Below, piece after piece: positions 1 through 64,000 of a DNA stretch of 64,000 nucleotides. Source of the DNA: Terriglobia bacterium (GTDB taxonomy: Bacteria > Acidobacteriota > Polarisedimenticolia > Polarisedimenticolales > JAIQFR01). Within the stretch, counting starts at the first letter, position 1. Every line of letters starts with the position of its first letter. The DNA lies in the NCBI GenBank assembly GCA_963748015.1, contig CAVVHE010000005.1, positions 448,001 to 512,000 of the forward strand, in the 5' to 3' direction. The notes beneath the pieces were generated by a model that saw only the letters and a list, made by a program, of their open reading frames with translations, was not told the DNA's origin and did no database searches. The translations under genes were made by a program, and so were the position numbers.

Positions 1-770
1 TCGACCACGCGGCGGATTCGCTCGACACCATCGAGAGCGAGGCGGACGTGAAGGCGGCCCGTGGCCGCGTGAGCGTCGTCCTGTCGCCGCACTCCGCCCA
101 CACCGTGTCCACGACGCTCCTCAAGGCGCTGGCGGGGCGCGCCACCGCGTCGGGCGAGATCCTCTCGATCCACCTCGCCGAGACCGACGACGAGAGCGCC
201 ATGATCCAGGACGGCTCCGGGCCGTTTCCGGATCTCTTCCGGGCGCGCGGCGTCTGGGACGACGGGTGGCGCGCTCCCGGCAGCTCGCCGGTGGAGTACC
301 TCGACCGGCTCGGCGTGCTGTCGCGGCGCACCCTCGCGATCCACTGCATCCACCTCGGCCAGCAGGATCACTCGAAGCTGCAGGCTCGCGGCGTGACCGT
401 CGTGACCTGCCCGAGGAGCAACCTGCGCCTCGCCGTGGGGAAGACACCCGTCCCGAAGCTCCTCTCCGCGGGTGTCCCGGTCGCCCTCGGCACCGACTCT
501 CTGGCCAGCGTGTCGAATCTCGACATGTTCGCGGAGATGGCCGGCCTGCGCCGCGAGCACCCCACCCTCTCCCCCGCCGCGGTCCTCCGGATGGCGACGC
601 TGAACGGCGCGCGGGCGCTGAGGCTCGAGAACCAGCTCGGAACGCTCGAGAAGGGGAAGATCGCGAGGTTCGTCGCGGTCCCGCTGGCGGATCCGGGAGA
701 CGACCCCCTCGAGACCGTGACCTCGGGCCCCGCGAGCGTCGAGCCGCTTCCCGGAACCTCCGCCGCCTAG
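1..770 (+). CDS. Amidohydrolase-family metallo-deaminase (MTA/SAH- or aminofutalosine-deaminase-like), 5'-truncated by the window edge
   Basis: Frame is open from position 3; motifs SPHSAHT, HLAET, HCIH, CPRSN, LGTDSLAS and the C-terminal GTLEKGKIA of the amidohydrolase superfamily. Confidence 0.8.
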   Translation, partial: DHAADSLDTIESEADVKAARGRVSVVLSPHSAHTVSTTLLKALAGRATASGEILSIHLAETDDESAMIQDGSGPFPDLFRARGVWDDGWRAPGSSPVEYLDRLGVLSRRTLAIHCIHLGQQDHSKLQARGVTVVTCPRSNLRLAVGKTPVPKLLSAGVPVALGTDSLASVSNLDMFAEMAGLRREHPTLSPAAVLRMATLNGARALRLENQLGTLEKGKIARFVAVPLADPGDDPLETVTSGPASVEPLPGTSAA

Positions 771-782
771 GATCTCGCGGCG

Positions 783-937
783 GACGTTCGCAGCCGAACA
801 CGACCCGCGCGGCACGCTGCGGCGTTGCGCGGCGAGAGTCGCCGCGCCGCCTTGCTCCGCTTTTCTCGCGGCCTTCTAGGGAAGAACCGGCCGCGAGAAA
901 AGAGGGCCGCTTCGGGTCGTGTTCGGCTGCGAACGTC
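783..937 (+). repeat. Structured intergenic repeat, copy 1 (155 bp)
   Basis: Perfect 25-bp inverted arms 783-807/913-937; core GCACGCT...CGCCGCGCCG..GCTCCGCTTTT-hairpin-GAAAAGAGGGC shared with four other copies. Confidence 0.9.
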
Positions 938-990
938 TTGTGACGTATGCAAGCGTCCTGCGGTTCCCGCTCTCGTCCATCGGAGGTGTC

Positions 991-1836
991 ATGAGCACCA
1001 GTGATCCGTGTATGGATTCTCCCTCGTACCGGATGGCGTACGAGGACGTGGACTTCCTGGGCCGCGACGAGCTGCGCTCCGTGAGGCTCGAGCTGGAGCT
1101 GCTGAAGGCGGACCTGGTGCAGCGCGAGCACGGGATCGTCTCGACGATCGTCGTGTTCGGCAGCGCGCGGATCCCGGAGCCCGCCGAGGCGAAGCGGTGC
1201 CTCGAGGCCGCCGAGGCGGCGGCGAAGGCGAGCCCCGGCGACGCGGCCGCGCGGGCGGGGCTCGAGCGGGCGCGGCGCATCGCGCGGAGCGCCCGGTACT
1301 ACGAGGAGGCCCGCGAGTTCAGCCGCATCGTCTCCTCCACCTGCCAGCTCGGCTCGCGCCGCGACTACGTGGTGGTCACCGGGGGAGGGCCCGGGATCAT
1401 GGAGGCGGCGAACCGGGGGGCGCACGACGCGGGCGCGAAGAGCGTCGGGCTCAACATCGTGCTGCCGCACGAGCAGCGGCCCAACCCGTACGTCACGCCG
1501 GAGCTGTGCTTCAGGTTCCGTTACTTCGCGATCCGCAAGATGCACTTCCTCATGCGGGCGAAGGCGCTCGTGGCGTTTCCCGGCGGGTACGGCACCTTCG
1601 ACGAGCTGTTCGAGACGCTGACGCTCATCCAGACCGGAAAGGTGCCCCCGGTACCTATCATCCTTTTCGGCCGCGAGTTCTGGGATCGCGCGATCCGTTT
1701 CGACGTGCTCGTGGAGGAGGGGGTGATCTCGGAGAGCGACAGGGAGCTGTTCACCTACGCGGAAACCGCCCGGGAGGCCTGGGAGACGATCTCGGCCTTC
1801 CACGCCGGGATCGATCATCGCATGCCGGAGATCTGA
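991..1836 (+). CDS. LOG family nucleotide monophosphate phosphoribohydrolase (TIGR00730-like Rossmann-fold protein)
   Basis: VFGSAR, TGGGPGIMEAANRGA, FRYFAIRKMHF and PGGYGTFDE motifs; ATG 991 preceded by GGAGGTG. Confidence 0.9.
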   Translation: MSTSDPCMDSPSYRMAYEDVDFLGRDELRSVRLELELLKADLVQREHGIVSTIVVFGSARIPEPAEAKRCLEAAEAAAKASPGDAAARAGLERARRIARSARYYEEAREFSRIVSSTCQLGSRRDYVVVTGGGPGIMEAANRGAHDAGAKSVGLNIVLPHEQRPNPYVTPELCFRFRYFAIRKMHFLMRAKALVAFPGGYGTFDELFETLTLIQTGKVPPVPIILFGREFWDRAIRFDVLVEEGVISESDRELFTYAETAREAWETISAFHAGIDHRMPEI

Positions 1837-1843
1837 CCTTCCT

Positions 1844-2965
1844 TCAGGGCGAGGGCGCGCGGCCGTCCAGGATCGCGAGCGCGCAGGAGAGCGCAGCGGC
1901 GGGAGAGATCCCCGCCATCAGCTCGCGCCAGCTCTCCGGCTCCTCGCGGCCGCTCGTCGCCGCCCCGCCGGCCGGCTCGGGGACGAGGCTGTAGCCGTTC
2001 GAGGCGTAGGGCCCCCAGCGCGCGGGCCCGTGGGCCGAGGAGGGGGGCTGGACGAGCAGCGTGGGCGTACCGAGCGCGGCCGCGAGATGCAGGGGGCCCG
2101 TGCCGTTGCCGATCGCGAGGGAGGCGGCCTGCACGAGCGCCGGCAGGGTCGCGAGGTCGCCGGTGAAGCGCGCCATGCGCCGGGTCGAGAGGTCGGCCGC
2201 GTCGAGGAGCCGCGACGTCGCCTCGTCGGCGGGACCGATCGAGAAGACGACGTGCACCCCTTCCCCGGCGAGCAACGTCGCGAGCCGGACGAAGTGCCCC
2301 GCCGGCCAGGGAGGGCAGGACGCTCCCCCGCTCTCCGGCCGGATCACCACGAAAGGTCTTCGGATGCCGTGCTCGCCGAGCCACACCGTCGCGCTCTCGG
2401 TGGCCGCCGCCGGGATCACGAGCGGGAAGCAGGCCGGGCCGCCGGGCGCGCCGCAGCGGTGCGCGTAGGCGAGCGCGACCTCCACCTCGTGGCGATCCCG
2501 CGCGGCGCGTCTCTCGTCCACGCGCCGCTCGAAGAGCGCCGAGTAGACCCGGCCCCCGGGACCCACCCGGTGCCGGATCCTCGCCGTGGCCGCCGCCCAC
2601 GGGACTCTCCCGCCGGCGGACATCGAGACGAACAGGTCGGCGCGGAACGCCTTCAGCATCGACGGGAAACGGCTCGCGTCCGCCGTGTCCTCGATCACCT
2701 GGTCTACACCCCCCACGAGGCGGGCGAGCGGCGCGGTGCTCGGGCGGACGAGGAGCCCGAGCCAGGCCGACGGATAGGCCCCCCGCAGCGCCGCTACGGC
2801 CGGCAACGAGAGCACGAGCGGTCCGAGCGGCTCCGTGCGGGCCACCAGGATCCTGCGCACGCCGGCGAATCTCTCGCCCCGCTCGCGGACCTCCTCCGCT
2901 CGCCTCGCGACCTGCTGCACACGCGCACGAGCCGGCACCCGACGTCCTCCCGGTAGCGAGAACAT
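1844..2965 (-). CDS. Glycosyltransferase family 9 (LPS heptosyltransferase-like)
   Basis: RILVARTEPLGPLVLSLPA N-terminal motif and IGNGTGPLHLAAALGTPT; real start taken at ATG 2965 inside the longer ORF. Confidence 0.8.
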   Translation of the reverse strand: MFSLPGGRRVPARARVQQVARRAEEVRERGERFAGVRRILVARTEPLGPLVLSLPAVAALRGAYPSAWLGLLVRPSTAPLARLVGGVDQVIEDTADASRFPSMLKAFRADLFVSMSAGGRVPWAAATARIRHRVGPGGRVYSALFERRVDERRAARDRHEVEVALAYAHRCGAPGGPACFPLVIPAAATESATVWLGEHGIRRPFVVIRPESGGASCPPWPAGHFVRLATLLAGEGVHVVFSIGPADEATSRLLDAADLSTRRMARFTGDLATLPALVQAASLAIGNGTGPLHLAAALGTPTLLVQPPSSAHGPARWGPYASNGYSLVPEPAGGAATSGREEPESWRELMAGISPAAALSCALAILDGRAPSP

Positions 2966-3041
2966 AGACCCCTCGCGGCGCCGCGTCGAGTGGGCCTCAC
3001 GCGTCAGTCGGCCGGCACGCGACCGCCGCGAACCGGTCGGC

Positions 3042-3207
3042 CGGCACGAGGCCGCAGTGGACCCGGACCGTCCTCCCTCAGCACGCTCGCCGGTTCGCGA
3101 TTCGCCGCGCCGGCTCGCTCCGCTTTTCGCGCGCCGGCCAACGAAGAGCCGGCGCGCGAAAAGAGGGCTTCGGGAGGGCGGTCCGGGTCCACTGCGGCCT
3201 CGTGCCG
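3042..3207 (+). repeat. Structured intergenic repeat, copy 2 (166 bp)
   Basis: 36-bp inverted arms 3042-3077/3172-3207 (one G-T pair); same core with inner hairpin CTTTTCGCGCGCCGGC/GCCGGCGCGCGAAAAG. Confidence 0.9.
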
Positions 3208-3280
3208 TGGGACGGGGTCCGTTGCCGGGACGAATGCCGGCCGGGATTTGCAGGCCGCTTGAAGCTAGAATCCCTTTCTC

Positions 3281-3991
3281 ATGAACCTGCACCTCGTCCT
3301 GTTCGATCTCGACGGCACGCTCGTGGACTGCGCGGGGGCGGGTCGCCGCGCGATCGAGGCGGCGTTCCGGGAGGTGTTCGACCTTCCCGACATCGAGGGG
3401 CCGTCGAAGCGTGTCCGCTTCGAGGGGAAGACCGATCCGGTCATCGTCGAGGAGATCGCGCGGGAGGCGGGGCTGCCCGGCGACAGCGTCGCCGCCGCGG
3501 AGGAAGCGTTCCGCGCCTCGTATCTCGCCGCGCTTCGAGCCGAGCTCGCCCGTCCCGATCCGCGGCGGCGCATCATGCCGGGCGTTCGCGAGCTCCTCGA
3601 CGCCCTCGGCAACCGCCCGGACGTCCTGCTGGGGCTCCTCACCGGCAACATCGAGGAAGGGGCGCGAGCGAAGCTCGAGCCGTTCGGCCTCAACCGCTAC
3701 TTCCCGTCCGGGGGCTTCTCCTCCGACCACCGGGACCGCTCCGAGATCGCCCGCCTCGCGCACGAGAAGACGTCGCGCCACGCCGGCGCCGTGATTCCTC
3801 CCGGCCGCGTCTCGGTCATCGGCGACACCGAGCTCGACATCTCCTGCGCGCGCGCCAACGGCTTCCGAGCCATCGCCGTCTACTCCGGCTGGGTCCCCCA
3901 CGACCGTCTCGCCGCCGCCCACCCCGACTTCCTCTTCGAGGACCTCTCCGACCTCCCCGCCGTTCTCACCGCCCTCGGCCTGCCTGCCTGA
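3281..3991 (+). CDS. HAD-superfamily hydrolase (phosphoglycolate phosphatase-like)
   Basis: FDLDGTLVD motif I, LTGN motif II, IGDTELD motif IV. Confidence 0.9.
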   Translation: MNLHLVLFDLDGTLVDCAGAGRRAIEAAFREVFDLPDIEGPSKRVRFEGKTDPVIVEEIAREAGLPGDSVAAAEEAFRASYLAALRAELARPDPRRRIMPGVRELLDALGNRPDVLLGLLTGNIEEGARAKLEPFGLNRYFPSGGFSSDHRDRSEIARLAHEKTSRHAGAVIPPGRVSVIGDTELDISCARANGFRAIAVYSGWVPHDRLAAAHPDFLFEDLSDLPAVLTALGLPA

Positions 3992-4027
3992 CCGGTGTCC
4001 CCCGCGTTTGGGCCTCGGTTTGCGGGG

Positions 4028-4183
4028 GGCGTTGCTTGCGGACGCAGGGCCCCCTCCCAGGGCACGCTCGCCGGGTCGCGATTTGCCGCGCCGGCTCGCT
4101 CCGCTTTCGGCGCGCCTGCTGCGGAATAGCAGGCGCGCCGAAAGAGGGCCCTGGGAGGGGGCCCTGCGTCCGCAAGCAACGCC
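4028..4183 (+). repeat. Structured intergenic repeat, copy 3 (156 bp)
   Basis: Perfect 36-bp inverted arms 4028-4063/4148-4183; same core, inner hairpin CTTTCGGCGCGCCTGCT/AGCAGGCGCGCCGAAAG. Confidence 0.9.
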
Positions 4184-4311
4184 GGTGGTCGAAGTCAACG
4201 GTTGGCGGATCCCGACGACGAACTACTCGACCCAGCGGCGCGATCGTGGAGTCGGGGTCAACACCACCAGGTCGGGGGGGCCGTCGTTCCTCCTCGCGGA
4301 CTGCGGCCTCA

Positions 4312-4477
4312 CGCCGGCGAGGGGTCCGGGCGCAGGACCGTCCTTCGGAAGCCCTCTTTTCGCGCGCCCGCTATTCCTCGGCGGGCGCGCGAAAAGCGGA
4401 GCGAGCCGGAGCGGCGGCACGCGAACCGGCGAGCGTGCTGACGAAGGACGGTCCTGCGCCCGGACCCCTCGCCGGCG
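4312..4477 (-). repeat. Structured intergenic repeat, copy 4 (166 bp, inverted)
   Basis: Perfect 36-bp inverted arms 4312-4347/4442-4477; reverse complement of the same core. Confidence 0.9.
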
Positions 4478-4508
4478 CGCGACCGGCTTCAACGTGAGGA
4501 GGTGACCT

Positions 4509-5264
4509 TCACTTCAGCCCGCGCTGCTTCTCGGTGAGCTTGGCGTACTTGTAGAAGGTCTGCTCGAGGTAGCCGAAGGCGATGACGAAGCCGGCCCAGC
4601 CGTCGAGGAAGCCGAGGCGGAGGACGTAGATCTTGAAGAACGAGGCTAGGCCGTGCGCGAGCCCCTGCCCCATGCTCGCGCGGACACCGCGCGCTTCGAG
4701 GCGCTCGGCGCCGAGGGTCGAGTAACGCTGCCACTTGGCGATGCTCTGGGCGAGGTCCTTGTACGGGATCTGCCGGATCGGGTGCTCGAGACGACCGAGC
4801 GTGCCGGTGACTTCGTACCGCTCGTGCACGGGGTCCTCGAGGTAGCGGAGCCTCCCCTTGCGGAACAGCTGCGGCTGCCGGTAGTCGGGGTACCAGCCGG
4901 AGTGGCGGATCGGGCGTCCGAGGAAGCGGTTCCGCCGCGGGACGAGGTACGCGTCCGCGGCGTCGGCGCGGGCGACGGTCGCGAGGATCTCGTCGCGCGC
5001 CTCCGTGGTGCACCGCTCGTCCGAGTCGAGGCTGAAGATCCACTCGTGGGCGCAGCGCGCGACCGCCTCGTTCCTCAGCTTTCCGAATCCCTGGAACGGG
5101 ATCTGCTCGATCCGCTCGGTGTACCGCCGCGCGATCTCGAGTGTCCGGTCGGTGCTGAACGAGTCGGCGATCACGATCTCGTCGGCCCAGGTGATGCTCA
5201 GAAGGGCCTCCTCGATCTTGTCCTCCTCGTTGAACGTCAGGATGTAGGCGGAGATCTTCGGCAT
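4509..5264 (-). CDS. Glycosyltransferase family 2 (WaaE/KdtX-like LPS glucosyltransferase)
   Basis: ISAYILTFNEE, DSFSTDRT, LDSDER, GWYPDY, VHE and GFLDGWAGF motifs. Confidence 0.9.
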   Translation of the reverse strand: MPKISAYILTFNEEDKIEEALLSITWADEIVIADSFSTDRTLEIARRYTERIEQIPFQGFGKLRNEAVARCAHEWIFSLDSDERCTTEARDEILATVARADAADAYLVPRRNRFLGRPIRHSGWYPDYRQPQLFRKGRLRYLEDPVHERYEVTGTLGRLEHPIRQIPYKDLAQSIAKWQRYSTLGAERLEARGVRASMGQGLAHGLASFFKIYVLRLGFLDGWAGFVIAFGYLEQTFYKYAKLTEKQRGLK

Positions 5265-5295
5265 GGCCTCCTCCTCGCGGCGCGCCAGGGACCCG

Positions 5296-6345
5296 TCACC
5301 GCCGGTATCGTAACTCGCGAACGCGTGCGCGGAGCGTCTCCCACGCGACGAGGGCGCGGAATCCCAACGCCTCGAGCGGGCCGTGCGCGCGCCCCTCCCA
5401 GGGGGCGGTCACCGGCGTCCGGGGAACGTAGCCGAAGCGGGTCTTGGGCTTGGCCCCCCACTTGCGGACGAACACGAGGCGCGCCTCGTTCTCCCTCCGG
5501 ATCCAGTCGGCGCTCTGCACGGACCGTCGCTTCGCGGCGGCGCCCTCCTCGCCGAACCGCAGGCTCGCCCCCGAGAAATGGTAGGGGGCGATCGACGGCG
5601 TCCTCACCAGCTCGGCGCCGCGCAGCTTGAGCCGGAGGAAGAGGTCGGGATCGTGGTAGGGACCGGGGAAGCGCTCGTCCGCCCCGCCCACCGCAAGGAA
5701 CAGGCTCCGCTCGATGAAGAACGGGTAGTTCACGCCGGGCGCCAGCGTCCCCAGCGGCAGCTCCTCGTGAAACGCGTCGAGCCGGTCGAGGTCGAGGCGC
5801 TCGGGGTCGGATCCGAGATCGAGGGGGTAGCAGCAGTCGGCCATGTGGCGCCCGGAACGCGGCGCCTCGACGGCGGCGGTGCTGAGCACCCGCCCCGGGG
5901 ACAGGAGCGAAGCGGCGCGCTCGCGCCACGTCCGGGGAAACGCCATGTCGTCGTTGACGACGAACAGCCACTCGCCCGAGGCGAGCTCCACGGCGCGGTT
6001 GAGCGCGCGGGTGATCCCCACGTTGCGCTCCTCGTAGCGGGCCGAGACCGCGAAGCCGGCCCGGGCGAGGCGTAGCTCGGAGGCGGCGATCCCCTCCGCC
6101 GACGCCGCCCCTCCCCCGTCGCCGTAGACCGCCACCTCGATCCCCGCGGGGTCGGGGGTGCGCAAGAGCGACCGCACGCAGCAGGCCAGGTGGCCCACCG
6201 CGCGATAGGTGGTGATGACGATCGAGATGGCGGGGCGGATCCCGGTTCCTCCGTCTCGACTCGGGACAGCAGGGATCAGTTGTCGTCGTACAGGTGGAAC
6301 TCGAACGGCTGCGGCCTCGGCCTCATGAGCTCTCTCTCGCCTCAC
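5296..6345 (-). CDS. Glycosyltransferase family 2 (start uncertain)
   Basis: ISIVITTY, NVGITRALN, VNDDM and GGADERF...DPDLFLR motifs. Confidence 0.75.
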   Translation of the reverse strand: MRRERAHEAEAAAVRVPPVRRQLIPAVPSRDGGTGIRPAISIVITTYRAVGHLACCVRSLLRTPDPAGIEVAVYGDGGGAASAEGIAASELRLARAGFAVSARYEERNVGITRALNRAVELASGEWLFVVNDDMAFPRTWRERAASLLSPGRVLSTAAVEAPRSGRHMADCCYPLDLGSDPERLDLDRLDAFHEELPLGTLAPGVNYPFFIERSLFLAVGGADERFPGPYHDPDLFLRLKLRGAELVRTPSIAPYHFSGASLRFGEEGAAAKRRSVQSADWIRRENEARLVFVRKWGAKPKTRFGYVPRTPVTAPWEGRAHGPLEALGFRALVAWETLRARVRELRYRR

Positions 6346-7042
6346 GAGCGGCGCGGAGGATGATGGACCCGAACATTTCCCTCGTCAACCTGCCGGTCTG
6401 CGTGTTCTGACGGCTCGGGTGATAGGAGCCGAGCAGGATCACCGGCCGCCTCGGAAGGCGCAGGGCGACCCGCGTTTCGGCGCCGTGGGCGAACGCCGGC
6501 CTCGGCCGCGGGACCGCGCCGGCGCCCGCGGCCCGGGCCTGGCGGATCACCGTGTCCCAGGCGATCTTGCCGAGAGCCAAGACGACGCGAACCTCTTCGA
6601 GGAGCTCGATCTCGCGCTCGAGAAACGGGGCGCAGGAGTCGAGCTCCGCCGGCAAGGGCCGGTTCCCCGGCGGAGCGCAGCGGCAGGCCGCGGTGACGAA
6701 CGCGCCGCGGAGGGAGAGGCCGTCGTCGCGCGAGACGGAATCGGGCCCGCTCGCGAGGCCCGCCTCGTGCATGGCTCGCGCGAGCCACGTCCCGGACGAG
6801 TCCCCGGTGAACATCCTGCCGGTGCGGTTCGCCCCGTGCGCCGCGGGCGCCAAGCCGACGATCAGGACGCGGGCCGAAGGGTCCCCGAAGCCCGGCACGG
6901 GAAGTCCCCAGTACGTCTCGTCGCGGTACGCGCGGCGGCGGACGCGGGCCACCTCGATGCAGTGGGCTCGAAGGCGCCGGCAACGCGTGCACCCGGCGAT
7001 CTCTCGAGCGAGCCGCTCGAAGGGGACGCGGCCCCTCATCAC
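6323..7042 (-). CDS. udgB: Uracil-DNA glycosylase, family 5 (UdgB type)
   Basis: CTRC..L Fe-S ligands, GLAPAAHGANRTGRMFTGD motif A and YHPSRQNTQTG motif B. Confidence 0.85.
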   Translation of the reverse strand: MMRGRVPFERLAREIAGCTRCRRLRAHCIEVARVRRRAYRDETYWGLPVPGFGDPSARVLIVGLAPAAHGANRTGRMFTGDSSGTWLARAMHEAGLASGPDSVSRDDGLSLRGAFVTAACRCAPPGNRPLPAELDSCAPFLEREIELLEEVRVVLALGKIAWDTVIRQARAAGAGAVPRPRPAFAHGAETRVALRLPRRPVILLGSYHPSRQNTQTGRLTREMFGSIILRAAREARESS

Positions 7043-8535
7043 CTCGCGCGGAGCACGGCGACCGACTGGCGGGCGGCCACCACGAGCTCGTCCCTTCCGT
7101 CCCGGTCCAATTCGGCCGCCGCGAGGTCCACGATCCCGGGCCAGCGCGCGCGCCAGACGATTTCCCGCTTCGAGAGGTCCACGAGCGTCAGGAACCCGCC
7201 CTCCGCGAGCGCGACCTGCGTGCCGCCTCCGGGAAGGAAGCGGCCCGCCGCCATCGCGGCCACCGCACGGGAAGCGGTCCCGAAGCCGGCGCCCGGGTCT
7301 TCCCCGGCGGCGAGCCTCGCGTGTCCCGAGGGCGCCGGCGCCGTACGGTCGATCCGTCCCTCGAGGTCGCTCGAGCGAATCGTCCCGTCGGCGCCGAGAG
7401 CGAGCAGCCGCGCCGCGGCGCCCTTGCCTGCCGGCCGCACCGCGAGGGTCTCTCCCGTCCCCTCGACGCGGCGGATCCGCTTACCCTCCCGGTCGGCGAG
7501 ATAGAGGCCATCCGCGGCCGCGAGGACGAGCGCCCCTTCCGGCCGGGCGGGCGGCGACGCGTCGATCACCGCGACGTCGAGCACCGGCGAGGGGGCCGTG
7601 AACGAAGTCGTCTTCCCCGTCCAGGGATCCGAGATCGCGATCTCGACGCTCCCCGGCCGGAAGCCCACGAGCTCGGGCTGGCCGTTCCCGTCGAGGTCGG
7701 CCGCCGCGAGCCGGCCGGCGGCGCTCGTGGACCGCAGGCTCCTGGCGGTGCGCCCGCTCGGCTCGAACAGCGCGAGCTCCGGCCCCGCCTTCACCGCGAT
7801 CCGGGTGGCCTCGCCGGGAACCGGGATGGCCGCGACCCCGCTCACCGTGCCTCCGAGATCGCGCGCCCAATCCACACGGAGCCGGCCCGCCCCGGCGACG
7901 ACCTCGCCGAGAACGCGGCGCGGCCCCGCGGGATCTTCCTCGAGCAGCTCGCGCACGCGCGACGCGACCGTCTTCTCGAGTCCGGGCAGCCAGCCGTCCC
8001 AGCGCTCGCGGATTCTCCCGCGCCGGTCCGCCAGGAGGAGGAGGGGGAGCTGTCGAGGACGGAAGGCTTCTCCGACCGCTGGGCTCCAGGCCCCGACCGG
8101 CACGGTCAGCCTCAGGGACGACGCGGTGCGGCGCGCCGTCTCGACCGGCTCGTCCACGTTGACTGCGATCACCGCGAGGCCGCGAGGCTTCTCGGCCAGG
8201 TAGAGCTCCTGGAGCCGCGGCAGCTCCTGCATGCAGGGAGCGCACCACGACGCCCAGAAGTCGAGCAGCAGCAGGCTTCCCTGCGCCTGCGCCAGCGGCA
8301 GCGATCCGCCCGTGAGGAGAGGGATCGAAATCTCGGGGAGCGGCTCGAACCAGGCCGGAGCTTCGAGCGGAGTTCCGGCCGCGGGGGTCTTCCCCTCCCC
8401 GGCGGGTAGATCGACGCTCCAGGCGGCCGCGCCGCTGCCCGGCGGATTCCACGTGAGGCGCGTCGGCTCGGGCTCGGCGGCGGCCGCCAGCGACAGCAGA
8501 AGCAGTACGGAAAGGGGAGCGCTCGCGAGTCTCAT
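7039..8535 (-). CDS. Secreted TlpA/ResA-like thiol-disulfide oxidoreductase fused to an FG-GAP/beta-propeller-like region
   Basis: Signal peptide, DFWASWCAPC CxxC motif, C-terminal DLDGNGQPEL and ELDRDGRDELVV repeats. Confidence 0.75.
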   Translation of the reverse strand: MRLASAPLSVLLLLSLAAAAEPEPTRLTWNPPGSGAAAWSVDLPAGEGKTPAAGTPLEAPAWFEPLPEISIPLLTGGSLPLAQAQGSLLLLDFWASWCAPCMQELPRLQELYLAEKPRGLAVIAVNVDEPVETARRTASSLRLTVPVGAWSPAVGEAFRPRQLPLLLLADRRGRIRERWDGWLPGLEKTVASRVRELLEEDPAGPRRVLGEVVAGAGRLRVDWARDLGGTVSGVAAIPVPGEATRIAVKAGPELALFEPSGRTARSLRSTSAAGRLAAADLDGNGQPELVGFRPGSVEIAISDPWTGKTTSFTAPSPVLDVAVIDASPPARPEGALVLAAADGLYLADREGKRIRRVEGTGETLAVRPAGKGAAARLLALGADGTIRSSDLEGRIDRTAPAPSGHARLAAGEDPGAGFGTASRAVAAMAAGRFLPGGGTQVALAEGGFLTLVDLSKREIVWRARWPGIVDLAAAELDRDGRDELVVAARQSVAVLRAR

Positions 8536-8588
8536 GTGCCTGGCGATTCTAACCAGGGATCCCGCTTCGCGCACGCGGACCGGGAACG

Positions 8589-8789
8589 TCAGACGCGGGC
8601 TTCGCTCGACCGCCAGTGCAGGAAGATCTCGAACGCCTTCGAGGTCTCGATCTCGACGAAGCTCCGGTAGACCTTCCGGCGCAGCGGGTCGATCTGGTAG
8701 GTCCGATTCCCGAAGTCGAAGTTGATGACGCCGTTCTGCGCTTCCGCCTTCCGACGAGTGCTCTTGCGTGCCACGCTGCCGCCCTCCAT
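8589..8789 (-). CDS. Small hypothetical protein (66 aa or less)
   Basis: Protein-like composition (VINFDFGNRTYQIDPLRRKVYRSFVEIET), high-GC codon usage, fills the gap divergent from the sigma54 activator. Confidence 0.6.
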   Translation of the reverse strand: MEGGSVARKSTRRKAEAQNGVINFDFGNRTYQIDPLRRKVYRSFVEIETSKAFEIFLHWRSSEARV

Positions 8790-8822
8790 GCCGGACGCTG
8801 TCGTCGTCTTGTCCTTTTGTGT

Positions 8823-8838
8823 TTCAAATCCCGTACCA
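8823..8838 (-). promoter_or_regulatory. Possible sigma54 (-24/-12) promoter variant for the small gene
   Basis: Minus strand TGGTACG-GGAT-TTGAA; correct spacing but GA instead of GC at -12. Confidence 0.35.
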
Positions 8839-9034
8839 GGAATTCGCGGAACGCTTCGACGCGGTTCGCGACCGCGGGAAACTCAATGGGAATGCGGTCC
8901 GGAGAGAGACGGCGCCGTCCTGGCCGCTTGTCCGGGGCCGCGAGACCATCCGCCAAGCCGGTCACCCTGGCGCGCCAAGGCGCCGCAACTCCGCCAATGT
9001 GGCCGGATCGCCGCCATCCTTATATGATGGGTGC

Positions 9035-10456
9035 ATGTCGAGCGCGCCTCCGGGAAGCAAGGCCATCCTGGTGGTCGTCGAGGCCGCGGATCTTCGCGAC
9101 CGGGCCACGACGATCCTCGCGCGCTCGGGCTATCAGCCGACCCCCGTCGAGCGGGGGGATGAGGCGCTGCCGATCCTGCTCGCCCGCCACCACGACGCGG
9201 TGCTGCTCGACCTCGAGATCCGGACGACGGACGCTTCCGAGCTGCTCCGGCGATTCCGCCGGGACAGCCCCGGCACGCCGGTGCTGGTGCTCGCCGATCC
9301 GGCGAGACTCCAGGCCGCGGTCCAGGCGCTACGCCAGGGGGCGGAGGATTACCTGCTCCGCCCACCCGACCCGTTCGAGCTGCGCACGCGGCTCGGGCGC
9401 ATTCTCGAGCGCCACGACCTGGACTCCCGCATCGCGCTCCTCCAGGGGGAGCTTTCGAAGAACCAGGGCCTCAAGAGCCTGGTCAGCCGGTCCCCCGCGA
9501 TGCAGGCGGTCCTCGACCGCGTGCTGCGGATCGCGCCGCTCCGGGCGACCGTGCTGATCCACGGCGAGAGCGGCGTGGGCAAGGAGCTCGTGGCGCGCTC
9601 GATCCACTTCAACTCGCCGAGGCGCGAGTACCCGTTCATCGCGCTCAATTGCGCCGCGATGCCGCAGAACCTCATCGAGTCGGAGCTGTTCGGCCACGAG
9701 AAGGGGTCGTTCACCGGCGCGCACGCCCGCGCCCGCGGGAAGTTCGAGATCGCGCACCGCGGGACCCTCTTCCTCGACGAGATCGGCGAGATGAACCACT
9801 CGACCCAGGCCAAGCTCCTCCGGGTCCTCGAGGAGAAGGAGTTCATGCGCGTCGGGGGCGACCAGAGCATCCGCGTGGACGTCCGCGTGATCGCGGCGAC
9901 CAACGCCGACCTCGAGGACATGGTGGAGCGCTCGCTCTTCCGCCGCGACCTCTACTACCGGCTCAAGGTCCTGATCGTCCAGGTGCCCCCGCTCAAGGAC
10001 CGGCGCGAGGACATCCCGGTGCTCGTCGAGACCTTTCTCGAGGAGTTGTCCCGCGCCAACGCCGTCCGTCCGAAGACCATCGTGCCGGAGGCGCTTTCCG
10101 CGCTCGTCGCCTACCACTGGCCCGGCAACGTGCGCGAGCTGAAGAACATCCTCGAGAGCGTCCTGGTGTCGAGCGCCGGCGACGTCATCCGCCTCGACGA
10201 CCTGCCCCCGTCGGTCCGACGGGAGAGCGCGACGTTCGAGAAGCCGGAGGTCGCGGTGGGGATGACCCTCGAAGACATGGAGCGGGAGCTGATCCGGAGG
10301 ACCCTCGAGCACACGGGCGGCAACCGGACGCACTGCGCCTCCCTCCTCGGCATAGGCGTGCGGACGCTGCAGCGGAAGATCCGCGGGTTCGAGATCGACG
10401 TCCCGTCGAAGCGGCGGCGGCCGCGCCGGCGCCCGGTCGTGGACGCCGGGCGTTGA
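9035..10456 (+). CDS. Sigma54-dependent Fis-family transcriptional activator with atypical receiver domain
   Basis: GESGVGKE Walker A, ESELFGHEKGSFTGA, LFLDEIGE, WPGNVREL, C-terminal HTH; start taken at ATG 9035. Confidence 0.9.
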   Translation: MSSAPPGSKAILVVVEAADLRDRATTILARSGYQPTPVERGDEALPILLARHHDAVLLDLEIRTTDASELLRRFRRDSPGTPVLVLADPARLQAAVQALRQGAEDYLLRPPDPFELRTRLGRILERHDLDSRIALLQGELSKNQGLKSLVSRSPAMQAVLDRVLRIAPLRATVLIHGESGVGKELVARSIHFNSPRREYPFIALNCAAMPQNLIESELFGHEKGSFTGAHARARGKFEIAHRGTLFLDEIGEMNHSTQAKLLRVLEEKEFMRVGGDQSIRVDVRVIAATNADLEDMVERSLFRRDLYYRLKVLIVQVPPLKDRREDIPVLVETFLEELSRANAVRPKTIVPEALSALVAYHWPGNVRELKNILESVLVSSAGDVIRLDDLPPSVRRESATFEKPEVAVGMTLEDMERELIRRTLEHTGGNRTHCASLLGIGVRTLQRKIRGFEIDVPSKRRRPRRRPVVDAGR

Positions 10457-10556
10457 GGGCGGTCGCGAACGCCGTCGAGCGCGCCGCGGAGCGCGACGCG
10501 CTCGATGCGTCGCTCGAGTCGCGACGTCCGATTTCGCGCGACGACGATTTTCCATC

Positions 10557-10584
10557 TTGACTCTCCGCTGCGCTCCTTTATATT
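10557..10584 (+). promoter_or_regulatory. Sigma70-type promoter for micro-protein gene 1
   Basis: TTGACT-N16-TATATT. Confidence 0.6.
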
Positions 10585-10644
10585 CGACGTCGAAGTAGAC
10601 CAACGGCTGCCGGAAGCGGCCGAAGAGAGGAGGTGAGATCCAAC

Positions 10645-10707
10645 ATGGCGACCAAGAAGAAGGCGGCGAAGAAGACCGCGAAGAAGAAGGTAGCGAAGAA
10701 GAAGTAG
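10645..10707 (+). CDS. Lys/Ala-rich micro-protein MATKKKAAKKTAKKKVAKKK (20 aa)
   Basis: GGAGGTG RBS, ATG to TAG, own promoter and terminator, near-identical paralog at 18612. Confidence 0.8.
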   Translation: MATKKKAAKKTAKKKVAKKK

Positions 10708-10765
10708 GCTTCGAAGAACCACGTGGGGCTTCGGGCCCCTGACTCGGAAAGAAAAAAGATCTCAA

Positions 10766-10797
10766 GGGGACGCCGCCGGCGGCGTCCCCGTTTTTTT
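10766..10797 (+). terminator. Rho-independent terminator
   Basis: GGGGACGCCGCCGGCGGCGTCCCC palindrome followed by T7. Confidence 0.85.
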
Positions 10798-10808
10798 CCG
10801 GGGCACTC

Positions 10809-10836
10809 TTAACACCGCTTTAACCCGCCGTTAACC
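10809..10836 (+). promoter_or_regulatory. Candidate PHO box (three TTAAC direct repeats at 11-bp period)
   Basis: TTAAC at 10809, 10820 and 10831 directly upstream of pstB-phoU-phoB-phoR. Confidence 0.7.
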
Positions 10837-10878
10837 CCCCCGTTGCCTTCTTGTCGTCCAATGAAACGGGGGGATAGG

Positions 10879-11784
10879 ATGGAACTCGTGGAGAACGGCG
10901 CTCCCGGCGTGAAGATGGCGGAGGCGATGGGAGGATCCCAGCACCGGACGCAAGGCGCGGCTCGTCCGGAGGGAGGCCCGTCCGCGCTCGCGGCCGCCTC
11001 CGAGGAGGCGGCGGGACGCCAGCGCATCGAGAGCCCCGTCCTCGACGTCCGGTCCCTCTCGCTCTGGTACGGCGACTCCCGGGCGCTCGACGGCATCTCG
11101 CTCGAGATCCCGCCGAAGAAGATCACGGCGTTCATCGGCCCCTCGGGATGCGGGAAGTCCACGCTGCTCCGCTGCTTCAACCGCATGAACGACCTCGTCG
11201 GCGACGTCCGGATCGAGGGAGAGGTGCTCTTCGAGGGGACCAAGGTCTACGACCCCGGCGTGGACGTCACCGCGCTCAGGAAGCGGATCGGGATGGTGTT
11301 CCAGAAGTCGAACCCTTTCCCGAAGTCGATCTACGAGAACGTCGCCTACGGGTGCCGGATCCACGGCGTGAGGCGGCGCCACCAGCTCGACGAGACCGTC
11401 GAGCGGAGCCTCCGCGGGGCCGCTCTCTGGGACGAGGTGAAGGACCGCCTGGACGAGAGCGCTCTCGGCCTCTCCGGCGGCCAGCAGCAGCGTCTGTGCA
11501 TCGCCCGGGCGATCGCGGTGGAGCCCGACGTGATCCTGCTCGACGAGCCCTGCTCCGCCCTGGACCCGATCGCCACGGCGAAGGTCGAGGAGCTGATGCG
11601 GGAGCTCCAGGACCGCTACACGCTGGTCATCGTCACGCACAACATGCAGCAGGCCTCGCGGGTCTCGGACTACACCGCGTTCCTCTATCTCGGCCGCCTG
11701 GTGGAATTCGGGGAGACCGAGAGGCTCTTCCTCAATCCGTCGAAGAAGCAGACGGAGGACTACATCACCGGCCGCTTCGGATAG
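10879..11784 (+). CDS. pstB: Phosphate ABC transporter ATP-binding protein
   Basis: [51 protein letters not shown]. Confidence 0.95.
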
Positions 11785-11869
11785 CCCGGCGGCGGGGTTC
11801 CGGTCCCGCGGCGCTTGACGGTAGACTCTTCCCCGGTAGTGCCGCCGAGGCGCCCGCGGAGAAAGGCCC

Positions 11870-12565
11870 ATGGAACGACGCGTACGGCATTTCGAGGAGC
11901 AGCTCGACCTCCTCACGGAGAAGATCCTCCTCCTCGGCGGACTGGTGGAGCAGGCGATCGGCCGCTCGGTGGACGCCCTCGTCGGACGGGACTCGGACGT
12001 GGCCCGCCTGGTGATCGCGAACGACGCCGAGGTGGACCGGGTGGAGCTCGAGATCGACCGGATCTGCATGGAGACGCTCGCACTCCAGCAGCCGTTCGCG
12101 CGCGATCTCCGGTTCATCACCACCGCGATGAAGATCACGACCGATCTCGAGCGGATCGGCGACCTCGCCGTCAACGTCAGCGAGCGCGCCCTCGAGCTGA
12201 ACGAGGAGCCCCAGCTGAAGCCGTTCGTGGACCTGCCGCTCATGGCGCGGCGGGCCCAGGAGATGGTCCACGGGGCCCTCGACGCCTTCGTCCAGCGGGA
12301 CGCGATCGCCGCGCGCGCGGTGATCGCGATGGACGACGACCTCGACGCGAGGATGGAGCAGATCTTCCGGGAGCTGCTCTCGTTCATGGTGGAGGAGCCG
12401 AAGTCCATCACGCGGGCCCTCCGCCTGACCTTCGTGGCCAAGTACTTCGAGAGGATCGGGGACCAGGCGACCAACGTCTGCGAGCAGGTGGTCTACATGT
12501 GCGAGGGGCAGGTGATCAAGCACCCCTGGCTCGCCTCCGACCACAAGGACGAATCGGCGGGATGA
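11870..12565 (+). CDS. phoU: Phosphate signalling complex protein PhoU
   Basis: QQPFARDLR, DLERIGDLAVN and ERIGDQATNVCE tandem PhoU repeats. Confidence 0.95.
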   Translation: MERRVRHFEEQLDLLTEKILLLGGLVEQAIGRSVDALVGRDSDVARLVIANDAEVDRVELEIDRICMETLALQQPFARDLRFITTAMKITTDLERIGDLAVNVSERALELNEEPQLKPFVDLPLMARRAQEMVHGALDAFVQRDAIAARAVIAMDDDLDARMEQIFRELLSFMVEEPKSITRALRLTFVAKYFERIGDQATNVCEQVVYMCEGQVIKHPWLASDHKDESAG

Positions 12566-13251
12566 AACGGATTCTCCTGATCGAGGACGACGCGGACATC
12601 GCCCTCTCTCTCCGGTACAATCTCGAAAGGGACGGCGCGTTCGAGGTCGCGACGGTCCGCGACGGCGAGGACGGCCTCCGGGCCGCGCTCGAGCGCCCGC
12701 CGGACCTCGTCCTCCTGGATCTCAACCTGCCCGGAATGGACGGCGTCGAGGTGTGCCGACGTCTCCGCGCAGCGAAGTCCACGTCGGAAATCCCCATCAT
12801 CATGATCACGGCCCGCGCCGAGGAGTCCCAGCGCGTGAGCGGGCTCGACCAAGGGGCGGACGACTACATCACGAAGCCATTCTCGCTCCGCGAGGTGCAG
12901 GCGCGGGTCCGGGCGGTGCTCCGCCGCGCAGGGCCCGAGGCCGCGGAGCGCGGATCGCTCTCGGACCCGCCCCTGGTCCTGGATCTCGAGGCCCGCCGCG
13001 TGATCGTCGCAGGACGGGAGGTCGCCCTCACTCGGAGGGAGTTCGACCTACTGGCCGATCTCCTCCGCCATCGCGGCCGGGTCCGGACGCGCGAGCGGCT
13101 GCTCGAAAAGGTCTGGGGTTACGACTTTCCGGGCGAGACGCGGACCGTGGACGTCCACGTTCGACGGCTGAGGCAGAAGCTCGGACCGGAGATCGAGCCG
13201 CGCCTCGAGACGGTGGTCGGCGTCGGCTACCGCTGGCGAGGGAGCGAATGA
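12562..13251 (+). CDS. phoB: OmpR-family response regulator PhoB/PhoP
   Basis: MKRILLIEDD receiver, LLDLNLP, GADDYITKPF, winged helix RTVDVHVRRLRQKL; ATGA overlap with phoU. Confidence 0.85.
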   Translation: MKRILLIEDDADIALSLRYNLERDGAFEVATVRDGEDGLRAALERPPDLVLLDLNLPGMDGVEVCRRLRAAKSTSEIPIIMITARAEESQRVSGLDQGADDYITKPFSLREVQARVRAVLRRAGPEAAERGSLSDPPLVLDLEARRVIVAGREVALTRREFDLLADLLRHRGRVRTRERLLEKVWGYDFPGETRTVDVHVRRLRQKLGPEIEPRLETVVGVGYRWRGSE

Positions 13252-15002
13252 GGATCCGCCACAAGCTCCTGGTAGCGCTGCTGGCCACCGCTCTCGTCGC
13301 CTCGGTGGCCGTCGGGTTCGGCTCGGCGCGGCTCCTTCACTCCGCCGTCGGGGGCCGCTTCGCAGAGAGGATCCGCTCCGAGATCGCGCTGCTGGCCGCT
13401 TCGGCCGCGGTCCGGATACCCCCGGAGGGCCCGGAGGCCTTCGCGAGGGAAGCCGGGAGACTTCTCGGGGTCCGCGTGACCCTCATCGGCGCCGACGGTG
13501 TCGTCGTCGGGGACTCCGCGGAGTCCGAGGCCGACCTGCCCGCGATGGAGAACCATCTCTCCCGTCCGGAGATCGTCGAGGCCGGCCGCGACGGGCTCGG
13601 CGAAGCCACGCGGGTGTCGCGCAGCACCGGCATCGAGTACTTCTACACGGCGCGCCGCGTGGAGGGGAAGGGCCCGGTCGCCTACGTGCGCATCGCGCTT
13701 CCGACCTCGCGCGTCCGGCAGGTCGAGACCCACTACCTCTGGCTCATGGGCGGCGTCACGCTCGGTTCGCTCCTGGCTCTGACCGCGATCGCCTACGTCC
13801 TCGTCCGCCGCCTCTCGAGGCCGATCGAGCACATGAGCCGGTCCGCCGACCGGACCGCGTCGGGGGATCTGTCGTCGGAGGTCCCGTACGAGGGGACGGA
13901 CGAGCTGGCGCATCTCGCCGCGTCGATCAACCGCATGAAACGCGCGCTCGTGGACAAGATCGCCGAGCTCGATTCGGAGCGAGCCGTCCTGCGCTCGGTC
14001 GTCAGCGGGATGAAGGAGGGCCTCCTGCTCGTCGGGCCCGACCGGCGGATCGAGCTGGCCAACGACGCGTTCCGGCAGATCTTCGGGGTCCCGTTCGATC
14101 CCTCGGGACACCTTCTGGCCGAGGCGATCCGGAATCCCGCGGTGATCCGGGATCTCGACCGGGCGCTGGGAGAGGGCTCCGAGGTGATCGACCTGGTGCT
14201 TGAGGCGGCGGATTCGGGCCGTTCGTTCGAGGTCCACGTCACCCCCCTGCCGGCGAGGCCGTCGGGGCTGCCGGGGGGAGCGCTCGTGCTGTTCTTCGAC
14301 GTCACGCGCCTTCTCGCCCTCGAGAGCGTGCGGCGGGACTTCGTCGCCGACGTCTCGCACGAGCTCCGCACGCCCCTCACCTCGATCCGCGCGTTCGTGG
14401 AGACCCTCCTCGACGGCGGGATCGAGGACCGCGAGAACGCGACCCGGTTCCTCGAGATCGCCCGGAGGCACACCGCCCGCATGGAGGCCCTGATCGACGA
14501 CCTCACGGACCTGTCCCTGATCGAGACCGGCTCGATCGAGCTGGTCCGGGAAGAGGTGGACGCCGGCGAGCTCGCCCGCGAGGTGGCGGGCGAGGTCTCG
14601 CTCCGCCACGCGGCGGCGGGCGTCGCCATCGAGGTGGATTTTCCCTCGCCGCTCAGGATAGAGGCCGACCGCAGGCGGCTGACGCAGGTCCTCGTCAACC
14701 TCGTGGACAACGGGATCAAGTTCAACCGCCCCGGCGGGTCCGTTCGCATCGTGGGGCGCATCGAGGACGGAAGGCCGACGATCGTCGTCGAGGACACCGG
14801 CACGGGAATCCCGTCGGAGAGCCTCGAGAAGATCTTCCACCGCTTCTACCGGGTGGACAAGGCCCGCTCGCGCGACCTCGGCGGGACCGGCCTCGGCCTC
14901 GCGATCGTCAAGCACCTGATGCGACTGCACGGCGGAACGGTCCGCGCGGAGTCCGAGCTCGGCCACGGCTCGAGATTCGTCCTGGAATTCCCCCCCGCCT
15001 GA
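13248..15002 (+). CDS. phoR: Sensor histidine kinase PhoR (TM-Cache-HAMP-PAS-HisKA-HATPase)
   Basis: MENHLSRPEI, RRDFVADVSHELRTPLTSI, FYRVDKARSRDLGGTGLGLAIVKH. Confidence 0.9.
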   Translation: MRIRHKLLVALLATALVASVAVGFGSARLLHSAVGGRFAERIRSEIALLAASAAVRIPPEGPEAFAREAGRLLGVRVTLIGADGVVVGDSAESEADLPAMENHLSRPEIVEAGRDGLGEATRVSRSTGIEYFYTARRVEGKGPVAYVRIALPTSRVRQVETHYLWLMGGVTLGSLLALTAIAYVLVRRLSRPIEHMSRSADRTASGDLSSEVPYEGTDELAHLAASINRMKRALVDKIAELDSERAVLRSVVSGMKEGLLLVGPDRRIELANDAFRQIFGVPFDPSGHLLAEAIRNPAVIRDLDRALGEGSEVIDLVLEAADSGRSFEVHVTPLPARPSGLPGGALVLFFDVTRLLALESVRRDFVADVSHELRTPLTSIRAFVETLLDGGIEDRENATRFLEIARRHTARMEALIDDLTDLSLIETGSIELVREEVDAGELAREVAGEVSLRHAAAGVAIEVDFPSPLRIEADRRRLTQVLVNLVDNGIKFNRPGGSVRIVGRIEDGRPTIVVEDTGTGIPSESLEKIFHRFYRVDKARSRDLGGTGLGLAIVKHLMRLHGGTVRAESELGHGSRFVLEFPPA

Positions 15003-15008
15003 CGCACA

Positions 15009-15174
15009 GACCGGAAGCTCACCTCCGACCTCGACCCGAAGCGGCCCTCTTTTCGAGCGGCCGGTTCTTCCTTTAAAGGCCGCGAGAAAAGCGGAGCAAG
15101 GCGGAGCGGCGACGTTAAGCCGCGATCCGCCGCAGCGTGCCGCGCGGGTCGAGGTCGGAGGTGAGCTTCCGGTC
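15009..15174 (-). repeat. Structured intergenic repeat, copy 5 (166 bp, inverted)
   Basis: Perfect 30-bp inverted arms 15009-15038/15145-15174; core nearly identical to the reverse complement of copy 1. Confidence 0.9.
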
Positions 15175-15188
15175 CCCGGCGCGATCGA

Positions 15189-16004
15189 TCAGCGCGGGGC
15201 GTCGGGGCGGAGCTGGAGCTGGACGGATTTCGGGACGTGCGGCACGGGAACGGGGAGCGGCGGCGGGCTCCCCACCTTCGCGATGCGGATCTTCGTCACC
15301 GTGATCGGCTCGATCGGCCTGCCGGTTCTCGTGGAGGTCTTCACCTCGCTGATGCGTTGGGCCACGTCGAGCCCCGACACCACCATGCCGAAGCAGGGGT
15401 AATTCCGCGTCAGGAACGACGTCGTCCAGGGAGTGATCACGAACTTGACGCCGCTGATCCGGTTCCCCACCGAGCGGATCATGCCGAGCCGCCCGGGAGC
15501 GGAGAAGTCCACCGGACCGTCCCCTTCCTGCGGCACGTAGAAGGGCGCCGAGTACCGGCCCGCGTCGGTCCTCTCGCCGAGCTCGACGCGCTCCGAAGCG
15601 ATGGCGCGCGACACCAGCTGTCCGTCGTAGTAGGGCTCGTGGCGCGGCTCGCCGCTGACGGGATCGGGCCAGCCGAGACGGCCTTCGGCGAGCGCGGCGA
15701 AGTGCGCGACCGACTGGGGCGCCTGGTCGGGCAGGAGACGGGCGACGATCGTGCCCATGCTGGTTTCGATCCGGGCGTACCAGCCTTCCTGCAGGTCCTT
15801 CGGCAGCGGGACGGCCTCGCCGGCGACGGGCGAGGTCGGCGAGAGCGAATAGGGCGCGGGTGCCGGAGAGGTAGCGGGCGCGGTCGCAGCCGCGGGCGCC
15901 GGCGGGGCGGGAGGGGGAGACGCGCCGGGCTCGCCGCCGACGGTCCCCGACAGCGCGAGGACCGCGACGATGGAGGCAAAGAGACTCCGCGTGCCCGTGC
16001 TCAT
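15189..16004 (-). CDS. Secreted cyclophilin-type PPIase homolog (divergent active site)
   Basis: Signal peptide, ARIETSMGTIVARLLPDQAPQSVAHFAALAEG, FGMVVSGLDV. Confidence 0.8.
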   Translation of the reverse strand: MSTGTRSLFASIVAVLALSGTVGGEPGASPPPAPPAPAAATAPATSPAPAPYSLSPTSPVAGEAVPLPKDLQEGWYARIETSMGTIVARLLPDQAPQSVAHFAALAEGRLGWPDPVSGEPRHEPYYDGQLVSRAIASERVELGERTDAGRYSAPFYVPQEGDGPVDFSAPGRLGMIRSVGNRISGVKFVITPWTTSFLTRNYPCFGMVVSGLDVAQRISEVKTSTRTGRPIEPITVTKIRIAKVGSPPPLPVPVPHVPKSVQLQLRPDAPR

Positions 16005-16029
16005 CCGCCCACTCCCCCGTCTTCCGCGA

Positions 16030-16758
16030 CTACGGCTTGGCTTCGGGCTTACCCTCGGCGGGCTTCGTCTCCGCGGCCTTCTTGGCCTCGCCCTTCACGA
16101 CGGTGGCCTTCTTGATGAAGTCGAGCTGCGGGAATTGCGCCGCGAGGTACTTGTTCCCCTCGTTCTGGACCTTGCTCTGGTCGGGTCCCCGGCCGCGAGG
16201 CGCGCCCTCGCCGTACTCGGCATAGAGACCGTCCACGACTTCCATCCCCTCGACGATCTTGCCGAGCGGAGAGAATCCCTGCCCGTCCAGGAACGAGTTG
16301 TCGGTGTAGTTGACGAACAGCTGCGTGGTGCGGGTATTCGGCCCCGCGGTGGCGAAGGTGAGCATTCCCCTCTTGTTGCTCTCCTTGACGGGGTCGTCGG
16401 GGATGCTCGCTCCCCGCCAGACGGCGGAGACGGCGGGGTCGCCGTGGATGCCGAACTGGGCCATGAAGGGCCGCGGCTGGCGAATGACGCGGAAGAACCT
16501 CACCTCGTCGTAGTACCCGCTCTTGACCAGGTTATAGAAACGGTCGGCCCCGTTCGGCGCCCAGGCGCGGTTCACCTCGACCACGAAGTCGCCCTTGCTC
16601 GTCTCGAACTTCACCCGGAAGGCGTCCGGCGCCTTCTCGTTGAGCGCAGCGGGATTCATCAGCTTCTCCTTCGCCGTGCCTGCTGCGGGGGCCGCGAACG
16701 TCGCCGTCATGGCGAGCGCAAGCACCGGAACGAGCACGGCCAACGGGGTGGCTCTCAT
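16030..16758 (-). CDS. Secreted cyclophilin-type peptidyl-prolyl cis-trans isomerase
   Basis: WAPNGADRFYNLV, FFRVI, FMAQFGIHGDP, AGPNTRTTQLFVN, FSPLGKIVEGM. Confidence 0.9.
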   Translation of the reverse strand: MRATPLAVLVPVLALAMTATFAAPAAGTAKEKLMNPAALNEKAPDAFRVKFETSKGDFVVEVNRAWAPNGADRFYNLVKSGYYDEVRFFRVIRQPRPFMAQFGIHGDPAVSAVWRGASIPDDPVKESNKRGMLTFATAGPNTRTTQLFVNYTDNSFLDGQGFSPLGKIVEGMEVVDGLYAEYGEGAPRGRGPDQSKVQNEGNKYLAAQFPQLDFIKKATVVKGEAKKAAETKPAEGKPEAKP

Positions 16759-16933
16759 CGGGATCCTCCTCGGCGGGAACTCCGGGGCTAGCGAAACCCC
16801 GCGAATCCACGCACGGCGTTGCATCGTACCCCCCGCTTCCGGGCGGCGCAACCGGCCTTGAACGCCCGGGACGCGGGACCTATATTCCGAGCCGAGGCCG
16901 GGCGAGTACCAGTGTGGCCAGCGGGGAGGACGA

Positions 16934-18442
16934 TTGCCCCAGCTCGACGGGATGCTCCGTGCGCTTGCGGATCGAGGGGCGAGGGAGCTGCGCCTGACGG
17001 ACGGCGCGCAGCCGGTGTTCTCCTACGCCGACGGGGAGCGCGCGGTCTCGCCCTCGACGCTCACGCGCAGCCAGATCGTCGCCCTGGTCTCCGAGATCGC
17101 CCCCGCGGACGACGCGCGCCGGCTCTCGGCCGGGGAGCCCGTCCGGTTCACCTACCGCCTGAGCGACGGCAAGTCGTTCGCCTTCTCGTCCGCGGTGTCC
17201 GGCGGCACGCTCGCGGTCCTCGCGACGCTCGCCACCGCGGTCTCGGCCGCGCAGGACGCAACGGCGGCGACGACGTCTCCCGCTCCGGCCGGCCAGCCTC
17301 CGGCCGCGACGACCGCCCTCGGACCCAAGCCGTTCGACGCCGCGGCGATGCGCCCCGGGGCCCCGGCGATCGAGGCGTACCTGACCTACCTGTTCGAGAC
17401 GGGGGGCAGCGACCTGCACATCTCCGCGGACGAGCCGCCGATGATGCGCCTCCACGGGGAGATGTTGCGGATCCCGGGCACGGGCCCGTGCTCCCCGGAG
17501 GAAACCGCGCGCCTCCTCTTCCCGCTCATGCCCGCGCGCTACAAGAAAGAGTTCGAGTCCGCGTCGGATACCGACTTCGCCCACGAGATCCCCGGCGTGG
17601 CCCGGTTCCGGTGCAACGTCTTCGCCGACCGCAAGGGCGCCGGCGCCGTGTTCCGCGTGATCCCCAGCAAGATCCCGACCGTGGAGGACCTCGGCCTCGC
17701 GAAGGCGATCCTCGACCTCTGCTTCCTTCCGAAGGGGCTCGTGCTGGTGACGGGGCCCACCGGGTCCGGCAAGTCCACGACCCTGGCGAGCCTGGTCGAC
17801 CACATCAACCGCAACCGGTCCGATCACATCATCACGATCGAGGACCCGATCGAGTTCGTCCACCCCAGCCGCAAGTGCCTCGTGAACCAGCGCGAGGTCG
17901 GGACCCACACCGCCAGCTTCAAGACCGCGCTCCGCGCCGCGCTGCGCGAGGATCCCGACATCGTCCTGGTCGGAGAGATGCGCGACCTCGAGACCGTGGC
18001 CATCGCGATCGAGACGGCGGAGACCGGGCACCTCGTGTTCGGCACCCTCCACACCTCGACCGCGCCGTCCACCGTGGACCGCATCATCGACCAGTTCCCG
18101 CCCGACCGGCAGGCCCAGATCCGCGTGATGCTCTCGGAGTCGCTCAAGGGCGTGATCTCGCAGGTCCTGCTCCGCAAGAAGACCGGAGGACGGGTCGCGG
18201 CGATGGAGGTCCTCATCGGCGTGCCCGCGGTGGCCAACCTGATCCGGGAAGGCAAGACCTTCCAGATCCCGAGCATCATGCAGGCCGGCCGCAAGCACGG
18301 AATGGTCCTGATGGCGGACGCCCTCCTCGATCTCGTGCGGCGAGGGGTCGTCACGCCCGAAGAAGCGTTCGCGAAGTGCGTGGACAAGATGTCGCTCCTC
18401 ACCCTCTTCAAGGGCGCGAACATCGATTTCGCCGCGCCGTAG
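16934..18442 (+). CDS. pilT: Type IV pilus retraction ATPase PilT with N-terminal extension
   Basis: SDLHI, GPTGSGKSTT, TIEDPIE, ALREDPDIVLVGEMRD, GHLVFGTLHT, NLIREGKTFQI. Confidence 0.9.
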   Translation: MPQLDGMLRALADRGARELRLTDGAQPVFSYADGERAVSPSTLTRSQIVALVSEIAPADDARRLSAGEPVRFTYRLSDGKSFAFSSAVSGGTLAVLATLATAVSAAQDATAATTSPAPAGQPPAATTALGPKPFDAAAMRPGAPAIEAYLTYLFETGGSDLHISADEPPMMRLHGEMLRIPGTGPCSPEETARLLFPLMPARYKKEFESASDTDFAHEIPGVARFRCNVFADRKGAGAVFRVIPSKIPTVEDLGLAKAILDLCFLPKGLVLVTGPTGSGKSTTLASLVDHINRNRSDHIITIEDPIEFVHPSRKCLVNQREVGTHTASFKTALRAALREDPDIVLVGEMRDLETVAIAIETAETGHLVFGTLHTSTAPSTVDRIIDQFPPDRQAQIRVMLSESLKGVISQVLLRKKTGGRVAAMEVLIGVPAVANLIREGKTFQIPSIMQAGRKHGMVLMADALLDLVRRGVVTPEEAFAKCVDKMSLLTLFKGANIDFAAP

Positions 18443-18496
18443 TCCGCCTCCCGCGCCGCGTCGGCGGAGCGCCGCGGCCGGACCTCCAAAAAACTC

Positions 18497-18524
18497 TTGA
18501 CATCGAGGGGGAGCCCTATATATT
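18497..18524 (+). promoter_or_regulatory. Sigma70-type promoter for micro-protein gene 2
   Basis: TTGACA-N16-TATATT with an upstream A-tract; same geometry as 10557-10584. Confidence 0.7.
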
Positions 18525-18611
18525 GGGCGCTGATCTGGAGATGGTCCCAGATCTTGAGCCCCATGGCCCGGGGTAGGGCTCAACGGTGGACCCGGGATAG
18601 GAGATCGACAG

Positions 18612-18677
18612 ATGGCTACGAAGAAGAAGGCCGCCAAGAAGACGGCGAAAAAGAAGGTAGTGAAGAAGAAGAAGTAG
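18612..18677 (+). CDS. Lys/Ala-rich micro-protein MATKKKAAKKTAKKKVVKKKK (21 aa)
   Basis: AGGAG RBS, ATG to TAG, promoter and terminator; synonymous differences from the 10645 paralog. Confidence 0.8.
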   Translation: MATKKKAAKKTAKKKVVKKKK

Positions 18678-18705
18678 TCTTCGCCACCAAGAAATCTCAG
18701 TACCG

Positions 18706-18746
18706 AACGGAGAGGGCCGGCGCACGACGCCGGCCCTCTCCGTTTT
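18706..18746. terminator. Terminator hairpin between convergent genes
   Basis: AACGGAGAGGGCCGGCG-cacga-CGCCGGCCCTCTCCGTT followed by TT. Confidence 0.8.
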
Positions 18747-18761
18747 CGGCTCGCGGAACGA

Positions 18762-19202
<441 letters not shown>

Positions 19203-19410
19203 CGGCCTCCTCCCCGCCTGCCTCCCGGCTTCGTCGGAGGCGGCTTGCGACAGTCTAGCGTCACCCGCCCCGGCGGGACGAGCGCCCCGGTCGACCGCGC
19301 AGGCAGGGGGGGCTTGACATGGAAGTGCTTCCGCCATACATGGATCGGCGGGGGAGGGGGGCCGGACTCCCGGTCCGGCCGAGGGAAGAGGCCCGGAGCA
19401 TCGTGACCGA

Positions 19411-20214
19411 ATGAAGGACAGCAGCGGCAGCAACCCGAAGAAACGGTCGCCGGGATACCGGGGGGCGCTGCATCGCTATCTCGAGTCGATCCGGGACTAC
19501 GAGTTCCTGACGCCCAGCGGCGAGTTCAAGATCGCCACGCGGGCCATGGAGCAGGACCAGGCCGCCCGGAACGCGCTGGTCGAGGCCAACCTTCGCTTCG
19601 TCGTGAAGATCGCCCACGAGTACCGGAGCTACGGCACGCCGATCGAGGACCTGATCAGCGAGGGCAACCTCGGCCTGATGGAGGCCGCCCGCCGCTTCGA
19701 CCCTTCCCGCCGGGTCCGCTTCAGCAACTACGCCGCCTGGTGGATCCGCAAGTTCATGGTCGCGGCGCTGAGCCGCAACGTCGTCCAGGGCTCGTCGCTG
19801 TCGCCCACGCCTCCCAAGCCGAAAGACGCTCCGGCCGGGAGGACGTCGGCCGCGGCGCAGAAGGACGCCCCCCGCCGGCCGGCGAGGCAGAAGCTGATCT
19901 CTCTCGAGGCCTTCACGAGGGTCGACGGCGACCGCGGCATCCTGGAGAGGCTGGCGGCCGACGTCGAGGACCCGAACGAGCTGATCCTCCACCAGGAGCT
20001 GGCGGACGCCATTCGCGGCATCCTCCCCTTCCTGCCGAAGCAGGAACGGCTGATCCTGACGACGCGCTACGGGCTGGACGGCGACGTGCCGCTGACGCTC
20101 CAGGAGCTCGGCCGCGCGCTCGGCTGCACCCGGGAGCGGGTCCGGCAGCTCGAGGTGAAGGCGCTGGCGCGGGCGCGCCGGCTCCTCCTCGCGAGGGCTC
20201 CCCGGCAGAAGTAG
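19411..20214 (+). CDS. RNA polymerase sigma70-family factor (RpoD/RpoS/RpoH-like alternative sigma)
   Basis: Region 1.2 YLESIRDYEFLT, region 2 NLRFVVKIA...DLISEGNLGL...RFSNYAAWWIR, region 4 TLQELG...TRERVRQLE. Confidence 0.9.
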   Translation: MKDSSGSNPKKRSPGYRGALHRYLESIRDYEFLTPSGEFKIATRAMEQDQAARNALVEANLRFVVKIAHEYRSYGTPIEDLISEGNLGLMEAARRFDPSRRVRFSNYAAWWIRKFMVAALSRNVVQGSSLSPTPPKPKDAPAGRTSAAAQKDAPRRPARQKLISLEAFTRVDGDRGILERLAADVEDPNELILHQELADAIRGILPFLPKQERLILTTRYGLDGDVPLTLQELGRALGCTRERVRQLEVKALARARRLLLARAPRQK

Positions 20215-20216
20215 GG

Positions 20217-20293
20217 GCTGCGTCCTCGGCGGGGTGCGTTCTCGCCGGCCCGGAAAAGGGCCGTCTGCGAACGCACCCCGCCGAGGACGCAGC
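20217..20293. repeat. Long perfect hairpin between convergent genes (terminator or truncated repeat relative)
   Basis: Perfect 25-bp inverted arms 20217-20241/20269-20293 with an internal GGCCC-GGAAAA-GGGCC hairpin. Confidence 0.75.
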
Positions 20294-20314
20294 GTCCGGG
20301 GACGGGAGGGCGGC

Positions 20315-21712
20315 TCAGCTGACGAGCTTGTTCTTGCTCCAGCGCGGGCTCTTGATCTCGTACTTCGCGACCTTGTAGTTCATCACCCGTGACGAGATCC
20401 CGAGGAAGCTCGCCGCGTCCTTCTGCACCCAGTTGCTGATCCGCAGGGCCTCGAGGATCGCGAGCTTCTCGAGGTCGTCGAGGTTGATCCCGTTGGGAGG
20501 GAGCCGCAGGTTGAGCGAGGTCACGTTGTCCCCCGCGGGCGACGCGGCGCCGGCCGGGAACAGGTTGAGGTCCTCGTCGTTGATGAAGTGGCCCTCGCAC
20601 ATCAGGACCGCCCGCTCGATCGCGTTCTCGAGCTCGCGGATGTTCCCCGGCCACGTGTGGCGCTTCAGGCTCTTGACCGCGTTCGGCTCGAGGCCCCGAA
20701 CGTCCTTCTTCAGCTCCGCGGCGAAGCGCTGGATGAAGTAGCTCGCCAGCGGGACGATGTCTTCCTTCCTCTCGCGAAGCGCGGGGACCTTGAGGTTCAC
20801 CACGTTGAGGCGGTAGTAGAGGTCCTCGCGGAAGTCGCCGCGCCGGACCTCGTCCTCGAGGTTCTTGTTGGTGGCGGCGACCACGCGGACGTCCACCTTG
20901 ATCGTCCGGGAGCCGCCGAGCCGCTCGAACTCGCGCTCCTGGAGGACCCTCAGCACCTTGGTCTGGGTGGACGCGCTCATGTTCCCGATCTCGTCCAGGA
21001 AGAGCGTCCCCTCGTTGGCCAGCTCGAACCGGCCGGTCCGCTGCCGGTCGGCCCCGGTGAAGGCCCCGCGCTCGTGGCCGAACAGCTCGGACTCGAGCAG
21101 GCTCTCGTGGAGCGCCGCGCAGTTCATCTTCACGAACGGGCGGTCGGCGCGGCTGGAGTTGCGGTGGAGCGCTTCCGCGACGAGCTCCTTCCCGACGCCG
21201 GTCTCCCCGAGGATGATCACGGTCGCGTTGGAGCGCGCGACCTTCTCGATCGTGCGGAAGACTTCCTTCATCTGCGGGCTCTCGCCCACGATGTTCTCGA
21301 ACTTCGGGATGATCGTCTCGCGGTCGTAGGCCTGGAGCCTGACGATGAGGCGGCGGTGCTCGAGCGCCCGCTCGACCTTCATCTCGAGCTCCTCGAGGTC
21401 GAACGGCTTGAGCGCGTAGTCGAACGCGCCGGCCTTCATCGCCTCGACGGCGGACTCGACGGTGCCGTAGGCGGTCATCACGACCGCGACGGTCCCCTCG
21501 TTGAGCATCTTGCAGCGCTTCAGGACCTCGAGGCCGCTCCGGTCGGGCATCTTGTAGTCGGTCAGGAGGACGTCGAAGACTTCCTCCTCGAGGCGCGCGA
21601 TCGCCTGCCCGGCGTCCGCGGCTTCGGAGACCTGCCAGTCGCGGTCGCGGAACGCCGCGGCGATCCCCTCGCGAAGGGTCGGTTCGTCCTCGGCGACCAG
21701 GATTTTCTTCAT
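20315..21712 (-). CDS. Sigma54-dependent response regulator (NtrC/AtoC family)
   Basis: MKKILVAEDE receiver, LLTDYKMP, GETGVGKE, GHERGAFTGA, WPGNIRELEN. Confidence 0.92.
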   Translation of the reverse strand: MKKILVAEDEPTLREGIAAAFRDRDWQVSEAADAGQAIARLEEEVFDVLLTDYKMPDRSGLEVLKRCKMLNEGTVAVVMTAYGTVESAVEAMKAGAFDYALKPFDLEELEMKVERALEHRRLIVRLQAYDRETIIPKFENIVGESPQMKEVFRTIEKVARSNATVIILGETGVGKELVAEALHRNSSRADRPFVKMNCAALHESLLESELFGHERGAFTGADRQRTGRFELANEGTLFLDEIGNMSASTQTKVLRVLQEREFERLGGSRTIKVDVRVVAATNKNLEDEVRRGDFREDLYYRLNVVNLKVPALRERKEDIVPLASYFIQRFAAELKKDVRGLEPNAVKSLKRHTWPGNIRELENAIERAVLMCEGHFINDEDLNLFPAGAASPAGDNVTSLNLRLPPNGINLDDLEKLAILEALRISNWVQKDAASFLGISSRVMNYKVAKYEIKSPRWSKNKLVS

Positions 21713-22887
21713 GCGCTCACTCCGCCGCCGCCCCCAACCATCGGAATGCGGACGGTGAACACGGCGCCGGCCCCCGGCCGGCCGTCGACGTCGATCAGGC
21801 CCCGATGGCTGTCCACGATCTTTTTCGCCATGGAAAGCCCCACGCCGGAACCCTGCTTCTTCGTGGTGAAAAACGGGTAGAACAGCTTGTCCCGGTGCTC
21901 GTCGGAGATCCCGGGGCCCGTGTCCGAGACCCTGACGGTGAGATAGCGGTCGAACAGCTGCCACGGGTCGCCGCCGGCGGCGCCCGCGGGACGGTAGGGA
22001 ATGCTCGCGGCGGCGGGGGCCGGCGTCAGGGACGTCTCGACGACGAGGATCCCCTTCCCGCCCATGGCCTCCATGGCGTTGAGGAAGATGTTCTCGAACA
22101 CCTGCCGGAGCTGGCCGCGGTCCATCAGGCACGCCGGGATCCCCTCGGCGAAGCGTCGCTCGATCTCCATGCCGGGCCCTCCCACGCGGCCGGAGGCGAC
22201 GCCGAGCGCCTCCTCGAGCACCGGCTCGATGCGCGCGGGAGCGAGGGAGAGGGACAGCGGCCGGACGAACTCGAGGCTCGACGTGATCGTGCGATCGAGC
22301 CGGCGCACCTCGGCGATGATCTTGTCGAGGAGGTCCTTGCCGGCCGTCTCCGCCGAGAGCCTGCGCTTCAGGAGCGAGCAGCTGACCTCGATCGCGGCGA
22401 GCGGGTTGCGGATCTCGTGGGCCAGGTTGGCGGACATCTGCCCGAGCGCGGCGAGCCGGTCGCGCAGCCGCTCCTGCTCTTCCTTGTGCTCGACGTGGGT
22501 GAGGTCCTTGAAGAAGATCGCGGCGCCGAGGGGCGCGCCGTCCTCTCCCGGCACGAGCGAGAGCGTGAAGCCGATCGTCTTCCCCTTCGTCGAGCGGGTG
22601 GTCAGATCGATCTCGGCCCGGTTGGGCAGGCTCGACATGCTGAACGACTCGCGGAGGATCCGGACGAGCTGCGGGTGGTCTCCTAGCGCGGCCTCGACCG
22701 GCGCGCCCCGGTGCGGCGCGTCCGCGAGGTCCAGGATCTGCCGCGCGGGATCGTTGATGAGGACGATGCGTCCCTCGCGGTCGATCGTGAGGACGCCGCA
22801 CCTCATTCCGCTGACGAGGCCCCGGTAGAACCGGTCCTCCTCGAGAGCAGTGGCCCGCGCGGCGAACTCGCCGCACACCCCGGCCAT
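21709..22887 (-). CDS. Cytoplasmic PAS-domain sensor histidine kinase (NtrB-like)
   Basis: PAS region, LAHEIRNPL H-box, QVFENIFLNA, DTGPGI, PFFTTKKQGSGVGL; overlaps the downstream regulator. Confidence 0.9.
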   Translation of the reverse strand: MAGVCGEFAARATALEEDRFYRGLVSGMRCGVLTIDREGRIVLINDPARQILDLADAPHRGAPVEAALGDHPQLVRILRESFSMSSLPNRAEIDLTTRSTKGKTIGFTLSLVPGEDGAPLGAAIFFKDLTHVEHKEEQERLRDRLAALGQMSANLAHEIRNPLAAIEVSCSLLKRRLSAETAGKDLLDKIIAEVRRLDRTITSSLEFVRPLSLSLAPARIEPVLEEALGVASGRVGGPGMEIERRFAEGIPACLMDRGQLRQVFENIFLNAMEAMGGKGILVVETSLTPAPAAASIPYRPAGAAGGDPWQLFDRYLTVRVSDTGPGISDEHRDKLFYPFFTTKKQGSGVGLSMAKKIVDSHRGLIDVDGRPGAGAVFTVRIPMVGGGGGVSA

Positions 22888-23056
22888 CGGAATCGAGACC
22901 TCCCCTCGGCAGGCGGACCCGCCGATCTCGAACGCTGCGTGCTCGGACCCGTTACGAAGGTGGAATTTAGGTTCCGGACCTGCGGGAGGCAAGCCGTGGG
23001 CGGGTTTTGGACCGATCTCCCCCCGCGCCCTCATCGGCTCCCCCCGGTCCCCGGGC

Positions 23057-23635
23057 TCAGCTCCCCTGGAGCGAGCCGGCGTACCAGCCGACCCCGGGGA
23101 TCGCCGTCCCCGCGCTGTCGATGAGCGCGGCGTTCTGGACCTTGATCTTGTAGGTTCCCGTCGCTTTCACGCGGAACGTCAGTTTCACCAGGGTCTGGGG
23201 CGTCGTGACGTTCACGCCGGCCACCGCTCCGGTGCGGGAGGCGCCCACGACGACCGGCCACACCCCCGTGGCCGTCGCCGTGTAGTTCGGGGCGTTGCCA
23301 CCCTGCTCCAGGAGGGAGCCCGCCGACGGCTGGACGAACTCCACGTTCGCCGGGATGCAGCCGTCCGTCGAGTCGCACGCGACCTCGAACGCCGCGCCGT
23401 TGACCCCGCTCGTCCCGGACACGTTGACCTGCACGGTGACGAGATCGTCGGACACAGCGCTCTGCGCCATCGTGACGGTGAGGGCGCTCGTCGGACTCGG
23501 CGCGCTGGGATCCGGCGCGAAGCTCGCGGTGATGGGGTTCGGCCCCGGGCCGATCGTGCCGCCGCTCGATCCGCCGCCACAGGAAAGGGCGGCAGCCACC
23601 AGGGCAAGGACCGCTAGGTGCATGGCGCGCGTCAT
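23057..23635 (-). CDS. Lipoprotein with cohesin-like domain
   Basis: Lipobox-like ALSC followed by GGGSSGG; cohesin-type pattern VTVQVNV..VNGAAFEV.CD..VEF..AGSLL..VVGASR..TLVKLTFRVKATG. Confidence 0.65.
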   Translation of the reverse strand: MTRAMHLAVLALVAAALSCGGGSSGGTIGPGPNPITASFAPDPSAPSPTSALTVTMAQSAVSDDLVTVQVNVSGTSGVNGAAFEVACDSTDGCIPANVEFVQPSAGSLLEQGGNAPNYTATATGVWPVVVGASRTGAVAGVNVTTPQTLVKLTFRVKATGTYKIKVQNAALIDSAGTAIPGVGWYAGSLQGS

Positions 23636-23666
23636 GGTCCGGCTTCCTCCTGTATCGAGCTCGAGA

Positions 23667-24500
23667 TCAGAAATGGCATACCGGCCGGGGTGTCTTGGCC
23701 ACCCACGCCGAGCCGGACCAGAACTTGCCGAAAGCGCTTCCTACATACGCCAGGTCGCTGCCGTCCACCGCGCCGTCGCCGTCGATGTCCGCGTCGGGCT
23801 GATAGACGCTGTCCCCCGCGTGGCTCCCGAAGACCACGGAGAGGGCGTTCGTGTCCCAGCCGTCGAGCCAGCCGGTCGTGCAGTCGTATCCCTTGTCGAG
23901 ATCGAAGCGCGCGGGGTTGACCTGGACCCCGAAGGCCTGCGTCTTCGAGAGCGTCGTGCCGCTGGGGTTCGTCACGGTGAGCGTGAACCAGCCGACCTCC
24001 GCCGCGCGAATGCCGGGACCCGTGGGCATGACGGTCGCGGCGGCCTGGAGGTGGTTGCAGGCGAGCCGCGTCGGGTTGTCGAGGAACACGTTCGGGTTGT
24101 CGACCGTCACGGTGGCGCCGGGCTCGAAGTTGTTGCCGGTGAGATCGAGGGTGAACTGGGCGCCCTGGATCGCCACCGAGGGGCTCGCGGCCCCGACCAC
24201 GGGCCGTGGATAGGCGGCGACCTCCGCGGAGAACCCCGACTCGCCCACGCTGTTGAACGCCTTCACGGCGAAGTAGTAGGTCGTGCAGTCCGTGAGGGTG
24301 TCGACGGTGGCCCCGGTGGAGTAAACCTCTTTCGGCGTCGATCCGTACTGCCCGGAGGCGGTTCCCCAGTAGACGCGATAGCCGGATGCTCCCGTGGAGG
24401 GATCCCAGGTGAGATCGATGGTTGCCGCGTGGAGCAACACGGGAAGCGAAGCGAGGACGCTCGCTATCCCTACCAGGCGGATGACCCTGCGAACGACCAT
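23667..24500 (-). CDS. Secreted FN3 + IPT/TIG + dockerin-like protein
   Basis: GGAGG RBS before ATG 24500; signal peptide; LTWD..GYRVYWG..TTYYFAVKAFN FN3; Ig-like GNNFEPGA; duplicated Ca-loop FDLDKG..LDGWD / ADIDGDGAVDGSDL..FG. Confidence 0.75.
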   Translation of the reverse strand: MVVRRVIRLVGIASVLASLPVLLHAATIDLTWDPSTGASGYRVYWGTASGQYGSTPKEVYSTGATVDTLTDCTTYYFAVKAFNSVGESGFSAEVAAYPRPVVGAASPSVAIQGAQFTLDLTGNNFEPGATVTVDNPNVFLDNPTRLACNHLQAAATVMPTGPGIRAAEVGWFTLTVTNPSGTTLSKTQAFGVQVNPARFDLDKGYDCTTGWLDGWDTNALSVVFGSHAGDSVYQPDADIDGDGAVDGSDLAYVGSAFGKFWSGSAWVAKTPRPVCHF

Positions 24501-24546
24501 TTGAGAATCCTCCAAGACGGGCCGGTCGGGCCCCCGCCCTAGACTC

Positions 24547-24562
24547 AGCAACCGAGATGCCA
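24547..24562 (-). promoter_or_regulatory. Sigma54 promoter of the FN3-dockerin/cohesin operon
   Basis: Minus strand TGGCATC-TCGG-TTGCT, matching TGGCA-N7-TTGC, about 45 nt before the start. Confidence 0.7.
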
Positions 24563-25110
24563 TCGAGGTCTTTTCGGGATCGAGCGCGATGCCCAGGCCG
24601 AATAGCCCGATTCGCGTGGCTTTTGGCGCGGATTGGAGGTGTTTCTGGACCTTGCCCCCGCCGGGCAGACATTGGCTTCAGATTTCAAAAGTGCAATTTC
24701 TTCCACGGGCGGGTAATACCGACCTTTCGTTTCCTCCTTCGGGTTCGTGATCCGGGTCCGCCTTCGGCCGCTCGAGCGATCGTCGGGGCTTGCGGGCCTG
24801 CCGTGGTCGGGGTCAGGGACGACCTGATGTCACCCGCGGGCCCCCCATCGGGACTCGATGACACCTCCCCCTCCTCGTCAGATTAGCACGACCCTGCGGC
24901 CGGTGGTGCAACCCTCGCGGGCGACGCTCGGGTGGAGCCGAGAGGCAATGGCCTCGATCCCAGAACCCCCGACAACTCGGGAAAGAGGAGGAATCAGCAA
25001 TTTGCTATGGACAACGCGGGAGTCCGGCGGTACCTCTCTAGTAGGCACGCCAGCGAGCATCCTCGACCGCGGGTCGGTCGCGAAAATAGGCAGTTCGAGA
25101 GCCTGGGCGT

Positions 25111-25126
25111 TGGCATGGGATGGGCT
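25111..25126 (+). promoter_or_regulatory. Possible sigma54 promoter
   Basis: TGGCATG-GGAT-GGGCT (GG-N10-GC) about 155 nt upstream of ATG 25283. Confidence 0.35.
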
Positions 25127-25282
25127 TTCCAACCGGGGTCGCTCATTCAGGACGGGCGGTTCCCCTCGTCGCGTTCGATGAGCAAGTGTGCCCGCGCCCC
25201 CCGCGAGCGAAGGCGCGAGAGAGGCCGGTCTTCCATGGTGAAGCACACGCCGGGGACCTCCCCGGCGAAAAGGAGTGAGCAG

Positions 25283-26101
25283 ATGAGAAAATTCTTCTTT
25301 GGGTTGGCGGTCGCCGGGCTTCTGGCGGCCGGGGGGTCCCTCTCATCGGACGTGCAGGCGTGTCCGTATGCATGCTGCCTGCCGGACAACACCTGCGTGG
25401 AGGTCGAATCTCAGGAGTTCTGTTGGGCACAGGATGGCACTGCCTTCGGCGGCTACTGCGCCGACCTGACCTGCGGCGGGGTTCCCGACGGCTGCCGGAT
25501 GACCGGTGGCGGCGTGGACACGTTCTTCAACTGGAATGGAACGATGGCCACCGGAACGGATGATCCCGACCGCTACACGTTCGGCGGTCAAGTCGGAGCC
25601 CCCACGGCGGCCCAGCCGTCCCCCCACGGCGAGTGGACCCACCACCAGCAGAGCGGGCCGGATGGGTACTTCGTGTTCCACGCCGGCACCTCGAGCGCGC
25701 CTGCGGAAACCAGGATTGCGCGGGTGGACTGCAGTGATCCCGGCTGGTGCAACCCCGCGCGCCAGGCCCCGGACAAGCAGATCGACTATGTGGGTATCGG
25801 GGCGTTCAAGAACATCAGGAAACCTTCCGCCCCGCTGATGGGGGTGATTCCGGGCGTGACCTTCCATTGGTTCGAAGCCCACGTCGAAGACCTGGGCGAA
25901 CCCGGCAAGGGCGGAAAGGTAGAGCCGCCGGCGTCCTACTGCCCGCCCGAGGGCTCGGCTGGAGCGATTGCCGACTGCGACTGCCCCGACTTCTACTCCT
26001 TCACGATTCACGCGGACACGAGTCCCGCCTCGGCAATCATTTACCACGTGCACGGTTACATCACCGGAGGCAACCTGCAGATCCATCCCCCGATTCAGTA
26101 G
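25283..26101 (+). CDS. Secreted Cys-rich hypothetical protein (ACC..DxxC module plus TGGG..TFGG beta-rich domain)
   Basis: AAGGAG RBS, signal peptide MRKFFFGLAVAGLLA..VQA, ACCLPDNTC module, CRMTGGG..YTFGGQVG..GEWTH..GGNLQIH. Confidence 0.7.
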   Translation: MRKFFFGLAVAGLLAAGGSLSSDVQACPYACCLPDNTCVEVESQEFCWAQDGTAFGGYCADLTCGGVPDGCRMTGGGVDTFFNWNGTMATGTDDPDRYTFGGQVGAPTAAQPSPHGEWTHHQQSGPDGYFVFHAGTSSAPAETRIARVDCSDPGWCNPARQAPDKQIDYVGIGAFKNIRKPSAPLMGVIPGVTFHWFEAHVEDLGEPGKGGKVEPPASYCPPEGSAGAIADCDCPDFYSFTIHADTSPASAIIYHVHGYITGGNLQIHPPIQ

Positions 26102-26188
26102 TGAAGGAAAAGCTCGCGGATCGCGTCGGCGGCCGCGCCATTTTCGGGCTCTCAAGTCGCTTGTTTGCTTGCGTTTCGAAAAGGAGAC

Positions 26189-26217
26189 TTGACTGATCCG
26201 CTTGTTTGCGGTATAAA
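26189..26217 (+). promoter_or_regulatory. Sigma70-type promoter for the precursor/HPr-rel-A locus
   Basis: TTGACT-N17-TATAAA. Confidence 0.55.
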
Positions 26218-26340
26218 CTATTCTAGAGGTTGGGTCTGGCTTCGGGATGCTAGCGTGTTTACGTGTCCTGCGGCAGGATCTACTTCTTGGTCTCGTCCCT
26301 GCATGACGACCCCGGACAACGCGGGAGACGAGGAGGGTGG

Positions 26341-26625
26341 ATGAGCACTGAAAATGGCCTTCCCCAGGAAGTCCGTTCCGAGAACGATAGCGAACTGGAT
26401 CGCGTCGAATCGAGGCGCCGCCTTCTGAAAGCCGGCCTCGTGGCCGTGCCGTTCCTGGTGACCCTCCATGCCCTGCCGGCCCGCGCCGGTGGAGCTCGCG
26501 GACAGGGCTCGCTGGGTGTTTACGGATACGGTGACGACCGCGACAGGGGTGGCGGCCACGGCAAGGGCGGCGGCAAGGGCGGCGGCAGGGGCTCCAGCAA
26601 GACTTCGCAGGGAGACAACCGATAG
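26341..26625 (+). CDS. Small Tat-motif, Gly-rich peptide; candidate RiPP-like precursor (94 aa)
   Basis: GAGGAGG RBS; acidic N-terminus, SRRRLLKAGLVAVPFLVTLHALPARA leader, Gly/Ser/Lys-rich core. Confidence 0.7.
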   Translation: MSTENGLPQEVRSENDSELDRVESRRRLLKAGLVAVPFLVTLHALPARAGGARGQGSLGVYGYGDDRDRGGGHGKGGGKGGGRGSSKTSQGDNR

Positions 26626-26796
26626 GGCCGAGCTCCGGATCCTCGCCGTCGATCTTCCATCCCGAGGACGCAAGCACCTCCTCTCGAAATCCTCGACATC
26701 GCGCGAAGGCGTTGATCCGTCGTGCTCGCGTCGCCTTTCGCGGATGTGGATGAAAGCCGCTTGCCCCGCGACCTCCACAACGCATAACCTGACGAC

Positions 26797-27096
26797 GTGA
26801 TCCACGATCGTGTCGTTTGGCGCGTTGCGTCTCGCACGCCGCTGAGGTGGCGCGGTTGGGACGGCGAGTGGGTGGTGTATCACCCGGATTCCGGCGACAC
26901 GCACCTGCTCGACCCGCTGGCCGCGGAGGCCCTCCGGTCGCTCGAGGCCTCGCCGGCCGGTGCCGCCGCGCTCGTCGAGCGCCTTGCCGGCGGCACGGAC
27001 GCCACCGCCGCCGAGGAGCTTCCTGCGGCTGTCGAGCGTTTGTTGCGCGCCTTCGACGAGGTCGGTTTGATCGAGCCGGTCGATGATCCTGCGTGA
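26797..27096 (+). CDS. PqqD-family peptide chaperone (HPr-rel-A system, RiPP recognition element)
   Basis: WDGEWVVYHPDSGDTHLLDPLAAEAL...LLRAFDEVGLIE pattern. Confidence 0.85.
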   Translation: MIHDRVVWRVASRTPLRWRGWDGEWVVYHPDSGDTHLLDPLAAEALRSLEASPAGAAALVERLAGGTDATAAEELPAAVERLLRAFDEVGLIEPVDDPA

Positions 27097-27994
27097 GCTG
27101 AGCGAGTCCGCGCAGTTCGCTCGCCTGCGGGGCGCAGGGATCGTCCTGGACACCGGGCCGTTCTCCGTACGAATCCGCGGCTCGATTCCCGAGCTGGCGG
27201 GACCGATGCGTCTCCTCTACGGGAACCACACGATCGCGAGCGAGGGAGCGATCGTGGACGCGGACGTTCGCATCGAGCCACCCCCCTCCCTTCGCCGCTG
27301 GTTTGCGCGCCAGGTCGTCGCCTACATCGACGGCGAGCGCCCGTTCCATCCTTTCCCGCGACGACTCGCCTTTCCCATGCTGGAGTGGGTGCTGAACTGG
27401 TGCCTGTTCAACCGGCCGCACCAGTACCTCGTCCTTCACTCGGCCGCCGTGGAGCGCGGCGGGCGCGCCTTGCTCCTGCCGGGGGAGCCGGGGGCCGGCA
27501 AGAGCACGCTCTGCGCCGCACTGATCCTCCGCGGCTGGCGGCTGCTGTCGGACGAGGTCGCGATCGTCCGCCCCTCGACCGGCGAGATCCTCGCTGTTCC
27601 GAGGCCCGTGGCCCTCAAGGAGGAATCGCTCGACGTCATCCGCGCCTTCGAGCCGTCGGCGATGCTCGGCCCCTCGTTCCCCGAGACCCGCAAGGGCACC
27701 GTCACCCATCTCCAGCCACCGGCGGACAGCGTCGACCGATCGCGCGAAACCGCCGCCCCCCGGTGGATCGTCTTCCCGCGGCATGCCGCCGGAGCGCCCG
27801 CGAGCCTGCAGGCGGTCCGAAAGGCCGAGACGCTCCTGCGCGCGGGGAGGAACGGCTTCAACTACAGCTTGCTCGGAGCGGGTGGCTTCGAGAGCCTGGC
27901 CGACGTCGTGAGCGGCTGCGACGGGTACGATCTCGTTTACGGCGATCTCGGCGAGGCCGTGCGACGCCTCGCCGAGCTGGCGAAGGAAGCCTGA
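27083..27994 (+). CDS. HprK-related kinase A
   Basis: LEWVLNWC, LHSAAVE, PGAGKSTL Walker A, GWRLLSDE, PRPVALK, ETRKGTVTH. Confidence 0.85.
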   Translation: MILRELSESAQFARLRGAGIVLDTGPFSVRIRGSIPELAGPMRLLYGNHTIASEGAIVDADVRIEPPPSLRRWFARQVVAYIDGERPFHPFPRRLAFPMLEWVLNWCLFNRPHQYLVLHSAAVERGGRALLLPGEPGAGKSTLCAALILRGWRLLSDEVAIVRPSTGEILAVPRPVALKEESLDVIRAFEPSAMLGPSFPETRKGTVTHLQPPADSVDRSRETAAPRWIVFPRHAAGAPASLQAVRKAETLLRAGRNGFNYSLLGAGGFESLADVVSGCDGYDLVYGDLGEAVRRLAELAKEA

Positions 27995-27997
27995 GGG

Positions 27998-29132
27998 ATG
28001 CGGCCGGAAACCGGCGCGGGCGGCGATCGTTGGGCGGCGGGGCGCGAGATGCGCCTCGACGCCCTCCGCGACCCGCGCTCGCTCGCATCGCTCGGCGAGC
28101 CCGAGTGGGACCGGGTCCTGCGCGGCTACCGGAGAAAGGGGCTGCTCCCCGCGCTCGCGTTCGCCGTGGATTCCGCCGGGCTGTCGAGCGCCCTGCCGCG
28201 CAAGGTGCGGGAGCATCTGCTGGCGGCCCGGCTCGAGGGGGACGCCCACGCGCGGGTGATCCGCTGGGAGGCCAACCGGATCCGGCGCGCGCTTCGCGAC
28301 CTGCGGGTGGACGTCGTCGTCCTCAAGGGGGCCGCGTACGTCCTCGCCGGGCTCCCGCCGGGCCGAGGACGCCTGGTGCAGGACCTCGACGTGATGGTCC
28401 CGAAGGAGAAGCTGCCGGAAGTCGAGCGGGCTCTCCTGGAGGCGGGATGGGAGTGGGCGAACGAGGATCCGTACGACCAGCGCTACTACCGCGCCTGGAT
28501 GCACGAGCTGCCGCCGCTGCGCCACCGCACGCGGGACACCCTGCTCGACGTGCACCACACGATCCTCCCCGAGACGGGACGGTTGAGGCCGGATGCGCGC
28601 AAGCTGTTCGAGCAAGCGCGTCCGATCGGGGAGCCCGGGTTCCTGGTCCTCGCGCCCGTGGACATGGTCCTGCACGCGGCGGCCCACATGCTCTCGGACG
28701 AGACGCTCGGCGGTGCCGTGCGGGACCTCGTCGACCTCGACGCCTTGCTGAGGCACTTCGCGGCCGCGGAACCCGGCTTCTGGGACCGCCTCGTCCCGCG
28801 CGCACGCGAGCTCGATTTGTCGCGACCATTGTTCTACGCGCTGCGTTCCTGCGGCCGGATACTGGGCTCGCAGATTCCCGCCGCGGTGAACGCCGAACTC
28901 CGGCGGGCCGGGAAGCCGCCGTGGCCCGTCACCCGAATAATGGACGCTCTCCTCACGAGGTGCCTTCTGGGGAAAACGTGCGAGCGGGCGCGAGCGGGCA
29001 TCGCGGTCGCCGAGTGCTTCGTCTATATCCGGCGCTCACTGGCTGCGCATGCCGGCGTGGTTGCTGATCCCCCACCTCACCCGGAAGGCGGCGCGGCGCT
29101 ATCGTCGGGAGGACGATGACCCACCCCGGTAG
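27998..29132 (+). CDS. Nucleotidyltransferase-family protein (NTP_transf_5-like), with an apparent 1-nt frameshift near 29031
   Basis: VVLKGAAY..GRLVQDLDVMV, YYRAWMHELPP, DVHH; the conserved-looking tail HWLRMPAWLLIPHLTRKA continues in a shifted frame to TAG 29132. Confidence 0.8.
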
Positions 29133-29422
29133 CCGAAGGACGCATTGACGATCCCCGGATCCTGGGGTATAGACCTCACCAGGACGCTCGCGAGTTGCCG
29201 TGCGGCGCTCGAAGTGCGGGGGTTCTGGGCGGACTTAGGCGCATCGAGGAAGCCGTGGTTCGAATCGACCGAATGTCAGGGCGTGAACTCCCCGCGGGCC
29301 CACGTCGGGCCGCTTGTCGAGGCAGCGTGATGATCCCGGCGATCGGCCGGTGCGCCGCGCTTCGCGGCGACAGTTCCTCCGGTTCACGCGCCAGCAAGGC
29401 TGGGCGGATAAAGGAGCCATCC

Positions 29423-29723
29423 ATGCGAATGCAGGATCGTCTTGCTGCTCTCGACGCTTGCCCTGATCCTCGGGGCGACCTCCTGCCAGCAGCTTCCCGC
29501 ACCCCGCTCCACCGCGCCGGGAGCGCTCCAGACGGAGGACATCGCGTACGACGACGCGATCCCTCTGGACTACGGAACTCTCGTCGGCGTCACTTCTATT
29601 CCGGAAGGTCCGTACACCGCCGGGCTGTGGTTCGAGAAGGCGGACAAGACCATCGTTTTCGTCAAAGTCAACTTCTCTCTCGGAAAGGTCGACAATAGAG
29701 CACTGATCCTCCCGCGTCGATGA
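29423..29723 (+). CDS. Small lipoprotein, hypothetical (5' frameshift suspected)
   Basis: AAGGAG+ATG 29423 is one base out of frame with LLLSTLALILGATSC..AIPLDYGTLVGV..LWFEK. Confidence 0.55.
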
Positions 29724-29758
29724 CGTGGCCACCATGAAGCAGAACAAGGAGATTCCCA

Positions 29759-29986
29759 ATGACTCTCGATAAGCTGTACTCCTTAGTCTCTCGGGTCTTC
29801 TTCTTCGGGGCCTTTGTGCTGTTGTGCCTGATTGTCGTGGAGAAGATCGCCAACATCCGCGGATTCACGATTCTCCACGGCTACAGCGGCGAGCGCGTCC
29901 TCGAGCTTGCCGGAGTCCTCGTGATCTTCGTGATCGCCATCCTGCTGCGGGAGATCCGGGAAGTACTGCAGGCGAAGAAGGCCTAA
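29759..29986 (+). CDS. Small two-TM membrane protein, hypothetical
   Basis: AAGGAG RBS, two hydrophobic segments, C-terminal LLREIRE. Confidence 0.65.
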   Translation: MTLDKLYSLVSRVFFFGAFVLLCLIVVEKIANIRGFTILHGYSGERVLELAGVLVIFVIAILLREIREVLQAKKA

Positions 29987-30228
29987 GTCGGGCCGCTGCG
30001 CCGAGGGCGGGATGCGGCTCGGGGCGAAGCGGGAGTACGCTCCCGATGCGATGGATTTCCCGCTCGGGGGCTGCGTCGCGCGCCCGCGATGAGGCTCACC
30101 CGCAGGCTTCCGCGATGCGGTGGACGGAAGTACCCTCCTCCGCCGTCAGGTCATCGAGCAACATGCAAGAAAAGACGAGCGCTTTTTTCGCCTCCCTGGC
30201 GGAATGAGGGCTGGGAGACTCGACGAAC

Positions 30229-31743
30229 GTGACCGAGGAACGACCGCCCGAGCAACCGTCCAAATCGGCCCCAGGGTCTCCCTCGCTCCGACGGGAGATG
30301 ATCACGGGCTCCCTCTGGATGGTTGCGATGCGGTGGGGCATTCGCGGCATCGGCCTGGTCAGTACGATCGTGCTCGCGAGAGTGCTACTACCCCAAGATT
30401 TCGGTCTCGTCGCCATGGCGTCCATCATGGTGGGCCTGCTGGAGACGCTCTCCGCCTTTGGCGTGGATCTGGCGCTGATTCAGAACGCGCAGGCTGGTCG
30501 TCGTCATTTCGACACTGCCTGGACCATTCAGGTGATCCAGGGGGTCGGCATCGCCATCCTGCTCGCCGTGTCCGCGCCTCTGGCCAACGTCTATTTCCAC
30601 GAACCCAGAGTCGGAGCGCTGATTCGGTTCCTGGCCGTCGGCATGGCCATCGGCGGCTTCACCAATATCGGCGTCGTGGCCTTTCGAAAGGATCTGGATT
30701 TCAACCTGGAGTTCAAGTTCTCGATCTACAAGAAGCTCCTCTCGTTCGCGGTGACGGTCGGGCTTGCCCTGCTCTTGCGCAGTTACTGGGCGCTCGCCAC
30801 CGGAATGGTCGTGAGCCAGGCTCTCGGCGTCGTACTCAGCTATGCCATGCACCCCTACCGGCCCCGTCTCTCGCTGCAAGCCTTCCGCGAGATCTGGTCG
30901 TTCTCCCAGTGGGTCCTTGTCATCAACATCGGCAACTATTCGTACGAGAAGGGTGACGAGTTCGTCGTCGGGAGGCTGAGCGCGCCGCGGGAAATGGGCA
31001 TCTACACCGTGGCGTACGAAGTTTCGAACCTCCCGACAACGGAGCTCCTGTTTCCCATATCTCGCGCGCTGTATCCGGGTTTTGCAAAGTTGGCACCCGA
31101 GCCGGAGAGACTCTTCAAGGCTTATCTGAACGTTCTCGGCTTCATCGCGACGTTCTCTGTGGCAGCAGGCTTCGGCATCGCCGCCGTCGCCTCGGACTTG
31201 ACGAAGACGGTCCTCGGAGAGCGCTGGCTGGACGCCGTCCCCCTCATTCAATGGCTCGCCTTCTTCGGCGTGCTGCGCGCCATCTACGGGCAGGCCGGCT
31301 ACGTCCTGCTGGCATTGGGACACGTGAGAGCGCTGGCGTTGCTCACCTGGTTGCAGTTCGTCTTCCTGATTCCCGCGACAACGATTGCGGGGATGCGATT
31401 CGGCATTCTCGGTGTTGCCATCGCAAAGCTATGTACGGCCCTGGTGTTTGCCCTGCTGCTGTTCGGTGCGCTGACGCGAGTCACTTCGATACGGGTATCA
31501 CAACTCGCCCTGCAGATCTGGCGCCCTTGCGTATCGGGTGTCGCCATGTTGCTCGTTTTGCGCGCACTTCGACCGGCGTCCGTCGGGATCCCGCTGCTCA
31601 ACCTGATTCGGGACGCGGCCATCGGAGCGTCGGTCTACGCGATCGTGCTCTCCGCGCTGTGGCTTCTGACCGGACGCCCTGAAGGGACGGAGAAGCACGC
31701 CCTCGAACTGTTGAACCGGTGGCGCGACCGCCGCCGAGCATGA
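30229..31743 (+). CDS. wzx: Polysaccharide flippase (Wzx/WzxC, PST family)
   Basis: LARVLLPQDFGLVAMA, FGVDLALIQ, YWALA, about 12-14 hydrophobic segments. Confidence 0.9.
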   Translation: MTEERPPEQPSKSAPGSPSLRREMITGSLWMVAMRWGIRGIGLVSTIVLARVLLPQDFGLVAMASIMVGLLETLSAFGVDLALIQNAQAGRRHFDTAWTIQVIQGVGIAILLAVSAPLANVYFHEPRVGALIRFLAVGMAIGGFTNIGVVAFRKDLDFNLEFKFSIYKKLLSFAVTVGLALLLRSYWALATGMVVSQALGVVLSYAMHPYRPRLSLQAFREIWSFSQWVLVINIGNYSYEKGDEFVVGRLSAPREMGIYTVAYEVSNLPTTELLFPISRALYPGFAKLAPEPERLFKAYLNVLGFIATFSVAAGFGIAAVASDLTKTVLGERWLDAVPLIQWLAFFGVLRAIYGQAGYVLLALGHVRALALLTWLQFVFLIPATTIAGMRFGILGVAIAKLCTALVFALLLFGALTRVTSIRVSQLALQIWRPCVSGVAMLLVLRALRPASVGIPLLNLIRDAAIGASVYAIVLSALWLLTGRPEGTEKHALELLNRWRDRRRA

Positions 31744-31844
31744 CGAGGAAACCTGCGTTCCCTTGATCATCCCCACGGCACGCCGTCGGGCATATCCGCG
31801 TCGGGATTCCGTCGTGCGACGGCTCGCGGAGGGCCCCGCACCCC

Positions 31845-31882
31845 AAAAGAAAAGCGGCCCCCCGGAGAACCGGGGGACCGCC
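31845..31882 (-). terminator. Rho-independent terminator of the FN3 gene
   Basis: Minus strand GGCGGTCCCCCGG-ttct-CCGGGGGGCCGC followed by TTTTCTTTT. Confidence 0.75.
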
Positions 31883-31914
31883 TTGTCCGAGGGGTTCGGT
31901 CTCGGCCTGCGCCG

Positions 31915-33906
31915 CTACCGGACCCTGACGTTCAGTGGCGCCGTCGGCGGGAAGACGCCGACCGGCGTGGCCTGGGCGCGAGCCGAGGAGGAGGCGTTCC
32001 CCGACGCGTCCACGGCGAAGACGCTGTAGTAGTAGGTGGTCCCGTTCGCGAGCCCGGTGTGCAGGTAGCTGTCCGCGCTGCCGGGCGCGGCCGGCTTCTC
32101 GGTAACCGCGAAGCCGTCCGACGGGCTGACCGGGTACTTCCCGTCGGTCCGGTAACGGATGACGGCCTTCGCGAAGTCGGCGTCCGCCGGGTTGGTCCAG
32201 TTGAGCGTGCTCTGCGCGTTGCCGGCCGCCACCGCGAATCCGGTCGGCGCCGCCGGCGGCGTCTGGTCGTCCACCGGTTGCTCGGTCGGCACGAAGAGCG
32301 GATCGTTCGTGAGCAGGACGCGGTCGGCACGCGCCTGGGCCTCGTACCCACCCAGCTCGACGCTGTGCAGTCCTTGCGTCAGCGTGTAGGAGCGGCCGGC
32401 GACCCAGACCCACGCGCCGTTCGAGGAAGCGGTGATGGATGCGCGTGCGGCTCCGTCCACCGACTCGAACCAGGCGTTCGAGGACGCGTTCGCCCCGTAG
32501 AGGCGCACCCAGACGAACCAGGTGCCGGCGGTGGGCACGTTGACGCCGAACGTCGCGGTGCCGGACGGAGAGGCGGCGCTGCCGGTGGCCGTTCCGGACG
32601 GCGTGTCGATGTAGGCGCCGCCGAAGGTCCCGGCCCCGGCCGTCGCGCGGACCGGCGCCACGAGGGTGCCGGCCTCCGCCTCGAACCGCAGGTAACCGTA
32701 CGTGCCGGCGGAGGTGGAGAACGTCTGGTCGGGCGACGAGGTCGTGACGTTGCTCGCCGCGTCGGCGCTCCGCACGTGGTACTGGTAGGTCGTGGACGGC
32801 TCGAGACCCTGCAGGTTCACCGCGTGGCTGGTGACCAGGGCCGTGTCGATCGTCGTCTGCTGGTACCCCGTCTGGCCGGCCTTCCGGTAGAAGACCTGGC
32901 TGTCGGCGTTCTCGTCGGTGGTCCAGGTGATCGACGCGGTCGTCGAAGCAACGGAACCGGACAGCACCGCGGAGACGGCCGGCGCCGTCGTGTCGGGCAC
33001 CGTCGCGAACCCGGTGGCGTGTGTGAAGGTGGCGGCCATCGCGTGATTGGCCAGGTCCATCGCGCCGGAGGCGCCGCCGACGACCTGGATCTTGTAGGTC
33101 TTGCCGGCCGTCAGGCTGGAGGCCGGCGTGATCGTGGCCGTGCGGCCGTCGGCCGAGAGCGACGGCGAGCCGGCGGCCTGCGCCACCGCGTTGACCCCGT
33201 CCATCAGCTTGACGGTCCCCGAGGTGATCGACGTCGCGAGCATCGCCTCGCTGAACGTCACCGCGGGCCTCACCGACGTGGCGACGCCGGTGGCGCCGTC
33301 GGCCGGCGAGGTCGAAACGACCGTGGGAATCGTGGCCGCCTGCACCGTGAAGAGGCTTGCCCCGGTTCCTTTCACCGCGTTCGGATTCGTCACGTCGATG
33401 TTGGTGGAGCCGACGGTTGCGGACGCTCCCACGGTCACGTTGGCGACGAGCTGTGAGCAGGAGGTCACCGTGACCGAGTTCACCGTCACGCCCGTGTTGG
33501 CGAACTGGACCGTCGCGCCGTTCTGGAAGTTCGTTCCGGCGATCGTGAGGTCGAGACGCCGTCCCTGCTCCGCCGCGGAGGGCGCCGAGACCGTCACCAC
33601 CGGTCGCGGCCAGCTCGCCACCTCGGTCGCGTAACCGGAGTCGCCGGCGCTGTTGTAGGCCTTGACCGAGAAGTAGTAGGTGGTGCAGTCCGAGAGGGTG
33701 CTGATCGTCGTTTCGGTGACGTTCCCGACGTCGAGCGGGCTGGCCCCGTACACGCCGGGACTCGTTCCCCAGTACACGCGGTACCCCGTCGCGTTGGCGG
33801 AGGCATCCCAAGCGACGATGACACTCCCCGCCGACGCGGCCGAGACCGCGAGCCCCAGGGCAAAGAGCAGGACCAGGACGAGGCGGCACGGATTCGTGAA
33901 CGACAT
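31915..33906 (-). CDS. Large secreted multi-domain protein: FN3-IPT-Ig(Big_5-like)-FN3-CBM-like-FN3
   Basis: AAGGAGGAG RBS, signal peptide, GYRVYWG/TTYYFSVKAYN, TSPADGATGV..VTFSEAM, ITWTTDE..LEPSTTYQY, FEAEAG, LANGTTYYYSVFA. Confidence 0.8.
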   Translation of the reverse strand: MSFTNPCRLVLVLLFALGLAVSAASAGSVIVAWDASANATGYRVYWGTSPGVYGASPLDVGNVTETTISTLSDCTTYYFSVKAYNSAGDSGYATEVASWPRPVVTVSAPSAAEQGRRLDLTIAGTNFQNGATVQFANTGVTVNSVTVTSCSQLVANVTVGASATVGSTNIDVTNPNAVKGTGASLFTVQAATIPTVVSTSPADGATGVATSVRPAVTFSEAMLATSITSGTVKLMDGVNAVAQAAGSPSLSADGRTATITPASSLTAGKTYKIQVVGGASGAMDLANHAMAATFTHATGFATVPDTTAPAVSAVLSGSVASTTASITWTTDENADSQVFYRKAGQTGYQQTTIDTALVTSHAVNLQGLEPSTTYQYHVRSADAASNVTTSSPDQTFSTSAGTYGYLRFEAEAGTLVAPVRATAGAGTFGGAYIDTPSGTATGSAASPSGTATFGVNVPTAGTWFVWVRLYGANASSNAWFESVDGAARASITASSNGAWVWVAGRSYTLTQGLHSVELGGYEAQARADRVLLTNDPLFVPTEQPVDDQTPPAAPTGFAVAAGNAQSTLNWTNPADADFAKAVIRYRTDGKYPVSPSDGFAVTEKPAAPGSADSYLHTGLANGTTYYYSVFAVDASGNASSSARAQATPVGVFPPTAPLNVRVR

Positions 33907-33957
33907 CGCTCCTCCTTGGGATGTGTTGCTTCCCCAGAGCCTTGGAGCGTGATGAAT

Positions 33958-33973
33958 TGCCGGATTCGTGCCA
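33958..33973 (-). promoter_or_regulatory. Sigma54 promoter of the large FN3 gene
   Basis: Minus strand TGGCACG-AATC-CGGCA (GG-N10-GC) about 50 nt before the start. Confidence 0.6.
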
Positions 33974-34190
33974 CGATTCGCATAGGTGCGAGGGAGGTCG
34001 GTAAGAGGCTCGAGTTGCGCCACTTACCAAAGGGAGCATCGTCGACGGGCCCCCCGGTCGAGGCGCCGCAGCCTGCACCGATAGCGTATACGAGTTACAG
34101 CATTGGGAAGTCGGGGGGTCCTGCCCGGAATGGCCGGAATCGGGCGGAAACGCCGGCGGGAGGCGGATGCCGGCAAGACGGGGGCGGTGC

Positions 34191-35780
34191 TCAGGCTGTA
34201 GGGCGCTCGTCTCTCAGAGTCTGCGAGACTCGCTCGCGAAGGAGCTTGCCCGCCGCATTGCGCGGCAACTCGTCCACGAATCGGACGAATCGCGGCACCA
34301 TGTAAGATGGCAGGTGTAGGCTGCAGAAACGCCGGAGCTCTTCCTCCGCGACGCCTTGCCCGGATTCCGTGACCACGAGCGCGGCGGGCACCTCGCCCAT
34401 GAGCGAGTCGGGAATGCCCGCCACCGCCGCAGCGGCGACCTGCGGGTGCAGCACGAGCGCCGCCTCGACTTGTGCCGGGTTCACGCGGTGGCCACCGATC
34501 TTCAAGATGTCCTTGGCGCGGCCAACCAGATAGAAGAACCCATCCGGGTCACGATAGCCGAGGTCGCCGGTCCACAGCCAACCGTCTCGCAGGATCTTGG
34601 CGGTGTCTTCCTCCGACCGGTAGTAGCCCGGCGTGATGTTGGGCCCGCGCGCGACGATCTGACCGTGCGTGCCATCGGGGACGTCTGCGCCGTCGTCGTC
34701 CAGAACGCGCATCTCGACCCCAGGGATGGGAATCCCGATCGATCCGCGCTTCGCAACCGCGTGCTCGGGGGGCAGGTAGCTGAGGCGCGCGGTTGCCTCG
34801 GTCTGCCCGTACATGATGAACAGTTCCGCGGAGGAAAACGCTTGCCGAACCCAGTCCGCCGTCTCGACGCTCATGGCCCCGCCCGCCTGGGTCAGGTACC
34901 GGAGCGTGGGCATCCTCCCGGGATCGGGTTGGGTCATACGGCGAAGCAGCTCGAACGTGAGCGGCACGCCCGCGAATCCCGAGCATTCCTCGGTTCCAAT
35001 CGCCTCGAGCACGACATTCGGGTACATGAATCGCGAGTCGAGGAATACGGACCCGCCCACGAAGAGGTGGGTCTGCAGAACGCTCCTTCCGTAGCAGTAC
35101 GACAAGGGGAGGATCAGCATCGCGCGGTCGCGCGCGGACAGACCGAGGTAGCTGACGATCGAGCGGGTGTTGGCGGCGATGTTCTCCATGGTCTGCATCA
35201 CCGCGCGCGGGCGTCCAGTGCTCCCCGAGGTGTAAAGGAGCAGCGTGACACTCGAGGGCTCGCGCTCCGGCAGCACCTCCGGGATCTCCGCCGGGTGGTC
35301 GTCACCGGCGAGGCTCCCGTCGTCGGCCATCATCGTCGTCGCGATTCCTTCGAGACCGCCCCGCATCGACGGGGCCATCTCGCCACGGTGCACGACGAGC
35401 GCCGAGCCCGCGCCGGAGGACCGCACCAGCGGCCCGAACTTGCCCGCATCGCGGCCGGCGAATACGACGCAACGAGAGCGCGTATCCTCGAAGACCATGG
35501 AGAGCTCCGCGGAGCTCCACTCGCAGCTCACCTCGACGCTCACGGCGCCGAGGTGCTGCACCGCGAGACTTGCCACCACCGAAGCTGGAGAGTTCGGCAG
35601 CGCGACGAGAACCTGGTCCCCGGCCCCGACGCCGCGATTCCGAAGATGGCCTGCGACGGCTGCGATCCGGCTCGCCAACACGCCGTAGGACAACCGTACC
35701 CCCGGCGCGTCCACCGCCCTGGCCTCCGGCGTGATTCTCGCGTGCTCGAAGACCCAATCGCAAACCGCCGGGGATCTCAC
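34191..35780 (-). CDS. AMP-dependent acyl-CoA/ACP ligase (EPS-locus type)
   Basis: YTSGSTGRP, MYGQTEA, TGDLG, ELPRNAAGK adenylation motifs. Confidence 0.9.
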   Translation of the reverse strand: MRSPAVCDWVFEHARITPEARAVDAPGVRLSYGVLASRIAAVAGHLRNRGVGAGDQVLVALPNSPASVVASLAVQHLGAVSVEVSCEWSSAELSMVFEDTRSRCVVFAGRDAGKFGPLVRSSGAGSALVVHRGEMAPSMRGGLEGIATTMMADDGSLAGDDHPAEIPEVLPEREPSSVTLLLYTSGSTGRPRAVMQTMENIAANTRSIVSYLGLSARDRAMLILPLSYCYGRSVLQTHLFVGGSVFLDSRFMYPNVVLEAIGTEECSGFAGVPLTFELLRRMTQPDPGRMPTLRYLTQAGGAMSVETADWVRQAFSSAELFIMYGQTEATARLSYLPPEHAVAKRGSIGIPIPGVEMRVLDDDGADVPDGTHGQIVARGPNITPGYYRSEEDTAKILRDGWLWTGDLGYRDPDGFFYLVGRAKDILKIGGHRVNPAQVEAALVLHPQVAAAAVAGIPDSLMGEVPAALVVTESGQGVAEEELRRFCSLHLPSYMVPRFVRFVDELPRNAAGKLLRERVSQTLRDERPTA

Positions 35781-36133
35781 CGACGCTTCTCCTCCACGAG
35801 ACCGTGCGGTTCTCCTTCTCCCATCGGAAGGACGCGAAGGCAGGAAGGGTCCTTCCCGATCAAGGCGACCTCCATCCTAATCTGGCGCGAGTTCACCTTC
35901 CCACCGCCCGGCGGCCGACTTGACTCACGTCAAACATGGTCCCAAACGCCCCGAATCGCTACCCCGCGTGCACTCGGGGACGTCGTCGCCAAGAAGCTGG
36001 GAATGAATCCGCTGCTGCGCCAACTTCGGCCGGGAAGCTCGCGTCGCGCTTCATTCTTGACGGATTCCAGGCCGCCACGGTCGTCCGCGTCGGCTGGGCA
36101 GGGTGCCGGAGGGGCCTCCGCAGGTGTGACGTG

Positions 36134-36802
36134 TCACGCCCCGCGAAAACCGAGGACCGCTTTCCGCGCGTAGAACGCCTCCGCGTATCCCGTCGGCGAG
36201 GCGCATTCCACGCCCCGCAGCCTCATCAGGCCGAGGAAGACCTCCTCGGTGAACCAGTGCTTGTCGCGCTGCGACGGGAACGACGAAAGGACCAGGCTTG
36301 ACTTCCGCCGCGCGGTCTTGCCGCTCGCCGGTACGAAGAAGTTCGGCGTGCCCAGGTCGCCGTCGTACTTCGGCACCTCGTACTCGAGCACGAGGTGGTC
36401 GCGGAACGTGTTCCACGTGAGGTCGGAGACCAGCCGGTGGTCCTGGTGCCGGTCGTCGCGGTAGTGGGTGAAGACGACGTCGGGAGAGACCTCGCGTTTC
36501 AGCTTCTCGAAGAAGTCCTTGATCTCGGCCCCCACGAACGGGAAGTAGCCGTTCCGGAACCCCTTCACGACGACATTGGCGCCGGGGCGGCGGCCGAGAA
36601 AGCGCGCCGCGCTCCTCCGGGCCTCTTTCCCGCGCTGCCCCTCGGAGCTCAGCACGACCCAGTGCACCACAGCGCGAGGATGCTCCGCGAGCAGGCCGAG
36701 CACGGTCGCCCCGCATCCGATCTCGATGTCGTCGGAGTGCGCTCCGAGGCAGAGAATCTCGAGGCGCTTTCCTGCGCCCGGCCCGAGCCTGAACGACAGC
36801 AT
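36134..36802 (-). CDS. PIG-L/LmbE family deacetylase
   Basis: GAHSDDIEIGCG, DRHQDH, YEVPKYDGDLG. Confidence 0.9.
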   Translation of the reverse strand: MLSFRLGPGAGKRLEILCLGAHSDDIEIGCGATVLGLLAEHPRAVVHWVVLSSEGQRGKEARRSAARFLGRRPGANVVVKGFRNGYFPFVGAEIKDFFEKLKREVSPDVVFTHYRDDRHQDHRLVSDLTWNTFRDHLVLEYEVPKYDGDLGTPNFFVPASGKTARRKSSLVLSSFPSQRDKHWFTEEVFLGLMRLRGVECASPTGYAEAFYARKAVLGFRGA

Positions 36803-36806
36803 CGTC

Positions 36807-37613
36807 CTACCCCCCCGCTCGCGACCCGTTCTTGCGGTCGTACTTCCAGATCTCCCACGGGACGTCGCCCCCTTCGTACACCTCGTCCAGGCGCTGTTTG
36901 TCCTTGAAGGTGTCCAGGGCCATCCAGAAGCCGTCGTAGGGATAGGCGATCAGCTCTCCGGCGGTCATCAGGCGGCGGAACGGCTCGAGGACCAGGTCTT
37001 CCCCGTTGCGAATGTAGCGGAAGATCTCGCTCTTGAAGACGAAGTACCCGCCGTTGATCCTGACGTCCGAGGTGTCGACGCCCTTGATCGCGGTCACGCG
37101 GCCGCCGGAGTCGAGCGAGACGAAGTGGACGCTCAGGTTGGGCTTGACGCAGACGAAGCTCGCGATCTTGTTCCGCGCGTGGAAGTCGTCGATCATCGCG
37201 TTGAGGGGCAGGTCGGTCAGCCCGTCGCTGTAGTTGACGAGGAACTCCTCCTCGCCCTCGAGATGGCTCTCGACCGCCTTCAAGCGCTGGCCGAGATTGG
37301 AGTTGATCCCCGTGTCCACGAAGGTGATCCGCCAGTCCGCGATGTCGGCCCCGAGCAGCTCGACGTTCTTGCCTCCGCCCGAGATCACGAAGTCGTTGGA
37401 GAGGCACTCGTCGTAGTGCAGGAAGTAGTTCTTGATCAGATCGCTGCGGTAGCCGAGGCAGAGGATGAAGTCCTTGTGCCCGAAGTGGGCGTAGTACTTC
37501 ATGACGTGCCAGAGGATCGGACGGTGGCCGATCGGGATCATCGGCTTGGGTATGTTGTCGGCGTACTCGCGGACCCGCATCCCGAGACCGCCGCAGAACA
37601 GGACGACTTTCAC
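36807..37613 (-). CDS. rfbF: Glucose-1-phosphate cytidylyltransferase-like
   Basis: MKVVLFCGGLGMR, PKPMIPIG, NYSDG, INGGYFV, GFWMALDT. Confidence 0.8.
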   Translation of the reverse strand: MKVVLFCGGLGMRVREYADNIPKPMIPIGHRPILWHVMKYYAHFGHKDFILCLGYRSDLIKNYFLHYDECLSNDFVISGGGKNVELLGADIADWRITFVDTGINSNLGQRLKAVESHLEGEEEFLVNYSDGLTDLPLNAMIDDFHARNKIASFVCVKPNLSVHFVSLDSGGRVTAIKGVDTSDVRINGGYFVFKSEIFRYIRNGEDLVLEPFRRLMTAGELIAYPYDGFWMALDTFKDKQRLDEVYEGGDVPWEIWKYDRKNGSRAGG

Positions 37614-37707
37614 GGTTCACCTCTCGGGCGCCGCCGGCGCCCCCCGCCAAATGTCTCGCCCGGGCGTCCCGCTGTCAAGAAAGCGCGCCGCCGCCGGGCC
37701 GCGCGCG

Positions 37708-39018
37708 TCAGGAGGTCTTCGCCCTGAGGGCCTTCTCCGCCGCCTTCTCCCCGCTCTTGAAGCTCTCGTCGGTCCACATGTACCCCCAGTCCCCGTAGCG
37801 CCCGCAGTAGGCGATACCGACGCTGTCGAGGTAGCCGTGGACCGTCTCGAGCGCCTTGGCGCGCTCGAGGTCGAAGATGACGTTGGCGTGCCGAACGACC
37901 GTCGCGTTGCGGTGCAGGATGCGGTCGTCCTCGCGCAGGAGGCCGCAGCGGCGGAGATCCGCGATCACCGGCTCGATCCAGTCGTCGGGAGACCCGGTGA
38001 ACGGCCGGTACTTGGGGGAGAAGTAGACCTCGGCCTGGATGCTGCCCGTCCCCGCGGGGACGTTCCTCGCGGAGAGCATGTGGGGGAAGCTCAGGCGCGT
38101 GAAGCAGATGTCCTCGTCGTAGAAGTAGGTCATGTGGGCGGGGGAGAGGTCCTCCCGGGCCACGCCCACGTTGACCAGCACGCACGTCGAGCAGGCGAGG
38201 CGCCCCGCGGCGGCCACGACGTCGGCCGGAGCGCCGGGGATCATGCGCACCAGCTCCGGCAGGGGGACCGAGGAGACGAGCCCGTCGTAGCGGTCCTCGT
38301 GCCCGTTGGCGAAGACGAGGCGCCGCGCCGCGGGATCGACCGACACCACCTCGTGGCCGAGCCGGATGTTCCCCATCGGGACGAACTTCTTCAGGTACGA
38401 GACGAATCCTCCCTCGGTGGGATAGCGGAAGTGGGTGATGTAGTGGGTGTGCGCCGCGGCCTTCGAGAGCGCGCCGCGCAGCACCTCCTCGAGGCTCGGC
38501 CGGTAGATGCGCGGTCCGAGCCAGTCCGTGCTCATGTTGTCGGCCGTGGTGAGGTGGTACTTCCGCGCGTACGGCATCGGGAAGGTCTCGGAGAACGTCT
38601 TGCCGAAGCTCGCGTAGAGCCAGTCCGCGTAGTTGCGTATCGGACGCTCCGGCGCCTGCTGCTCCTCCACGAAATCCGTGATGATCTTCACGACCAGGTC
38701 GTCCGGAAGGCCGTGGAGGTGGAGCTGGACCGGATGGGTGGGCCAGTACCCGCGCCAGTAGTTGTTCAGGTTGATCTGGACGGTCTCGTACCGGTGATCC
38801 ACGCTCTCCGCCAGCAGCTCCTGGATGCGCTCGTCCTTCGTGAACGAGATGTGCGGTCCCAGGTCGAACAGGAAGCCGGTCTCGTGGAGGAACGACGCCG
38901 TGTGGCCGCCGTGGTAGCCGTTCTTGTCGTAGAGGGTCGGCGTCATCCCCTCGGCATGGAGGCGGTAGGCCGCGCCGAGCCCCCCCATTCCCGTTCCCAG
39001 GACGATGATGTTCGGCAT
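37708..39018 (-). CDS. FAD-dependent oxidoreductase (UDP-galactopyranose mutase/HemY-like fold)
   Basis: GTGMGGL dinucleotide motif, GGHTAS, FDLGPH, FRYP..GGF, CGRYGDWGY. Confidence 0.8.
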   Translation of the reverse strand: MPNIIVLGTGMGGLGAAYRLHAEGMTPTLYDKNGYHGGHTASFLHETGFLFDLGPHISFTKDERIQELLAESVDHRYETVQINLNNYWRGYWPTHPVQLHLHGLPDDLVVKIITDFVEEQQAPERPIRNYADWLYASFGKTFSETFPMPYARKYHLTTADNMSTDWLGPRIYRPSLEEVLRGALSKAAAHTHYITHFRYPTEGGFVSYLKKFVPMGNIRLGHEVVSVDPAARRLVFANGHEDRYDGLVSSVPLPELVRMIPGAPADVVAAAGRLACSTCVLVNVGVAREDLSPAHMTYFYDEDICFTRLSFPHMLSARNVPAGTGSIQAEVYFSPKYRPFTGSPDDWIEPVIADLRRCGLLREDDRILHRNATVVRHANVIFDLERAKALETVHGYLDSVGIAYCGRYGDWGYMWTDESFKSGEKAAEKALRAKTS

Positions 39019-39028
39019 GCTCGCCTCC

Positions 39029-40336
39029 CTACTTCGTCTTCGACGGCAGCGCCGCCTCGAGGGGCCATCGCGCGCTCTGCTCTTTCCAGAGCGCGTCGGA
39101 CAGCCGGCCCTGCGGCAGCTCCACGTCGTCGAAAGAGACGACCGCGTCCTTCGCGACGTCCCGCCGCAGGACGCCCCCCTCCGAAAGGCCGATCGGCAGG
39201 GCCGACATGGACCGCGCCGCGGAGGCGTTGTCGATGAGGCCGTAGGTGCAGAAACCTCCGATCCCGTCGAGTCGCTCGCCCGTCTTGAGGTCGCGCTTGG
39301 CGACGGCCACGACCTCGCAGACCGGTCCCCCGATCGGCGCGACCGTCGGATCGTGATGCACCGCCACCCGGCCGATCGTCGAGGCGATCTGGATGTGGGG
39401 TAGGTGGAACGGCGTGTAGAAGACGTAGAACGGTCCGTCGCCGAGCTTGTAGTAGGCCAGCTGCGCCTTCTTGAGAGGGGATTCCTCGTGAACGACCACG
39501 AACGCGCCGGTGTGCGGCGCGGCGCCGAGGGCGTAGTCCACGATCCCCGTCTCGAGCATCGGCCCGGCGGGAAGGAGGTGCGCCATGTCCCGGACGTTCT
39601 CGCACGCCGGACCGAACATGCCGCGGCGGCCGACCCGGAACCCGGTGGCGTTGGCCAGGACCGTCGTCTCCATCGAGAGCTTCGTGGCGTCCGCGAACGA
39701 CGTCACCTTCCGGGCGTCCTGGTCGTTCCTCTCGGCGAAGGCCCGCTGGGTCTCCGGCGTCCGGTAGTAGTCCACCATCCCCTTGATGTTGCCGGCGGCG
39801 ACGGGACGGAGCCCGAGCGAGCGGAGATACCTGAGGAGGGTCATCGCGACCCCGGGCTCGTCGCCGTCGGTGTTGGTGATCACCAACCCGGCGCGGTCCG
39901 CCTTCTCCTTCAGGATCGGGCCGAGCAGCGAGTCCAGCTCTGCGTTGACGATGACGACGTTCTTCCCGTGATCGAACGCGTCGAGCACGATGCCCGCGGC
40001 CGGCTCCACGGTCCCCGTGACCTCCACGAGGACGTCGATGGCATCGCAGGCGACGAGCGCTCCCGGGTCCTCCGCGAGGACCGGGATCCCGCGGGAGATC
40101 GCGGCCTCCGCCTCGCGGGCGGACTCGACCCGCCGCCACCCCTCGATGCCCGCCTCCCGGAACGCTCGCTCGGCGTGCTGCGGCGTCCGGTTGGCGATGG
40201 CGACGAGGCGGATGCCGGGCGCGGGCGTCCCGAGCTGCAGCGCGATGGCGCGCCCCGTGGCCCCCGCTCCGATCATTCCGACCCTGACGGGCCGGCCATC
40301 CAACTCACGCTCCCGAAGAGCGGTATCCGTGTTCAT
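39029..40336 (-). CDS. NAD(P)-dependent oxidoreductase, homoserine-dehydrogenase-like with C-terminal SAF domain
   Basis: GMIGAGATG, NAELD..GPIL, GDEPG, ANATG, AKRDLKTGERLDGIGG. Confidence 0.85.
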   Translation of the reverse strand: MNTDTALRERELDGRPVRVGMIGAGATGRAIALQLGTPAPGIRLVAIANRTPQHAERAFREAGIEGWRRVESAREAEAAISRGIPVLAEDPGALVACDAIDVLVEVTGTVEPAAGIVLDAFDHGKNVVIVNAELDSLLGPILKEKADRAGLVITNTDGDEPGVAMTLLRYLRSLGLRPVAAGNIKGMVDYYRTPETQRAFAERNDQDARKVTSFADATKLSMETTVLANATGFRVGRRGMFGPACENVRDMAHLLPAGPMLETGIVDYALGAAPHTGAFVVVHEESPLKKAQLAYYKLGDGPFYVFYTPFHLPHIQIASTIGRVAVHHDPTVAPIGGPVCEVVAVAKRDLKTGERLDGIGGFCTYGLIDNASAARSMSALPIGLSEGGVLRRDVAKDAVVSFDDVELPQGRLSDALWKEQSARWPLEAALPSKTK

Positions 40337-40351
40337 GTCGTATGCAACCTC

Positions 40352-40883
40352 TCACCGCTCGAAGAGCGGCCAGCCGAGATCCTGTTCGGAAACCACCGTG
40401 GCCGGAAGCGGCCACGCGATGGAAAACGCCGGGTCGTCGAACCTGCACGCCGGTCGCGGACGCCGGGGCGTAGAACGCCGACGTCATGTAGTGCATCTCC
40501 GTGTCGTCTTCGAGGGTCTGGTAGCCGTGCGCGCAGAGCTCGGGCAGCAACAGCATCCGGCCGTTCTCCGCGGTCAGCTCCTCCCCCCACCATTTCCCGA
40601 ACGACGGCGAGCCCGGACGGAGGTCGAGCGCGACGTCGAACATGGCTCCCCGCGTGCACCGGACCAGCTTGGCCTCGAGCGCGGGCGCCGCCTGGAAGTG
40701 CATGCCCCGGATCGTTCCCCGGCACCGGCTGAAGCCCATGTTCGCCTGGACGGGGGCGAAGCGGATGCCGTGCTCCTCGAACTCCCGCGCGCACCAGGCC
40801 CGCATGAACCGGCCGCGCTCGTCCTGGTGCGGCGACGGATCGATCACCCAAGCGCCCGCGAGGGCGGTTTCCCTGAAACGCAC
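40352..40883 (-). CDS. rfbC: dTDP/CDP-4-keto-6-deoxyhexose 3,5-epimerase (RfbC/RmlC family), 1-nt frameshift near 40445
   Basis: DERGRFMR, GTIRGMHFQ, KLVRCTRG, AHGYQTL; the tail FDDPAFSIAWPLP..SEQD lies in another frame ending at 40352. Confidence 0.85.
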
Positions 40884-40906
40884 GACGCTCCCCTACTTCC
40901 GCTCGG

Positions 40907-41987
40907 TCAACGAAGCCCAAGCAGATTCTCGTAGCGCTCGATCTGGGCCATCGTGACCGCGCGAAGGTCCCGGCCCTCGCGATGCGCCCGGTACCACTCG
41001 ACGATCCAGGGAATCGCTTCCTCGAGCCGCAGGCGCGGCGACCACTCTAGGCGCGACCGGGCCTTCGAGATGTCCAGCTTGAGGAGATGGGCTTCGTGGG
41101 GATGCGCTCCCCCGTCGGTCTCCCAGCGCGCCCCCTCGCCCCACATCGTCGAGATGCGCTCGACGATCCAGGACACGGGGCGGGCGTCCTCCTCGTACGG
41201 GCCGAAGTTCCACCCCTCCGCGAACGCCGTTCCGTCGGCGTGCAGGCTCTCCGCGAGCGACAGGTAGCCGCGGAGCGCTTCCAGCACGAACTGCCAGGGC
41301 CGGACGGCGTGCGGGTTCCGGATGCGCACCGGCTTGCCGGCGGCGAAGGACCGCATGATGTCCGGGATGAGCTGGTCCTGGGTCCAGTCGCCGCCGCCGA
41401 CGACGTTGCCCGCCCGGCCGGTGGCTACCGCGATGCCCGGCTGCGCCGCCCCCTCGCCGGTGAAGTACGACTGCCGGTAGGCGGCGGTGACCAGCTCGGA
41501 GCAGGCCTTGCTGTTCGAGTACGGATCGTGCCCGCCCAGGGGCTCCGACTCCCGGTAGCCCCACACCTGGTTCCGGTTCTCGTAGCACTTGTCGCTGGTG
41601 ACGTTCACCACGACGCAAGGCCTTCCGACCTCGCCGCAGCGCCTCCAGGAGGTGGACCGTGCCCATCACGTTGGTCGCGTAGGTCTCGACCGGGTGCTCG
41701 TAGGAGTATCGGACGACCGACTGGGCCGCCATGTGGATCACGATCTCGGGCCGCGCCGCGGCCACGGCGCGCTTCAGGGCGTCGAGGTCGCGCACGTCGC
41801 CGTTGACGGACTCGATCCCCCTTGCGACGCCCGCGAGCTCGAACAGGCTCGGGTCCGTCGGGGGAGGGAGGGCGTAGCCGGTCACTTCCGCTCCCAGCGA
41901 CTCGAGCCAGAGAGAGAGCCAGCTCCCCTTGAAGCCCGTGTGACCGGTCAGCAGGACGCGCTTTCCCTTCCAGTAACTTCGGTTCAT
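40907..41987 (-). CDS. rfbG: CDP-glucose 4,6-dehydratase, frameshifted near 41620-41640
   Basis: TGHTGFKGSWL, HMAAQSVV, then VTSDKCYEN, DPYSNSK, RAGNVVGGGD, RPWQ in a second frame. Confidence 0.9.
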
Positions 41988-42210
41988 CGTGGGTGTCGCG
42001 ACCTCATCAGGAGGGCGGGCCCGAGCCGCCCGCCGCGGGTGGCTGCGCACTAGTCCTCGGTGAGAGCCGCCCGCGCGATCATATCGCAATTTTCGTGCAA
42101 CTTCCCGGGTGTCTCATCGGCCCGGCGGGCCTCGACTTGAGCCGCCGGAGTACGCGGGAGCTTTCTGCCCGCGAAAGGAGACGCTCGGCCTTCGGGGAGC
42201 CCGAGGCTCG

Positions 42211-44076
42211 TCACGCCGGCCCACGCTCGCCGAGCACCTCGTACACCTTGAATTTCCGACCGCTGCCCACCAGCTTGAAGGCCTCTGGGTACGCGTCGAG
42301 CATCTTGTCGAAACACACCTGGTCGGAAGGCTGGTAGTAGGACTGAGCCCGCTGAACGACGAGGACATGGCTCACTTGACGCTTGCGGATTCCCTCCAGC
42401 AGCACGGCAGGCCTCGAGATCGGCGGGAACCAGAAGACGCGCCGGTGCGCGTGGTAGTAGACGATCGCGTAGTGGCTCGCCAGCACGATCGCGCCCGGCG
42501 GCGTGTGAGCCGCGATCCACTTGGCCCCTTCGACGTCGGGTGGGCTGATCTCGTCGGCGGTGAGATGCAGGTTGTGCCACCCCTCCTTGACCTCCTGCGA
42601 AAGGCCGACCGCGACGAGGAAGAGCGCCAGAACGAATCCCACCGCCGCTAGGCGGGGGCGGGTACGATCGAGCCAGTGCTGCAGCTTGTCGGGTCTCTCG
42701 GCGGTGAAGGGAAGACGCCCGCTCCACGCGATCCACGCCGAAACGACGGTGGCGACCGACCAGAACAGCGCCGAAAGATCCGCCTGCATGCGGCCGCTGG
42801 CGACGTCTGCGCTCCGGAGCCCGAAGGCACAGAGAGCGGAGTGGATTCCGAGCGGAACCGCGAGGGCGAGCGTGCAGATGGCCCCCCATCGGGGTCTCCT
42901 CGCGAACAACCTGCGGACCGCCTGCGCCCCGCGCCAGACGTAGACGAGAGCGAACGGGGTCGTCGGCATCAGGAAACGAAACTCGAACGCCCACGACCAC
43001 AGGAGGAACGCCGCCTCGGCACCAAGGAAGTACCAGTCCATGAGACGGCCGCCGGTTCGCCACAACGAGTAGGCCACGCCGATCAGCGCCAAGACGATGA
43101 TCCCGGCGATCGCGGGCGATGACCACAGCGAGTCGATCCAATGGTGGGCCAGGATCTCGCTCACTCCCTCGGCGCCGTCGCGGAGATTGCGTCCCACGCG
43201 AAAGAGCCAGTCGCCGGCGGAGGCTCTTCCCAGCTCGGGGAAGTTGCCGAGCTTCAGGGTCATCTGGGACAGGTAGGACGCGGGATAACCCGGTAGCGGC
43301 CAATCCGACGACGTGGGAGCAAGGTGCATCCACCAGCCTTGGCAGCCAACGCCGACGATGAATACGGGAACGAAGGTCCGGAGGCGCGTCGCGGCGCGCG
43401 GGCGGTCGAGGACGAACGACGCCGCCATCCAGGCCGCCAGGCCGATCACGAGGGCGATGCCTCTCGACTCGATCATGAGGGCGGCGAGCACGAGGAGCGT
43501 CGTGAGAAACGCCCAAAGCGCCCGGGGAAGCCGCCGGGACGAGCGGTCCGCGGTTCTCGCGAAGAGCAGTGCGGCCGACGCCGCAAGGATGTAGGGATAG
43601 CAGGGGACGACAACCTCAGCGGCATAGAAGAAGAACCACTCGGAAGAGGCGAGAAGCAGGCAAACGGCCGCCGCCAGCGGGCGACTCTCCTCGCGCTTCA
43701 GCAGTTCGTACGTGACAATCAGGCCAGCCGTCCCGAAGACGGCCATGGCGCCGAGCAGGATCGAATAGCTACTGCCGAACAGCGCGGAGATCGCCGCGAT
43801 GATGACGGGCAGGCCGGGGGGCTGCACGAGTTCCGGGTTGCCGTCGAATCCGTGAAGTCCGTGCCGCAGCATCGACATGCCGCGCTCGGCGTATCCGTAG
43901 TCGTCGCAGTAGAAGTCGGACCTGCGGTGCAACAAGACCGCCAGCGTTCCGAATCCCAGGATCAACGTGTAGACCAAGAAGTCCAGTCTTCGGCCGGTCC
44001 ACCCGCCCTGCCTAGATTCCGCGGAAGCCCGCTCCCACCGAAGACGGCCTAGCAGGATTCGGAGCTTGGAGAGCAT
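42211..44076 (-). CDS. Polytopic membrane GT-C-fold glycosyltransferase (ArnT/PMT-like)
   Basis: DDYGY, PPGLP N-terminal loop, many TM segments, RFLMP, C-terminal WIAAHTPPGAIV. Confidence 0.7.
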   Translation of the reverse strand: MLSKLRILLGRLRWERASAESRQGGWTGRRLDFLVYTLILGFGTLAVLLHRRSDFYCDDYGYAERGMSMLRHGLHGFDGNPELVQPPGLPVIIAAISALFGSSYSILLGAMAVFGTAGLIVTYELLKREESRPLAAAVCLLLASSEWFFFYAAEVVVPCYPYILAASAALLFARTADRSSRRLPRALWAFLTTLLVLAALMIESRGIALVIGLAAWMAASFVLDRPRAATRLRTFVPVFIVGVGCQGWWMHLAPTSSDWPLPGYPASYLSQMTLKLGNFPELGRASAGDWLFRVGRNLRDGAEGVSEILAHHWIDSLWSSPAIAGIIVLALIGVAYSLWRTGGRLMDWYFLGAEAAFLLWSWAFEFRFLMPTTPFALVYVWRGAQAVRRLFARRPRWGAICTLALAVPLGIHSALCAFGLRSADVASGRMQADLSALFWSVATVVSAWIAWSGRLPFTAERPDKLQHWLDRTRPRLAAVGFVLALFLVAVGLSQEVKEGWHNLHLTADEISPPDVEGAKWIAAHTPPGAIVLASHYAIVYYHAHRRVFWFPPISRPAVLLEGIRKRQVSHVLVVQRAQSYYQPSDQVCFDKMLDAYPEAFKLVGSGRKFKVYEVLGERGPA

Positions 44077-44323
44077 CGGATTCTCCTTCCGACACGTCTC
44101 GATCACTCCCGTCGGAGTACGCGCCGAGGCGCCCCGCGCGCGCGCCAGCACGGACAGCCTCGGGCCGGCCCGCCCCCCCAGGGCGCGTGCCACGATGCCG
44201 ATGATTGTAACCCCACGTTCTTCCTGGGGGTCAACTCGCGTCCGGTGCCGTCCGGGATGGAACCCGCCGTCTCAGGTGCATCCGCCCCCTCGACGAGCGC
44301 ATTACGAAGCTTCGCACTTCGCG

Positions 44324-45592
44324 TCAGTCTCCGTCTTTCTCAAGCCAAGCGCCGCGCCAGAACAACGGCTCGTACTGGGCGTTGAACTCTTGTCGCTCCC
44401 CCGAGAAGTGTACGTCGCGCAGAATGTAGGCTGCCGTCTTCATTGTCCGCAGTTCACCTGTGACGATATCGATGAGCTTCTTGACCTCGGATTCGACGCG
44501 ATATCGACGACCACAGTGCTTCAACATATCCAGCTCGAACCCCAGTCCTCGGTGAACAAGCTGGCCGTTGAGCGTCGCCCGAATCTCGGCGGACGACCTG
44601 ACGACGACTCGATCACCCGCCTCCACACGAGCCTCGTCGCGTGTTCCAGCAGCAGGCACGGCAACCCCAAACTCAGGGAAACCGACTCCTTGACGCAGGT
44701 GCTGCAGCTCGTTGAAGAGGTTCGTCAGCCATCCGACGATGAACGCGGCCGGTGCCACATTCCCAGCGACGAGCGGCCGCACGAAATTGATCGCGCTCCA
44801 ATCCCCGATCGGCCGCGACGCCGCGTGAAGCTGTGTCAGCTGACAGGCGTAGTGAGGCCCTTGGGTGCCGAACTGCAGAACGGACGCGTCCTTCAGCGGA
44901 TCTGACAGATCGGACGATACCGGCGCCCCTGCGGTGTCGTTAATCCGATCGATTCTTCGAATCCAGGCCGACTTCCAAATCGTATGACACGCAGCCTCAC
45001 AACTTCCGTGATCCGAACCGCCGCACATCATCCCGACCAACAATACGGCGCCATCCATGTGCCGCATGCGGCGAGTTTTCCTGTAGTCGAACAGTCGATG
45101 CATGCACCGGAATACGTGCGCGCGCTGGCCGCACATCGGGAGCATCTCTCGCATGAAAGGCAATTGCTCCAGACACCCGCGTTCATCAAGCGTTGCGCGT
45201 ACTTCGGCCCATGGCTTGATCTCAACCAGGTCTCCTACGACGAAGTCATGTCCCAACACGCGCCGCGCAAGCCAGCGACGCGTGCGACTTACGTGCACGG
45301 CTGCTGCTGCCGTGATTGCTTCAGGTTCGCGGGAACGGTTCAGGTCGAGAAAGAGATCCCGCTCGCCACGTGCGGCACGTTTGTGCCGGACGATCACGAC
45401 CGCACCCGCACACGCAAGAGTGGCGGACCCGAGCGCGACGAGCACGCTCAGGGTGGCGACGACGGCCCCGAGGATCCTCGGAAGCCCATGGTGCGCAAGG
45501 AGAGCGAACAGCAGCGCCACTAGAACGAGCGCCAGACACGCGACCGTCGTCTTTGCGTAGCTGCGGAGTACGAGGTTGGAATGACAGCTCAC
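44324..45592 (-). CDS. Hypothetical protein with two tandem SH3-like Cys-containing domains and an N-terminal TM anchor
   Basis: Repeat 1 VGDLVEIK..RATLD..FMREM..CGQR..C..C..C..WK..W; repeat 2 AGDRVVVRS..RATLN..FELDM..CGRR..FWRGAWL. Confidence 0.7.
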   Translation of the reverse strand: MSCHSNLVLRSYAKTTVACLALVLVALLFALLAHHGLPRILGAVVATLSVLVALGSATLACAGAVVIVRHKRAARGERDLFLDLNRSREPEAITAAAAVHVSRTRRWLARRVLGHDFVVGDLVEIKPWAEVRATLDERGCLEQLPFMREMLPMCGQRAHVFRCMHRLFDYRKTRRMRHMDGAVLLVGMMCGGSDHGSCEAACHTIWKSAWIRRIDRINDTAGAPVSSDLSDPLKDASVLQFGTQGPHYACQLTQLHAASRPIGDWSAINFVRPLVAGNVAPAAFIVGWLTNLFNELQHLRQGVGFPEFGVAVPAAGTRDEARVEAGDRVVVRSSAEIRATLNGQLVHRGLGFELDMLKHCGRRYRVESEVKKLIDIVTGELRTMKTAAYILRDVHFSGERQEFNAQYEPLFWRGAWLEKDGD

Positions 45593-46095
45593 GATTCCAG
45601 CGAGTCAGCACGGTGGCTGTGAAACAATGTCCATTCATCACGATCGTTCGCGCTCACGTCCTTTCCCGCTCCTGTGAGTCGTCGCAGGAAGGCAGCCCGA
45701 TCGACGATTCGCGTCCGGTCGACTTCGATTTCACGCAACTTCCAGCGATCGCGCCGCAAAGGTCCAACATCCACCGTTCTGGCGGCATGGGTATCGTACC
45801 GGCCCAATCCGTGCCAACAGAAGCGATCGAGGGCGCGACTCAGCCTCTCGCTCGGCCGCTTCTCGAACCACGCGACCCGCGAACGCGAGTGTCCGGCGAA
45901 CCGATGGCCCGCGACGATCCTCTTGCGCTCCTTGCGAGCGGCGACGCCGGCGAGCCACTCGCCGGGAAGCTCCCGCCCGAACATGCCGCTGATACCGAGC
46001 GGAACGCTTGGGGGAGAAGCAGTCCCCTTCTCGTGCGGGGTGCGGGCATGTCTGGCGGTGAGTCTCCTGCTGAGGGAGTACTTTGGACTTATCAT
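45589..46095 (-). pseudogene. Fragment resembling the C-terminus of the FkbM methyltransferase at 58879
   Basis: SGMFGRELPGEWL..RIVAGHRFAG..YDTHA aligns by eye with SGLFGEELPGEWM..KIVMGYRLAG..WYDTHA; no SAM-binding N-terminus. Confidence 0.6.
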
Positions 46096-46158
46096 AGCCG
46101 AGCTTGCGAATTAGCACGACGGCTCATTCACGCGTCTCGCGCCGTCCAAGGCAAGTCT

Positions 46159-47064
46159 TTAGATCGTGTACTCGTCGGAAAGGCCGAGCGCGCGCCGCGC
46201 CGCCTGTGTGACATCACGAACCAGCGAGCTTCTTTCCCATAGCGTGGCGCGCGCGAGGAACTTCCCAATTCGCAAGCGATCGCCCGTTGACAGCGGGCAC
46301 GCGAGCAAGACTCGCATGCGCTCGTACGCCCAAGTCCAGTGCGGGAAGTTCAAGCCGGCCTTGGCGGTCGGCTCCACCCACTTCCTCATTTCTTTCGCTG
46401 TCTTTACACGCGATATCGAGCCGGGATGAAATCGCCTGAGCAGAACCGGTCCTACCGGTTGGACCACCTGGCCTCGCAGCGCCAGTTCCCAAAGAAAGAC
46501 CGGGTCCCAACCGGGATAGTTGGGCCCCGTTCGCATGAGCCGCAGCGTTGACGCACGCAACAAGCCGTACGCGATCACATGCTGATAGTTCGCCAATAGG
46601 ACGGCGTGCGCGCGCTCAAACGCGTCGGAAGATTGCAAGTCAAGGGTCCTAGGCGCGGAACCGATGATTTCACCCTGCTCGTCGATGTTCTTCGTGTCGG
46701 GCACGACCGCTTCGACTTCGGGCCGGGTGTCCAACACCGTTACCATCGCCAGCAGCAATTCGGGCTCCATGATGTCGTCGGCCCCAGCCCAACGGAAATA
46801 CTGCTTTGGACTCTCGATCGCATCGAGCACCCGTCGATGGTTCCAGAGAATTCCTCGATTCTCATCGGATCGCAGGTACTTGACCCGCTTGTCCTTGCTC
46901 GCGTAGACGGCGCAGATTTCGGGGGTCGCGTCTGTCGAACCATTGTCCGAAATCACCAGATCGAAATCGCCGAAGGACTGGGCCAAATGACTTTCGATCG
47001 CGGCGCCGAGATACTTCTGGCCGTTATACACTGGAAGGCCAATGATCACTTTGCGTTCATTCAT
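46159..47064 (-). CDS. Glycosyltransferase family 2
   Basis: IGLPVYNG, ISDNGSTD, YFRWAGADD, ELALRG. Confidence 0.9.
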   Translation of the reverse strand: MNERKVIIGLPVYNGQKYLGAAIESHLAQSFGDFDLVISDNGSTDATPEICAVYASKDKRVKYLRSDENRGILWNHRRVLDAIESPKQYFRWAGADDIMEPELLLAMVTVLDTRPEVEAVVPDTKNIDEQGEIIGSAPRTLDLQSSDAFERAHAVLLANYQHVIAYGLLRASTLRLMRTGPNYPGWDPVFLWELALRGQVVQPVGPVLLRRFHPGSISRVKTAKEMRKWVEPTAKAGLNFPHWTWAYERMRVLLACPLSTGDRLRIGKFLARATLWERSSLVRDVTQAARRALGLSDEYTI

Positions 47065-47076
47065 CGAGTTGCTCGT

Positions 47077-47856
47077 CTACCGGTTTCCCGCCTCGAAGGT
47101 TTTCCAACCGTAGCTCGACGAGGTGACACCGCCCCTATCGGTAGGCCAGAATCCCACCCCGGGTTGTCCATCGGTCCATGTCGAATTGGATGGGCCGGTG
47201 AGCACGAGCGAGCCATTCCTGTATACCTTGATGACGCTGCCGATGATCTCGACCCGCAGCACATCGCCGTCGACCGCCGGTGCAATCGTGGTACTGGCAA
47301 GGGACGTGTAGTCCCCGAGCGGGCCGTTCCAGCGGATAATCGCGATTTCGCCGTTCGTCTGACCGCCCCCTCCCCACAGCACTTCGTAGCCGCGCGCGTT
47401 GTGCGCGGTGATCTTGAATCGGAGCAGAAGCTCGATCTCGTGGCTCCCGCTTGGCGCGTAGCCTGCCGCGCGGTACACGGTCCCCTGTGCGTACTGGTCG
47501 GCTGCGAACGTGGTGTTCAGGACCGCGATGTCGTCGTTGTAGCTGCTGACGATCACCGCCCCGTAGGCTCTGCCGGGTATCGTCTGCACGTTGTTCCAGT
47601 CGAGTCCGACCGTCTTGCCGTTGATCCAATTCCCACCCTCGGAGATCGGATTCTCCGCGAGCGGGAAACCCGTGCCATAGAAATCATGGGAATTGCCGTC
47701 CGGGAGGCTTAGGATTCTGACATTCCTGGGGGCTTCCGGGGTCTGCGAAATCGCTGGTGATCCGGAACCCAAGGCAATTGTCAGGAGCAAAACGGATCTG
47801 GTAATGCAGTTTGCCAGATACCGGTGTGTGGGTTGGGGAGAATTCATGATCTCCAC
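47077..47856 (-). CDS. Secreted beta-sandwich (concanavalin/lectin-like) protein with an N-terminal PEAPRNVRIL peptide
   Basis: Signal peptide, ENPISEGGNW, ADQYAQG, GDVLRVEIIG..VYRNG, GQPGVGF. Confidence 0.65.
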   Translation of the reverse strand: MEIMNSPQPTHRYLANCITRSVLLLTIALGSGSPAISQTPEAPRNVRILSLPDGNSHDFYGTGFPLAENPISEGGNWINGKTVGLDWNNVQTIPGRAYGAVIVSSYNDDIAVLNTTFAADQYAQGTVYRAAGYAPSGSHEIELLLRFKITAHNARGYEVLWGGGGQTNGEIAIIRWNGPLGDYTSLASTTIAPAVDGDVLRVEIIGSVIKVYRNGSLVLTGPSNSTWTDGQPGVGFWPTDRGGVTSSSYGWKTFEAGNR

Positions 47857-48409
47857 TCCTCTGCGGAAACGGGATTCTCATTCGGCATGGAATTCGTTCT
47901 CTATGATGTCGCGTATGTGTAACCGATCCTCCCGGCAAAATGAGACATGTTGCAGCACAGGACGAGGAACTCGACCTCCGAGAGCGCATATAGTGGGAAT
48001 CCCGTGCCAGCGGAGCGAGAGCTCTGTGGGGTCGCCTCCCGCGAGGAGCGCAGGCAACTCACCCGCGCCGCAGGAGTTCGCCGCACGGTGATCCGCGCCG
48101 ACATACCTCGACCCCTCGAAAGCCCCACCACCCCGGGAGACCAGCCCTCGGCTAGAATGGACCATCGATTGTTAATATATGGCCGGCCTAGGTGAAAAGC
48201 CAGGACGACCTGGGGGGCTTCCTTGACGCCCCGAGCAACGTGACGGGCAACGGGAGATTTTGCTCCCTGCCTGATGGTTTCCGGATCGAGGCGGAACCTG
48301 TTGCAAAACCGATTTGTGGCTGGGCCGCATTGGGACGGCGCCGCGAGAGTGCTTTTGTCGCACGGGAGTTCCGATTCGGCCGCGAACGGTCGAGCGGGAG
48401 GGTACCGGC

Positions 48410-49783
48410 CTAGACGAGCAGGCGACGGGGAGAGTTTTGCTGCAAACTTTCGACGTGCCCCGTCAAGCGGGTCGGGCGAGCGTGCGGAAAGTCGCGTGGG
48501 GCATCGCCGGCCACGGGAATCGGGGCCCCGTTCGCCGCGCCCGGGCCGTCCGCGGCGATCCCGAGGGAAGCGGCGATTCGGTCGGCCACGATCTCGACGC
48601 TCGCCTGCCAGTCATGCCTCCTCGCTTCCTCTCGACGGGCTCTGCGCGCTTCGGGGTCGAGGCCGGCCGGCCCGAGGAGCTTTGAGATCGCGGCCGACCA
48701 CTCGTCGCATGTCGTGGCCACCTCGACGAGGTGGCAGACGCCGTCGATCGCCGGAATCGGCGAGCTGACCACCGGCCGGCCGCTCGCGAGGTACTCGTAG
48801 AGCTTGAGCGGGTCGATGTACTTGGTGTAGTCATCGACCCGGTACGGCATGAGACAGACGTCGAAGTGTTGAGGATACGCGGGCAGGTTCGCGACGTTTC
48901 TCGCGCCGAGGAACGTCACGTTGGGCAGCGCCGCCATCCGCCGGAGGGGCTCCTCGATCGCGGCGTGAGGGCTTCGTTTCCCGACGAAGACGAAGTTCCA
49001 CGAGGGGTGTCGCTCGGGCAACTGGGCGAGGATCTGCCAGTCCAGCTGCTTCTTGATGAATCCGATGTATCCGATCCTCGGTCGGGGGACGGCGGCCAGG
49101 TCGGGGGGCTCGGGTTCTTCCCGGGAGAAAGCCTCGTAGTTCACGCCGTTGCGGCAGAGGAACGAGTTCGGGTTGAGCGGCCCCTTCTTCTCGAACATCG
49201 TCGGCGAGCTGATGAACACGTGGTCCACGGAGCGGATGAGCCGCGCTTCCGACTCATCGATGGGGACCTCGACCGGCGAGAACGAGAACTCGTCATCGAT
49301 GTGGTAACAGCTTGCGTCGTAGTCCGTCCGCGATAGCGCGTAGGCGTATTGCGGCCTCCACAAGTAGAGCACGATCTTGCGGCAGCCCTGGCGCAAGAGT
49401 ATCCGCCTCGCCTGGCGGATCCGCGCCGACGCGAGGGCCGCGCCGAGCCAGGCGGGCCGGTGCACCTTCGGAAGCAGGAGCCCGGGCTTGTACACCGAGA
49501 AGCCGGCGGGAAGGTTCTCTCGAGTTTCGTCGGGACGCAACGCCTCCTTCGCCAGCGACCAGGAATCCCGCCAACCGTGCGCGGGATTCACCCAGACCAC
49601 TCGGAAGTGACTCGCGAGACGAGTGAGCACCTGGTGCGGGACCTGCCAGTACGGCGTCCATTCATGCCCGACCAGAGCGATGACCCCGACCTCGGGATGG
49701 GTGAGTTCGATCCGGCTCAAGGATGAACCTCGAAACGTCGCGCGCAGAGGATCGGCGCCACGATCGTCCTGATGCGCACCCAC
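48410..49783 (-). CDS. GT-B glycosyltransferase (TuaH-like; start uncertain)
   Basis: YHIDDEFS, NGVNYEAF, RIGYIG, PLKLYEYLASGRPVVS. Confidence 0.85.
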   Translation of the reverse strand: MGAHQDDRGADPLRATFRGSSLSRIELTHPEVGVIALVGHEWTPYWQVPHQVLTRLASHFRVVWVNPAHGWRDSWSLAKEALRPDETRENLPAGFSVYKPGLLLPKVHRPAWLGAALASARIRQARRILLRQGCRKIVLYLWRPQYAYALSRTDYDASCYHIDDEFSFSPVEVPIDESEARLIRSVDHVFISSPTMFEKKGPLNPNSFLCRNGVNYEAFSREEPEPPDLAAVPRPRIGYIGFIKKQLDWQILAQLPERHPSWNFVFVGKRSPHAAIEEPLRRMAALPNVTFLGARNVANLPAYPQHFDVCLMPYRVDDYTKYIDPLKLYEYLASGRPVVSSPIPAIDGVCHLVEVATTCDEWSAAISKLLGPAGLDPEARRARREEARRHDWQASVEIVADRIAASLGIAADGPGAANGAPIPVAGDAPRDFPHARPTRLTGHVESLQQNSPRRLLV

Positions 49784-50219
49784 CCGCGAGTTAGGCGCAC
49801 GCTCATCAATCCGACTCCAACACAGGTCACCCGGGTCCCGCTCGCGGCCACAGACCCCAATTCTCCGTCCTCGTCTACCACCGCCAGGTCCTAGGGGTTC
49901 CGTGGCCCGCCGCCCCCGGGATCGCCAATGCTCCCCCCTTGCCCGGGACTAGGCGGGCCGGAACCCATTCATAACATAGTGACTGGAAGGCTAATAGCCC
50001 ACCCCTACCCTGTCACGGAGAAATCGGCGGTCCGAGCGAGGGCTGGCCGGGACGATCCATGGTTCGGCGGCGTTGCAAGGCGCCGGTGATCTCGGCCTAT
50101 GATGACACTCGCGCGCCACCAAACGCTCGAGCCATTGCGCTTCCGGCTCCATCCCCGCTGGAGGGATGGGACGGCGCGGAGATTGAATCGATGGACTTCC
50201 GGATCAAACCGACCGAGAG

Positions 50220-50400
50220 GGGTTTCGTGGTCCCCCGGGAGGGAGAAACGGTGGACCCGGAACGACTCGTGTCCTTCTGCGACAAGAGGCTCCCCCCCTA
50301 TATGCTACCCAAGAAGGTCGAGGTCCTCGACGCGCTACCGAAGACGCCGAGCGGAAAAGTGGACTGTCCGGCGTAGCGGCGTCGTGAAGGCCTCGCGTGA
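50220..50400 (+). pseudogene. Remnant C-terminus of an AMP-binding acyl-CoA ligase
   Basis: FVVPREG..FCDKRLPPYMLPKKVEVLDALPKTPSGKVDCPA*RRREGLA*, with no upstream adenylation domain. Confidence 0.7.
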
Positions 50401-50502
50401 CGATTTCCCGGGCGGGGTTTCGTCGAAGGTCGTAAGATTTCAGGAGCTTGCGATGATGCGAGACTCCGCGGACGATAGAGCTTCGCGCCCGCGGGTCACC
50501 AG

Positions 50503-51399
50503 GTGGGGAGGATGCTCGGCGAAATGTTGAAGAGGTTCCTGACTCCGAAACGCAAGGTCCTGATCAAGGAGGCGTTGCGGACCGCGGAAAAGTCGTTCGC
50601 CGACCTCCTGTTCCGTTATGGGCCGGCGGATCTGGCGGATGCTTTGGCCGGACTCGGCGTCCGCCGGGGAGACACGCTCCTCGTGCACAGCTCGATCCGA
50701 CAGACCAGCGGCTTCACCGGGAATCCCCAAGACGTTATCGGCTGCCTCCTCGAGGCGGTGGGCGCGGAAGGCAACCTGCTGATGGTCTCGTTGCCGTTTC
50801 GTACTTCTGCTTACGAATACCTCCGCGAGGATCCGCTCTTCGACGTGCGACGGACGATGTCCCAAATGGGCATAATCTCGGAGATCTTCCGGCGAAGGAG
50901 CGGCGTGCGCCGGAGTCTGCACCCCACGCATCCCGTTCTCGCCTTCGGCAAGGACGCGGACTGGCTGGTCCGGGATCACGAGAAGTCCACCGTCCCGTGC
51001 GGCGTGGACACCCCCTTCGGGAAGTTCCGGCAGCTGGGGGGAAAGGTGCTTTTCTTCGACGTGCCGTTCGACACGTTCACCTTCATCCACCACATCGAGG
51101 ATTTGCTCGAGGGTTCCCTTCCGTTCCCGGTCTACCGGGACGAGCCGATCCCGGCCCGGGTGGTGGACGACCGTGGGATGACGCTGGTGGTGCCGACGCG
51201 CGTCTTCAGCGAAAAGGCCGTGACCACGAGGAACCCTTCGGTGCTCGAGAGTCGTCTGCGAAAGAAGAAGCTCCTTGGGCACGCGAAGGTCGGCCGGACC
51301 AGACTGATGCTCGTGAAGAGCGAGGACGCGGCCCGGGAAGCCCTGGAGATGGCAGCACAAGGAACTTTCTTTTATCGATCCGAGGAAGGGCGGCGATGA
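50503..51399 (+). CDS. AAC(3)/YokD-family N-acetyl(acyl)transferase
   Basis: LGVRRGDTLLVHSS, MGIISEIFR, RSLHPTH, TFIHHIE. Confidence 0.85.
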   Translation: MGRMLGEMLKRFLTPKRKVLIKEALRTAEKSFADLLFRYGPADLADALAGLGVRRGDTLLVHSSIRQTSGFTGNPQDVIGCLLEAVGAEGNLLMVSLPFRTSAYEYLREDPLFDVRRTMSQMGIISEIFRRRSGVRRSLHPTHPVLAFGKDADWLVRDHEKSTVPCGVDTPFGKFRQLGGKVLFFDVPFDTFTFIHHIEDLLEGSLPFPVYRDEPIPARVVDDRGMTLVVPTRVFSEKAVTTRNPSVLESRLRKKKLLGHAKVGRTRLMLVKSEDAAREALEMAAQGTFFYRSEEGRR

Positions 51400-52709
51400 C
51401 CCCCTTGAGCATCGGCGAGCTCCTGAGGTATGGAACGTCCCTTCTGAGCCCGCAGCTCGTCGGGTTGTACCTGACAGGCCGGCGTCGGCACCCCGTCGAG
51501 ACCCGCGCGCATCTGGCGGCGGCCGCCGCGTGGCTGTGCCGGGCGCAGGACGCAACCGGCAACGGGGGGGTCGCCCGAGGCTACTCCTTCGTCTACAAGA
51601 GGGGTTTCGGGCGCGGCGGGTGGCAGCCGGCATATCCCGAAACCACGGGGTACATCATCCCCACGGTGTTCGACTATGCCCACATGGTGGGCAGCCAGGA
51701 GCTGTTCGACCGGTCGCTCAGGATGGCCGACTGGGAATGCGACGTCCAGATGCCGAGCGGCGCCGTGCAGGGCGGCACGATCGATCACGAGCCGACTCCC
51801 GCGATCTTCAACACGGGCCAAGTGATTTTCGGGTGGGTCAGGGCCTGGCAAGAGAGCGGGAACACGAGATACCTCGAGTGTGCCGTCAGGGCGGGCGACT
51901 TCCTCGTGCAGCAGCAGGACCCGGACGGGGCCTGGCGGCGAAATCTATCCCGGTATGCTTCCCCGACCATGCCGACCTACACCTACAACACCAGGACCGC
52001 GTGGGCACTGCTGTTGCTCTCCTCCGCTTGCGGCAAGCGCGAATTCTGGGATGCGGCGATTCGCAACGTGGACCACGCGATGTCGCAGCGGGCGGAGAAC
52101 GGCTACTTCTGGAATAACTGCCTGGACGAGTCGGACCAAGCGCTGCTGCATACGATCGCCTATTGCCTGCGCGGGATTCTCGAGGTGGGGATCCTGGCGA
52201 GCAGCCGGCGTTTTCTGGATTCGGTCGTCCTGGCCGCGGATGCGTTGCTCGGGGCCATTCGCAAGGACGGCAGCCTCGCCGGGCGATTCGACCCCGCATG
52301 GAAACCCGCCGTGACGTGGAGCTGCCTCACCGGCAATTCGCAGCTGGCTCTGACCTTCGGCCGCCTCTACCACGTTCTCAGCGAGAAGAAGTACCTCGAC
52401 GGGCTGAAGGCGATCAACGCTTTCCAGCGCAGCCTGCAAATCCTCGACCCCCGCCGGCCGGACATCCATGGCGGCATCTGCGGCTCCTATCCGATCCACG
52501 GGGAGTACGGCAAGTTCGAGATCCCGAGTTGGGCGGTGAAGTTCTTCATGGACGCGTTGATGGTGGAGCTCGAACTCACCGAAGAGACGACGCTTTTGCT
52601 GGGCCTGCCGGACCGTCACGGCGTCGTGAAAACGGCCTTCACGGGCATCGAATACGGATCCGGCCGGCCACGGGGCGCCGTGCCCGCGGACGATGCCCGA
52701 CGCGACTGA
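51396..52709 (+). CDS. Alpha/alpha-toroid protein (glycoside hydrolase/terpene cyclase-like), EPS-locus hypothetical
   Basis: WLCRAQDA, YPETTGYIIPT, FNTGQV, HTIAY, CLTG..Q, WAVKFFMDAL. Confidence 0.7.
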   Translation: MTPLSIGELLRYGTSLLSPQLVGLYLTGRRRHPVETRAHLAAAAAWLCRAQDATGNGGVARGYSFVYKRGFGRGGWQPAYPETTGYIIPTVFDYAHMVGSQELFDRSLRMADWECDVQMPSGAVQGGTIDHEPTPAIFNTGQVIFGWVRAWQESGNTRYLECAVRAGDFLVQQQDPDGAWRRNLSRYASPTMPTYTYNTRTAWALLLLSSACGKREFWDAAIRNVDHAMSQRAENGYFWNNCLDESDQALLHTIAYCLRGILEVGILASSRRFLDSVVLAADALLGAIRKDGSLAGRFDPAWKPAVTWSCLTGNSQLALTFGRLYHVLSEKKYLDGLKAINAFQRSLQILDPRRPDIHGGICGSYPIHGEYGKFEIPSWAVKFFMDALMVELELTEETTLLLGLPDRHGVVKTAFTGIEYGSGRPRGAVPADDARRD

Positions 52710-52724
52710 GGGAGTGAAAAAGCG

Positions 52725-53732
52725 ATGGATCGTTACCGAGAACTCCATCCCTGGTTGCGATTCGACCCCGCGGAAGCCGTTGCCTCCCTGTCGGAGCGGT
52801 TCCGGGAGGCGATCCATGGCGAGCTGCGGCGCAAGGGCGCCGTCGTCGCGATGTCCGGCGGGATCGACAGCTCCGTCTGCGCCGCTCTCGCAGCCTCCGC
52901 TCTTTCGCCGGAACGTGTCCTGGGCCTGGCGCTCCCGGAGCGCGATTCCTCTCCGTCCAGTCTTCGGCTGGCGGAGCAGGTCGCGACACATCTCGGGATC
53001 TCCCTCGTGACCGAGGATCTGTCGGCCGCTCTCGACGCCGTCGGCTGCTACCGGCGCCGGGACGAGGCGTTCCGCGGCGTCTTTCCGGACTACGGCGCGG
53101 GGTGGAAGAGCAAGATCGTCGCCGCGGGGAGGAACTCGGAGACGGACAGGTTCACCTGGTTCAAGCTGGTGGTGGAGTCGCCCGGCGGGGAGCGGATGGA
53201 GAAACGCCTTCCCCTGCGGGAGTACCTGGAGATCGTCGCGGCCACGAACTTCAAGCAGCGCCTCCGGAAAACGATGGAGTACTACCACGCCGACCGGATG
53301 CATTACGCCGTCATCGGAACGCCGAACCGCCTGGAGTACGACCAGGGTTTCTTCGTGAAGAACGGCGACGGCTCGGCCGACGTCAAGCCGATCGCGCACC
53401 TCTACAAGAGCCAGGTATACGAGCTGGCCAGGTTCCTGGGCGTGCCGGACGTGGTCCTCTCGGCTCGCCCGACCACGGACACGTACAGCCTCGAGCAGGG
53501 GCAGGACGAGTTCTACTTCGTGGTGCCTCACGAAGCCATGGACCTGATCCTCTTCGGGATGAACCACGGCCGGAGCGTGGAAGAAATCGCCGCCGAGACG
53601 GGTCTCGGCGCGGATCGAGTCCGCCTCGTCTTCCAGGACATCCGGGACAAGCGACGGACGACTCGACCCCTGCACTTGAAACCGGTTCTCCTGGAGCCCG
53701 TGCCCGAGGTGGACACGAACCCGGCCTCCTGA
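52725..53732 (+). CDS. nadE: NAD+ synthetase-like N-type ATP pyrophosphatase
   Basis: SGGIDSS PP-loop, ATNFKQR, GTPNRLEY..GFFVKNGDG, PIAHLYKSQV, PTTDTY. Confidence 0.75.
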   Translation: MDRYRELHPWLRFDPAEAVASLSERFREAIHGELRRKGAVVAMSGGIDSSVCAALAASALSPERVLGLALPERDSSPSSLRLAEQVATHLGISLVTEDLSAALDAVGCYRRRDEAFRGVFPDYGAGWKSKIVAAGRNSETDRFTWFKLVVESPGGERMEKRLPLREYLEIVAATNFKQRLRKTMEYYHADRMHYAVIGTPNRLEYDQGFFVKNGDGSADVKPIAHLYKSQVYELARFLGVPDVVLSARPTTDTYSLEQGQDEFYFVVPHEAMDLILFGMNHGRSVEEIAAETGLGADRVRLVFQDIRDKRRTTRPLHLKPVLLEPVPEVDTNPAS

Positions 53733-53758
53733 CCGGGCGAAGGGACCCCGAGGCGCCG

Positions 53759-55723
53759 ATGTGCGGTCTGGCCGGATGGTACGACCCCGCCGGGGGCCCC
53801 TCCTCGGAGGCGCTCCTGCGGAGGATGCTCCGCTTGCTCCACCATCGGGGCCCCGACGAGTTCGGCATCTACCGGGGCCGGGGGATCGGCTTCGCGCACA
53901 CCCGGCTATCCATCATCGACCTGAGCACCGGGCAGCAGCCCATGTGCAACGAGGACCGGTCGCTCTGGATCGTGTTCAACGGCGAGATCTTCAACTACCT
54001 CGAGCTGCGGGAGGGCCTGCTGCGGCGCGGCCACCGGTTCGCGTCGACGTCGGACACCGAGGTCCTCCTCCACCTTTACGAGGAAAAGGGAGCCGACGCG
54101 CTGGCGGACCTGAACGGCCAGTTCGCGTTCGCCATCTGGGACAGCTTGAAGCGGGAGTTGTTCCTGGCCCGCGACCGCGTGGGCATCCGGCCGTTGTTCT
54201 ACGCGCGGCACGGTGACGAGTGGCTCTTCGGCTCGGAGATCAAGGCCCTCTTCGCCGATCGCCGTCTGAAGCGGGAGATCGACCCCGTTGCCCTCGACGA
54301 CGTCTTCACCTTCTGGATGCCGCTCTCCCCTCGCACGGCCTTCGTGGGGGTGCGCGAGCTGCCTCCGGCCCACTGGATGCGGATCGGGGAGAACGGCTCG
54401 GTCATGGGACGCTACTGGGACCTGCCGACTGAAGCGGAACCGGCCGGCGCGCGGCCGGAGGAGTACTACGCCGAGGGGTTGCGAGAGCTTCTCATCGACT
54501 CCACGCGACTGCAGCTCCGAGCCGACGTCTCCGTGGGGGCGTACTTGAGCGGCGGCCTAGACTCCTCCGTGACCGCCGGTCTCGTCCGTCACTTCACCGA
54601 CAGCCGCCTGTCCACCTTCTCGGTCACCTTCCGCGATCCCGAATTCGACGAGAGCGACAAGCAGCGGATCATGACCGAGTTCCTGAAAACGGACCACGCG
54701 GCGGTCGCCTGCGGCGACCAGGACATCGCGGAGGCCTTCCCATCGGTCATCTGGCATGCGGAGGTCCCGGTCTTGAGGACCGCGCCGGCTCCTCTGTTCC
54801 TGCTGTCGCGCCTCGTACGCGAGAGCTCGTACAAGGTCGTCCTCACAGGCGAAGGCGCGGACGAGATCCTGGCCGGCTACGACCTGTTCAAGGAAGACAA
54901 GATCCGGCGATTCATGGCGGTCTTTCCGGATTCCCGGTTGCGACCGCTCCTCCTGCAGCGGCTCTATCCGTACCTGCGGCAGTCGCCGACGAAATCGCTC
55001 GCCTATGCGAGAGCTTTCTTCGGAGCGCCGATCGCACCCTTCGACGGCGCATTCCATTCGCACGCGCCGCGCTGGAACATGACGGCGGGCGGGAAGGTAT
55101 TTTTCTCGGACGAAATCCTGCGGCGGGCCGCCGAGCAGCCGGCGCAGGAGCGCGTGGCTCGGGCGCTCGGGAATCCCGGCGGGGATCCGCTCGGGCGGGC
55201 CCAGCAGATCGAGATGAGGACGCTGCTCCCGGGCTACCTCCTCTCGTCCCAGGGAGACCGGATGCTGATGGCCCACTCGGTCGAGGGGCGCTTCCCCTTC
55301 CTGGACCACCGGGTGGTGGAGTTCAGCCTGCGCATCCCGCCCCACCTTCGTCTCAAGGGGCTCAGGGAGAAGCACATCCTCCGGCGAGCCATGGCCGGTC
55401 TGCTGCCCGAGGCGATCCTGGGCATGGTCAAGCAGCCCTACCGGGCCCCGGACGCGCGGTGCTTTCTCGGCGGGGCGGGTGATACGTCGGTCCCGGAGCT
55501 GCTCTCGTCGGACAATCTCGCCGAATCGGGGTATTTTGATCCGCTCCGGGTGGGGCAGTTGGTGGCCAAGCTCGGGGCGAGCGAGGTCAGCGGGTTCAAG
55601 GACAACATGGCCTTCATGGGCATCCTATCCACGCAGATGCTCCACCGCCTGTTCATCCGCGATTTCGGCGCGAGCGGCGGAGAGGAGATTCGCGGCGTTC
55701 GGGTTGTCGAGGGAGACCGATGA
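53759..55723 (+). CDS. asnB: Asparagine synthase (glutamine-hydrolysing)-like amidotransferase
   Basis: MCG Ntn start, HRGPD, FNGEIFNY, LSGGLDSS, TGEGADE, EGRFPFLD. Confidence 0.9.
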   Translation: MCGLAGWYDPAGGPSSEALLRRMLRLLHHRGPDEFGIYRGRGIGFAHTRLSIIDLSTGQQPMCNEDRSLWIVFNGEIFNYLELREGLLRRGHRFASTSDTEVLLHLYEEKGADALADLNGQFAFAIWDSLKRELFLARDRVGIRPLFYARHGDEWLFGSEIKALFADRRLKREIDPVALDDVFTFWMPLSPRTAFVGVRELPPAHWMRIGENGSVMGRYWDLPTEAEPAGARPEEYYAEGLRELLIDSTRLQLRADVSVGAYLSGGLDSSVTAGLVRHFTDSRLSTFSVTFRDPEFDESDKQRIMTEFLKTDHAAVACGDQDIAEAFPSVIWHAEVPVLRTAPAPLFLLSRLVRESSYKVVLTGEGADEILAGYDLFKEDKIRRFMAVFPDSRLRPLLLQRLYPYLRQSPTKSLAYARAFFGAPIAPFDGAFHSHAPRWNMTAGGKVFFSDEILRRAAEQPAQERVARALGNPGGDPLGRAQQIEMRTLLPGYLLSSQGDRMLMAHSVEGRFPFLDHRVVEFSLRIPPHLRLKGLREKHILRRAMAGLLPEAILGMVKQPYRAPDARCFLGGAGDTSVPELLSSDNLAESGYFDPLRVGQLVAKLGASEVSGFKDNMAFMGILSTQMLHRLFIRDFGASGGEEIRGVRVVEGDR

Positions 55724-55748
55724 AGGCTCTCGAGGAGGAGTTGCCTCT

Positions 55749-55997
55749 ATGGATGTGGAACGGGAAGTGCGGGAGTTCGTCGTGAAGAACTTTCTCTACG
55801 GAGACGACAACACCGGCCTCAAGGAGACCGATTCCTTCATCGATCGGGGAATAATCGATTCCACGGGCGTGCTGGAGATCGTCAACTTCCTCGAGAGCCG
55901 CTTCGAGATCGCGCTGCGCGACGACGAGCTGGTGCCGGAGAACCTCGACTCGATCGAGAAGATCGCCCGGTTCGTGCTCGGGAAACGGAGCTCGTGA
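55749..55997 (+). CDS. Acyl carrier protein
   Basis: [10 protein letters not shown] phosphopantetheine site, PENLDSIE. Confidence 0.9.
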
Positions 55998-56959
55998 TGC
56001 GAGACCTTCGACGCAGGCGGGTGCTGGTGACCGGCGGCGCGGGCTTCCTCGGCTCGCACCTGTGCGAGCGTTTGCTCCGCGATGGCTGCGACGTGATCTG
56101 CGTGGACAACTTCTACACGGGAACGCGGGACAACATCCTGCCCTTGCTCGAGTCGCCGCACTTCGAGGTCCTGCGCCACGACGTCACCTTCCCGATCTAC
56201 CTCGAGATCGACGAGATCTACAACCTCGCCTGTCCGGCGTCGCCGATCCACTATCAGTTCGATCCGGTGCAGACCACGAAGACCAGCGTGCACGGGGCCA
56301 TCAACATGCTGGGCCTGGCGAAGCGCACCAGGGCGAAGATCTTCCAGGCCTCGACCAGCGAGGTGTACGGCGACCCCGAGGTACACCCGCAGCCGGAGGG
56401 CTACTGGGGGCACGTCAACCCGATCGGGCCGCGCGCGTGCTACGACGAGGGGAAGCGCTGCGCGGAGACGTTGTTCTTCGATTATCACCGGCAGCACAAG
56501 GTGCAGATCAAGGTGGCGCGGATCTTCAACACGTATGGCCCGCGCATGCATCCCAACGACGGGCGGGTCGTGTCGAACTTCATCGTGCAGGCACTCCGGA
56601 GTCAACCGCTGACGGTCTGCGGGGACGGCTCCCAGACGCGCGCGTTCTGCTATGTGGACGACCTGATCGAGGGATTCGTTCGTCTGATGGACCGATCAGG
56701 AGACTTCCCGGGGCCGATCAACCTCGGAAACCCTGGTGAGTTCACCATCCTCCAGCTGGCCGAGAAGGTCCTGAAGTTGACCGCCTCGCGCTCGAAGATC
56801 GAATTCCGTCCCTTGCCGGCGGACGACCCGAGGCAGCGGAAACCCGATGCCGCGTTGGCGAAGAAGCTGCTCGATTGGGAGCCGAAGATCTCCCTGGATG
56901 AAGGCCTCGGGCGCACGGTCGAGTACTTCGACCGGCTGATCCGCGACGAGAACACTTGA
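55994..56959 (+). CDS. uxs: UDP-glucuronate decarboxylase (UDP-xylose synthase)
   Basis: [54 protein letters not shown]. Confidence 0.9.
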
Positions 56960-57479
56960 CCCCGGTCAACTGCCGCCCGGCTTGCGCGTCACCGTTGCAG
57001 GCGACGAACACCCCGCGGGGCGAAGCGGCTGTGAGTGAGGCAGCCCGTCCCGCGACGGGTGGTGGTGAATACTCACCGCGATATCTCGTACTCGCGACAC
57101 TCCCATCCGTTTGCGCCGCGCATCGGGCGTGTTAGATTGAAAAAGCTGACCGGGCCTGCAGCCGATGGAGCCCGTTAGGGCGCTCGGGATGGAGGGGGAT
57201 TTCGTACAGAACAAGAACGCTCTCTGCCGTTAGCCCATACCCCCGAGCGGAGGCCTGAGTTGTGTATTGACGAGAAAGGCAACGCCGGGACGACGACTCG
57301 ATTCCACCCGTCGCCGAGGTTGTGCCGAGGCCGTTCCCTCGTGATCGTGTGCTGCGAACGTCGGTCCGTTTCGAATGCCTCGGTGACGCTCTTTTCGAAG
57401 CAGTCGGGCGGTTATCAGCCAGCCGAAGGTCCGTTCAACGCGCTTCCTCCGCAGGCCGATCGACGCTTGGAACCTAGCC

Positions 57480-58702
57480 ATGCCGCGTAACCCTGAACCA
57501 CGACCCGCCTGCTACGCATTCAGCACGAACGCGTGGCAGGGCCCCTGGATGAACCGCCAGCAATTGCTCTCGCGATTGGGGCACCGCGGCTGGCCCGTGA
57601 TTTACAGCACAGGCGTGCCGAGTGTCTGGGAACGGAACTCCACGTCGTGGCGCATGGCCCCGCTCTTCGGACGGCAGTACGAAAGCGATGGCGTGCGAGT
57701 GGACATCGCCGGGCGCTTCTTACCCGTATGGCCTTCGCGTCCTCGCTACAACGATTGGGTTGTCGCGCGCTACTGTGCGGCGCTCAAGCGCCGCGGGCGC
57801 GTTCCAAGAGGGCGAGAGGGAATCGCCTATCTCTTCCTGCCGGAGTTCCTGTCGTACGCGCATTCCCTTGGGTGCCGCTATCTGGTCTACCATGCTGTCG
57901 ACGACTACGCCCAGACGTCGGGCTGGACGCGCGAGATGGAGCGTCTCCAGGAAGCAGCGGTCGCGCGTGCCGATCTCGTGCTCGCGACGACAGAAGACAC
58001 GCTTTCCAGACTGCCAGCCGGAGGGTCGGCGCCCCGTCGCGTACTGCACAACGGCGCCGACGTGGCTGCCTTTGCGAGTGGCCCGGGCCTGCCCTGCCCC
58101 GAGGATCTCGCGAGAATTCCGCATCCGCGGATCTGCTACGTCGGCGATTCTGAATCTAAAAGTGGACTTCAACGTCATCGCCGCCATCGCCCGTGCGCGG
58201 CCGGCTTGGCAATGGGTCATGGTCGGGCCCACCATTCGCGGGCTCGGTCATCCATCGAGCGATCCGAAGCTGGCCGAAGGTTACGAGATCTGTTGCCGTC
58301 TTTCCAACGTCCACTTTCTCGGCACCAAGCCCGTGGGTGAGTTGCCCGCATACGTGGGTCACGCGGACGTCAACGTAATGTGCTATCGCCACCAGGAAGC
58401 TGGCTGGTGGAACGCGGATTATCCGCTCAAACTGCATGAGTACCTTGCGGCCGGAAGGCCGGTGGTCAGCGCGCCATTGCAAGCGTCAAGCCGTTTGCCC
58501 ATGTGGTGGACCTTGCAGGCTCCGATGTCGAGTGGATACACGCCCTCGATCGGGCATTCTTTCATGGGGGCGTCGGGACACTCGAGGGCCGCCGCGCGGT
58601 TGCGTGGGAGAACACATGGGACCTCGGGTCGATCAACTCGAGAATTGGCTGAGCGAGATGGTTGACGCGGGTCCGCAGGCGCCATCGCGAATTGGTGGAT
58701 GA
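57480..58702 (+). CDS. GT-B glycosyltransferase (TuaH-like), split by several frameshifts
   Basis: WMNRQQLL, YHAVDDY, NGADV in the first frame; NLKVDF, YPLKLHEYLAAGRPVVS in another; ENTWD..RVDQLE at the end. Confidence 0.75.
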
Positions 58703-58878
58703 TCGGAGCTCTTCGGGCTATTTTGCGCTTCCCGCGATGCCTCACGGAGCCATTTCGAAGCACGAGCCGTCGGGTGGCTGCGGCGCGGGACGTCTTCGAC
58801 TCGCGGAAAGCTCCGGCACCTCTGCCGGCAATGGCCTCTCCACGATGGCCTCATGCCGGATAGCGAAAAGGCGGACCC

Positions 58879-59725
58879 ATGACAAGAGACCTGATCTTCG
58901 ATCTCGGAATGAACAACGGCGACGATACGGAGTTTTATCTCAGAAAAGGATTCCAAGTCGTCGCGGTCGAGGCGAACCCCGATCTGTGCGCACTGGGAAC
59001 TCAGAGGTTCGCGGCGGAGGTGCAGAGCGGGAGGCTCCGTATCGATCAACAGCGCCATCAGCACGGTCCGGCGGCCAGATCGAGTTGTTCGTCAACGAGG
59101 CGACGAGCGGCTGGACGACGACAAACCCCGTTTGGCTCAATACCCGCGTCGGACAGGGCACCAAGGCCTGCCCGTTGATCGTCCCCGCAGTGACCTTTCA
59201 GGAGATCCTTCGGGAGCTCGGCGTTCCGTACTACATCAAGGCCGACATTCAGGGAGCGGAGCTACACGTATTGGAAGCGCTCCTGGAGTTCGAAGACCGC
59301 CCCAAATTCATCTCCATCTCGTAGCGGCACGGACGTCATCGGCGCCGGCGCCATGCATCACGTTCGCAAAGTCATGAAACTGTTTTCCGACCTCGGATAC
59401 CGGAAGTTCAAGATCATTCAGCAACGAGACATCGAGCTACAGAAGTGCCCGTTCCCTGCGCGCGAGGGCTCCCACGTGGACTATCCCTTCAAACATGGCC
59501 AGAGCGGGCTGTTTGGCGAGGAACTTCCCGGCGAATGGATGGATCAACGACAGATCTTGAGGGAGTACCGGAAGATCGTGATGGGCTACAGGCTGGCGGG
59601 AAGCTCGCATTCGCCTCTCGCTTGGTTCAACAAGATACCGAGTTGGAGGGTCCGATCACATCCTCGATCGGCTCTTCTGGCGTGGTATCGGGTGGTACGA
59701 TACGCACGCGAAGCACGGGGCCTAG
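58879..59725 (+). CDS. FkbM-family methyltransferase, split by frameshifts
   Basis: IFDLGMNNGDDTEFYL..VAVEANP, YYIKADIQGAE, SGLFGEELPGEW, WYDTHA distributed over several frames. Confidence 0.75.
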
Positions 59726-59798
59726 GGCGACGATCCTGTAGCTGTCGGCGCGGAAGACGGCGAAGACCAACGAAGCAGGCCTGGACGCGGACGGAAAC

Positions 59799-60966
59799 AT
59801 GAGCCGGTGCCCATTGATCGCCCACGTCATCTACCGGCTCGGCGTGGGCGGGATGGAGAACGGGCTCGTCAACCTGATCAACGGGATGCCGCGGGACCGC
59901 TACCGCCACGCCATCGTCTGCCTCGTGGACTCCACGAGCTACAGGGACCGGATCGAGCGCCCGGACGTCGAGGTGATCGCCCTCGGGAAGAAGGCCGGCA
60001 AGGACCTCGGCCTCTACGCGAAGCTCTATCGCGCCCTGCGGGGGCTGCGACCCCGCCGTCGTGCACACCCGTAACCTCCCGGCCCTCGAGGGGCAGTGGG
60101 TGGGTGCCCTGGCGGGGGTGCGCGGGAAGGGTGCACGGCGAGCACGGCCGCGACATGTACGACCTGCACGGCCGGAGATTCAAGTACAACCTGCTGCGGA
60201 GAGGGATCCGTCCGCTGGTCGGCCACTACATCGCGGTGAGCAAGGACCTGGAGCGGTGGCTCCTCGAGACGGTCCGCGTGCCCCGCGGCCGGGTGACGCA
60301 GATCTACAACGGGGTGGACTGCGCTTCGCTTCCACCCGAGGGACGGGCGCGGGCGCGCGACGCGGAGGCCGTGTTTCCGCGGGACGCGATCGTCGTGGGA
60401 AGCGTGGGCCGAATGGCGGCCGTGAAGGACTTCACGATGCTGGTCAAGGCGTTCCTGCGCTCGTCGGGGAAGCCCTCGCTGCGGGACCGGCTGAGGCTGC
60501 TCATCGTCGGGGACGGGGACTCGCGGGAAGCGTGCCTGCGGCTGCTGCGGGAGGGAAACGCCGCCGACCTGGCGTGGCTTCCGGGGGAGCGGCCGGACGT
60601 TCCCGACCTGATGCGCTGCATGGACGTGTTCGTGCTCCCCTCGCTCGGCGAGGGGATCTCGAACACCATCCTCGAGGCCATGGCGACGGGCCTGCCGGTG
60701 GTGGCGACCGCGGTGGGCGGGAACCCTGAGCTCGTCGAGCCCGGCGTCACGGGCAGCCTGGTTCCCCCGGGCGACGTCGGCGCGATGGCGAAGGCGATCC
60801 GACGCCTACGCGCTCGAGCCGCGCGGCTCGAGCGCGCACGGCAAGCGGCCCGGGCGAAGATCGAGACGCAGTTCAGCATGACCGCATGATCGACGGCTAC
60901 CTCGGCGTCTACGGGGCGGTGCTCGAGGGGCGCCTCATGAGGGGCGTCGGGCGGGACGGCACGTGA
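59799..60966 (+). CDS. GT4 sugar transferase of the PEP-CTERM/exosortase-A EPS type (TIGR03088-like), frameshifted
   Basis: PLIAHVIYRLGVGGMENGLVNLIN, HTRNL, HGEHGRD, QIYNGVD, EGISNTILEAMATGLP. Confidence 0.8.
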
Positions 60967-61958
60967 CCCACGTGCTCATCACCGTGGACGTCGAGTCCGG
61001 GATCCGGGGCCGGCCAGCCGACCAGATCTGGGGCCGGGTGGACGGGGACCTCCGAACCGTTCGGCATCGACAGGATCATGGACCTCATGGAGTCCCGCGG
61101 GGTAAAGGGCACGTTCTTCCTCACGCCGTACGAGGCCGCGACGTACGGCGAGGCGAGATCGCCGCGATCGCGCGCCGGATCCACGAGAGGGGCCACGACC
61201 TCGAGCTGCACACCCATCCCTTCGCCATGTTCGGCTTCCACGACATGTCGAACGCTGCGATCGACGACCAGCTCGAGGTCCTACGCAAGTCGGCAAGGAC
61301 ATGCTCGAGCGGTGGACCGGGAAGACGGTCGTCGCGCACCGGGCCGGCGCCTACGGCGCGAATCTCGAGACGATCGAGGCCTGCCGTCGAGCGGGGCTTG
61401 GCGCTGGACGCGTCACTCTGCCCGGCGGTCTCGACCGAGCTCTCGCGGCAGCTCACGCCGACGAACCACTGGTTCCGTCGCGGGGACGTCGTCGTCCTGC
61501 CCGTGACCTACTACACCCAGGCCCGTCTCGGCCGGAGGCGGTTCCAGCGCATCCTGGACCTCGAGGCCAGCTCGCTGCGGGAGCTCAAGAACGGTCATCC
61601 GCCAGGCGCGGGACCGCTCGCTCGAGAACGTCAACATCATGATGCACAGCTTCCGTTCGTGAGATACGGCCGGCCCGATCGTGGTACGCTACGGCGGTTC
61701 GAGCGGCTGCTGGATTTCCTCGTCGAGGAGCCGGGCTTGGCGGTGTCACCGTGTCTTCCTTTTGCGAGATCGTCCGCGACCGGCCGGCGCCGGAGCCGGG
61801 CCCGGCGAACGCGGCCGTGCCGTACACGGGTTGGTGGCTCACCTACCTCAGGGCGCTCGAGGACATCGACAAGGGCCGGGCCAACGTGGGTGGTCGGGCT
61901 CGTCCCCGCTGATCCTGTTGCTGCTCGCCGCCGTGGCCGCATGATCGCGCTCCGCTGA
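60963..61958 (+). CDS. Polysaccharide deacetylase-like (NodB fold), frameshifted
   Basis: LITVDVE, KGTFF, GHDLELHTHP, HRAGAY, IMMHS in alternating frames. Confidence 0.7.
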   Translation: MTHVLITVDVESGIRGRPADQIWGRVDGDLRTVRHRQDHGPHGVPRGKGHVLPHAVRGRDVRRGEIAAIARRIHERGHDLELHTHPFAMFGFHDMSNAAIDDQLEVLRKSARTCSSGGPGRRSSRTGPAPTARISRRSRPAVERGLALDASLCPAVSTELSRQLTPTNHWFRRGDVVVLPVTYYTQARLGRRRFQRILDLEASSLRELKNGHPPGAGPLARERQHHDAQLPFVRYGRPDRGTLRRFERLLDFLVEEPGLAVSPCLPFARSSATGRRRSRARRTRPCRTRVGGSPTSGRSRTSTRAGPTWVVGLVPADPVAARRRGRMIALR

Positions 61959-61981
61959 CGGCGCCGAGAACCCTGGATCGC

Positions 61982-63204
61982 ATGCGCATTCTCCACGTAC
62001 TCGACCATTCCGTGCCGCTGCACAGCGGCTACTCGTTCCGCACCCTGGCGATCCTGCGCGAGCAGCGCGCGCTCGGATGGGAGACGATCCACCTCACGGG
62101 CCCGAAGCAGGGGGCCTGCGGCTGCTCTCCTGGAGCAAGCCGAGGGCCTGCCGTTCCACCGCACGAAGCCTCGGCGCGACCTCCTGTCGCGGGTGGCCGG
62201 CGTCCGCGAGCTCCTTCTCATGAGGGATCTCGGACGGCGGATCGCCGAGGTGGCGGACGAGAAGGCCCCGCAGATCCTGCACGCGCACTCTCCGGTGCTC
62301 GACGCCCTCCCGGCGCTACGGGTGGGGCGCCGGCTCGGCCTCCCGGTCGTGTACGAGGTGAGAGCGTTCTGGGAGGACGCCGCGGTCGAGCCACAGGACC
62401 GGCCGGGAGGGGGGCTTCCGCTTCCGCGCGACGCGCGCGATGGAGAGCCACGCCCTTCGCCGCGCCGACGCGGTCACGACGATCTGCGAGGGACTCCGCC
62501 GGGACATGATCTCGCGGGGGATTCCCGAGGAGCGAATCACGGTCATCCCCAACGCGGTAGACGTGACCAAGTTCCGTCTGGGCGGGGAAGCCGACGAGGC
62601 GCTCAAGAGCCGGCTGGGCCTTTCGGGCTCGCGCGTGCTGGGCTTCGTCGGCTCGTTCTACCGGTACGAGGGGCTGGACGTGCTCCTCCGCGCGGTTCCG
62701 GCGATTCTGGCGAAGGCGCCGGACACGAAGGTCCTGCTGGTGGGAGGGGGCGACGAGGAGGCCGCGCTCGCGAGGACGACGGAGCAGCTCGGCCTGGGGG
62801 ACAAGGTGGTGTTCACCGGAAGAGTCCCCCACGACCAGGTCCACCGGTACTACGACCTGATCGACGTGCTGGTGTACCCCCGCGTGTCGATACGCCTCAC
62901 CGAACTGGTCACGCCGCTCAAGCCGCTCGAGGCCATGGCGCAGGGAAGGCTCCTGGCCGCGTCCGACGTGGGCGGCCATCGCGAGCTGATCCGGGACGGG
63001 GAGAACGGGGTCCTGTTCCCGGCCGGAAACCCCGAGGGCCTCGCCGCGGCGGTCGTGTCGCTGCTCGAAGCGAGGGATCGCTGGCCGGCGCTCCGCGCCG
63101 CGGCGCGGAAGTTCGTCGAGACCGAACGCAACTGGCCCGCGAGCGTGGCGCGGTATCGCGAGGTCTACGGCCGGTTGACCGGTCCGGGCAGACGCACCCG
63201 ATGA
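61982..63204 (+). CDS. GT4 glycosyltransferase of the PEP-CTERM/exosortase-A EPS type (TIGR04063-like), frameshifted
   Basis: MRILHVLDHSVPLHSGYSFRT, HAHSP, YEVRAFWEDAAV, TTICEGL, LVTPLKPLEAMAQG. Confidence 0.85.
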
Positions 63205-64000
63205 ATCTGCTCACTTTCAGCACCCTCTACCCCAACGCCGCCGCCCCCACGCACGGCATCTTCGTCGAGACGAGGCTCCGGTACCTGCTGGCCTCCGGAG
63301 AGGCGGGCTCCACGGTCGTCGCGCCGGTGCCGTGGTTCCCCTCGGGGCATCCCCGGTTCGGACGGTACGCGGCGTACGCCCGCGCGCCGCGCGAGGAGGT
63401 CCGTCACGGGATCCGCGCGCTTCACCCGCGATACGCCGTGATTCCCGCAGTCGGCATGTCGGTCGCGCCGTTCCTGCTGGCCGCGGCCGCCGCGAGAGTC
63501 CTGAGACGGCTCCTCCGGGACGGGTGCCGCTTCGAGATCATCGACGCGCACTACTTCTACCCGGACGGCGTCGCCGCCGTCCTGCTCGGCAGGATGCTGG
63601 GCCGGCCCGTGGTGATCACGGCCCGTGGGACCGACATCAACCTCATCCCAAGGTATCGCCTTCCGCGGGCGATGATCCTGTGGGCCGCGCGGCGCGCGTC
63701 CGGCCTGGTCGCGGTGTGCGCGGCGCTCAAGGAGGAGATGGCGGCCCTGGGCGTGCCGTCGGAGAGGATCGAGGTGCTGCGCAACGGCGTCGATCTCGAG
63801 CGCTTCCGTCCGGTGGACCGGGACACGGAACGCGCGGCCCTTGGGCTCGGCGGCAAAACGCTGCTGTCGGTGGGGCACCTGATCCCCCGGAAGGCCCACG
63901 ACCTCGCGATCGGGAGCCTGCCCCACCTCCCGGAGTTCCGGCTGCTCGTCGCGGGCGAGGGCCCCGAGGAGAAGAGGCTCCGAAGCTTGGCCGCCAGCCT
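63201..64000 (+). CDS. GT4 glycosyltransferase (TuaC-like), 3'-truncated by the window edge, frameshift near 63250
   Basis: LLTFSTLYPN, HGIFVETRL, IDAHYFYPDGVAA, ITARGTDIN, LRNGVDL, LSVGHLIPRK. Confidence 0.8.
   Translation, partial: MNLLTFSTLYPNAAAPTHGIFVETRLRYLLASGEAGSTVVAPVPWFPSGHPRFGRYAAYARAPREEVRHGIRALHPRYAVIPAVGMSVAPFLLAAAAARVLRRLLRDGCRFEIIDAHYFYPDGVAAVLLGRMLGRPVVITARGTDINLIPRYRLPRAMILWAARRASGLVAVCAALKEEMAALGVPSERIEVLRNGVDLERFRPVDRDTERAALGLGGKTLLSVGHLIPRKAHDLAIGSLPHLPEFRLLVAGEGPEEKRLRSLAAS

Follow-up and report, generated by a model that had tools for sequence, protein, structure and literature searches.

The question raised by this locus is whether a lysine-rich open reading frame of 21 codons is a gene and, if so, what its product might do. 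We analysed a window of 64,000 nucleotides of Terriglobia bacterium DNA, for which a preliminary description had reported two such micro-ORFs. The frame in question, copy B (18612..18677, + strand), encodes the 21-aa peptide MATKKKAAKKTAKKKVVKKKK, with 12 lysines and without any acidic or aromatic residue, and its counterpart, copy A (10645..10707, +), encodes the 20-aa peptide MATKKKAAKKTAKKKVAKKK; both were defined by ORF reading and codon comparison, and both are unannotated. The copies lie 7,967 bases apart, in agreement with the earlier statement that they fall within 8 kb. They had also been said to agree over their first 16 residues while using different codons, and all of the codon differences named are present. 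Over the 19 codons after the start, A and B differ by six synonymous changes and one non-synonymous change (pS 0.51, pN 0.022, binomial P = 4.2e-4).

The selection on the peptide proposed from this pair is borne out within the genome by that test and across relatives by a third-position bias. The same peptide is encoded by 18 of the 20 distinct 19-codon copy-B sequences, and the pairwise differences among copy-B sequences fall mostly at third positions (846, compared with 129 at first and 57 at second positions), counts for which the search patterns had fixed the first five codons. These data bear directly on the possibility that the ORF is a chance opening inside a purine-rich non-coding element. 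Its one point of support is that none of the 13 peptides looked up is present in a collection of 15 billion proteins, an absence that is expected since gene callers skip ORFs of such size. Against it stand the third-position bias, length changes by whole codons, the use of all three stop codons across the loci, and the finding that other frames are open in at most 15 of 23 loci. The codon evidence already refutes a chance ORF, short of direct protein detection, and we regard that explanation as hardly credible.

When the 4.83-Mb genome was scanned in six frames for short lysine-rich ORFs, A and B were the only stand-alone frames recovered with a Shine-Dalgarno sequence; ribosomal proteins and a separate H1-like protein of 143 aa were also listed. 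The suggestion of a multi-copy family is thus narrowed to just two stand-alone copies in this genome, which form an ancient two-locus pair within a far wider set of look-alikes. The gene for the 143-aa protein (G000:C4:1646693-1647124, +, G000 being this genome) encodes a Lys/Ala tail followed by a Pro-rich acidic end; its product matches the HC2 profile weakly (22.1 bits), and similar proteins occur in G013 and G019 (L030, L376).

Each of the selected ORFs lies in its own unit of promoter, Shine-Dalgarno sequence and terminator. Copy B is preceded by a sigma-70-type promoter, TTGACA-N16-TATATT (18497..18524, +), with 11 of 12 consensus matches, and copy A by TTGACT-N16-TATATT (10557..10584, +); the 16-nt spacer recurs in 22 of 23 B loci and 19 of 23 A loci. 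Of the same promoter geometry claimed for both copies, the 16-nt spacer and the TATATT element held, but the -35 element of copy A is TTGACT and not TTGACA. The two promoters are the best among four sites found in 9500-19500 (shuffle mean 0.5), and both belong to the 24 near-consensus sites (TTGACN-N15-18-TATANT) of the 4.83-Mb genome, a list that also contains the rRNA leader and the start of a GroES-like gene. By sequence reading, the Shine-Dalgarno element of copy B is AGGAG (18599..18603, +) and that of copy A is the extended AGGAGGTGA (10628..10636, +); GGAGGTGA-N4-10-ATG occurs 19 times in the genome.

Copy A ends in an intrinsic terminator called by the terminator scan (10766..10797, +). 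For copy B, folding gives a strong terminator-like hairpin of 14 bp (18709..18745, +; hairpin 18709-18741, -34 kcal/mol, region z = -6.65), turned towards the convergent dCMP deaminase gene. It has only a short T tail and was passed over by the terminator scan, so that the terminator attributed to this copy stands only in part. The architecture suggests that both copies are monocistronic. One metatranscriptome, available as contigs only, contained 5% of the words, and at 80% likeness the matches came from mixed organisms and gave no usable signal. We also observed TTAACA/TTAACC words repeated directly behind the copy-A terminator (window 10809-10840), upstream of the stretch that leads to a phoB/phoR-like pair; these are possible regulator boxes, and similar words follow A in G001 and G021.

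The position of the two copies was followed across relatives. Upstream of B is an open frame with a PilT/PilU-family ATPase (16934..18442, +; TIGR01420 over cut-off) and downstream is a convergent gene of the dCMP deaminase family (18762..19199, -; PF00383), while the upstream neighbour of A is an open frame with a sigma-54-dependent response regulator (8768..10456, +; profile match); synteny supports all three assignments. Between the copies lie two tandem cyclophilin-type peptidyl-prolyl isomerase genes (window 15189-16851, -). The peptide pattern matches 34 of 61 relatives, in some of them within longer proteins, and promoter-anchored patterns yielded 23 A loci and 23 B loci, with one false B match removed. 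The match dropped was a different, 188-aa gene in G029, and the true B of that genome was found beside the deaminase. Flanks of about 1.5 kb, some of them ended by contig ends, place pilT before B in 18 of 24 entries and the dCMP deaminase behind it in 18; for A, whose synteny was judged on its upstream side, the sigma-54 regulator precedes the copy in 14 of 23 loci.

As a check independent of any peptide pattern, we located the dCMP deaminase in 109 of 119 class genomes and read the adjacent DNA in 14 further genomes of the order and 20 genomes of the class. The 14 order genomes comprised five with an intact ORF, one with a late frame break, six without the whole unit, in which pilT abuts the deaminase, and two that were unreadable. 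Relatives without the start, stop or frame had been named as what would speak against the preliminary description, and no locus had kept its flanks yet lost only the start or stop codon. Among all 39 order genomes, 28 carry B (27 of them an intact frame, one with a late frame break), in most cases between pilT and the dCMP deaminase; six cleanly lack it and five were unreadable. A long Lys-rich A-type ORF is present in five of the six genomes that lack B; in G029, B is present but the regulator is not followed by A, and in G027 no A was seen and the B interval is cut off. Outside the order, a B-like ORF was present in two of the 20 fetched genomes, and both copies are present in G043. A and B are therefore ancient paralogs at two fixed loci, and the presence and absence of the copies across the order and the outside genomes make the pair at least as old as the order, with either copy losable. 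Several A copies end in cysteine (L175, L176, L177, L179 and L206; the end is KKC, with KKCCC in G004 and KKKKKC in G043) and B copies never do; the cysteine end of A could allow disulfide dimers or metal binding.

The gene order around B also bears on whether the peptide could be a lysine-sensing leader peptide, an attenuator for a downstream gene, as its runs of Lys codons followed by a hairpin might suggest. Unlike attenuator leader peptides, copy B has no co-directional lysine operon downstream: the gene after it is convergent both here and at 17 of the 18 B loci with a downstream deaminase (G011 is the exception). The neighbours include no lysine pathway gene, and an ortholog length of up to 171 aa is not that of a leader peptide. 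We give this explanation next to no weight.

The orthologs at these two loci vary widely in length. Those of B are 15-34 aa in the pattern set and reach 58 (G029), 125 (G013), 125 (G019) and 171 aa (G025), and those of A are 15-30 aa and reach 98 (G037), 115 (G035), 126 (G013) and 148 aa (G008). The micro-peptides are thus positional orthologs of repeat proteins of 58-171 aa. The long forms are built of xxKKK/xxKRK pentamers such as TAKRK, ATKKK and TTKKK, and in the window peptides and the fully read long orthologs the repeat runs up to the stop codon, with no separate C-terminal domain. The promoter is retained in the long forms; judged by eye, the leader core persists in most B forms and the 3' motif, in some version, in most, both being described below. 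In two loci (L339, the B of G035, and L338, the A of G036) a frame break lies near the end and the repeat goes on in another frame, by assembly error or slippage.

The occurrence of 15-171 aa orthologs at the same loci is the main evidence for the identity of the micro-peptide, which it places at the short end of a repeat protein resembling the tail of histone H1; the 20-residue peptide is probably a miniature of a histone-H1-type DNA-packing protein. A homolog search with a 125-aa ortholog returned 52 proteins, many of them marked PF07382 (HC2) or PF02201 (SWIB) and one named 'histone H1-like repetitive region-containing protein'. Neither the 20-21 aa peptides nor the 115-171 aa orthologs had a match in Pfam or NCBIfam. 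A 56-aa look-alike scored 20.3 bits on HC2 (cut-off 40) and 13.9 and 11.3 on curated Hc2/H1-like profiles (cut-offs 80 and 135). PDB sequences contained no solved chain matching at E up to 10, a search in which a 21-aa low-complexity query has little power, and in the ESM Atlas the 115-aa ortholog was placed near clusters without a name (0.96) and a cluster with 15% HC2 (0.93), results of low recognition value. An Hc2-like action may be proposed by analogy, below the profile cut-offs that define Hc2 membership, and matches among low-complexity Lys/Ala proteins can be convergent.

The likeness to known polycations is closest for Hc2 (HctB; PF07382; NF038052) and the Burkholderiales H1-like family (NF038053), which also carry lysine-rich pentamers with Ala/Val/Thr/Pro spacers. 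According to the accessible part of PMC2848022, lysine-rich pentamers give chlamydial Hc2 a length range of 165 to 237 aa, and the protein binds and condenses DNA. The present family likewise changes in length by gain and loss of repeats, here from 15 to 171 aa at syntenic loci. It differs from Hc2 in the size of the short forms (20-21 aa against 165-237 aa), in having three basic residues per pentamer where the accessible text gives two for Hc2 (PMC2848022), and in its lack of a conserved C-terminal domain, its two paralogs and its scores below every curated cut-off; nor is it known to be tied to a developmental cycle. Lys/Ala/Thr pentapeptide repeats are also shared with Streptomyces DdbA and HupS, in the portion of PMC3643593 available, and with the xxKKK tails of SWIB proteins; the same portion describes the H1-like pentapeptide domain of DdbA as binding and condensing DNA in vitro (PMC3643593). 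In DdbA, HupS and the SWIB fusions the repeat is part of a larger protein, whereas here it is the whole product, with its own promoter and terminator.

In the two loci checked, L090 (Gemmatimonadales in its title) and L001, SWIB proteins have an N-terminal tail of these xxKKK repeats; in L090 the SWIB gene starts about 130 bases away from a 20-aa micro-ORF. A SWIB search of this genome gave no match, and its control was likewise silent. The genome has a stand-alone SET-domain protein over the Pfam cut-off (G000:C5:181377-181676, +, L373), encoded 285 kb from the micro-genes and without a Lys-rich neighbour, which is a possible modifier of the peptide.

The two paralogs change together. The identity of the A and B peptides is 0.85 within a genome (19 genomes) as against 0.69-0.71 between genera, and the within-genome likeness is supported by permutation with one genome per genus (9 genera, p = 9e-5; at most 2.5e-4 over 20 redraws). 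With 13 genera, long forms included, the first 14 residues match at 11.2 positions within and 8.7 across genomes, a likeness reached by 0 of 200,000 permutations. Over these 13 genera, which are not independent and in which two of the long lengths are shortened by a contig end or frame break, A and B are also correlated in length (rho 0.84) and arginine content (rho 0.83). Silent four-fold sites differ at 70 of 136 positions (0.515) within genomes and at 923 of 1642 (0.562) across genera, which is saturation. In three long pairs the exact tracts shared by A and B measure 56, 44 and 41 nt, lengths reached by 0, 9 and 21 of 300 codon shuffles, so that conversion tracts at silent sites are seen in one or two of the three; none was found in the 19 short pairs (lowest p about 0.1). 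We rejected recent gene conversion between the copies of the window: silent sites are saturated within genomes, and the tract shared in this genome is 12 nt compared with 13.2 under the null.

Occasional gene conversion followed by purifying selection fits this co-variation most simply, and parallel selection on length and charge is an alternative compatible with the same data. Concerted evolution that lasts long is called rare among prokaryotes in the accessible part of PMC6053082, and tufA/tufB are duplicated genes for which it is reported (PMC6053082; PMC5485169). As with tufA/tufB, the paralogs of one genome are closer to each other than to their orthologs in other genera. Unlike tufA/tufB, the short-form coding tract is only about 60 nt, its silent sites are saturated, and conversion tracts occur only in long forms.

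The untranslated regions of A and B had been called unrelated, and this is true of the 5' leaders (identity 0.49 between the copies, 0.64-0.66 among orthologs) but not of the 3' UTRs, in both of which a 13-nt motif, CAANAVANNTCAG, precedes the terminator. Motif comparison places it as CAAGAAATCTCAG at 18688..18700 (+) in copy B and at 10753..10765 (+), with two mismatches to the consensus, in copy A. It is exact in 17 of 23 A loci and 14 of 22 B loci (shuffle expectation at most 0.13) and within one mismatch in 20 of 23 and 18 of 22, counts that are partly circular since the motif was defined by eye on those same loci. Of 30 metagenome B loci that played no part in defining the motif, many of them from one genus-like group and some repeating genome loci, 20 carry the exact motif and 25 have it within one mismatch. 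The metagenome loci derive from 57 stretches, from which duplicates and sequences not rich in Lys were removed; 30 were retained for this count and 29 for the loop-to-tail count given below. The genome has seven occurrences of a looser form, of which, judged by eye, those of the two micro-genes alone are followed by a terminator.

We rejected pairing of the 3' motif with the rRNA leader. The rRNA leader of this genome has a 2-mismatch copy and a 2-mismatch complement of the motif upstream of boxA (G000:C4:236101-236114), which is at chance level and not conserved, the bases differing in the leaders of relatives. Pairing with the B leader or the Shine-Dalgarno sequence of A, judged by eye, was dropped for want of covariation.

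Conservation of the motif in both paralogs while the remaining UTRs diverged raises the possibility of a dual-function RNA, whose 3' motif beside the terminator would be a seed or protein-binding site with the main function, the peptide being secondary. A conserved Leptospira sRNA catalogued as non-coding, LIC1nc80, may be cited in its favour, as far as the accessible part of PMC13224635 goes. The strong codon-level selection on the peptide argues against a secondary role for it, and the motif is confined to the lineage: within one mismatch it was found in three of 110 short ORFs among the matches listed in a cross-phylum scan, all three titled Acidobacteriota. The RNA also matches no Rfam family, and the rRNA-leader pairing of this genome is not conserved. 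We consider this explanation very unlikely.

The leader of copy B is a further RNA element. It comprises hairpin P1 (18532..18553, +), with the nearly invariant CCAGATCT in its 3' strand, and hairpin P2 (18554..18583, +), taken from the centroid fold; 94.9% of cells are paired in P1, with one pair changed on both sides, and 86% in P2, with two such pairs. In 41 aligned B leaders, 89.6% of cells pair compared with 37-49% in slid controls, and change on both sides is seen in 12 cells (reached by 0 of 500 shuffles) and four pairs (reached by 34 of 500). Variation is absent from most paired columns, and RNAalifold returned P1 in part and P2 not at all. The alignment gives moderate support to a conserved two-hairpin leader.

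In addition, the P2 loop (18567-18572) could pair with 18591-18596, ending 2 nt before the Shine-Dalgarno sequence, to form a candidate pseudoknot helix (18567..18596, +). A loop-to-tail helix of at least 5 bp is present in 44 of 51 leaders by a register-free count, 21 of these at p<0.05 against shuffled tails, and cognate loop-tail pairs beat swapped pairs in 14 hand-picked leaders (p = 0.005); in more distant families the helix is weak. A pseudoknot beside the copy-B Shine-Dalgarno sequence is thus plausible.

The leader of copy A has a hairpin (10604..10622, +) found by folding, with a sequence unrelated to the B leader, and similar hairpins of changed sequence were seen by eye in A loci. 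Rfam gave three sub-threshold matches in 8000-21000, none of them on the B leader. A leader model, R1, run on 119 class genomes found 17 genomes of two families, all of which had been used in building it, and two borderline cases elsewhere, with no sign of the B leader ahead of other genes. The leader is also present in L047, L087 and L117, records titled as Acidobacteriota or Terriglobia MAGs. Another locus, L216, has a 9-aa ORF (MAKKKKAKK) under a promoter of its own. Its leader opens with the CCAGATCTTG core and goes on to a P2-like hairpin, but the 5' strand of P1 is missing, which suggests that the core matters as sequence, beyond its part in a helix strand.

The main alternative to a DNA-packing role is that the peptide binds RNA, as an accessory ribosome-associated basic protein, a general RNA chaperone or a damper of translation, with the B leader as a feedback site like those of ribosomal-protein leaders. 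Tiny basic ribosomal proteins such as bS22, bTHX and eL41 have about 20-30 residues, are very basic and are missed by gene callers, so that size and charge agree; they are also Arg-rich and of fixed length, whereas the short forms here are almost pure Lys and the orthologs span 15-171 aa. No match to a family or solved chain of these proteins was found in Pfam, NCBIfam or the PDB sequences with a 21-aa query of low power. The candidate pseudoknot beside the Shine-Dalgarno sequence and the exact conservation of the peptide within a genus, which suits a defined binding site, argue for an RNA target, as would the high RNA affinity of Hc2, which in the available part of PMC2848022 binds RNA better than Hc1 and represses translation. 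The likeness to Hc2 therefore leaves DNA unfixed as the target.

The 16-nt promoter spacer is the same as that of the rRNA promoter of this genome, but it is common here, being present in 10 of the 24 near-consensus promoters. An ortholog length range of more than tenfold at one locus fits a fixed ribosomal pocket badly, no solved chain matched at E up to 10, and the strict peptide pattern, which misses variants, is present in just 26 of 401 genomes of the phylum. We consider RNA binding unlikely as the main role, though deserving attention.

The reading that we prefer, with slightly better than even confidence, is that of an abundant disordered polycation that would coat the DNA of the nucleoid, as judged from the sequences and from analogy with H1-like proteins. 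Both micro-genes would be expressed strongly and constitutively. The first methionine is removed when alanine is at position 2, and such removal would leave 20 residues with 12 lysines. This unstructured basic peptide, built from xxKKK pentamers and the shortest of the Hc2/H1-tail-like proteins at the same loci, may bind the phosphate backbone whatever the base sequence, and may neutralise charge and bridge DNA within the nucleoid in the manner of a protamine or polyamine. The two copies may be kept for dosage and for separate control, that of copy B through its structured leader. Several points count against the nucleoid reading, among them that a pure charge role does not explain the exact conservation of the peptide within a genus, that the genome has the separate 143-aa H1-like protein, and that no family cut-off was reached.

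Composition alone (K 58%, A 28% and T 6% among the 110 short ORFs listed in the cross-phylum scan, the pattern of which demands lysines) would also suit an encoded polycation for another polyanion, such as polyphosphate granules, anionic lipids or condensates, in effect a polyamine substitute. Freedom in length fits any role based on charge, and sequence reading reveals neither a signal peptide nor a hydrophobic stretch, so the peptide should stay in the cytoplasm. However, the longer orthologs resemble DNA-binding proteins, the same tails occur on SWIB domains, and the annotated neighbours include no polyphosphate or lipid genes. We judge another polyanion to be quite unlikely as the target, and coating of nucleoid DNA remains our preferred reading.

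Similar micro-genes occur well beyond the order. A scan of 185,579 species genomes found at least 119 loci, and the matches listed include 110 ORFs of 13-37 aa in 108 loci. Among these 110 ORFs, 106 have an SD-like word and 80 a terminator-like hairpin, by lenient rules applied with no shuffled control to a pattern that itself selects short Lys-rich ORFs. The titles of 80 loci listed include Acidobacteriota, Methylomirabilota, Gemmatimonadota, Eisenbacteria, Planctomycetota, Verrucomicrobia, Bacteroidota, Proteobacteria, Bdellovibrionota, Dormiibacterota, Moraniibacteriota and several archaeal groups. One look-alike, a 22-aa ORF at L078, is in a record titled Vineibacter terrae strain CC-CFT640. 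In other phyla, at L049, L104, L148 and L161, micro-ORFs occur as near-identical tandem pairs, so duplication recurs outside the order. Bacterial H1-like polycations were known already. In the main texts of the open-licence literature we found no account of these micro-genes or of the B leader, though small-ORF catalogues could list them; neither a free-standing form of 20 residues nor a two-locus pair changing in concert, nor the RNA elements of such a pair, turned up there.

Should the peptide be produced and bind the nucleoid, many uncultured lineages would possess an abundant DNA-packing protein that escapes present methods: ORFs of 20 codons are skipped by gene callers, profile searches filter the peptide out, and trypsin, to judge from the sequence, would leave pieces too small to detect. 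In this order the two loci also provide a natural length series, 15 to 171 residues, in which the minimal working length of an H1-like polycation can be tested. The joint change of the paralogs, together with the 3' motif common to both, suggests that dosage is controlled for a gene absent from annotations. A more far-reaching and rather unlikely extension is that of a minimal, length-tunable chromatin system, in which a free-standing 'histone tail' gene would have been duplicated before the order radiated and kept in long-lasting concerted evolution, both copies lengthening or shortening in step (15 to 171 aa), with dosage controlled at the RNA level by the peptide or a partner that reads the 3' motif and the copy-B pseudoknot. 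If that were true, the Lys/Ala micro-genes of 13-37 aa in many bacterial and archaeal phyla and the full-length H1-like proteins would together form one overlooked class of nucleoid proteins.

What the first reader, a model, noticed from the sequence alone, without database searches (positions are those of the whole stretch)
23057..47856. Candidate new surface-assembly system: anchor, shaft and cap built by FN3 strand complementation
The parts fit a directional logic. (a) The cohesin lipoprotein (23057-23635) is the membrane anchor. (b) Protein 23667-24500 has the same strand-A-less FN3+IPT head as 31915-33906 (ATIDLTWD..GYRVYWGT..TLTDCTTYYFAVKAFN versus SVIVAWDA..GYRVYWGT..TLSDCTTYYFSVKAYN) but ends in a dockerin, making it an acceptor-only base. 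(c) Protein 31915-33906 has an acceptor head and a donor tail, making it a shaft. (d) Protein 47077-47856 has only a donor-like peptide (TPEAPRNVRIL) plus a lectin-like domain, making it a cap. Genes (b) and (c) have sigma54-type promoters, and a PAS kinase/NtrC pair follows (a). The surrounding EPS genes are of the PEP-CTERM/exosortase type, yet none of these secreted proteins has a PEP-CTERM tail, so this could be an alternative way to attach proteins to an EPS matrix. The motifs are observed; the assembly model is inference.
Basis: inference. Interest (0 to 1): 0.85.

Follow-up and report, generated by a model that had tools for sequence, protein, structure and literature searches.

The report
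Split-FN3 snap-together protein display system
This bacterium and its relatives seem to hang sugar-polymer enzymes on a membrane-anchored stalk by giving each enzyme a short end-peptide that completes a deliberately unfinished protein domain on the stalk, an attachment method inferred from gene comparisons and not yet shown by a binding test.

Summary
The motifs are real and conserved. Genes b and c start, right after the signal peptide, with an FN3 domain lacking strand A (socket). c and three unrelated proteins of this genome end in a strand-A peptide (tag), ranked 1, 3, 9, 10 of 3800 C-termini by an independent strand-A profile. In relatives, a follows b in 30 of 30 loci; 33 of 41 c-type proteins keep the tag although the middle varies; cargo tags match the genome's own c tag type in 22 of 23 cases; sigma54 boxes are conserved. 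Best reading: lipoprotein a holds b by cohesin-dockerin, and tags of c and cargo enzymes complete sockets in trans. Binding is not shown: the complex predictor was unavailable. Corrections: d is a weak cap (tag not conserved, arrived on a shared EPS cassette); the true cargo lies just outside the window; the kinase is not PrsK; sockets coexist with exosortase in 5 of 5 proteobacterial genomes tested, so this is not simply a PEP-CTERM replacement. No paper found in eight searches. This scan noted split-FN3 tags before on other DNA; the cohesin anchor and extendable spacer were not in the notes I saw.

The parts
23057..23635 (-). a: lipoprotein (Cys19) with one cohesin-like domain (about 23060-23533); proposed membrane anchor
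   Evidence: directly downstream of b in 30 of 30 loci
23667..24500 (-). b: signal peptide + FN3 socket + IPT-like domain + dockerin-like domain; proposed adaptor (base)
   Evidence: full length in 32 of 39 genomes of the order, 3 more in two pieces
24201..24425 (-). FN3 socket of b (strands B-G, no strand A), starts at the mature N-terminus
23718..23918 (-). dockerin-like domain of b (first calcium loop lengthened)
24548..24562 (-). sigma54-type -24/-12 box of b (b-a-kinase-regulator run)
31915..33906 (-). c: signal peptide + socket + IPT + Big_5 + FN3 + unassigned domain + FN3 + C-terminal tag; proposed extendable spacer
33601..33828 (-). FN3 socket of c
31918..31950 (-). C-terminal strand-A tag of c, ends at the stop codon
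33959..33973 (-). sigma54-type box of c (-12 element deviant, as in most orthologues)
47077..47844 (-). d: signal peptide + N-terminal tag-like peptide + ConA-like beta-sandwich; uncertain member, part of a shared EPS cassette
47710..47745 (-). N-terminal tag-like peptide of d
47995..48009 (-). weak sigma54-like box upstream of d (-24 good, -12 lacks GC)
21709..22887 (-). PAS histidine kinase (not PrsK: TIGR02916 69.6 bits against cut-off 300)
   Evidence: in 26 of 30 b loci
20315..21712 (-). sigma54-dependent response regulator (NtrC type; TIGR02915 410 against cut-off 502.6); likely activator of b and c (inferred)

Best explanation
A sigma54-controlled, chaperone-free docking scaffold. Lipoprotein a sits on a membrane and binds the dockerin of b (inferred from gene pairing; about 0.85). 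b turns that anchor into an FN3 socket lacking strand A. Any exported protein ending in the 11-15 residue strand-A tag slots it into a socket and completes the fold (inferred; about 0.75). c has a socket at its N-terminus and a tag at its C-terminus, so it can plug into b and offer a new socket further out, singly or in chains (about 0.5). Tagged cargo, mostly beta-helix or lyase-like and unassigned enzymes from EPS loci, ends the chain. d may dock through its N-terminal tag but is a late, optional addition (about 0.45). Shown: sequence anatomy, conservation, gene order, promoters, single-chain folds. Inferred: every binding step, stoichiometry, and whether the assembly faces the outside or the periplasm.
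For: Socket starts at strand B directly after an A-x-A signal-peptide end in the b alignment and in the socket genes of loci L034-L073; six strands in the head of a modelled minimal c. Complete FN3 repeats of the same subfamily carry consensus TTPPAAPTGL before strand B; a profile from 527 such segments ranks this genome's four tags 1, 3, 9, 10 of 3800 C-termini. 33 of 41 c-class ORFs keep a tag by rule although mature length runs 178-656. Of 41 further tag matches fetched, 29 lie in coding-like frames and 26 of those end within 10 residues; two of the three others are strand A of complete FN3 domains. Socket loop length tracks tag type in c: 9-residue loop with RRxD tag 27 of 27, 7-residue loop with RV tag 5 of 7 including the window's c. 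Cargo tag type equals own c tag type in 22 of 23. Tag-only and socket-only proteins coexist in one genome, which needs binding in trans. In the single-chain model of a 178-residue c from G013 the tag stays a coil outside the head. a follows b 30 of 30; dockerin gene then cohesin gene 5 of 5 in this genome. In proteobacteria the mirror arrangement occurs: d homologues with an N-terminal PCPPPxVxV motif have a lipoprotein or Ig stalk ending in a socket next door in 4 of 11 loci against 0 of 27 other d loci, and somewhere in the genome in 10 of 11 against 0 of 3 tested.
Against: No binding was modelled or measured. All b sockets of the order have the 7-residue loop while most c and cargo tags there are RRxD type, which in c goes with the 9-residue loop: b may not be the preferred acceptor of those tags. 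2 of 7 short-loop c proteins have RRxD tags and 1 of 7 cargo tags in RV genomes is RRxD. 8 of 41 c-class ORFs have no tag by rule (some frameshifted, one misclassified b, two with a different GVAE end). The tag profile is dominated by RRxD tags and finds only 1 of this genome's 4 tags at E 0.08, so RV tags in RRxD genomes may be missed; genomes are related, and the tree does not resolve how often the tag type switched, so the Fisher values overstate. In the minimal-c model the tag columns were misaligned, so failure to insert in cis is weak evidence; the 638-residue c of this window could close on itself. d's tag type is in 2 of 120 homologues, is altered in an 87% identical relative, ranks 198 of 3800. 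The PCPPP motif scores only modestly on the strand-A profile (median about 2.5). Cohesin and dockerin matches are below Pfam cut-off or at E 1e-3 to 1e-5.
Confidence: 0.62

Rival explanations
1. Tag and socket bind, but c closes on itself (tail into own head, a ring or self-capped monomer). Only b and the C4 socket protein accept cargo; there is no shaft.
For: Loop length and tag type co-vary inside c, as expected in cis as well; long c proteins have six or seven domains and could loop back; c is often encoded far from b.
Against: 178-residue c proteins (G013, G023) have only about 6 residues between IPT and tag, and the model leaves the tag out; an invariant Cys pair links head and IPT in all b and c rows, suggesting a fixed extended rod (inferred); cargo tags follow the tag type of c rather than the loop type of b, pointing to c sockets being open to cargo.
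Confidence: 0.15
2. The tag is a transient sorting signal: sockets are periplasmic holders or hand-off points (for EPS-trimming enzymes or type II secretion), not a lasting surface structure.
For: Lipoproteins of two-membrane bacteria face the periplasm unless exported (general knowledge); the secretin of this genome ends in a cohesin domain that a dockerin such as b's could bind; cargo is lyase-like, as periplasmic EPS-clearing enzymes are (recalled); many-cargo-to-one-receptor pattern is that of sorting signals.
Against: A spacer with variable length and adhesin-like domains makes little sense for hand-off; strand completion of an Ig-like fold is usually very tight (general knowledge); b is paired with its own cohesin lipoprotein 30 of 30; no protease or transpeptidase gene seen beside b or c.
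Confidence: 0.15
3. No interaction: six-stranded FN3 heads are stable alone and the tails are leftovers of truncated FN3 repeats or plain Pro-rich ends.
For: FN3 arrays recombine at domain borders; Pro-rich C-termini are common in a 69% GC genome (several unrelated genes score between the tags).
Against: Cut at the same A/B border in many unrelated cargo proteins; 26 of 29 coding matches terminal; genome-wide tag type shared by unrelated proteins 22 of 23; tags kept while the middle of c is reshuffled.
Confidence: 0.08

Closest known systems
Donor-strand complementation in chaperone-usher pili (Fim, Pap, Caf1) and chaperone-free archaeal filaments (threads PMC9715654, cannulae 10.1101/2024.12.30.630787; search listings and abstract starts only; mechanism recalled)
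   Same: An Ig-like domain lacks one strand and a terminal peptide of another chain supplies it; acceptor-only, donor-only and dual subunits give direction.
   Different: FN3 fold, strand A missing, donor mostly at the C-terminus; donor is attached to unrelated enzymes; no chaperone or usher gene seen beside b or c; anchored through cohesin-dockerin.
Cellulosome-type cohesin-dockerin anchoring (Pfam PF00963, PF00404), including non-cellulosomal pairs
   Same: a is cohesin-like, b dockerin-like; dockerin gene followed by cohesin-lipoprotein gene recurs in this genome and in three of six other loci of the phylum checked (L207, L209, L210).
   Different: One cohesin on a lipoprotein; the dockerin carries a socket, not an enzyme; enzymes dock by a strand, not by dockerins; first calcium loop of b is longer; scores are under Pfam cut-offs.
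PEP-CTERM / exosortase (EpsH, XrtA) with PrsK/PrsR (PMC1569441, passages read)
   Same: Short C-terminal signal on many exported proteins, EPS-locus context, sigma54 boxes, kinase plus NtrC-type regulator.
   Different: Tag has no transmembrane helix; no exosortase or PEP-CTERM in this genome; kinase is PAS-type, not PrsK; sockets coexist with exosortase elsewhere.
FN3 beta-strand exchange: anastellin and fibronectin (PMC13233970, passages read); engineered SpyTag/SpyCatcher (recalled)
   Same: An incomplete FN3 or Ig-like domain binds strands from another chain.
   Different: Those are a recombinant fragment and an engineered covalent pair; here the split is gene-encoded, conserved, and no isopeptide chemistry was identified.
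Type V pili of Bacteroidia (recalled)
   Same: Lipoprotein anchor, stalk and tip subunits joined by a C-terminal donor strand.
   Different: Different fold; those need proteolytic removal of the N-terminal strand, here the strand is simply not encoded.

Membership tests
Chaperone-usher pili | Ig-like pilin lacking strand G, completed by an N-terminal extension | tested here: not met
   FN3 fold lacking strand A; donors mostly C-terminal
Chaperone-usher pili | Chaperone and usher genes in the locus | tested here: inconclusive
   None among window genes scanned with Pfam; not searched genome-wide
Donor-strand-complemented assemblies (mechanism) | Domain with a missing strand | tested here: met
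Donor-strand-complemented assemblies (mechanism) | Peptide of another chain fills the groove | not tested
Cohesin-dockerin pair | Cohesin domain | tested here: inconclusive
   Pfam 21.1 bits against cut-off 24.1; profile hits solved cohesins E 4e-5 and almost nothing else
Cohesin-dockerin pair | Dockerin with duplicated calcium-binding loop-helix | tested here: inconclusive
   Second loop canonical and invariant, first loop lengthened; profile hits three dockerin chains E 1e-4 to 1e-3; no Pfam dockerin hit
Cohesin-dockerin pair | Calcium-dependent binding of the two | not testable with these tools
   Gene pairing only
PEP-CTERM / exosortase system | Exosortase gene | tested here: not met
   0 matches in the 100%-complete genome; same search gives E below 1e-44 in 5 of 5 proteobacterial genomes
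PEP-CTERM / exosortase system | PEP motif + transmembrane helix + basic tail | tested here: not met
   0 in own genome with PF07589 and TIGR02595 (the latter rang in 2 of 61 relatives); regex scan found none
PEP-CTERM / exosortase system | PrsK/PrsR regulators | tested here: not met
   Adjacent kinase 69.6 against 300, regulator 410 against 502.6; not searched elsewhere in the genome
XrtA-type EPS locus | Associated glycosyltransferases, ligase, amidotransferase | tested here: met
   TIGR03087, TIGR03097, TIGR03108 over cut-off just beyond the window; TIGR03088 and TIGR04063 partial inside it
Legume-lectin / ConA-like carbohydrate-binding domain (d) | Jelly-roll beta-sandwich fold | tested here: met
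   Z 19.0 (8zdo_a, rmsd 3.8, 183 aligned), 18.6 (3zr5_A), 17.4 (CBM66 4b1m_A, rmsd 2.6, 158)
Legume-lectin / ConA-like carbohydrate-binding domain (d) | Sugar binding without catalysis | not testable with these tools
   Invariant H-E-x-E and further acidic residues leave an enzyme possible

The most novel reading that the evidence does not exclude
A so far undescribed class of bacterial protein attachment: a natural peptide-tag and catcher system in which a detached FN3 strand is the sorting signal for many enzymes, the catcher sits on a cohesin-anchored base, and a socket-plus-tag subunit polymerises without chaperone into a stalk of adjustable length; tag sequences drift in step across a genome, incoming genes acquire the host's tag, and a mirror-image version (C-terminal socket, N-terminal disulfide-looped tag) operates in proteobacteria.
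Probability: 0.4. Interest if true: 0.88.

Novelty: new variant of a known kind. Interest (0 to 1): 0.72.

Why it matters
If right, it adds a protease-free, covalent-bond-free way to sort and display exported proteins, next to sortase, exosortase, type IX and cellulosome routes. It would explain many orphan Pro-rich tails and 'incomplete' FN3 hits in uncultivated soil and sediment bacteria, give a handle on how they place enzymes on their EPS, and offer natural tag-catcher pairs of about 12 residues in at least two sequence types that may be orthogonal. The central claim is cheap to test with one small domain and one synthetic peptide.

Tried and rejected
Degenerate DNA pattern for the tag was far too loose (about 4000 matches) and was dropped for a profile search. 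The 1.84-billion-protein search with the socket profile was swamped by long complete-FN3 repeat proteins; its counts are not socket counts, and I used it only for the independent strand-A profile and a look at architectures. Foldseek on the minimal-c model gave only generic Ig/FN3 pairs, TM 0.41 or less. The tree of 29 c middles left this genome's c in an open fork (its regex mislabelled G011 as RV), so independent switches of tag type are not shown. Atlas search of d gave unnamed clusters and weak DUF6645 / PelX_N leads. 'd is the conserved cap' rejected: no d homologue in 73 loci around b and c other than none at all. 'Replacement of PEP-CTERM' downgraded. Two further high-scoring C-termini (C5:588266, C6:76785) and the top N-terminal scores looked like unrelated proteins and were not counted as tags. 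The script stopped with an error before listing neighbours of six loci; genome searches replaced it. Look-ups of earlier notes by place and by sequence returned nothing.
Full report
Setting. The window is G000:C5:448001-512000 of a 4.83 Mb, 100%-complete, about 69% GC genome. A 37%-identical homologue of b is labelled Candidatus Polarisedimenticolaceae; I take the organism to be of that acidobacterial class by inference from this label only.

Observation. The four ORFs are where stated. In b the Pfam fn3 match starts at profile position 15 and solved FN3 domains align from strand B. In the alignment of b with 36 homologues the domain begins at A-G-T-I-x-L-x-W directly after the signal peptide (one row is N-terminally cut), leaving no room for strand A. 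Socket and IPT carry an invariant Cys each in both b and c families. b ends in a dockerin-like segment, a is a cohesin-like lipoprotein. c ends in the tag at its stop codon. d has a tag-like peptide after its signal peptide; its model shows these 20 residues free (pLDDT 45-51) and the rest a ConA-like beta-sandwich.

Census in this genome. Three sockets: b, c and C4:704222-704800. Four C-terminal tags: c, two genes just beyond the window (C5:515019-517112, 697 aa, no Pfam family; C5:518862-519836, beta-helix, its start in another frame) and C8:471751-472752. To avoid circularity I built a strand-A profile from 527 segments preceding strand B in complete FN3 repeats of unrelated long proteins. 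It ranks the four tags 1, 3, 9 and 10 of 3800 predicted C-termini (my own codon-model gene set). d's peptide ranks 198 of 3800 N-terminal regions.

Conservation. b is full length in 32 of 39 genomes of the order and in two pieces in 3 more. In the 30 best b loci, a follows in 30 and the PAS kinase in 26 (three of the four misses are at contig ends). I fetched 40 regions chosen from the listed socket hits (118 weaker matches were not listed). Of 41 ORFs classed as socket without dockerin, 33 end in a tag by rule; the other 8 include two apparent frameshifts, one misclassified b, two with a different GVAE end and one tag visible by eye. Mature lengths run from 178 to 656 residues: head, IPT and tag stay, the middle is swapped. 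A 20-position tag profile gave 96 matches in 42 of 61 genomes. I examined 41 places not already known, taken down the ranking and leaving out the weakest: 29 were in coding-like frames, 26 of them within 10 residues of the stop; two of the other three are strand A of complete FN3 domains; five more low-scoring ORFs that look like real genes are also terminal; seven are off-frame. Pfam of the 26 scanned beta-helix or pectate-lyase-like, one FN3-like, 17 unassigned.

Matching sequence types. Tags are of two types, PxxVxNLRRxD and PxAPxNLRV. In c, the 9-residue loop after strand B goes with the first in 27 of 27, the 7-residue loop with the second in 5 of 7. Unrelated cargo proteins carry the type of their genome's c in 22 of 23 cases (six c-like fragments and five cargo of genomes with unknown c type left out). 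This genome uses the RV type throughout, its three genus-mates the RRxD type. Against: all b sockets of the order have the short loop whatever the tag type; the profile under-detects RV tags; kin are not independent and the tree is unresolved.

Cis or trans. Tag-only and socket-only proteins in one genome require trans binding if the two bind at all. For c, a 178-residue version from G013 was folded (pLDDT 95.8, pTM 0.84): six strands in the head, tag left as coil with pLDDT falling to 68. With about six linker residues after a two-domain rod, self-insertion looks impossible (FN3 topology recalled; coordinates not seen). The tag columns of that alignment were misplaced, so this is modest evidence, and it does not cover the long c of this window. 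The complex predictor was unavailable.

Anchor. All 5 dockerin-bearing genes found by HMM in this genome, and a sixth seen by eye, are directly followed by a cohesin-like gene, mostly lipoproteins; the type II secretin also ends in a cohesin domain. So a-b is one case of a general two-gene anchoring module, and b is the adaptor from that module to the socket.

Protein d. Of the 120 listed homologues (686 found), 2 have this tag type, 60 an N-terminal PCPPPxVxVxGG...C-type motif (58 exact), 16 a lipobox, 6 FN3 fusions, 5 a C-terminal domain of T9SS/FlgD type by regex, 31 short or other. Its two paralogues here have no tag. d lies in a low-GC stretch (0.604 at 44300-48000) whose neighbours are 63-82% identical (GT2) to EPS cassettes of other phyla. 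There, PCPPP-type d genes have a stalk protein ending in a socket beside them in 4 of 11 loci against 0 of 27 others, and a socket gene in the genome in 10 of 11 against 0 of 3 lipobox-type genomes tested. So this domain switches anchors by host, and here bears a peptide of the host's RV type. That favours a real tag. But an N-terminal tag would put the domain back beside the IPT rather than at the tip (inference from topology), and an 87%-identical relative has it altered. d is optional cargo, not the defining cap.

Regulation and EPS context. sigma54-type boxes stand before 33 of 36 b-type and 42 of 45 c-type entries, against means of 1.1 and 1.5 in 100 base shuffles; also before both neighbouring cargo genes and the C4 socket gene. 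The kinase is not PrsK. XrtA-type EPS families pass cut-off while exosortase and PEP-CTERM are not found. However stp1 passes cut-off in only 5 of 61 relatives, four of them known RV-type genomes and the fifth (G019) a genus-mate of G013 with a c of the same length; G019 has an exosortase fragment and two PEP-CTERM hits; weak exosortase-family matches occur in 17 of 61; and 5 of 5 proteobacterial socket genomes have a full exosortase. The system is EPS-associated but independent of PEP-CTERM, not its substitute.

Mechanism, most likely (0.62). Sec export of a, b, c and cargo under sigma54; a is lipidated and binds b; tags complete sockets; c extends the reach and may chain; cargo ends the chain. 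Surface or periplasm is open. Rivals: c self-closes (0.15), transient sorting (0.15), no interaction (0.08).

Known systems and literature. It works like donor-strand complementation joined to a cohesin-dockerin anchor, but fails membership of chaperone-usher pili and PEP-CTERM. Eight full-text searches listed no paper on a natural split-FN3 tag; I read passages of PMC1569441 and PMC13233970, saw only listings and abstract starts of the others, and opened no supplements, where a mention could hide; subscription journals are mostly outside the library. NCBIfam has no model for socket or tag. Earlier notes of this scan describe tag-and-socket pairs in other genomes; they are unchecked AI notes and not counted as support. 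The cohesin-anchored base, the dual subunit of variable length and the genome-wide tag types were not in the lines I saw.

Verdict. Observation confirmed; interpretation partly supported; a real, conserved, apparently undescribed system whose binding steps remain to be shown. Interest 0.72.

Noticed in passing
G000 genome-wide, e.g. C4:697163-700825, C5:557363-562249, C4:704222-704800: 43 of 54 profile hits (49 proteins) are a second FN3-like domain at the C-terminus of large exported proteins (YDVxRGxL...C...GxYG); the C4 socket protein is a socket fused to it, perhaps linking two sorting systems.
   Followed up: partly
G000 C8:236619-243083, C5:294353-301608, C4:231743-234816, C4:1344958-1348937: Repeated two-gene modules: dockerin-ended cargo followed by a cohesin lipoprotein; same pattern with another cargo in L207, L209, L210.
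   Followed up: partly
G000 C4:596891-599293: Type II secretion secretin-like gene ends in a cohesin domain; about 800-residue proteins with the same match occur across the phylum.
   Followed up: no
L223:8927-9559, L227:2-655, L230:8917-9753, L233:8825-9685, L249-L259: Proteobacterial lipoproteins with Pro-rich or Ig stalks ending in a socket with a long loop, beside or in genomes with d homologues bearing an N-terminal Cys-looped PCPPPxVxV peptide: a possible mirror-image system.
   Followed up: partly
L046:9158-11029, L068:2656-4815: Socket-bearing proteins ending in L-G-V-A-E instead of a tag; a different terminal motif.
   Followed up: no
P0164, P0165, P0221: N-terminal socket followed by 18-19 complete FN3 repeats and a T9SS/FlgD-type end; P0221 has six socket-like repeats with long linkers, a possible multi-socket scaffold.
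   Followed up: no
window 25235-26101 (+): Exported-looking Cys-rich protein without Pfam or NCBIfam family, divergent from b, with a weak sigma54-like box.
   Followed up: no
window 26263-29119 (+): Small Gly-rich ORF, PqqD-family chaperone (TIGR04353), HprK-related kinase A (TIGR04352) and nucleotidyltransferase: a cassette that may modify the small peptide (role recalled).
   Followed up: no
window 40907-42089, 59807-60889; C5:518862-520288: Several EPS and cargo genes are split by frame changes; sequencing error or decay not told apart.
   Followed up: no
window 44300-48000: Low-GC cassette (unknown 422-aa gene, GT2, d) with close matches in beta- and gammaproteobacteria and others.
   Followed up: partly
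window 50503-51399 (+): Aminoglycoside 3-N-acetyltransferase-family gene (PF02522) inside the EPS locus; probably biosynthetic by context.
   Followed up: no

Follow-up and report, generated by a model that had tools for sequence, protein, structure and literature searches.

A predicted split fibronectin type III tag and acceptor pair for surface attachment in Polarisedimenticolales

The window, the 64,000-nucleotide stretch of Terriglobia bacterium DNA analyzed here, contains an exopolysaccharide region that includes an HPr-rel-A cassette, sugar-nucleotide genes and a gene for a flippase. In this region lie two genes 7 kb apart, one for a protein of 663 amino acids ending in a short orphan tail and the other for an adaptor described below. 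The first open reading frame (31915 to 33906, reverse strand) translates to 663 residues and a stop. Its six domains run in the order fibronectin type III (FN3) domain without strand A (hereafter dA), IPT, Big_5, FN3, CBM35/6-like domain and FN3, as follows.

33829..33906, reverse strand: Sec signal peptide, residues 1-26, with probable A-x-A|G cleavage (pattern judged by eye)
33607..33828, reverse strand: dA acceptor, an FN3 missing strand A, residues 27-100 with invariant Cys74 (profile match, homolog alignment, AlphaFold model, fold alignment)
33337..33606, reverse strand: IPT/TIG-like domain, residues 101-190, Cys150 invariant (Pfam TIG E 0.007; NF058597 above cut-off)
33007..33336, reverse strand: Big_5 Ig-like domain, residues 191-300 (PF13205 E 1.7e-16)
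32710..32997, reverse strand: complete FN3, Pur_ac_phosph_N-like, residues 304-399 (PF16656; 4lsd Z 13.5)
32293..32703, reverse strand: CBM35/CBM6-like jelly roll, residues 402-538 (3zm8 Z 16.6, rmsd 2.1, 125 aligned; 2w47 Z 14.2)
31960..32271, reverse strand: second complete FN3, strand A included, residues 546-649 (homolog alignment; model; 7jgu Z 12.1)
31915..31959, reverse strand: orphan strand-A tail, residues 650-663, and stop (translation, alignment; sole partner-chain interface in the complex prediction)
31851..31884, reverse strand: intrinsic-terminator-like hairpin, 15 pairs and a U-run (consensus match only)

The hairpin lying 3' of the reading frame indicates that the C-terminal end of the protein is real, and a truncation artefact was ruled out by this terminator together with full-length homologs of 663 amino acids. 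Genes apparently split over two frames occur in the window (40893-42089 and 29195-29723) and at G000:C5:515019-519929 and resemble the indel errors of long-read assembly; judged by homolog length, the 663-residue frame is intact. The invariant cysteines of the IPT and dA domains (Cys150 and Cys74) are probably linked by a disulfide. A related-locus scan of genome contigs returned distant single-domain matches only.

FN3 domains are seven-stranded sandwiches (A-B-E / C'-C-F-G) with a tryptophan in strand B and a tyrosine in strand F. In dA the fold and motifs are present for strands B to G, and the chain of the domain itself supplies no strand A, the mature protein beginning two residues before strand B. 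The preliminary description had claimed such a start after the signal peptide, and both homolog and fold alignments bear it out. The cleavage site has alanine at -1 in 111 of 117 aligned homolog rows and glycine at +1 in 115 of them, giving the homologs a type I signal (A-x-A|G) without a lipobox cysteine. The first residue in the AlphaFold model of a 178-residue relative pairs with residue 20 in each of three solved FN3 domains (7jgu, 2h45 and 3mpc; for 7jgu Z 9.2, rmsd 1.8, 72 aligned). The complete last FN3 of the 663-residue protein (residues 546-649), in contrast, aligns from residue 2 of 7jgu and keeps its own strand A. AlphaFold models dA without strand A at a pLDDT of 92-96, a confidence that says nothing about stability. 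A Pfam fn3 match can stretch over signal-peptide residues 19-26 of the 663-residue protein; conservation in this stretch of the alignment is low (the top residue has a mean share of 0.38, versus 0.76 in the dA domain), and the signal peptide was ruled out as strand A on this basis. Among the PDB sequence and fold matches listed there was no solved split FN3, only generic FN3, IPT and CBM matches.

At the opposite end, the claim that the protein closes with a strand-A-like peptide and no following domain was upheld by the stop codon, the terminator and the homologs, since 112 of the best 120 of 414 homologs match a regex for a strand-A tail. By eye, two of the eight that miss it in this best-120 set are tail variants, and some of the 120 are labelled Candidatus Polarisedimenticolaceae or Acidobacteriota by their source. 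In the homolog alignment the tail is conserved (0.63) almost as well as the folded domains, it persists through loss and gain of internal domains over mature lengths of 178 to 647 residues, and many tails share a conserved basic end. When intact repeats from the same FN3 subfamily (196 repeats) were scored on a tail matrix, 17% of the segments preceding strand B reached at least 8, against 3% of control windows (medians 1.7 and -5.1). Giant tandem-FN3 proteins dominated a search at 50% representatives and served only as a strand-A reference, and a search for shorter homologs with residues 27-100 gave four candidates, none useful.

The two halves of this arrangement recur, and also come apart, among relatives. 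Across 39 genomes of the order Polarisedimenticolales, whose kinship limits the weight of the counts, the dA profile matches 38 at E<=0.001. The strongest of these matches led to 71 surrounding loci in 36 genomes. They encode 77 proteins with a dA domain, which split into 38 adaptors of dA-IPT-dockerin-like architecture (one frameshifted) and 39 others, consisting of dA-IPT and none to four further domains. The tail is absent from all 37 intact dockerin-type adaptors (best tail score 1.6), whereas 34 of the 39 others score above 13 on a matrix trained on the tails of those same 34 proteins. The remaining five non-adaptors comprise one frameshifted protein with the tail in the next frame, three tail-less proteins and one ambiguous case. 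Both classes are present in 31 of the 36 genomes. Three genomes contain, besides a tailed copy, a tail-less dA-IPT-FN3-CBM-FN3 paralog (L078, L102 and L112). The window carries one adaptor and, directly downstream, a cohesin gene.

23667..24500, reverse strand: adaptor with signal peptide, dA-FN3, IPT and dockerin-like domain, no tail; the start is probably the second Met
23057..23635, reverse strand: predicted cohesin lipoprotein, Cys19, Gly/Ser linker (Pfam Cohesin E 3.9e-4)

For 36 of the 38 adaptors the gene immediately downstream, on the same strand, encodes a cohesin, the other two adaptors each being the first of two in tandem, and 27 of the 36 cohesin proteins match a lipobox regex. 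The cohesins score above the Pfam cut-off in 35 of 35 scanned relatives, and the window copy falls below it (21.1 versus 24.1 bits). In the dockerin-like domain of the adaptors the second repeat is conserved and the first degenerate; Dockerin_1 matches at E<=0.01 in seven of 38, a weak identity, and dockerin neighbors of the adaptor domain in the Atlas at 0.85 are leads. The locus cohesin is single, and other cohesin- and dockerin-like reading frames occur elsewhere in the genome. On this evidence a cohesin-dockerin pairing is likely to hold the adaptor.

Several further reading frames touch on this subject. A secretin (G000:C4:596855-599293, forward strand) also matches the cohesin profile near its C-terminus and could offer a second docking site for the dockerin-like adaptor. 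The third dA protein of the genome (G000:C4:704072-704800, forward strand; locus L166) has neither IPT nor tail and ends in a small domain that resembles, by eye, the C-terminal domain of several other secreted proteins and is possibly another anchor. An ORF at 24932-26101 (forward strand), divergent from the adaptor gene, matches no family in Pfam or NCBIfam; its product has several cysteines and a stretch that resembles a signal.

The tail also occurs without dA. Four other reading frames of the genome end in the same tail type and lack dA, encoding a Kelch propeller, a beta-helix protein and two proteins without a Pfam family, and three of the four lie 3-14 kb beyond the window end. The strict regex with five matches (0.03 expected) was written after the matches had been seen and so provides no independent evidence. 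With a stricter pattern, made for the commoner form of the tail, 30 matches turned up in 20 of the 39 genomes of the order, against one for the reversed control; 24 of the 30 lie at most six residues from the stop. Orthologs account for 13 of these 24, and the remaining 11 belong to other proteins, of about seven kinds, that lack an N-terminal dA. All nine refetched tail-only proteins have a signal-like start by a hydrophobicity rule, and no glycoside hydrolase family matched in the 15 candidate cargo proteins scanned. A looser pattern performed at control level both outside the order (one clear cargo among 30 loci) and within it (one real cargo among eight checked), and the cargo list is therefore incomplete and cargo outside the order barely shown. 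Three tiny secreted proteins of 102-129 amino acids without a Pfam family (L161:3489-3794, L162:5139-5525 and L163:1472-1819) share an aromatic motif, a Pro-rich linker and the tail. A candidate tag at the other end of the chain lies within the ORF at 47077-47856.

47710..47745, reverse strand: candidate N-terminal tag, a strand-A-like peptide with which the mature chain of a secreted protein begins

This peptide is absent from two paralogs in the genome that are 81-84% identical over the remainder, and no relatives of the protein were found in 100 other genomes of the class.

Acceptors were also recovered beyond the order. The dA profile picked out 135 short proteins from other sources, many of them on short contigs, and the best 120 were sorted automatically, a procedure that mis-sorted a few. 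Among these 120, 58 are lipoprotein-like and end at strand G and 21 are dA plus tail, the remainder being seven with a C-terminal PWL motif (one false), ten ending at G without a visible lipobox, three fragments and 21 others. Many of the lipoproteins consist of a linker and dA only. In a phylum sample the dA profile matches 27 of 201 genomes at 1e-12, and other families of the phylum hold dA-dockerin fusions without IPT and proteins of the form dA-FN3n-tail. No recognised tail or anchor was found in the long dA-headed proteins P0125, P0126, P0164, L197 and L199. The PWL-leucine-rich end of the single-domain dA proteins P0296, P0321, P0333, P0339, P0343 and P0347 is a candidate for a further anchor or sorting signal. 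In P0305 the signal peptide and dA start weakly match NF052318 of NCBIfam (E 3.5e-4, below cut-off), which represents the N-terminal part of the long-form T9SS sortase PorU.

Structure prediction places the tail in the acceptor. When the dA-IPT part of the adaptor was modeled with the last FN3 and tail of the 663-residue protein, the complex scored 0.64 and the best of three controls 0.00; the mark on this score is reached by 116 of 157 solved complexes and two of 215 mismatched pairs, a calibration that is rough for user-made alignments. The runs agree in at least 98% of contacts with a partner pLDDT of at least 91, and only the last 13 residues (651-663) are predicted to contact the adaptor, along strands B, F and G, with tail V660 on adaptor Trp7 and Val54. 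The complex passes the mark, but possibly on account of its resemblance to intact FN3 structures; since similarity alone can carry two parts of a familiar fold past it, the prediction supports fit and not binding. Covariation between tail and dA was not detected by mutual information, the signal being dominated by shifts within the tail (9 of 1050 dA cells above z 3, versus 2-6 for other domains). A short BC loop accompanies the Pro-type tail in one clade, and given its exceptions and partly mis-anchored labels we make no claim of co-evolution. The original suggestion that the tail completes the strand-A-less FN3 thus gains support from the predicted fit to the adaptor groove and from comparative genomics, and we consider it very probable that the tail fills a dA groove.

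A different reading, which we judge unlikely, takes the tail for a terminal export or sorting signal serving other machinery and dA for a six-stranded FN3 variant stable alone. The secreted appearance of the tagged proteins with a visible start, a conserved basic end that suits a signal, the secretins of the genome, the long dA-headed proteins without tails and the confident dA models at pLDDT 92-96, silent as these are on stability, would all be accommodated, but such a signal is hard to square with a tail that is in strand-A register and predicted in the groove, with the similar peptide at the N-terminus of ORF 47077-47856, or with the many lipoproteins made of linker and dA alone.

If the tail does fill a groove, it could be its own or that of another chain. 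The two termini of an FN3 domain sit at opposite ends, so a tail on a joint of native length after strand G cannot reach its own groove. Measured on our own scale as G-to-A spacing, native tandem FN3 joints are 13-18 residues long in 139 of 144 cases, and six single-domain relatives have this same spacing and so cannot fold back. Another single-domain group, with a spacing of 25-29 residues and 8-12 spare linker residues, might self-complement. The tail forms no strand in the AlphaFold monomer model of the 178-residue relative, and a two-residue bridge appears at residues 661-662 in that of the 663-residue protein; tail pLDDT is no guide to docked versus free, at 79-83 for the 663-residue protein and 81-84 for the relative. 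This bridge, together with the length of six domains, may make possible a ring in which the protein's own tail completes its own first domain as a stable monomer or latent state, without a chain. We nevertheless hold such closure to be improbable as an account of the system: a ring has no application to tail-less adaptors, tail-only cargo, lipoprotein acceptors, the 178-residue members or the single-domain members without slack. The tail-less acceptors and tail-only cargo cannot complement themselves, which favors docking in trans, and we regard this as probable. The alternatives first offered, a closed ring or a homopolymer, were therefore framed too narrowly, although the anatomy of the 663-residue protein does allow a chain. 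FN3 repeats shuffle readily, and the regex or tail is lacking in eight of the best 120 of 414 homologs and five of 39 loci, but a functionless leftover of recombination at the A/B boundary is very improbable for a tail conserved nearly as well as folded domains, kept across architectures and on unrelated proteins, and excluded from every adaptor.

We propose that the tail is a portable docking tag and dA its acceptor, most likely serving to attach secreted proteins to the cell surface through a binding that is so far predicted. In this model, the mature chain, as its sequence shows, is cut by signal cleavage so that its first FN3 has a vacant groove in place of strand A, and the last 13 tail residues are predicted to enter such a groove as strand A, including that of a different gene product, the adaptor. 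Binding of the dockerin-like domain to the neighboring cohesin lipoprotein would tether the acceptor to the membrane, and tail-only proteins (beta-helix, Kelch and other propellers) would clip on as terminal cargo. With both groove and tail, the 663-residue protein would extend a chain that tail-only proteins would terminate. In the least certain steps one or more copies of it may be placed between the anchor and the cargo as Ig/FN3 spacers, each subunit adding one carbohydrate-binding module in an exopolysaccharide-rich surface layer; for chains of more than two subunits in vivo we see even odds. The system is presumably surface-exposed, and secretins are present in the genome. Taken as a whole, this chaperone-free, cohesin-dockerin-anchored arrangement seems to us fairly likely.

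Cellulosomes use cohesin-dockerin anchoring, in which glycoside hydrolases bearing dockerins with two calcium-binding repeats assemble on a multi-cohesin scaffoldin. The system proposed here shares with them a cohesin on a cell-bound protein, a dockerin-like partner, a CBM and candidate glycan-active cargo, whereas its locus has one cohesin on a diderm lipoprotein in place of a scaffoldin, and its cargo bears a strand of 12-14 residues in place of a dockerin. In SpyTag/SpyCatcher, an engineered split-domain tag, a short strand on one protein completes a truncated beta-sandwich on another; the present pair is natural, FN3-based and presumably non-covalent. In the type V pili of Bacteroidia (FimA, Mfa1), each groove is filled by a donor strand from the C-terminus of a neighboring subunit (PMC13655056). 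A C-terminal donor strand (here predicted in trans), lipoprotein-based anchoring (here probable) and some donor-less subunits are common to both. The pilins, however, have two transthyretin-like domains in place of the FN3 fold, and the 663-residue extender has neither lipobox nor internal protease site, its groove being opened by signal cleavage. Here the base would be formed by anchored acceptors and the tip by cargo that has only a tail, whereas the tip pilins of type V pili are described as having no donor. In TasA fibers an incomplete beta-sandwich is completed by a strand of another chain, with no usher needed (PMC10903470). This principle is common to chaperone-usher pili, TasA and the proposed FN3 pair; in the first two an N-terminal donor joins subunits that are pilins homologous to one another, whereas here the donor is mostly C-terminal and on unrelated proteins. 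Furthermore, chaperone-usher pilins lack the last strand and dA the first. The donor-strand complementation of the CPR Pam pilus is also similar (PMC13278184). Membership of the chaperone-usher or type V families, to which the preliminary description had likened the protein, does not hold: no usher (PF00577) matched in the 100% complete genome (E. coli control positive) and no FimA family (PF06321) matched in the genome (Bacteroides control positive) or in the Pfam scan of the 663-residue protein.

More broadly, and with slightly less than even confidence, split FN3 domains may be a general way of surface anchoring and assembly in uncultured bacteria, with a tag strand of 12-14 residues on unrelated secreted proteins, interchangeable dA anchors (cohesin-dockerin, direct lipidation or other C-terminal motifs) and two-ended subunits that self-extend without chaperone or protease into CBM-studded, cargo-capped fibers. 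We found no description of a natural split FN3 tag in the full-text literature searched. If correct, the model would place a further surface-attachment mechanism beside sortase, SLH, T9SS and cohesin-dockerin systems, extend donor-strand completion from pilin stacking to the recruitment of unrelated cargo, and suggest a role for many hypothetical proteins annotated as 'fibronectin type III domain-containing'. Protein engineering would also gain a compact tag and acceptor of natural origin.

The HPr-rel-A cassette of the window (26263-29119, forward strand) comprises a PqqD-family chaperone (TIGR04353), the HprK-related kinase A (TIGR04352) and a nucleotidyltransferase. It is preceded by a 120-residue ORF, arginine-rich with a twin-arginine-like motif and a Gly-rich end, which is possibly a substrate peptide.
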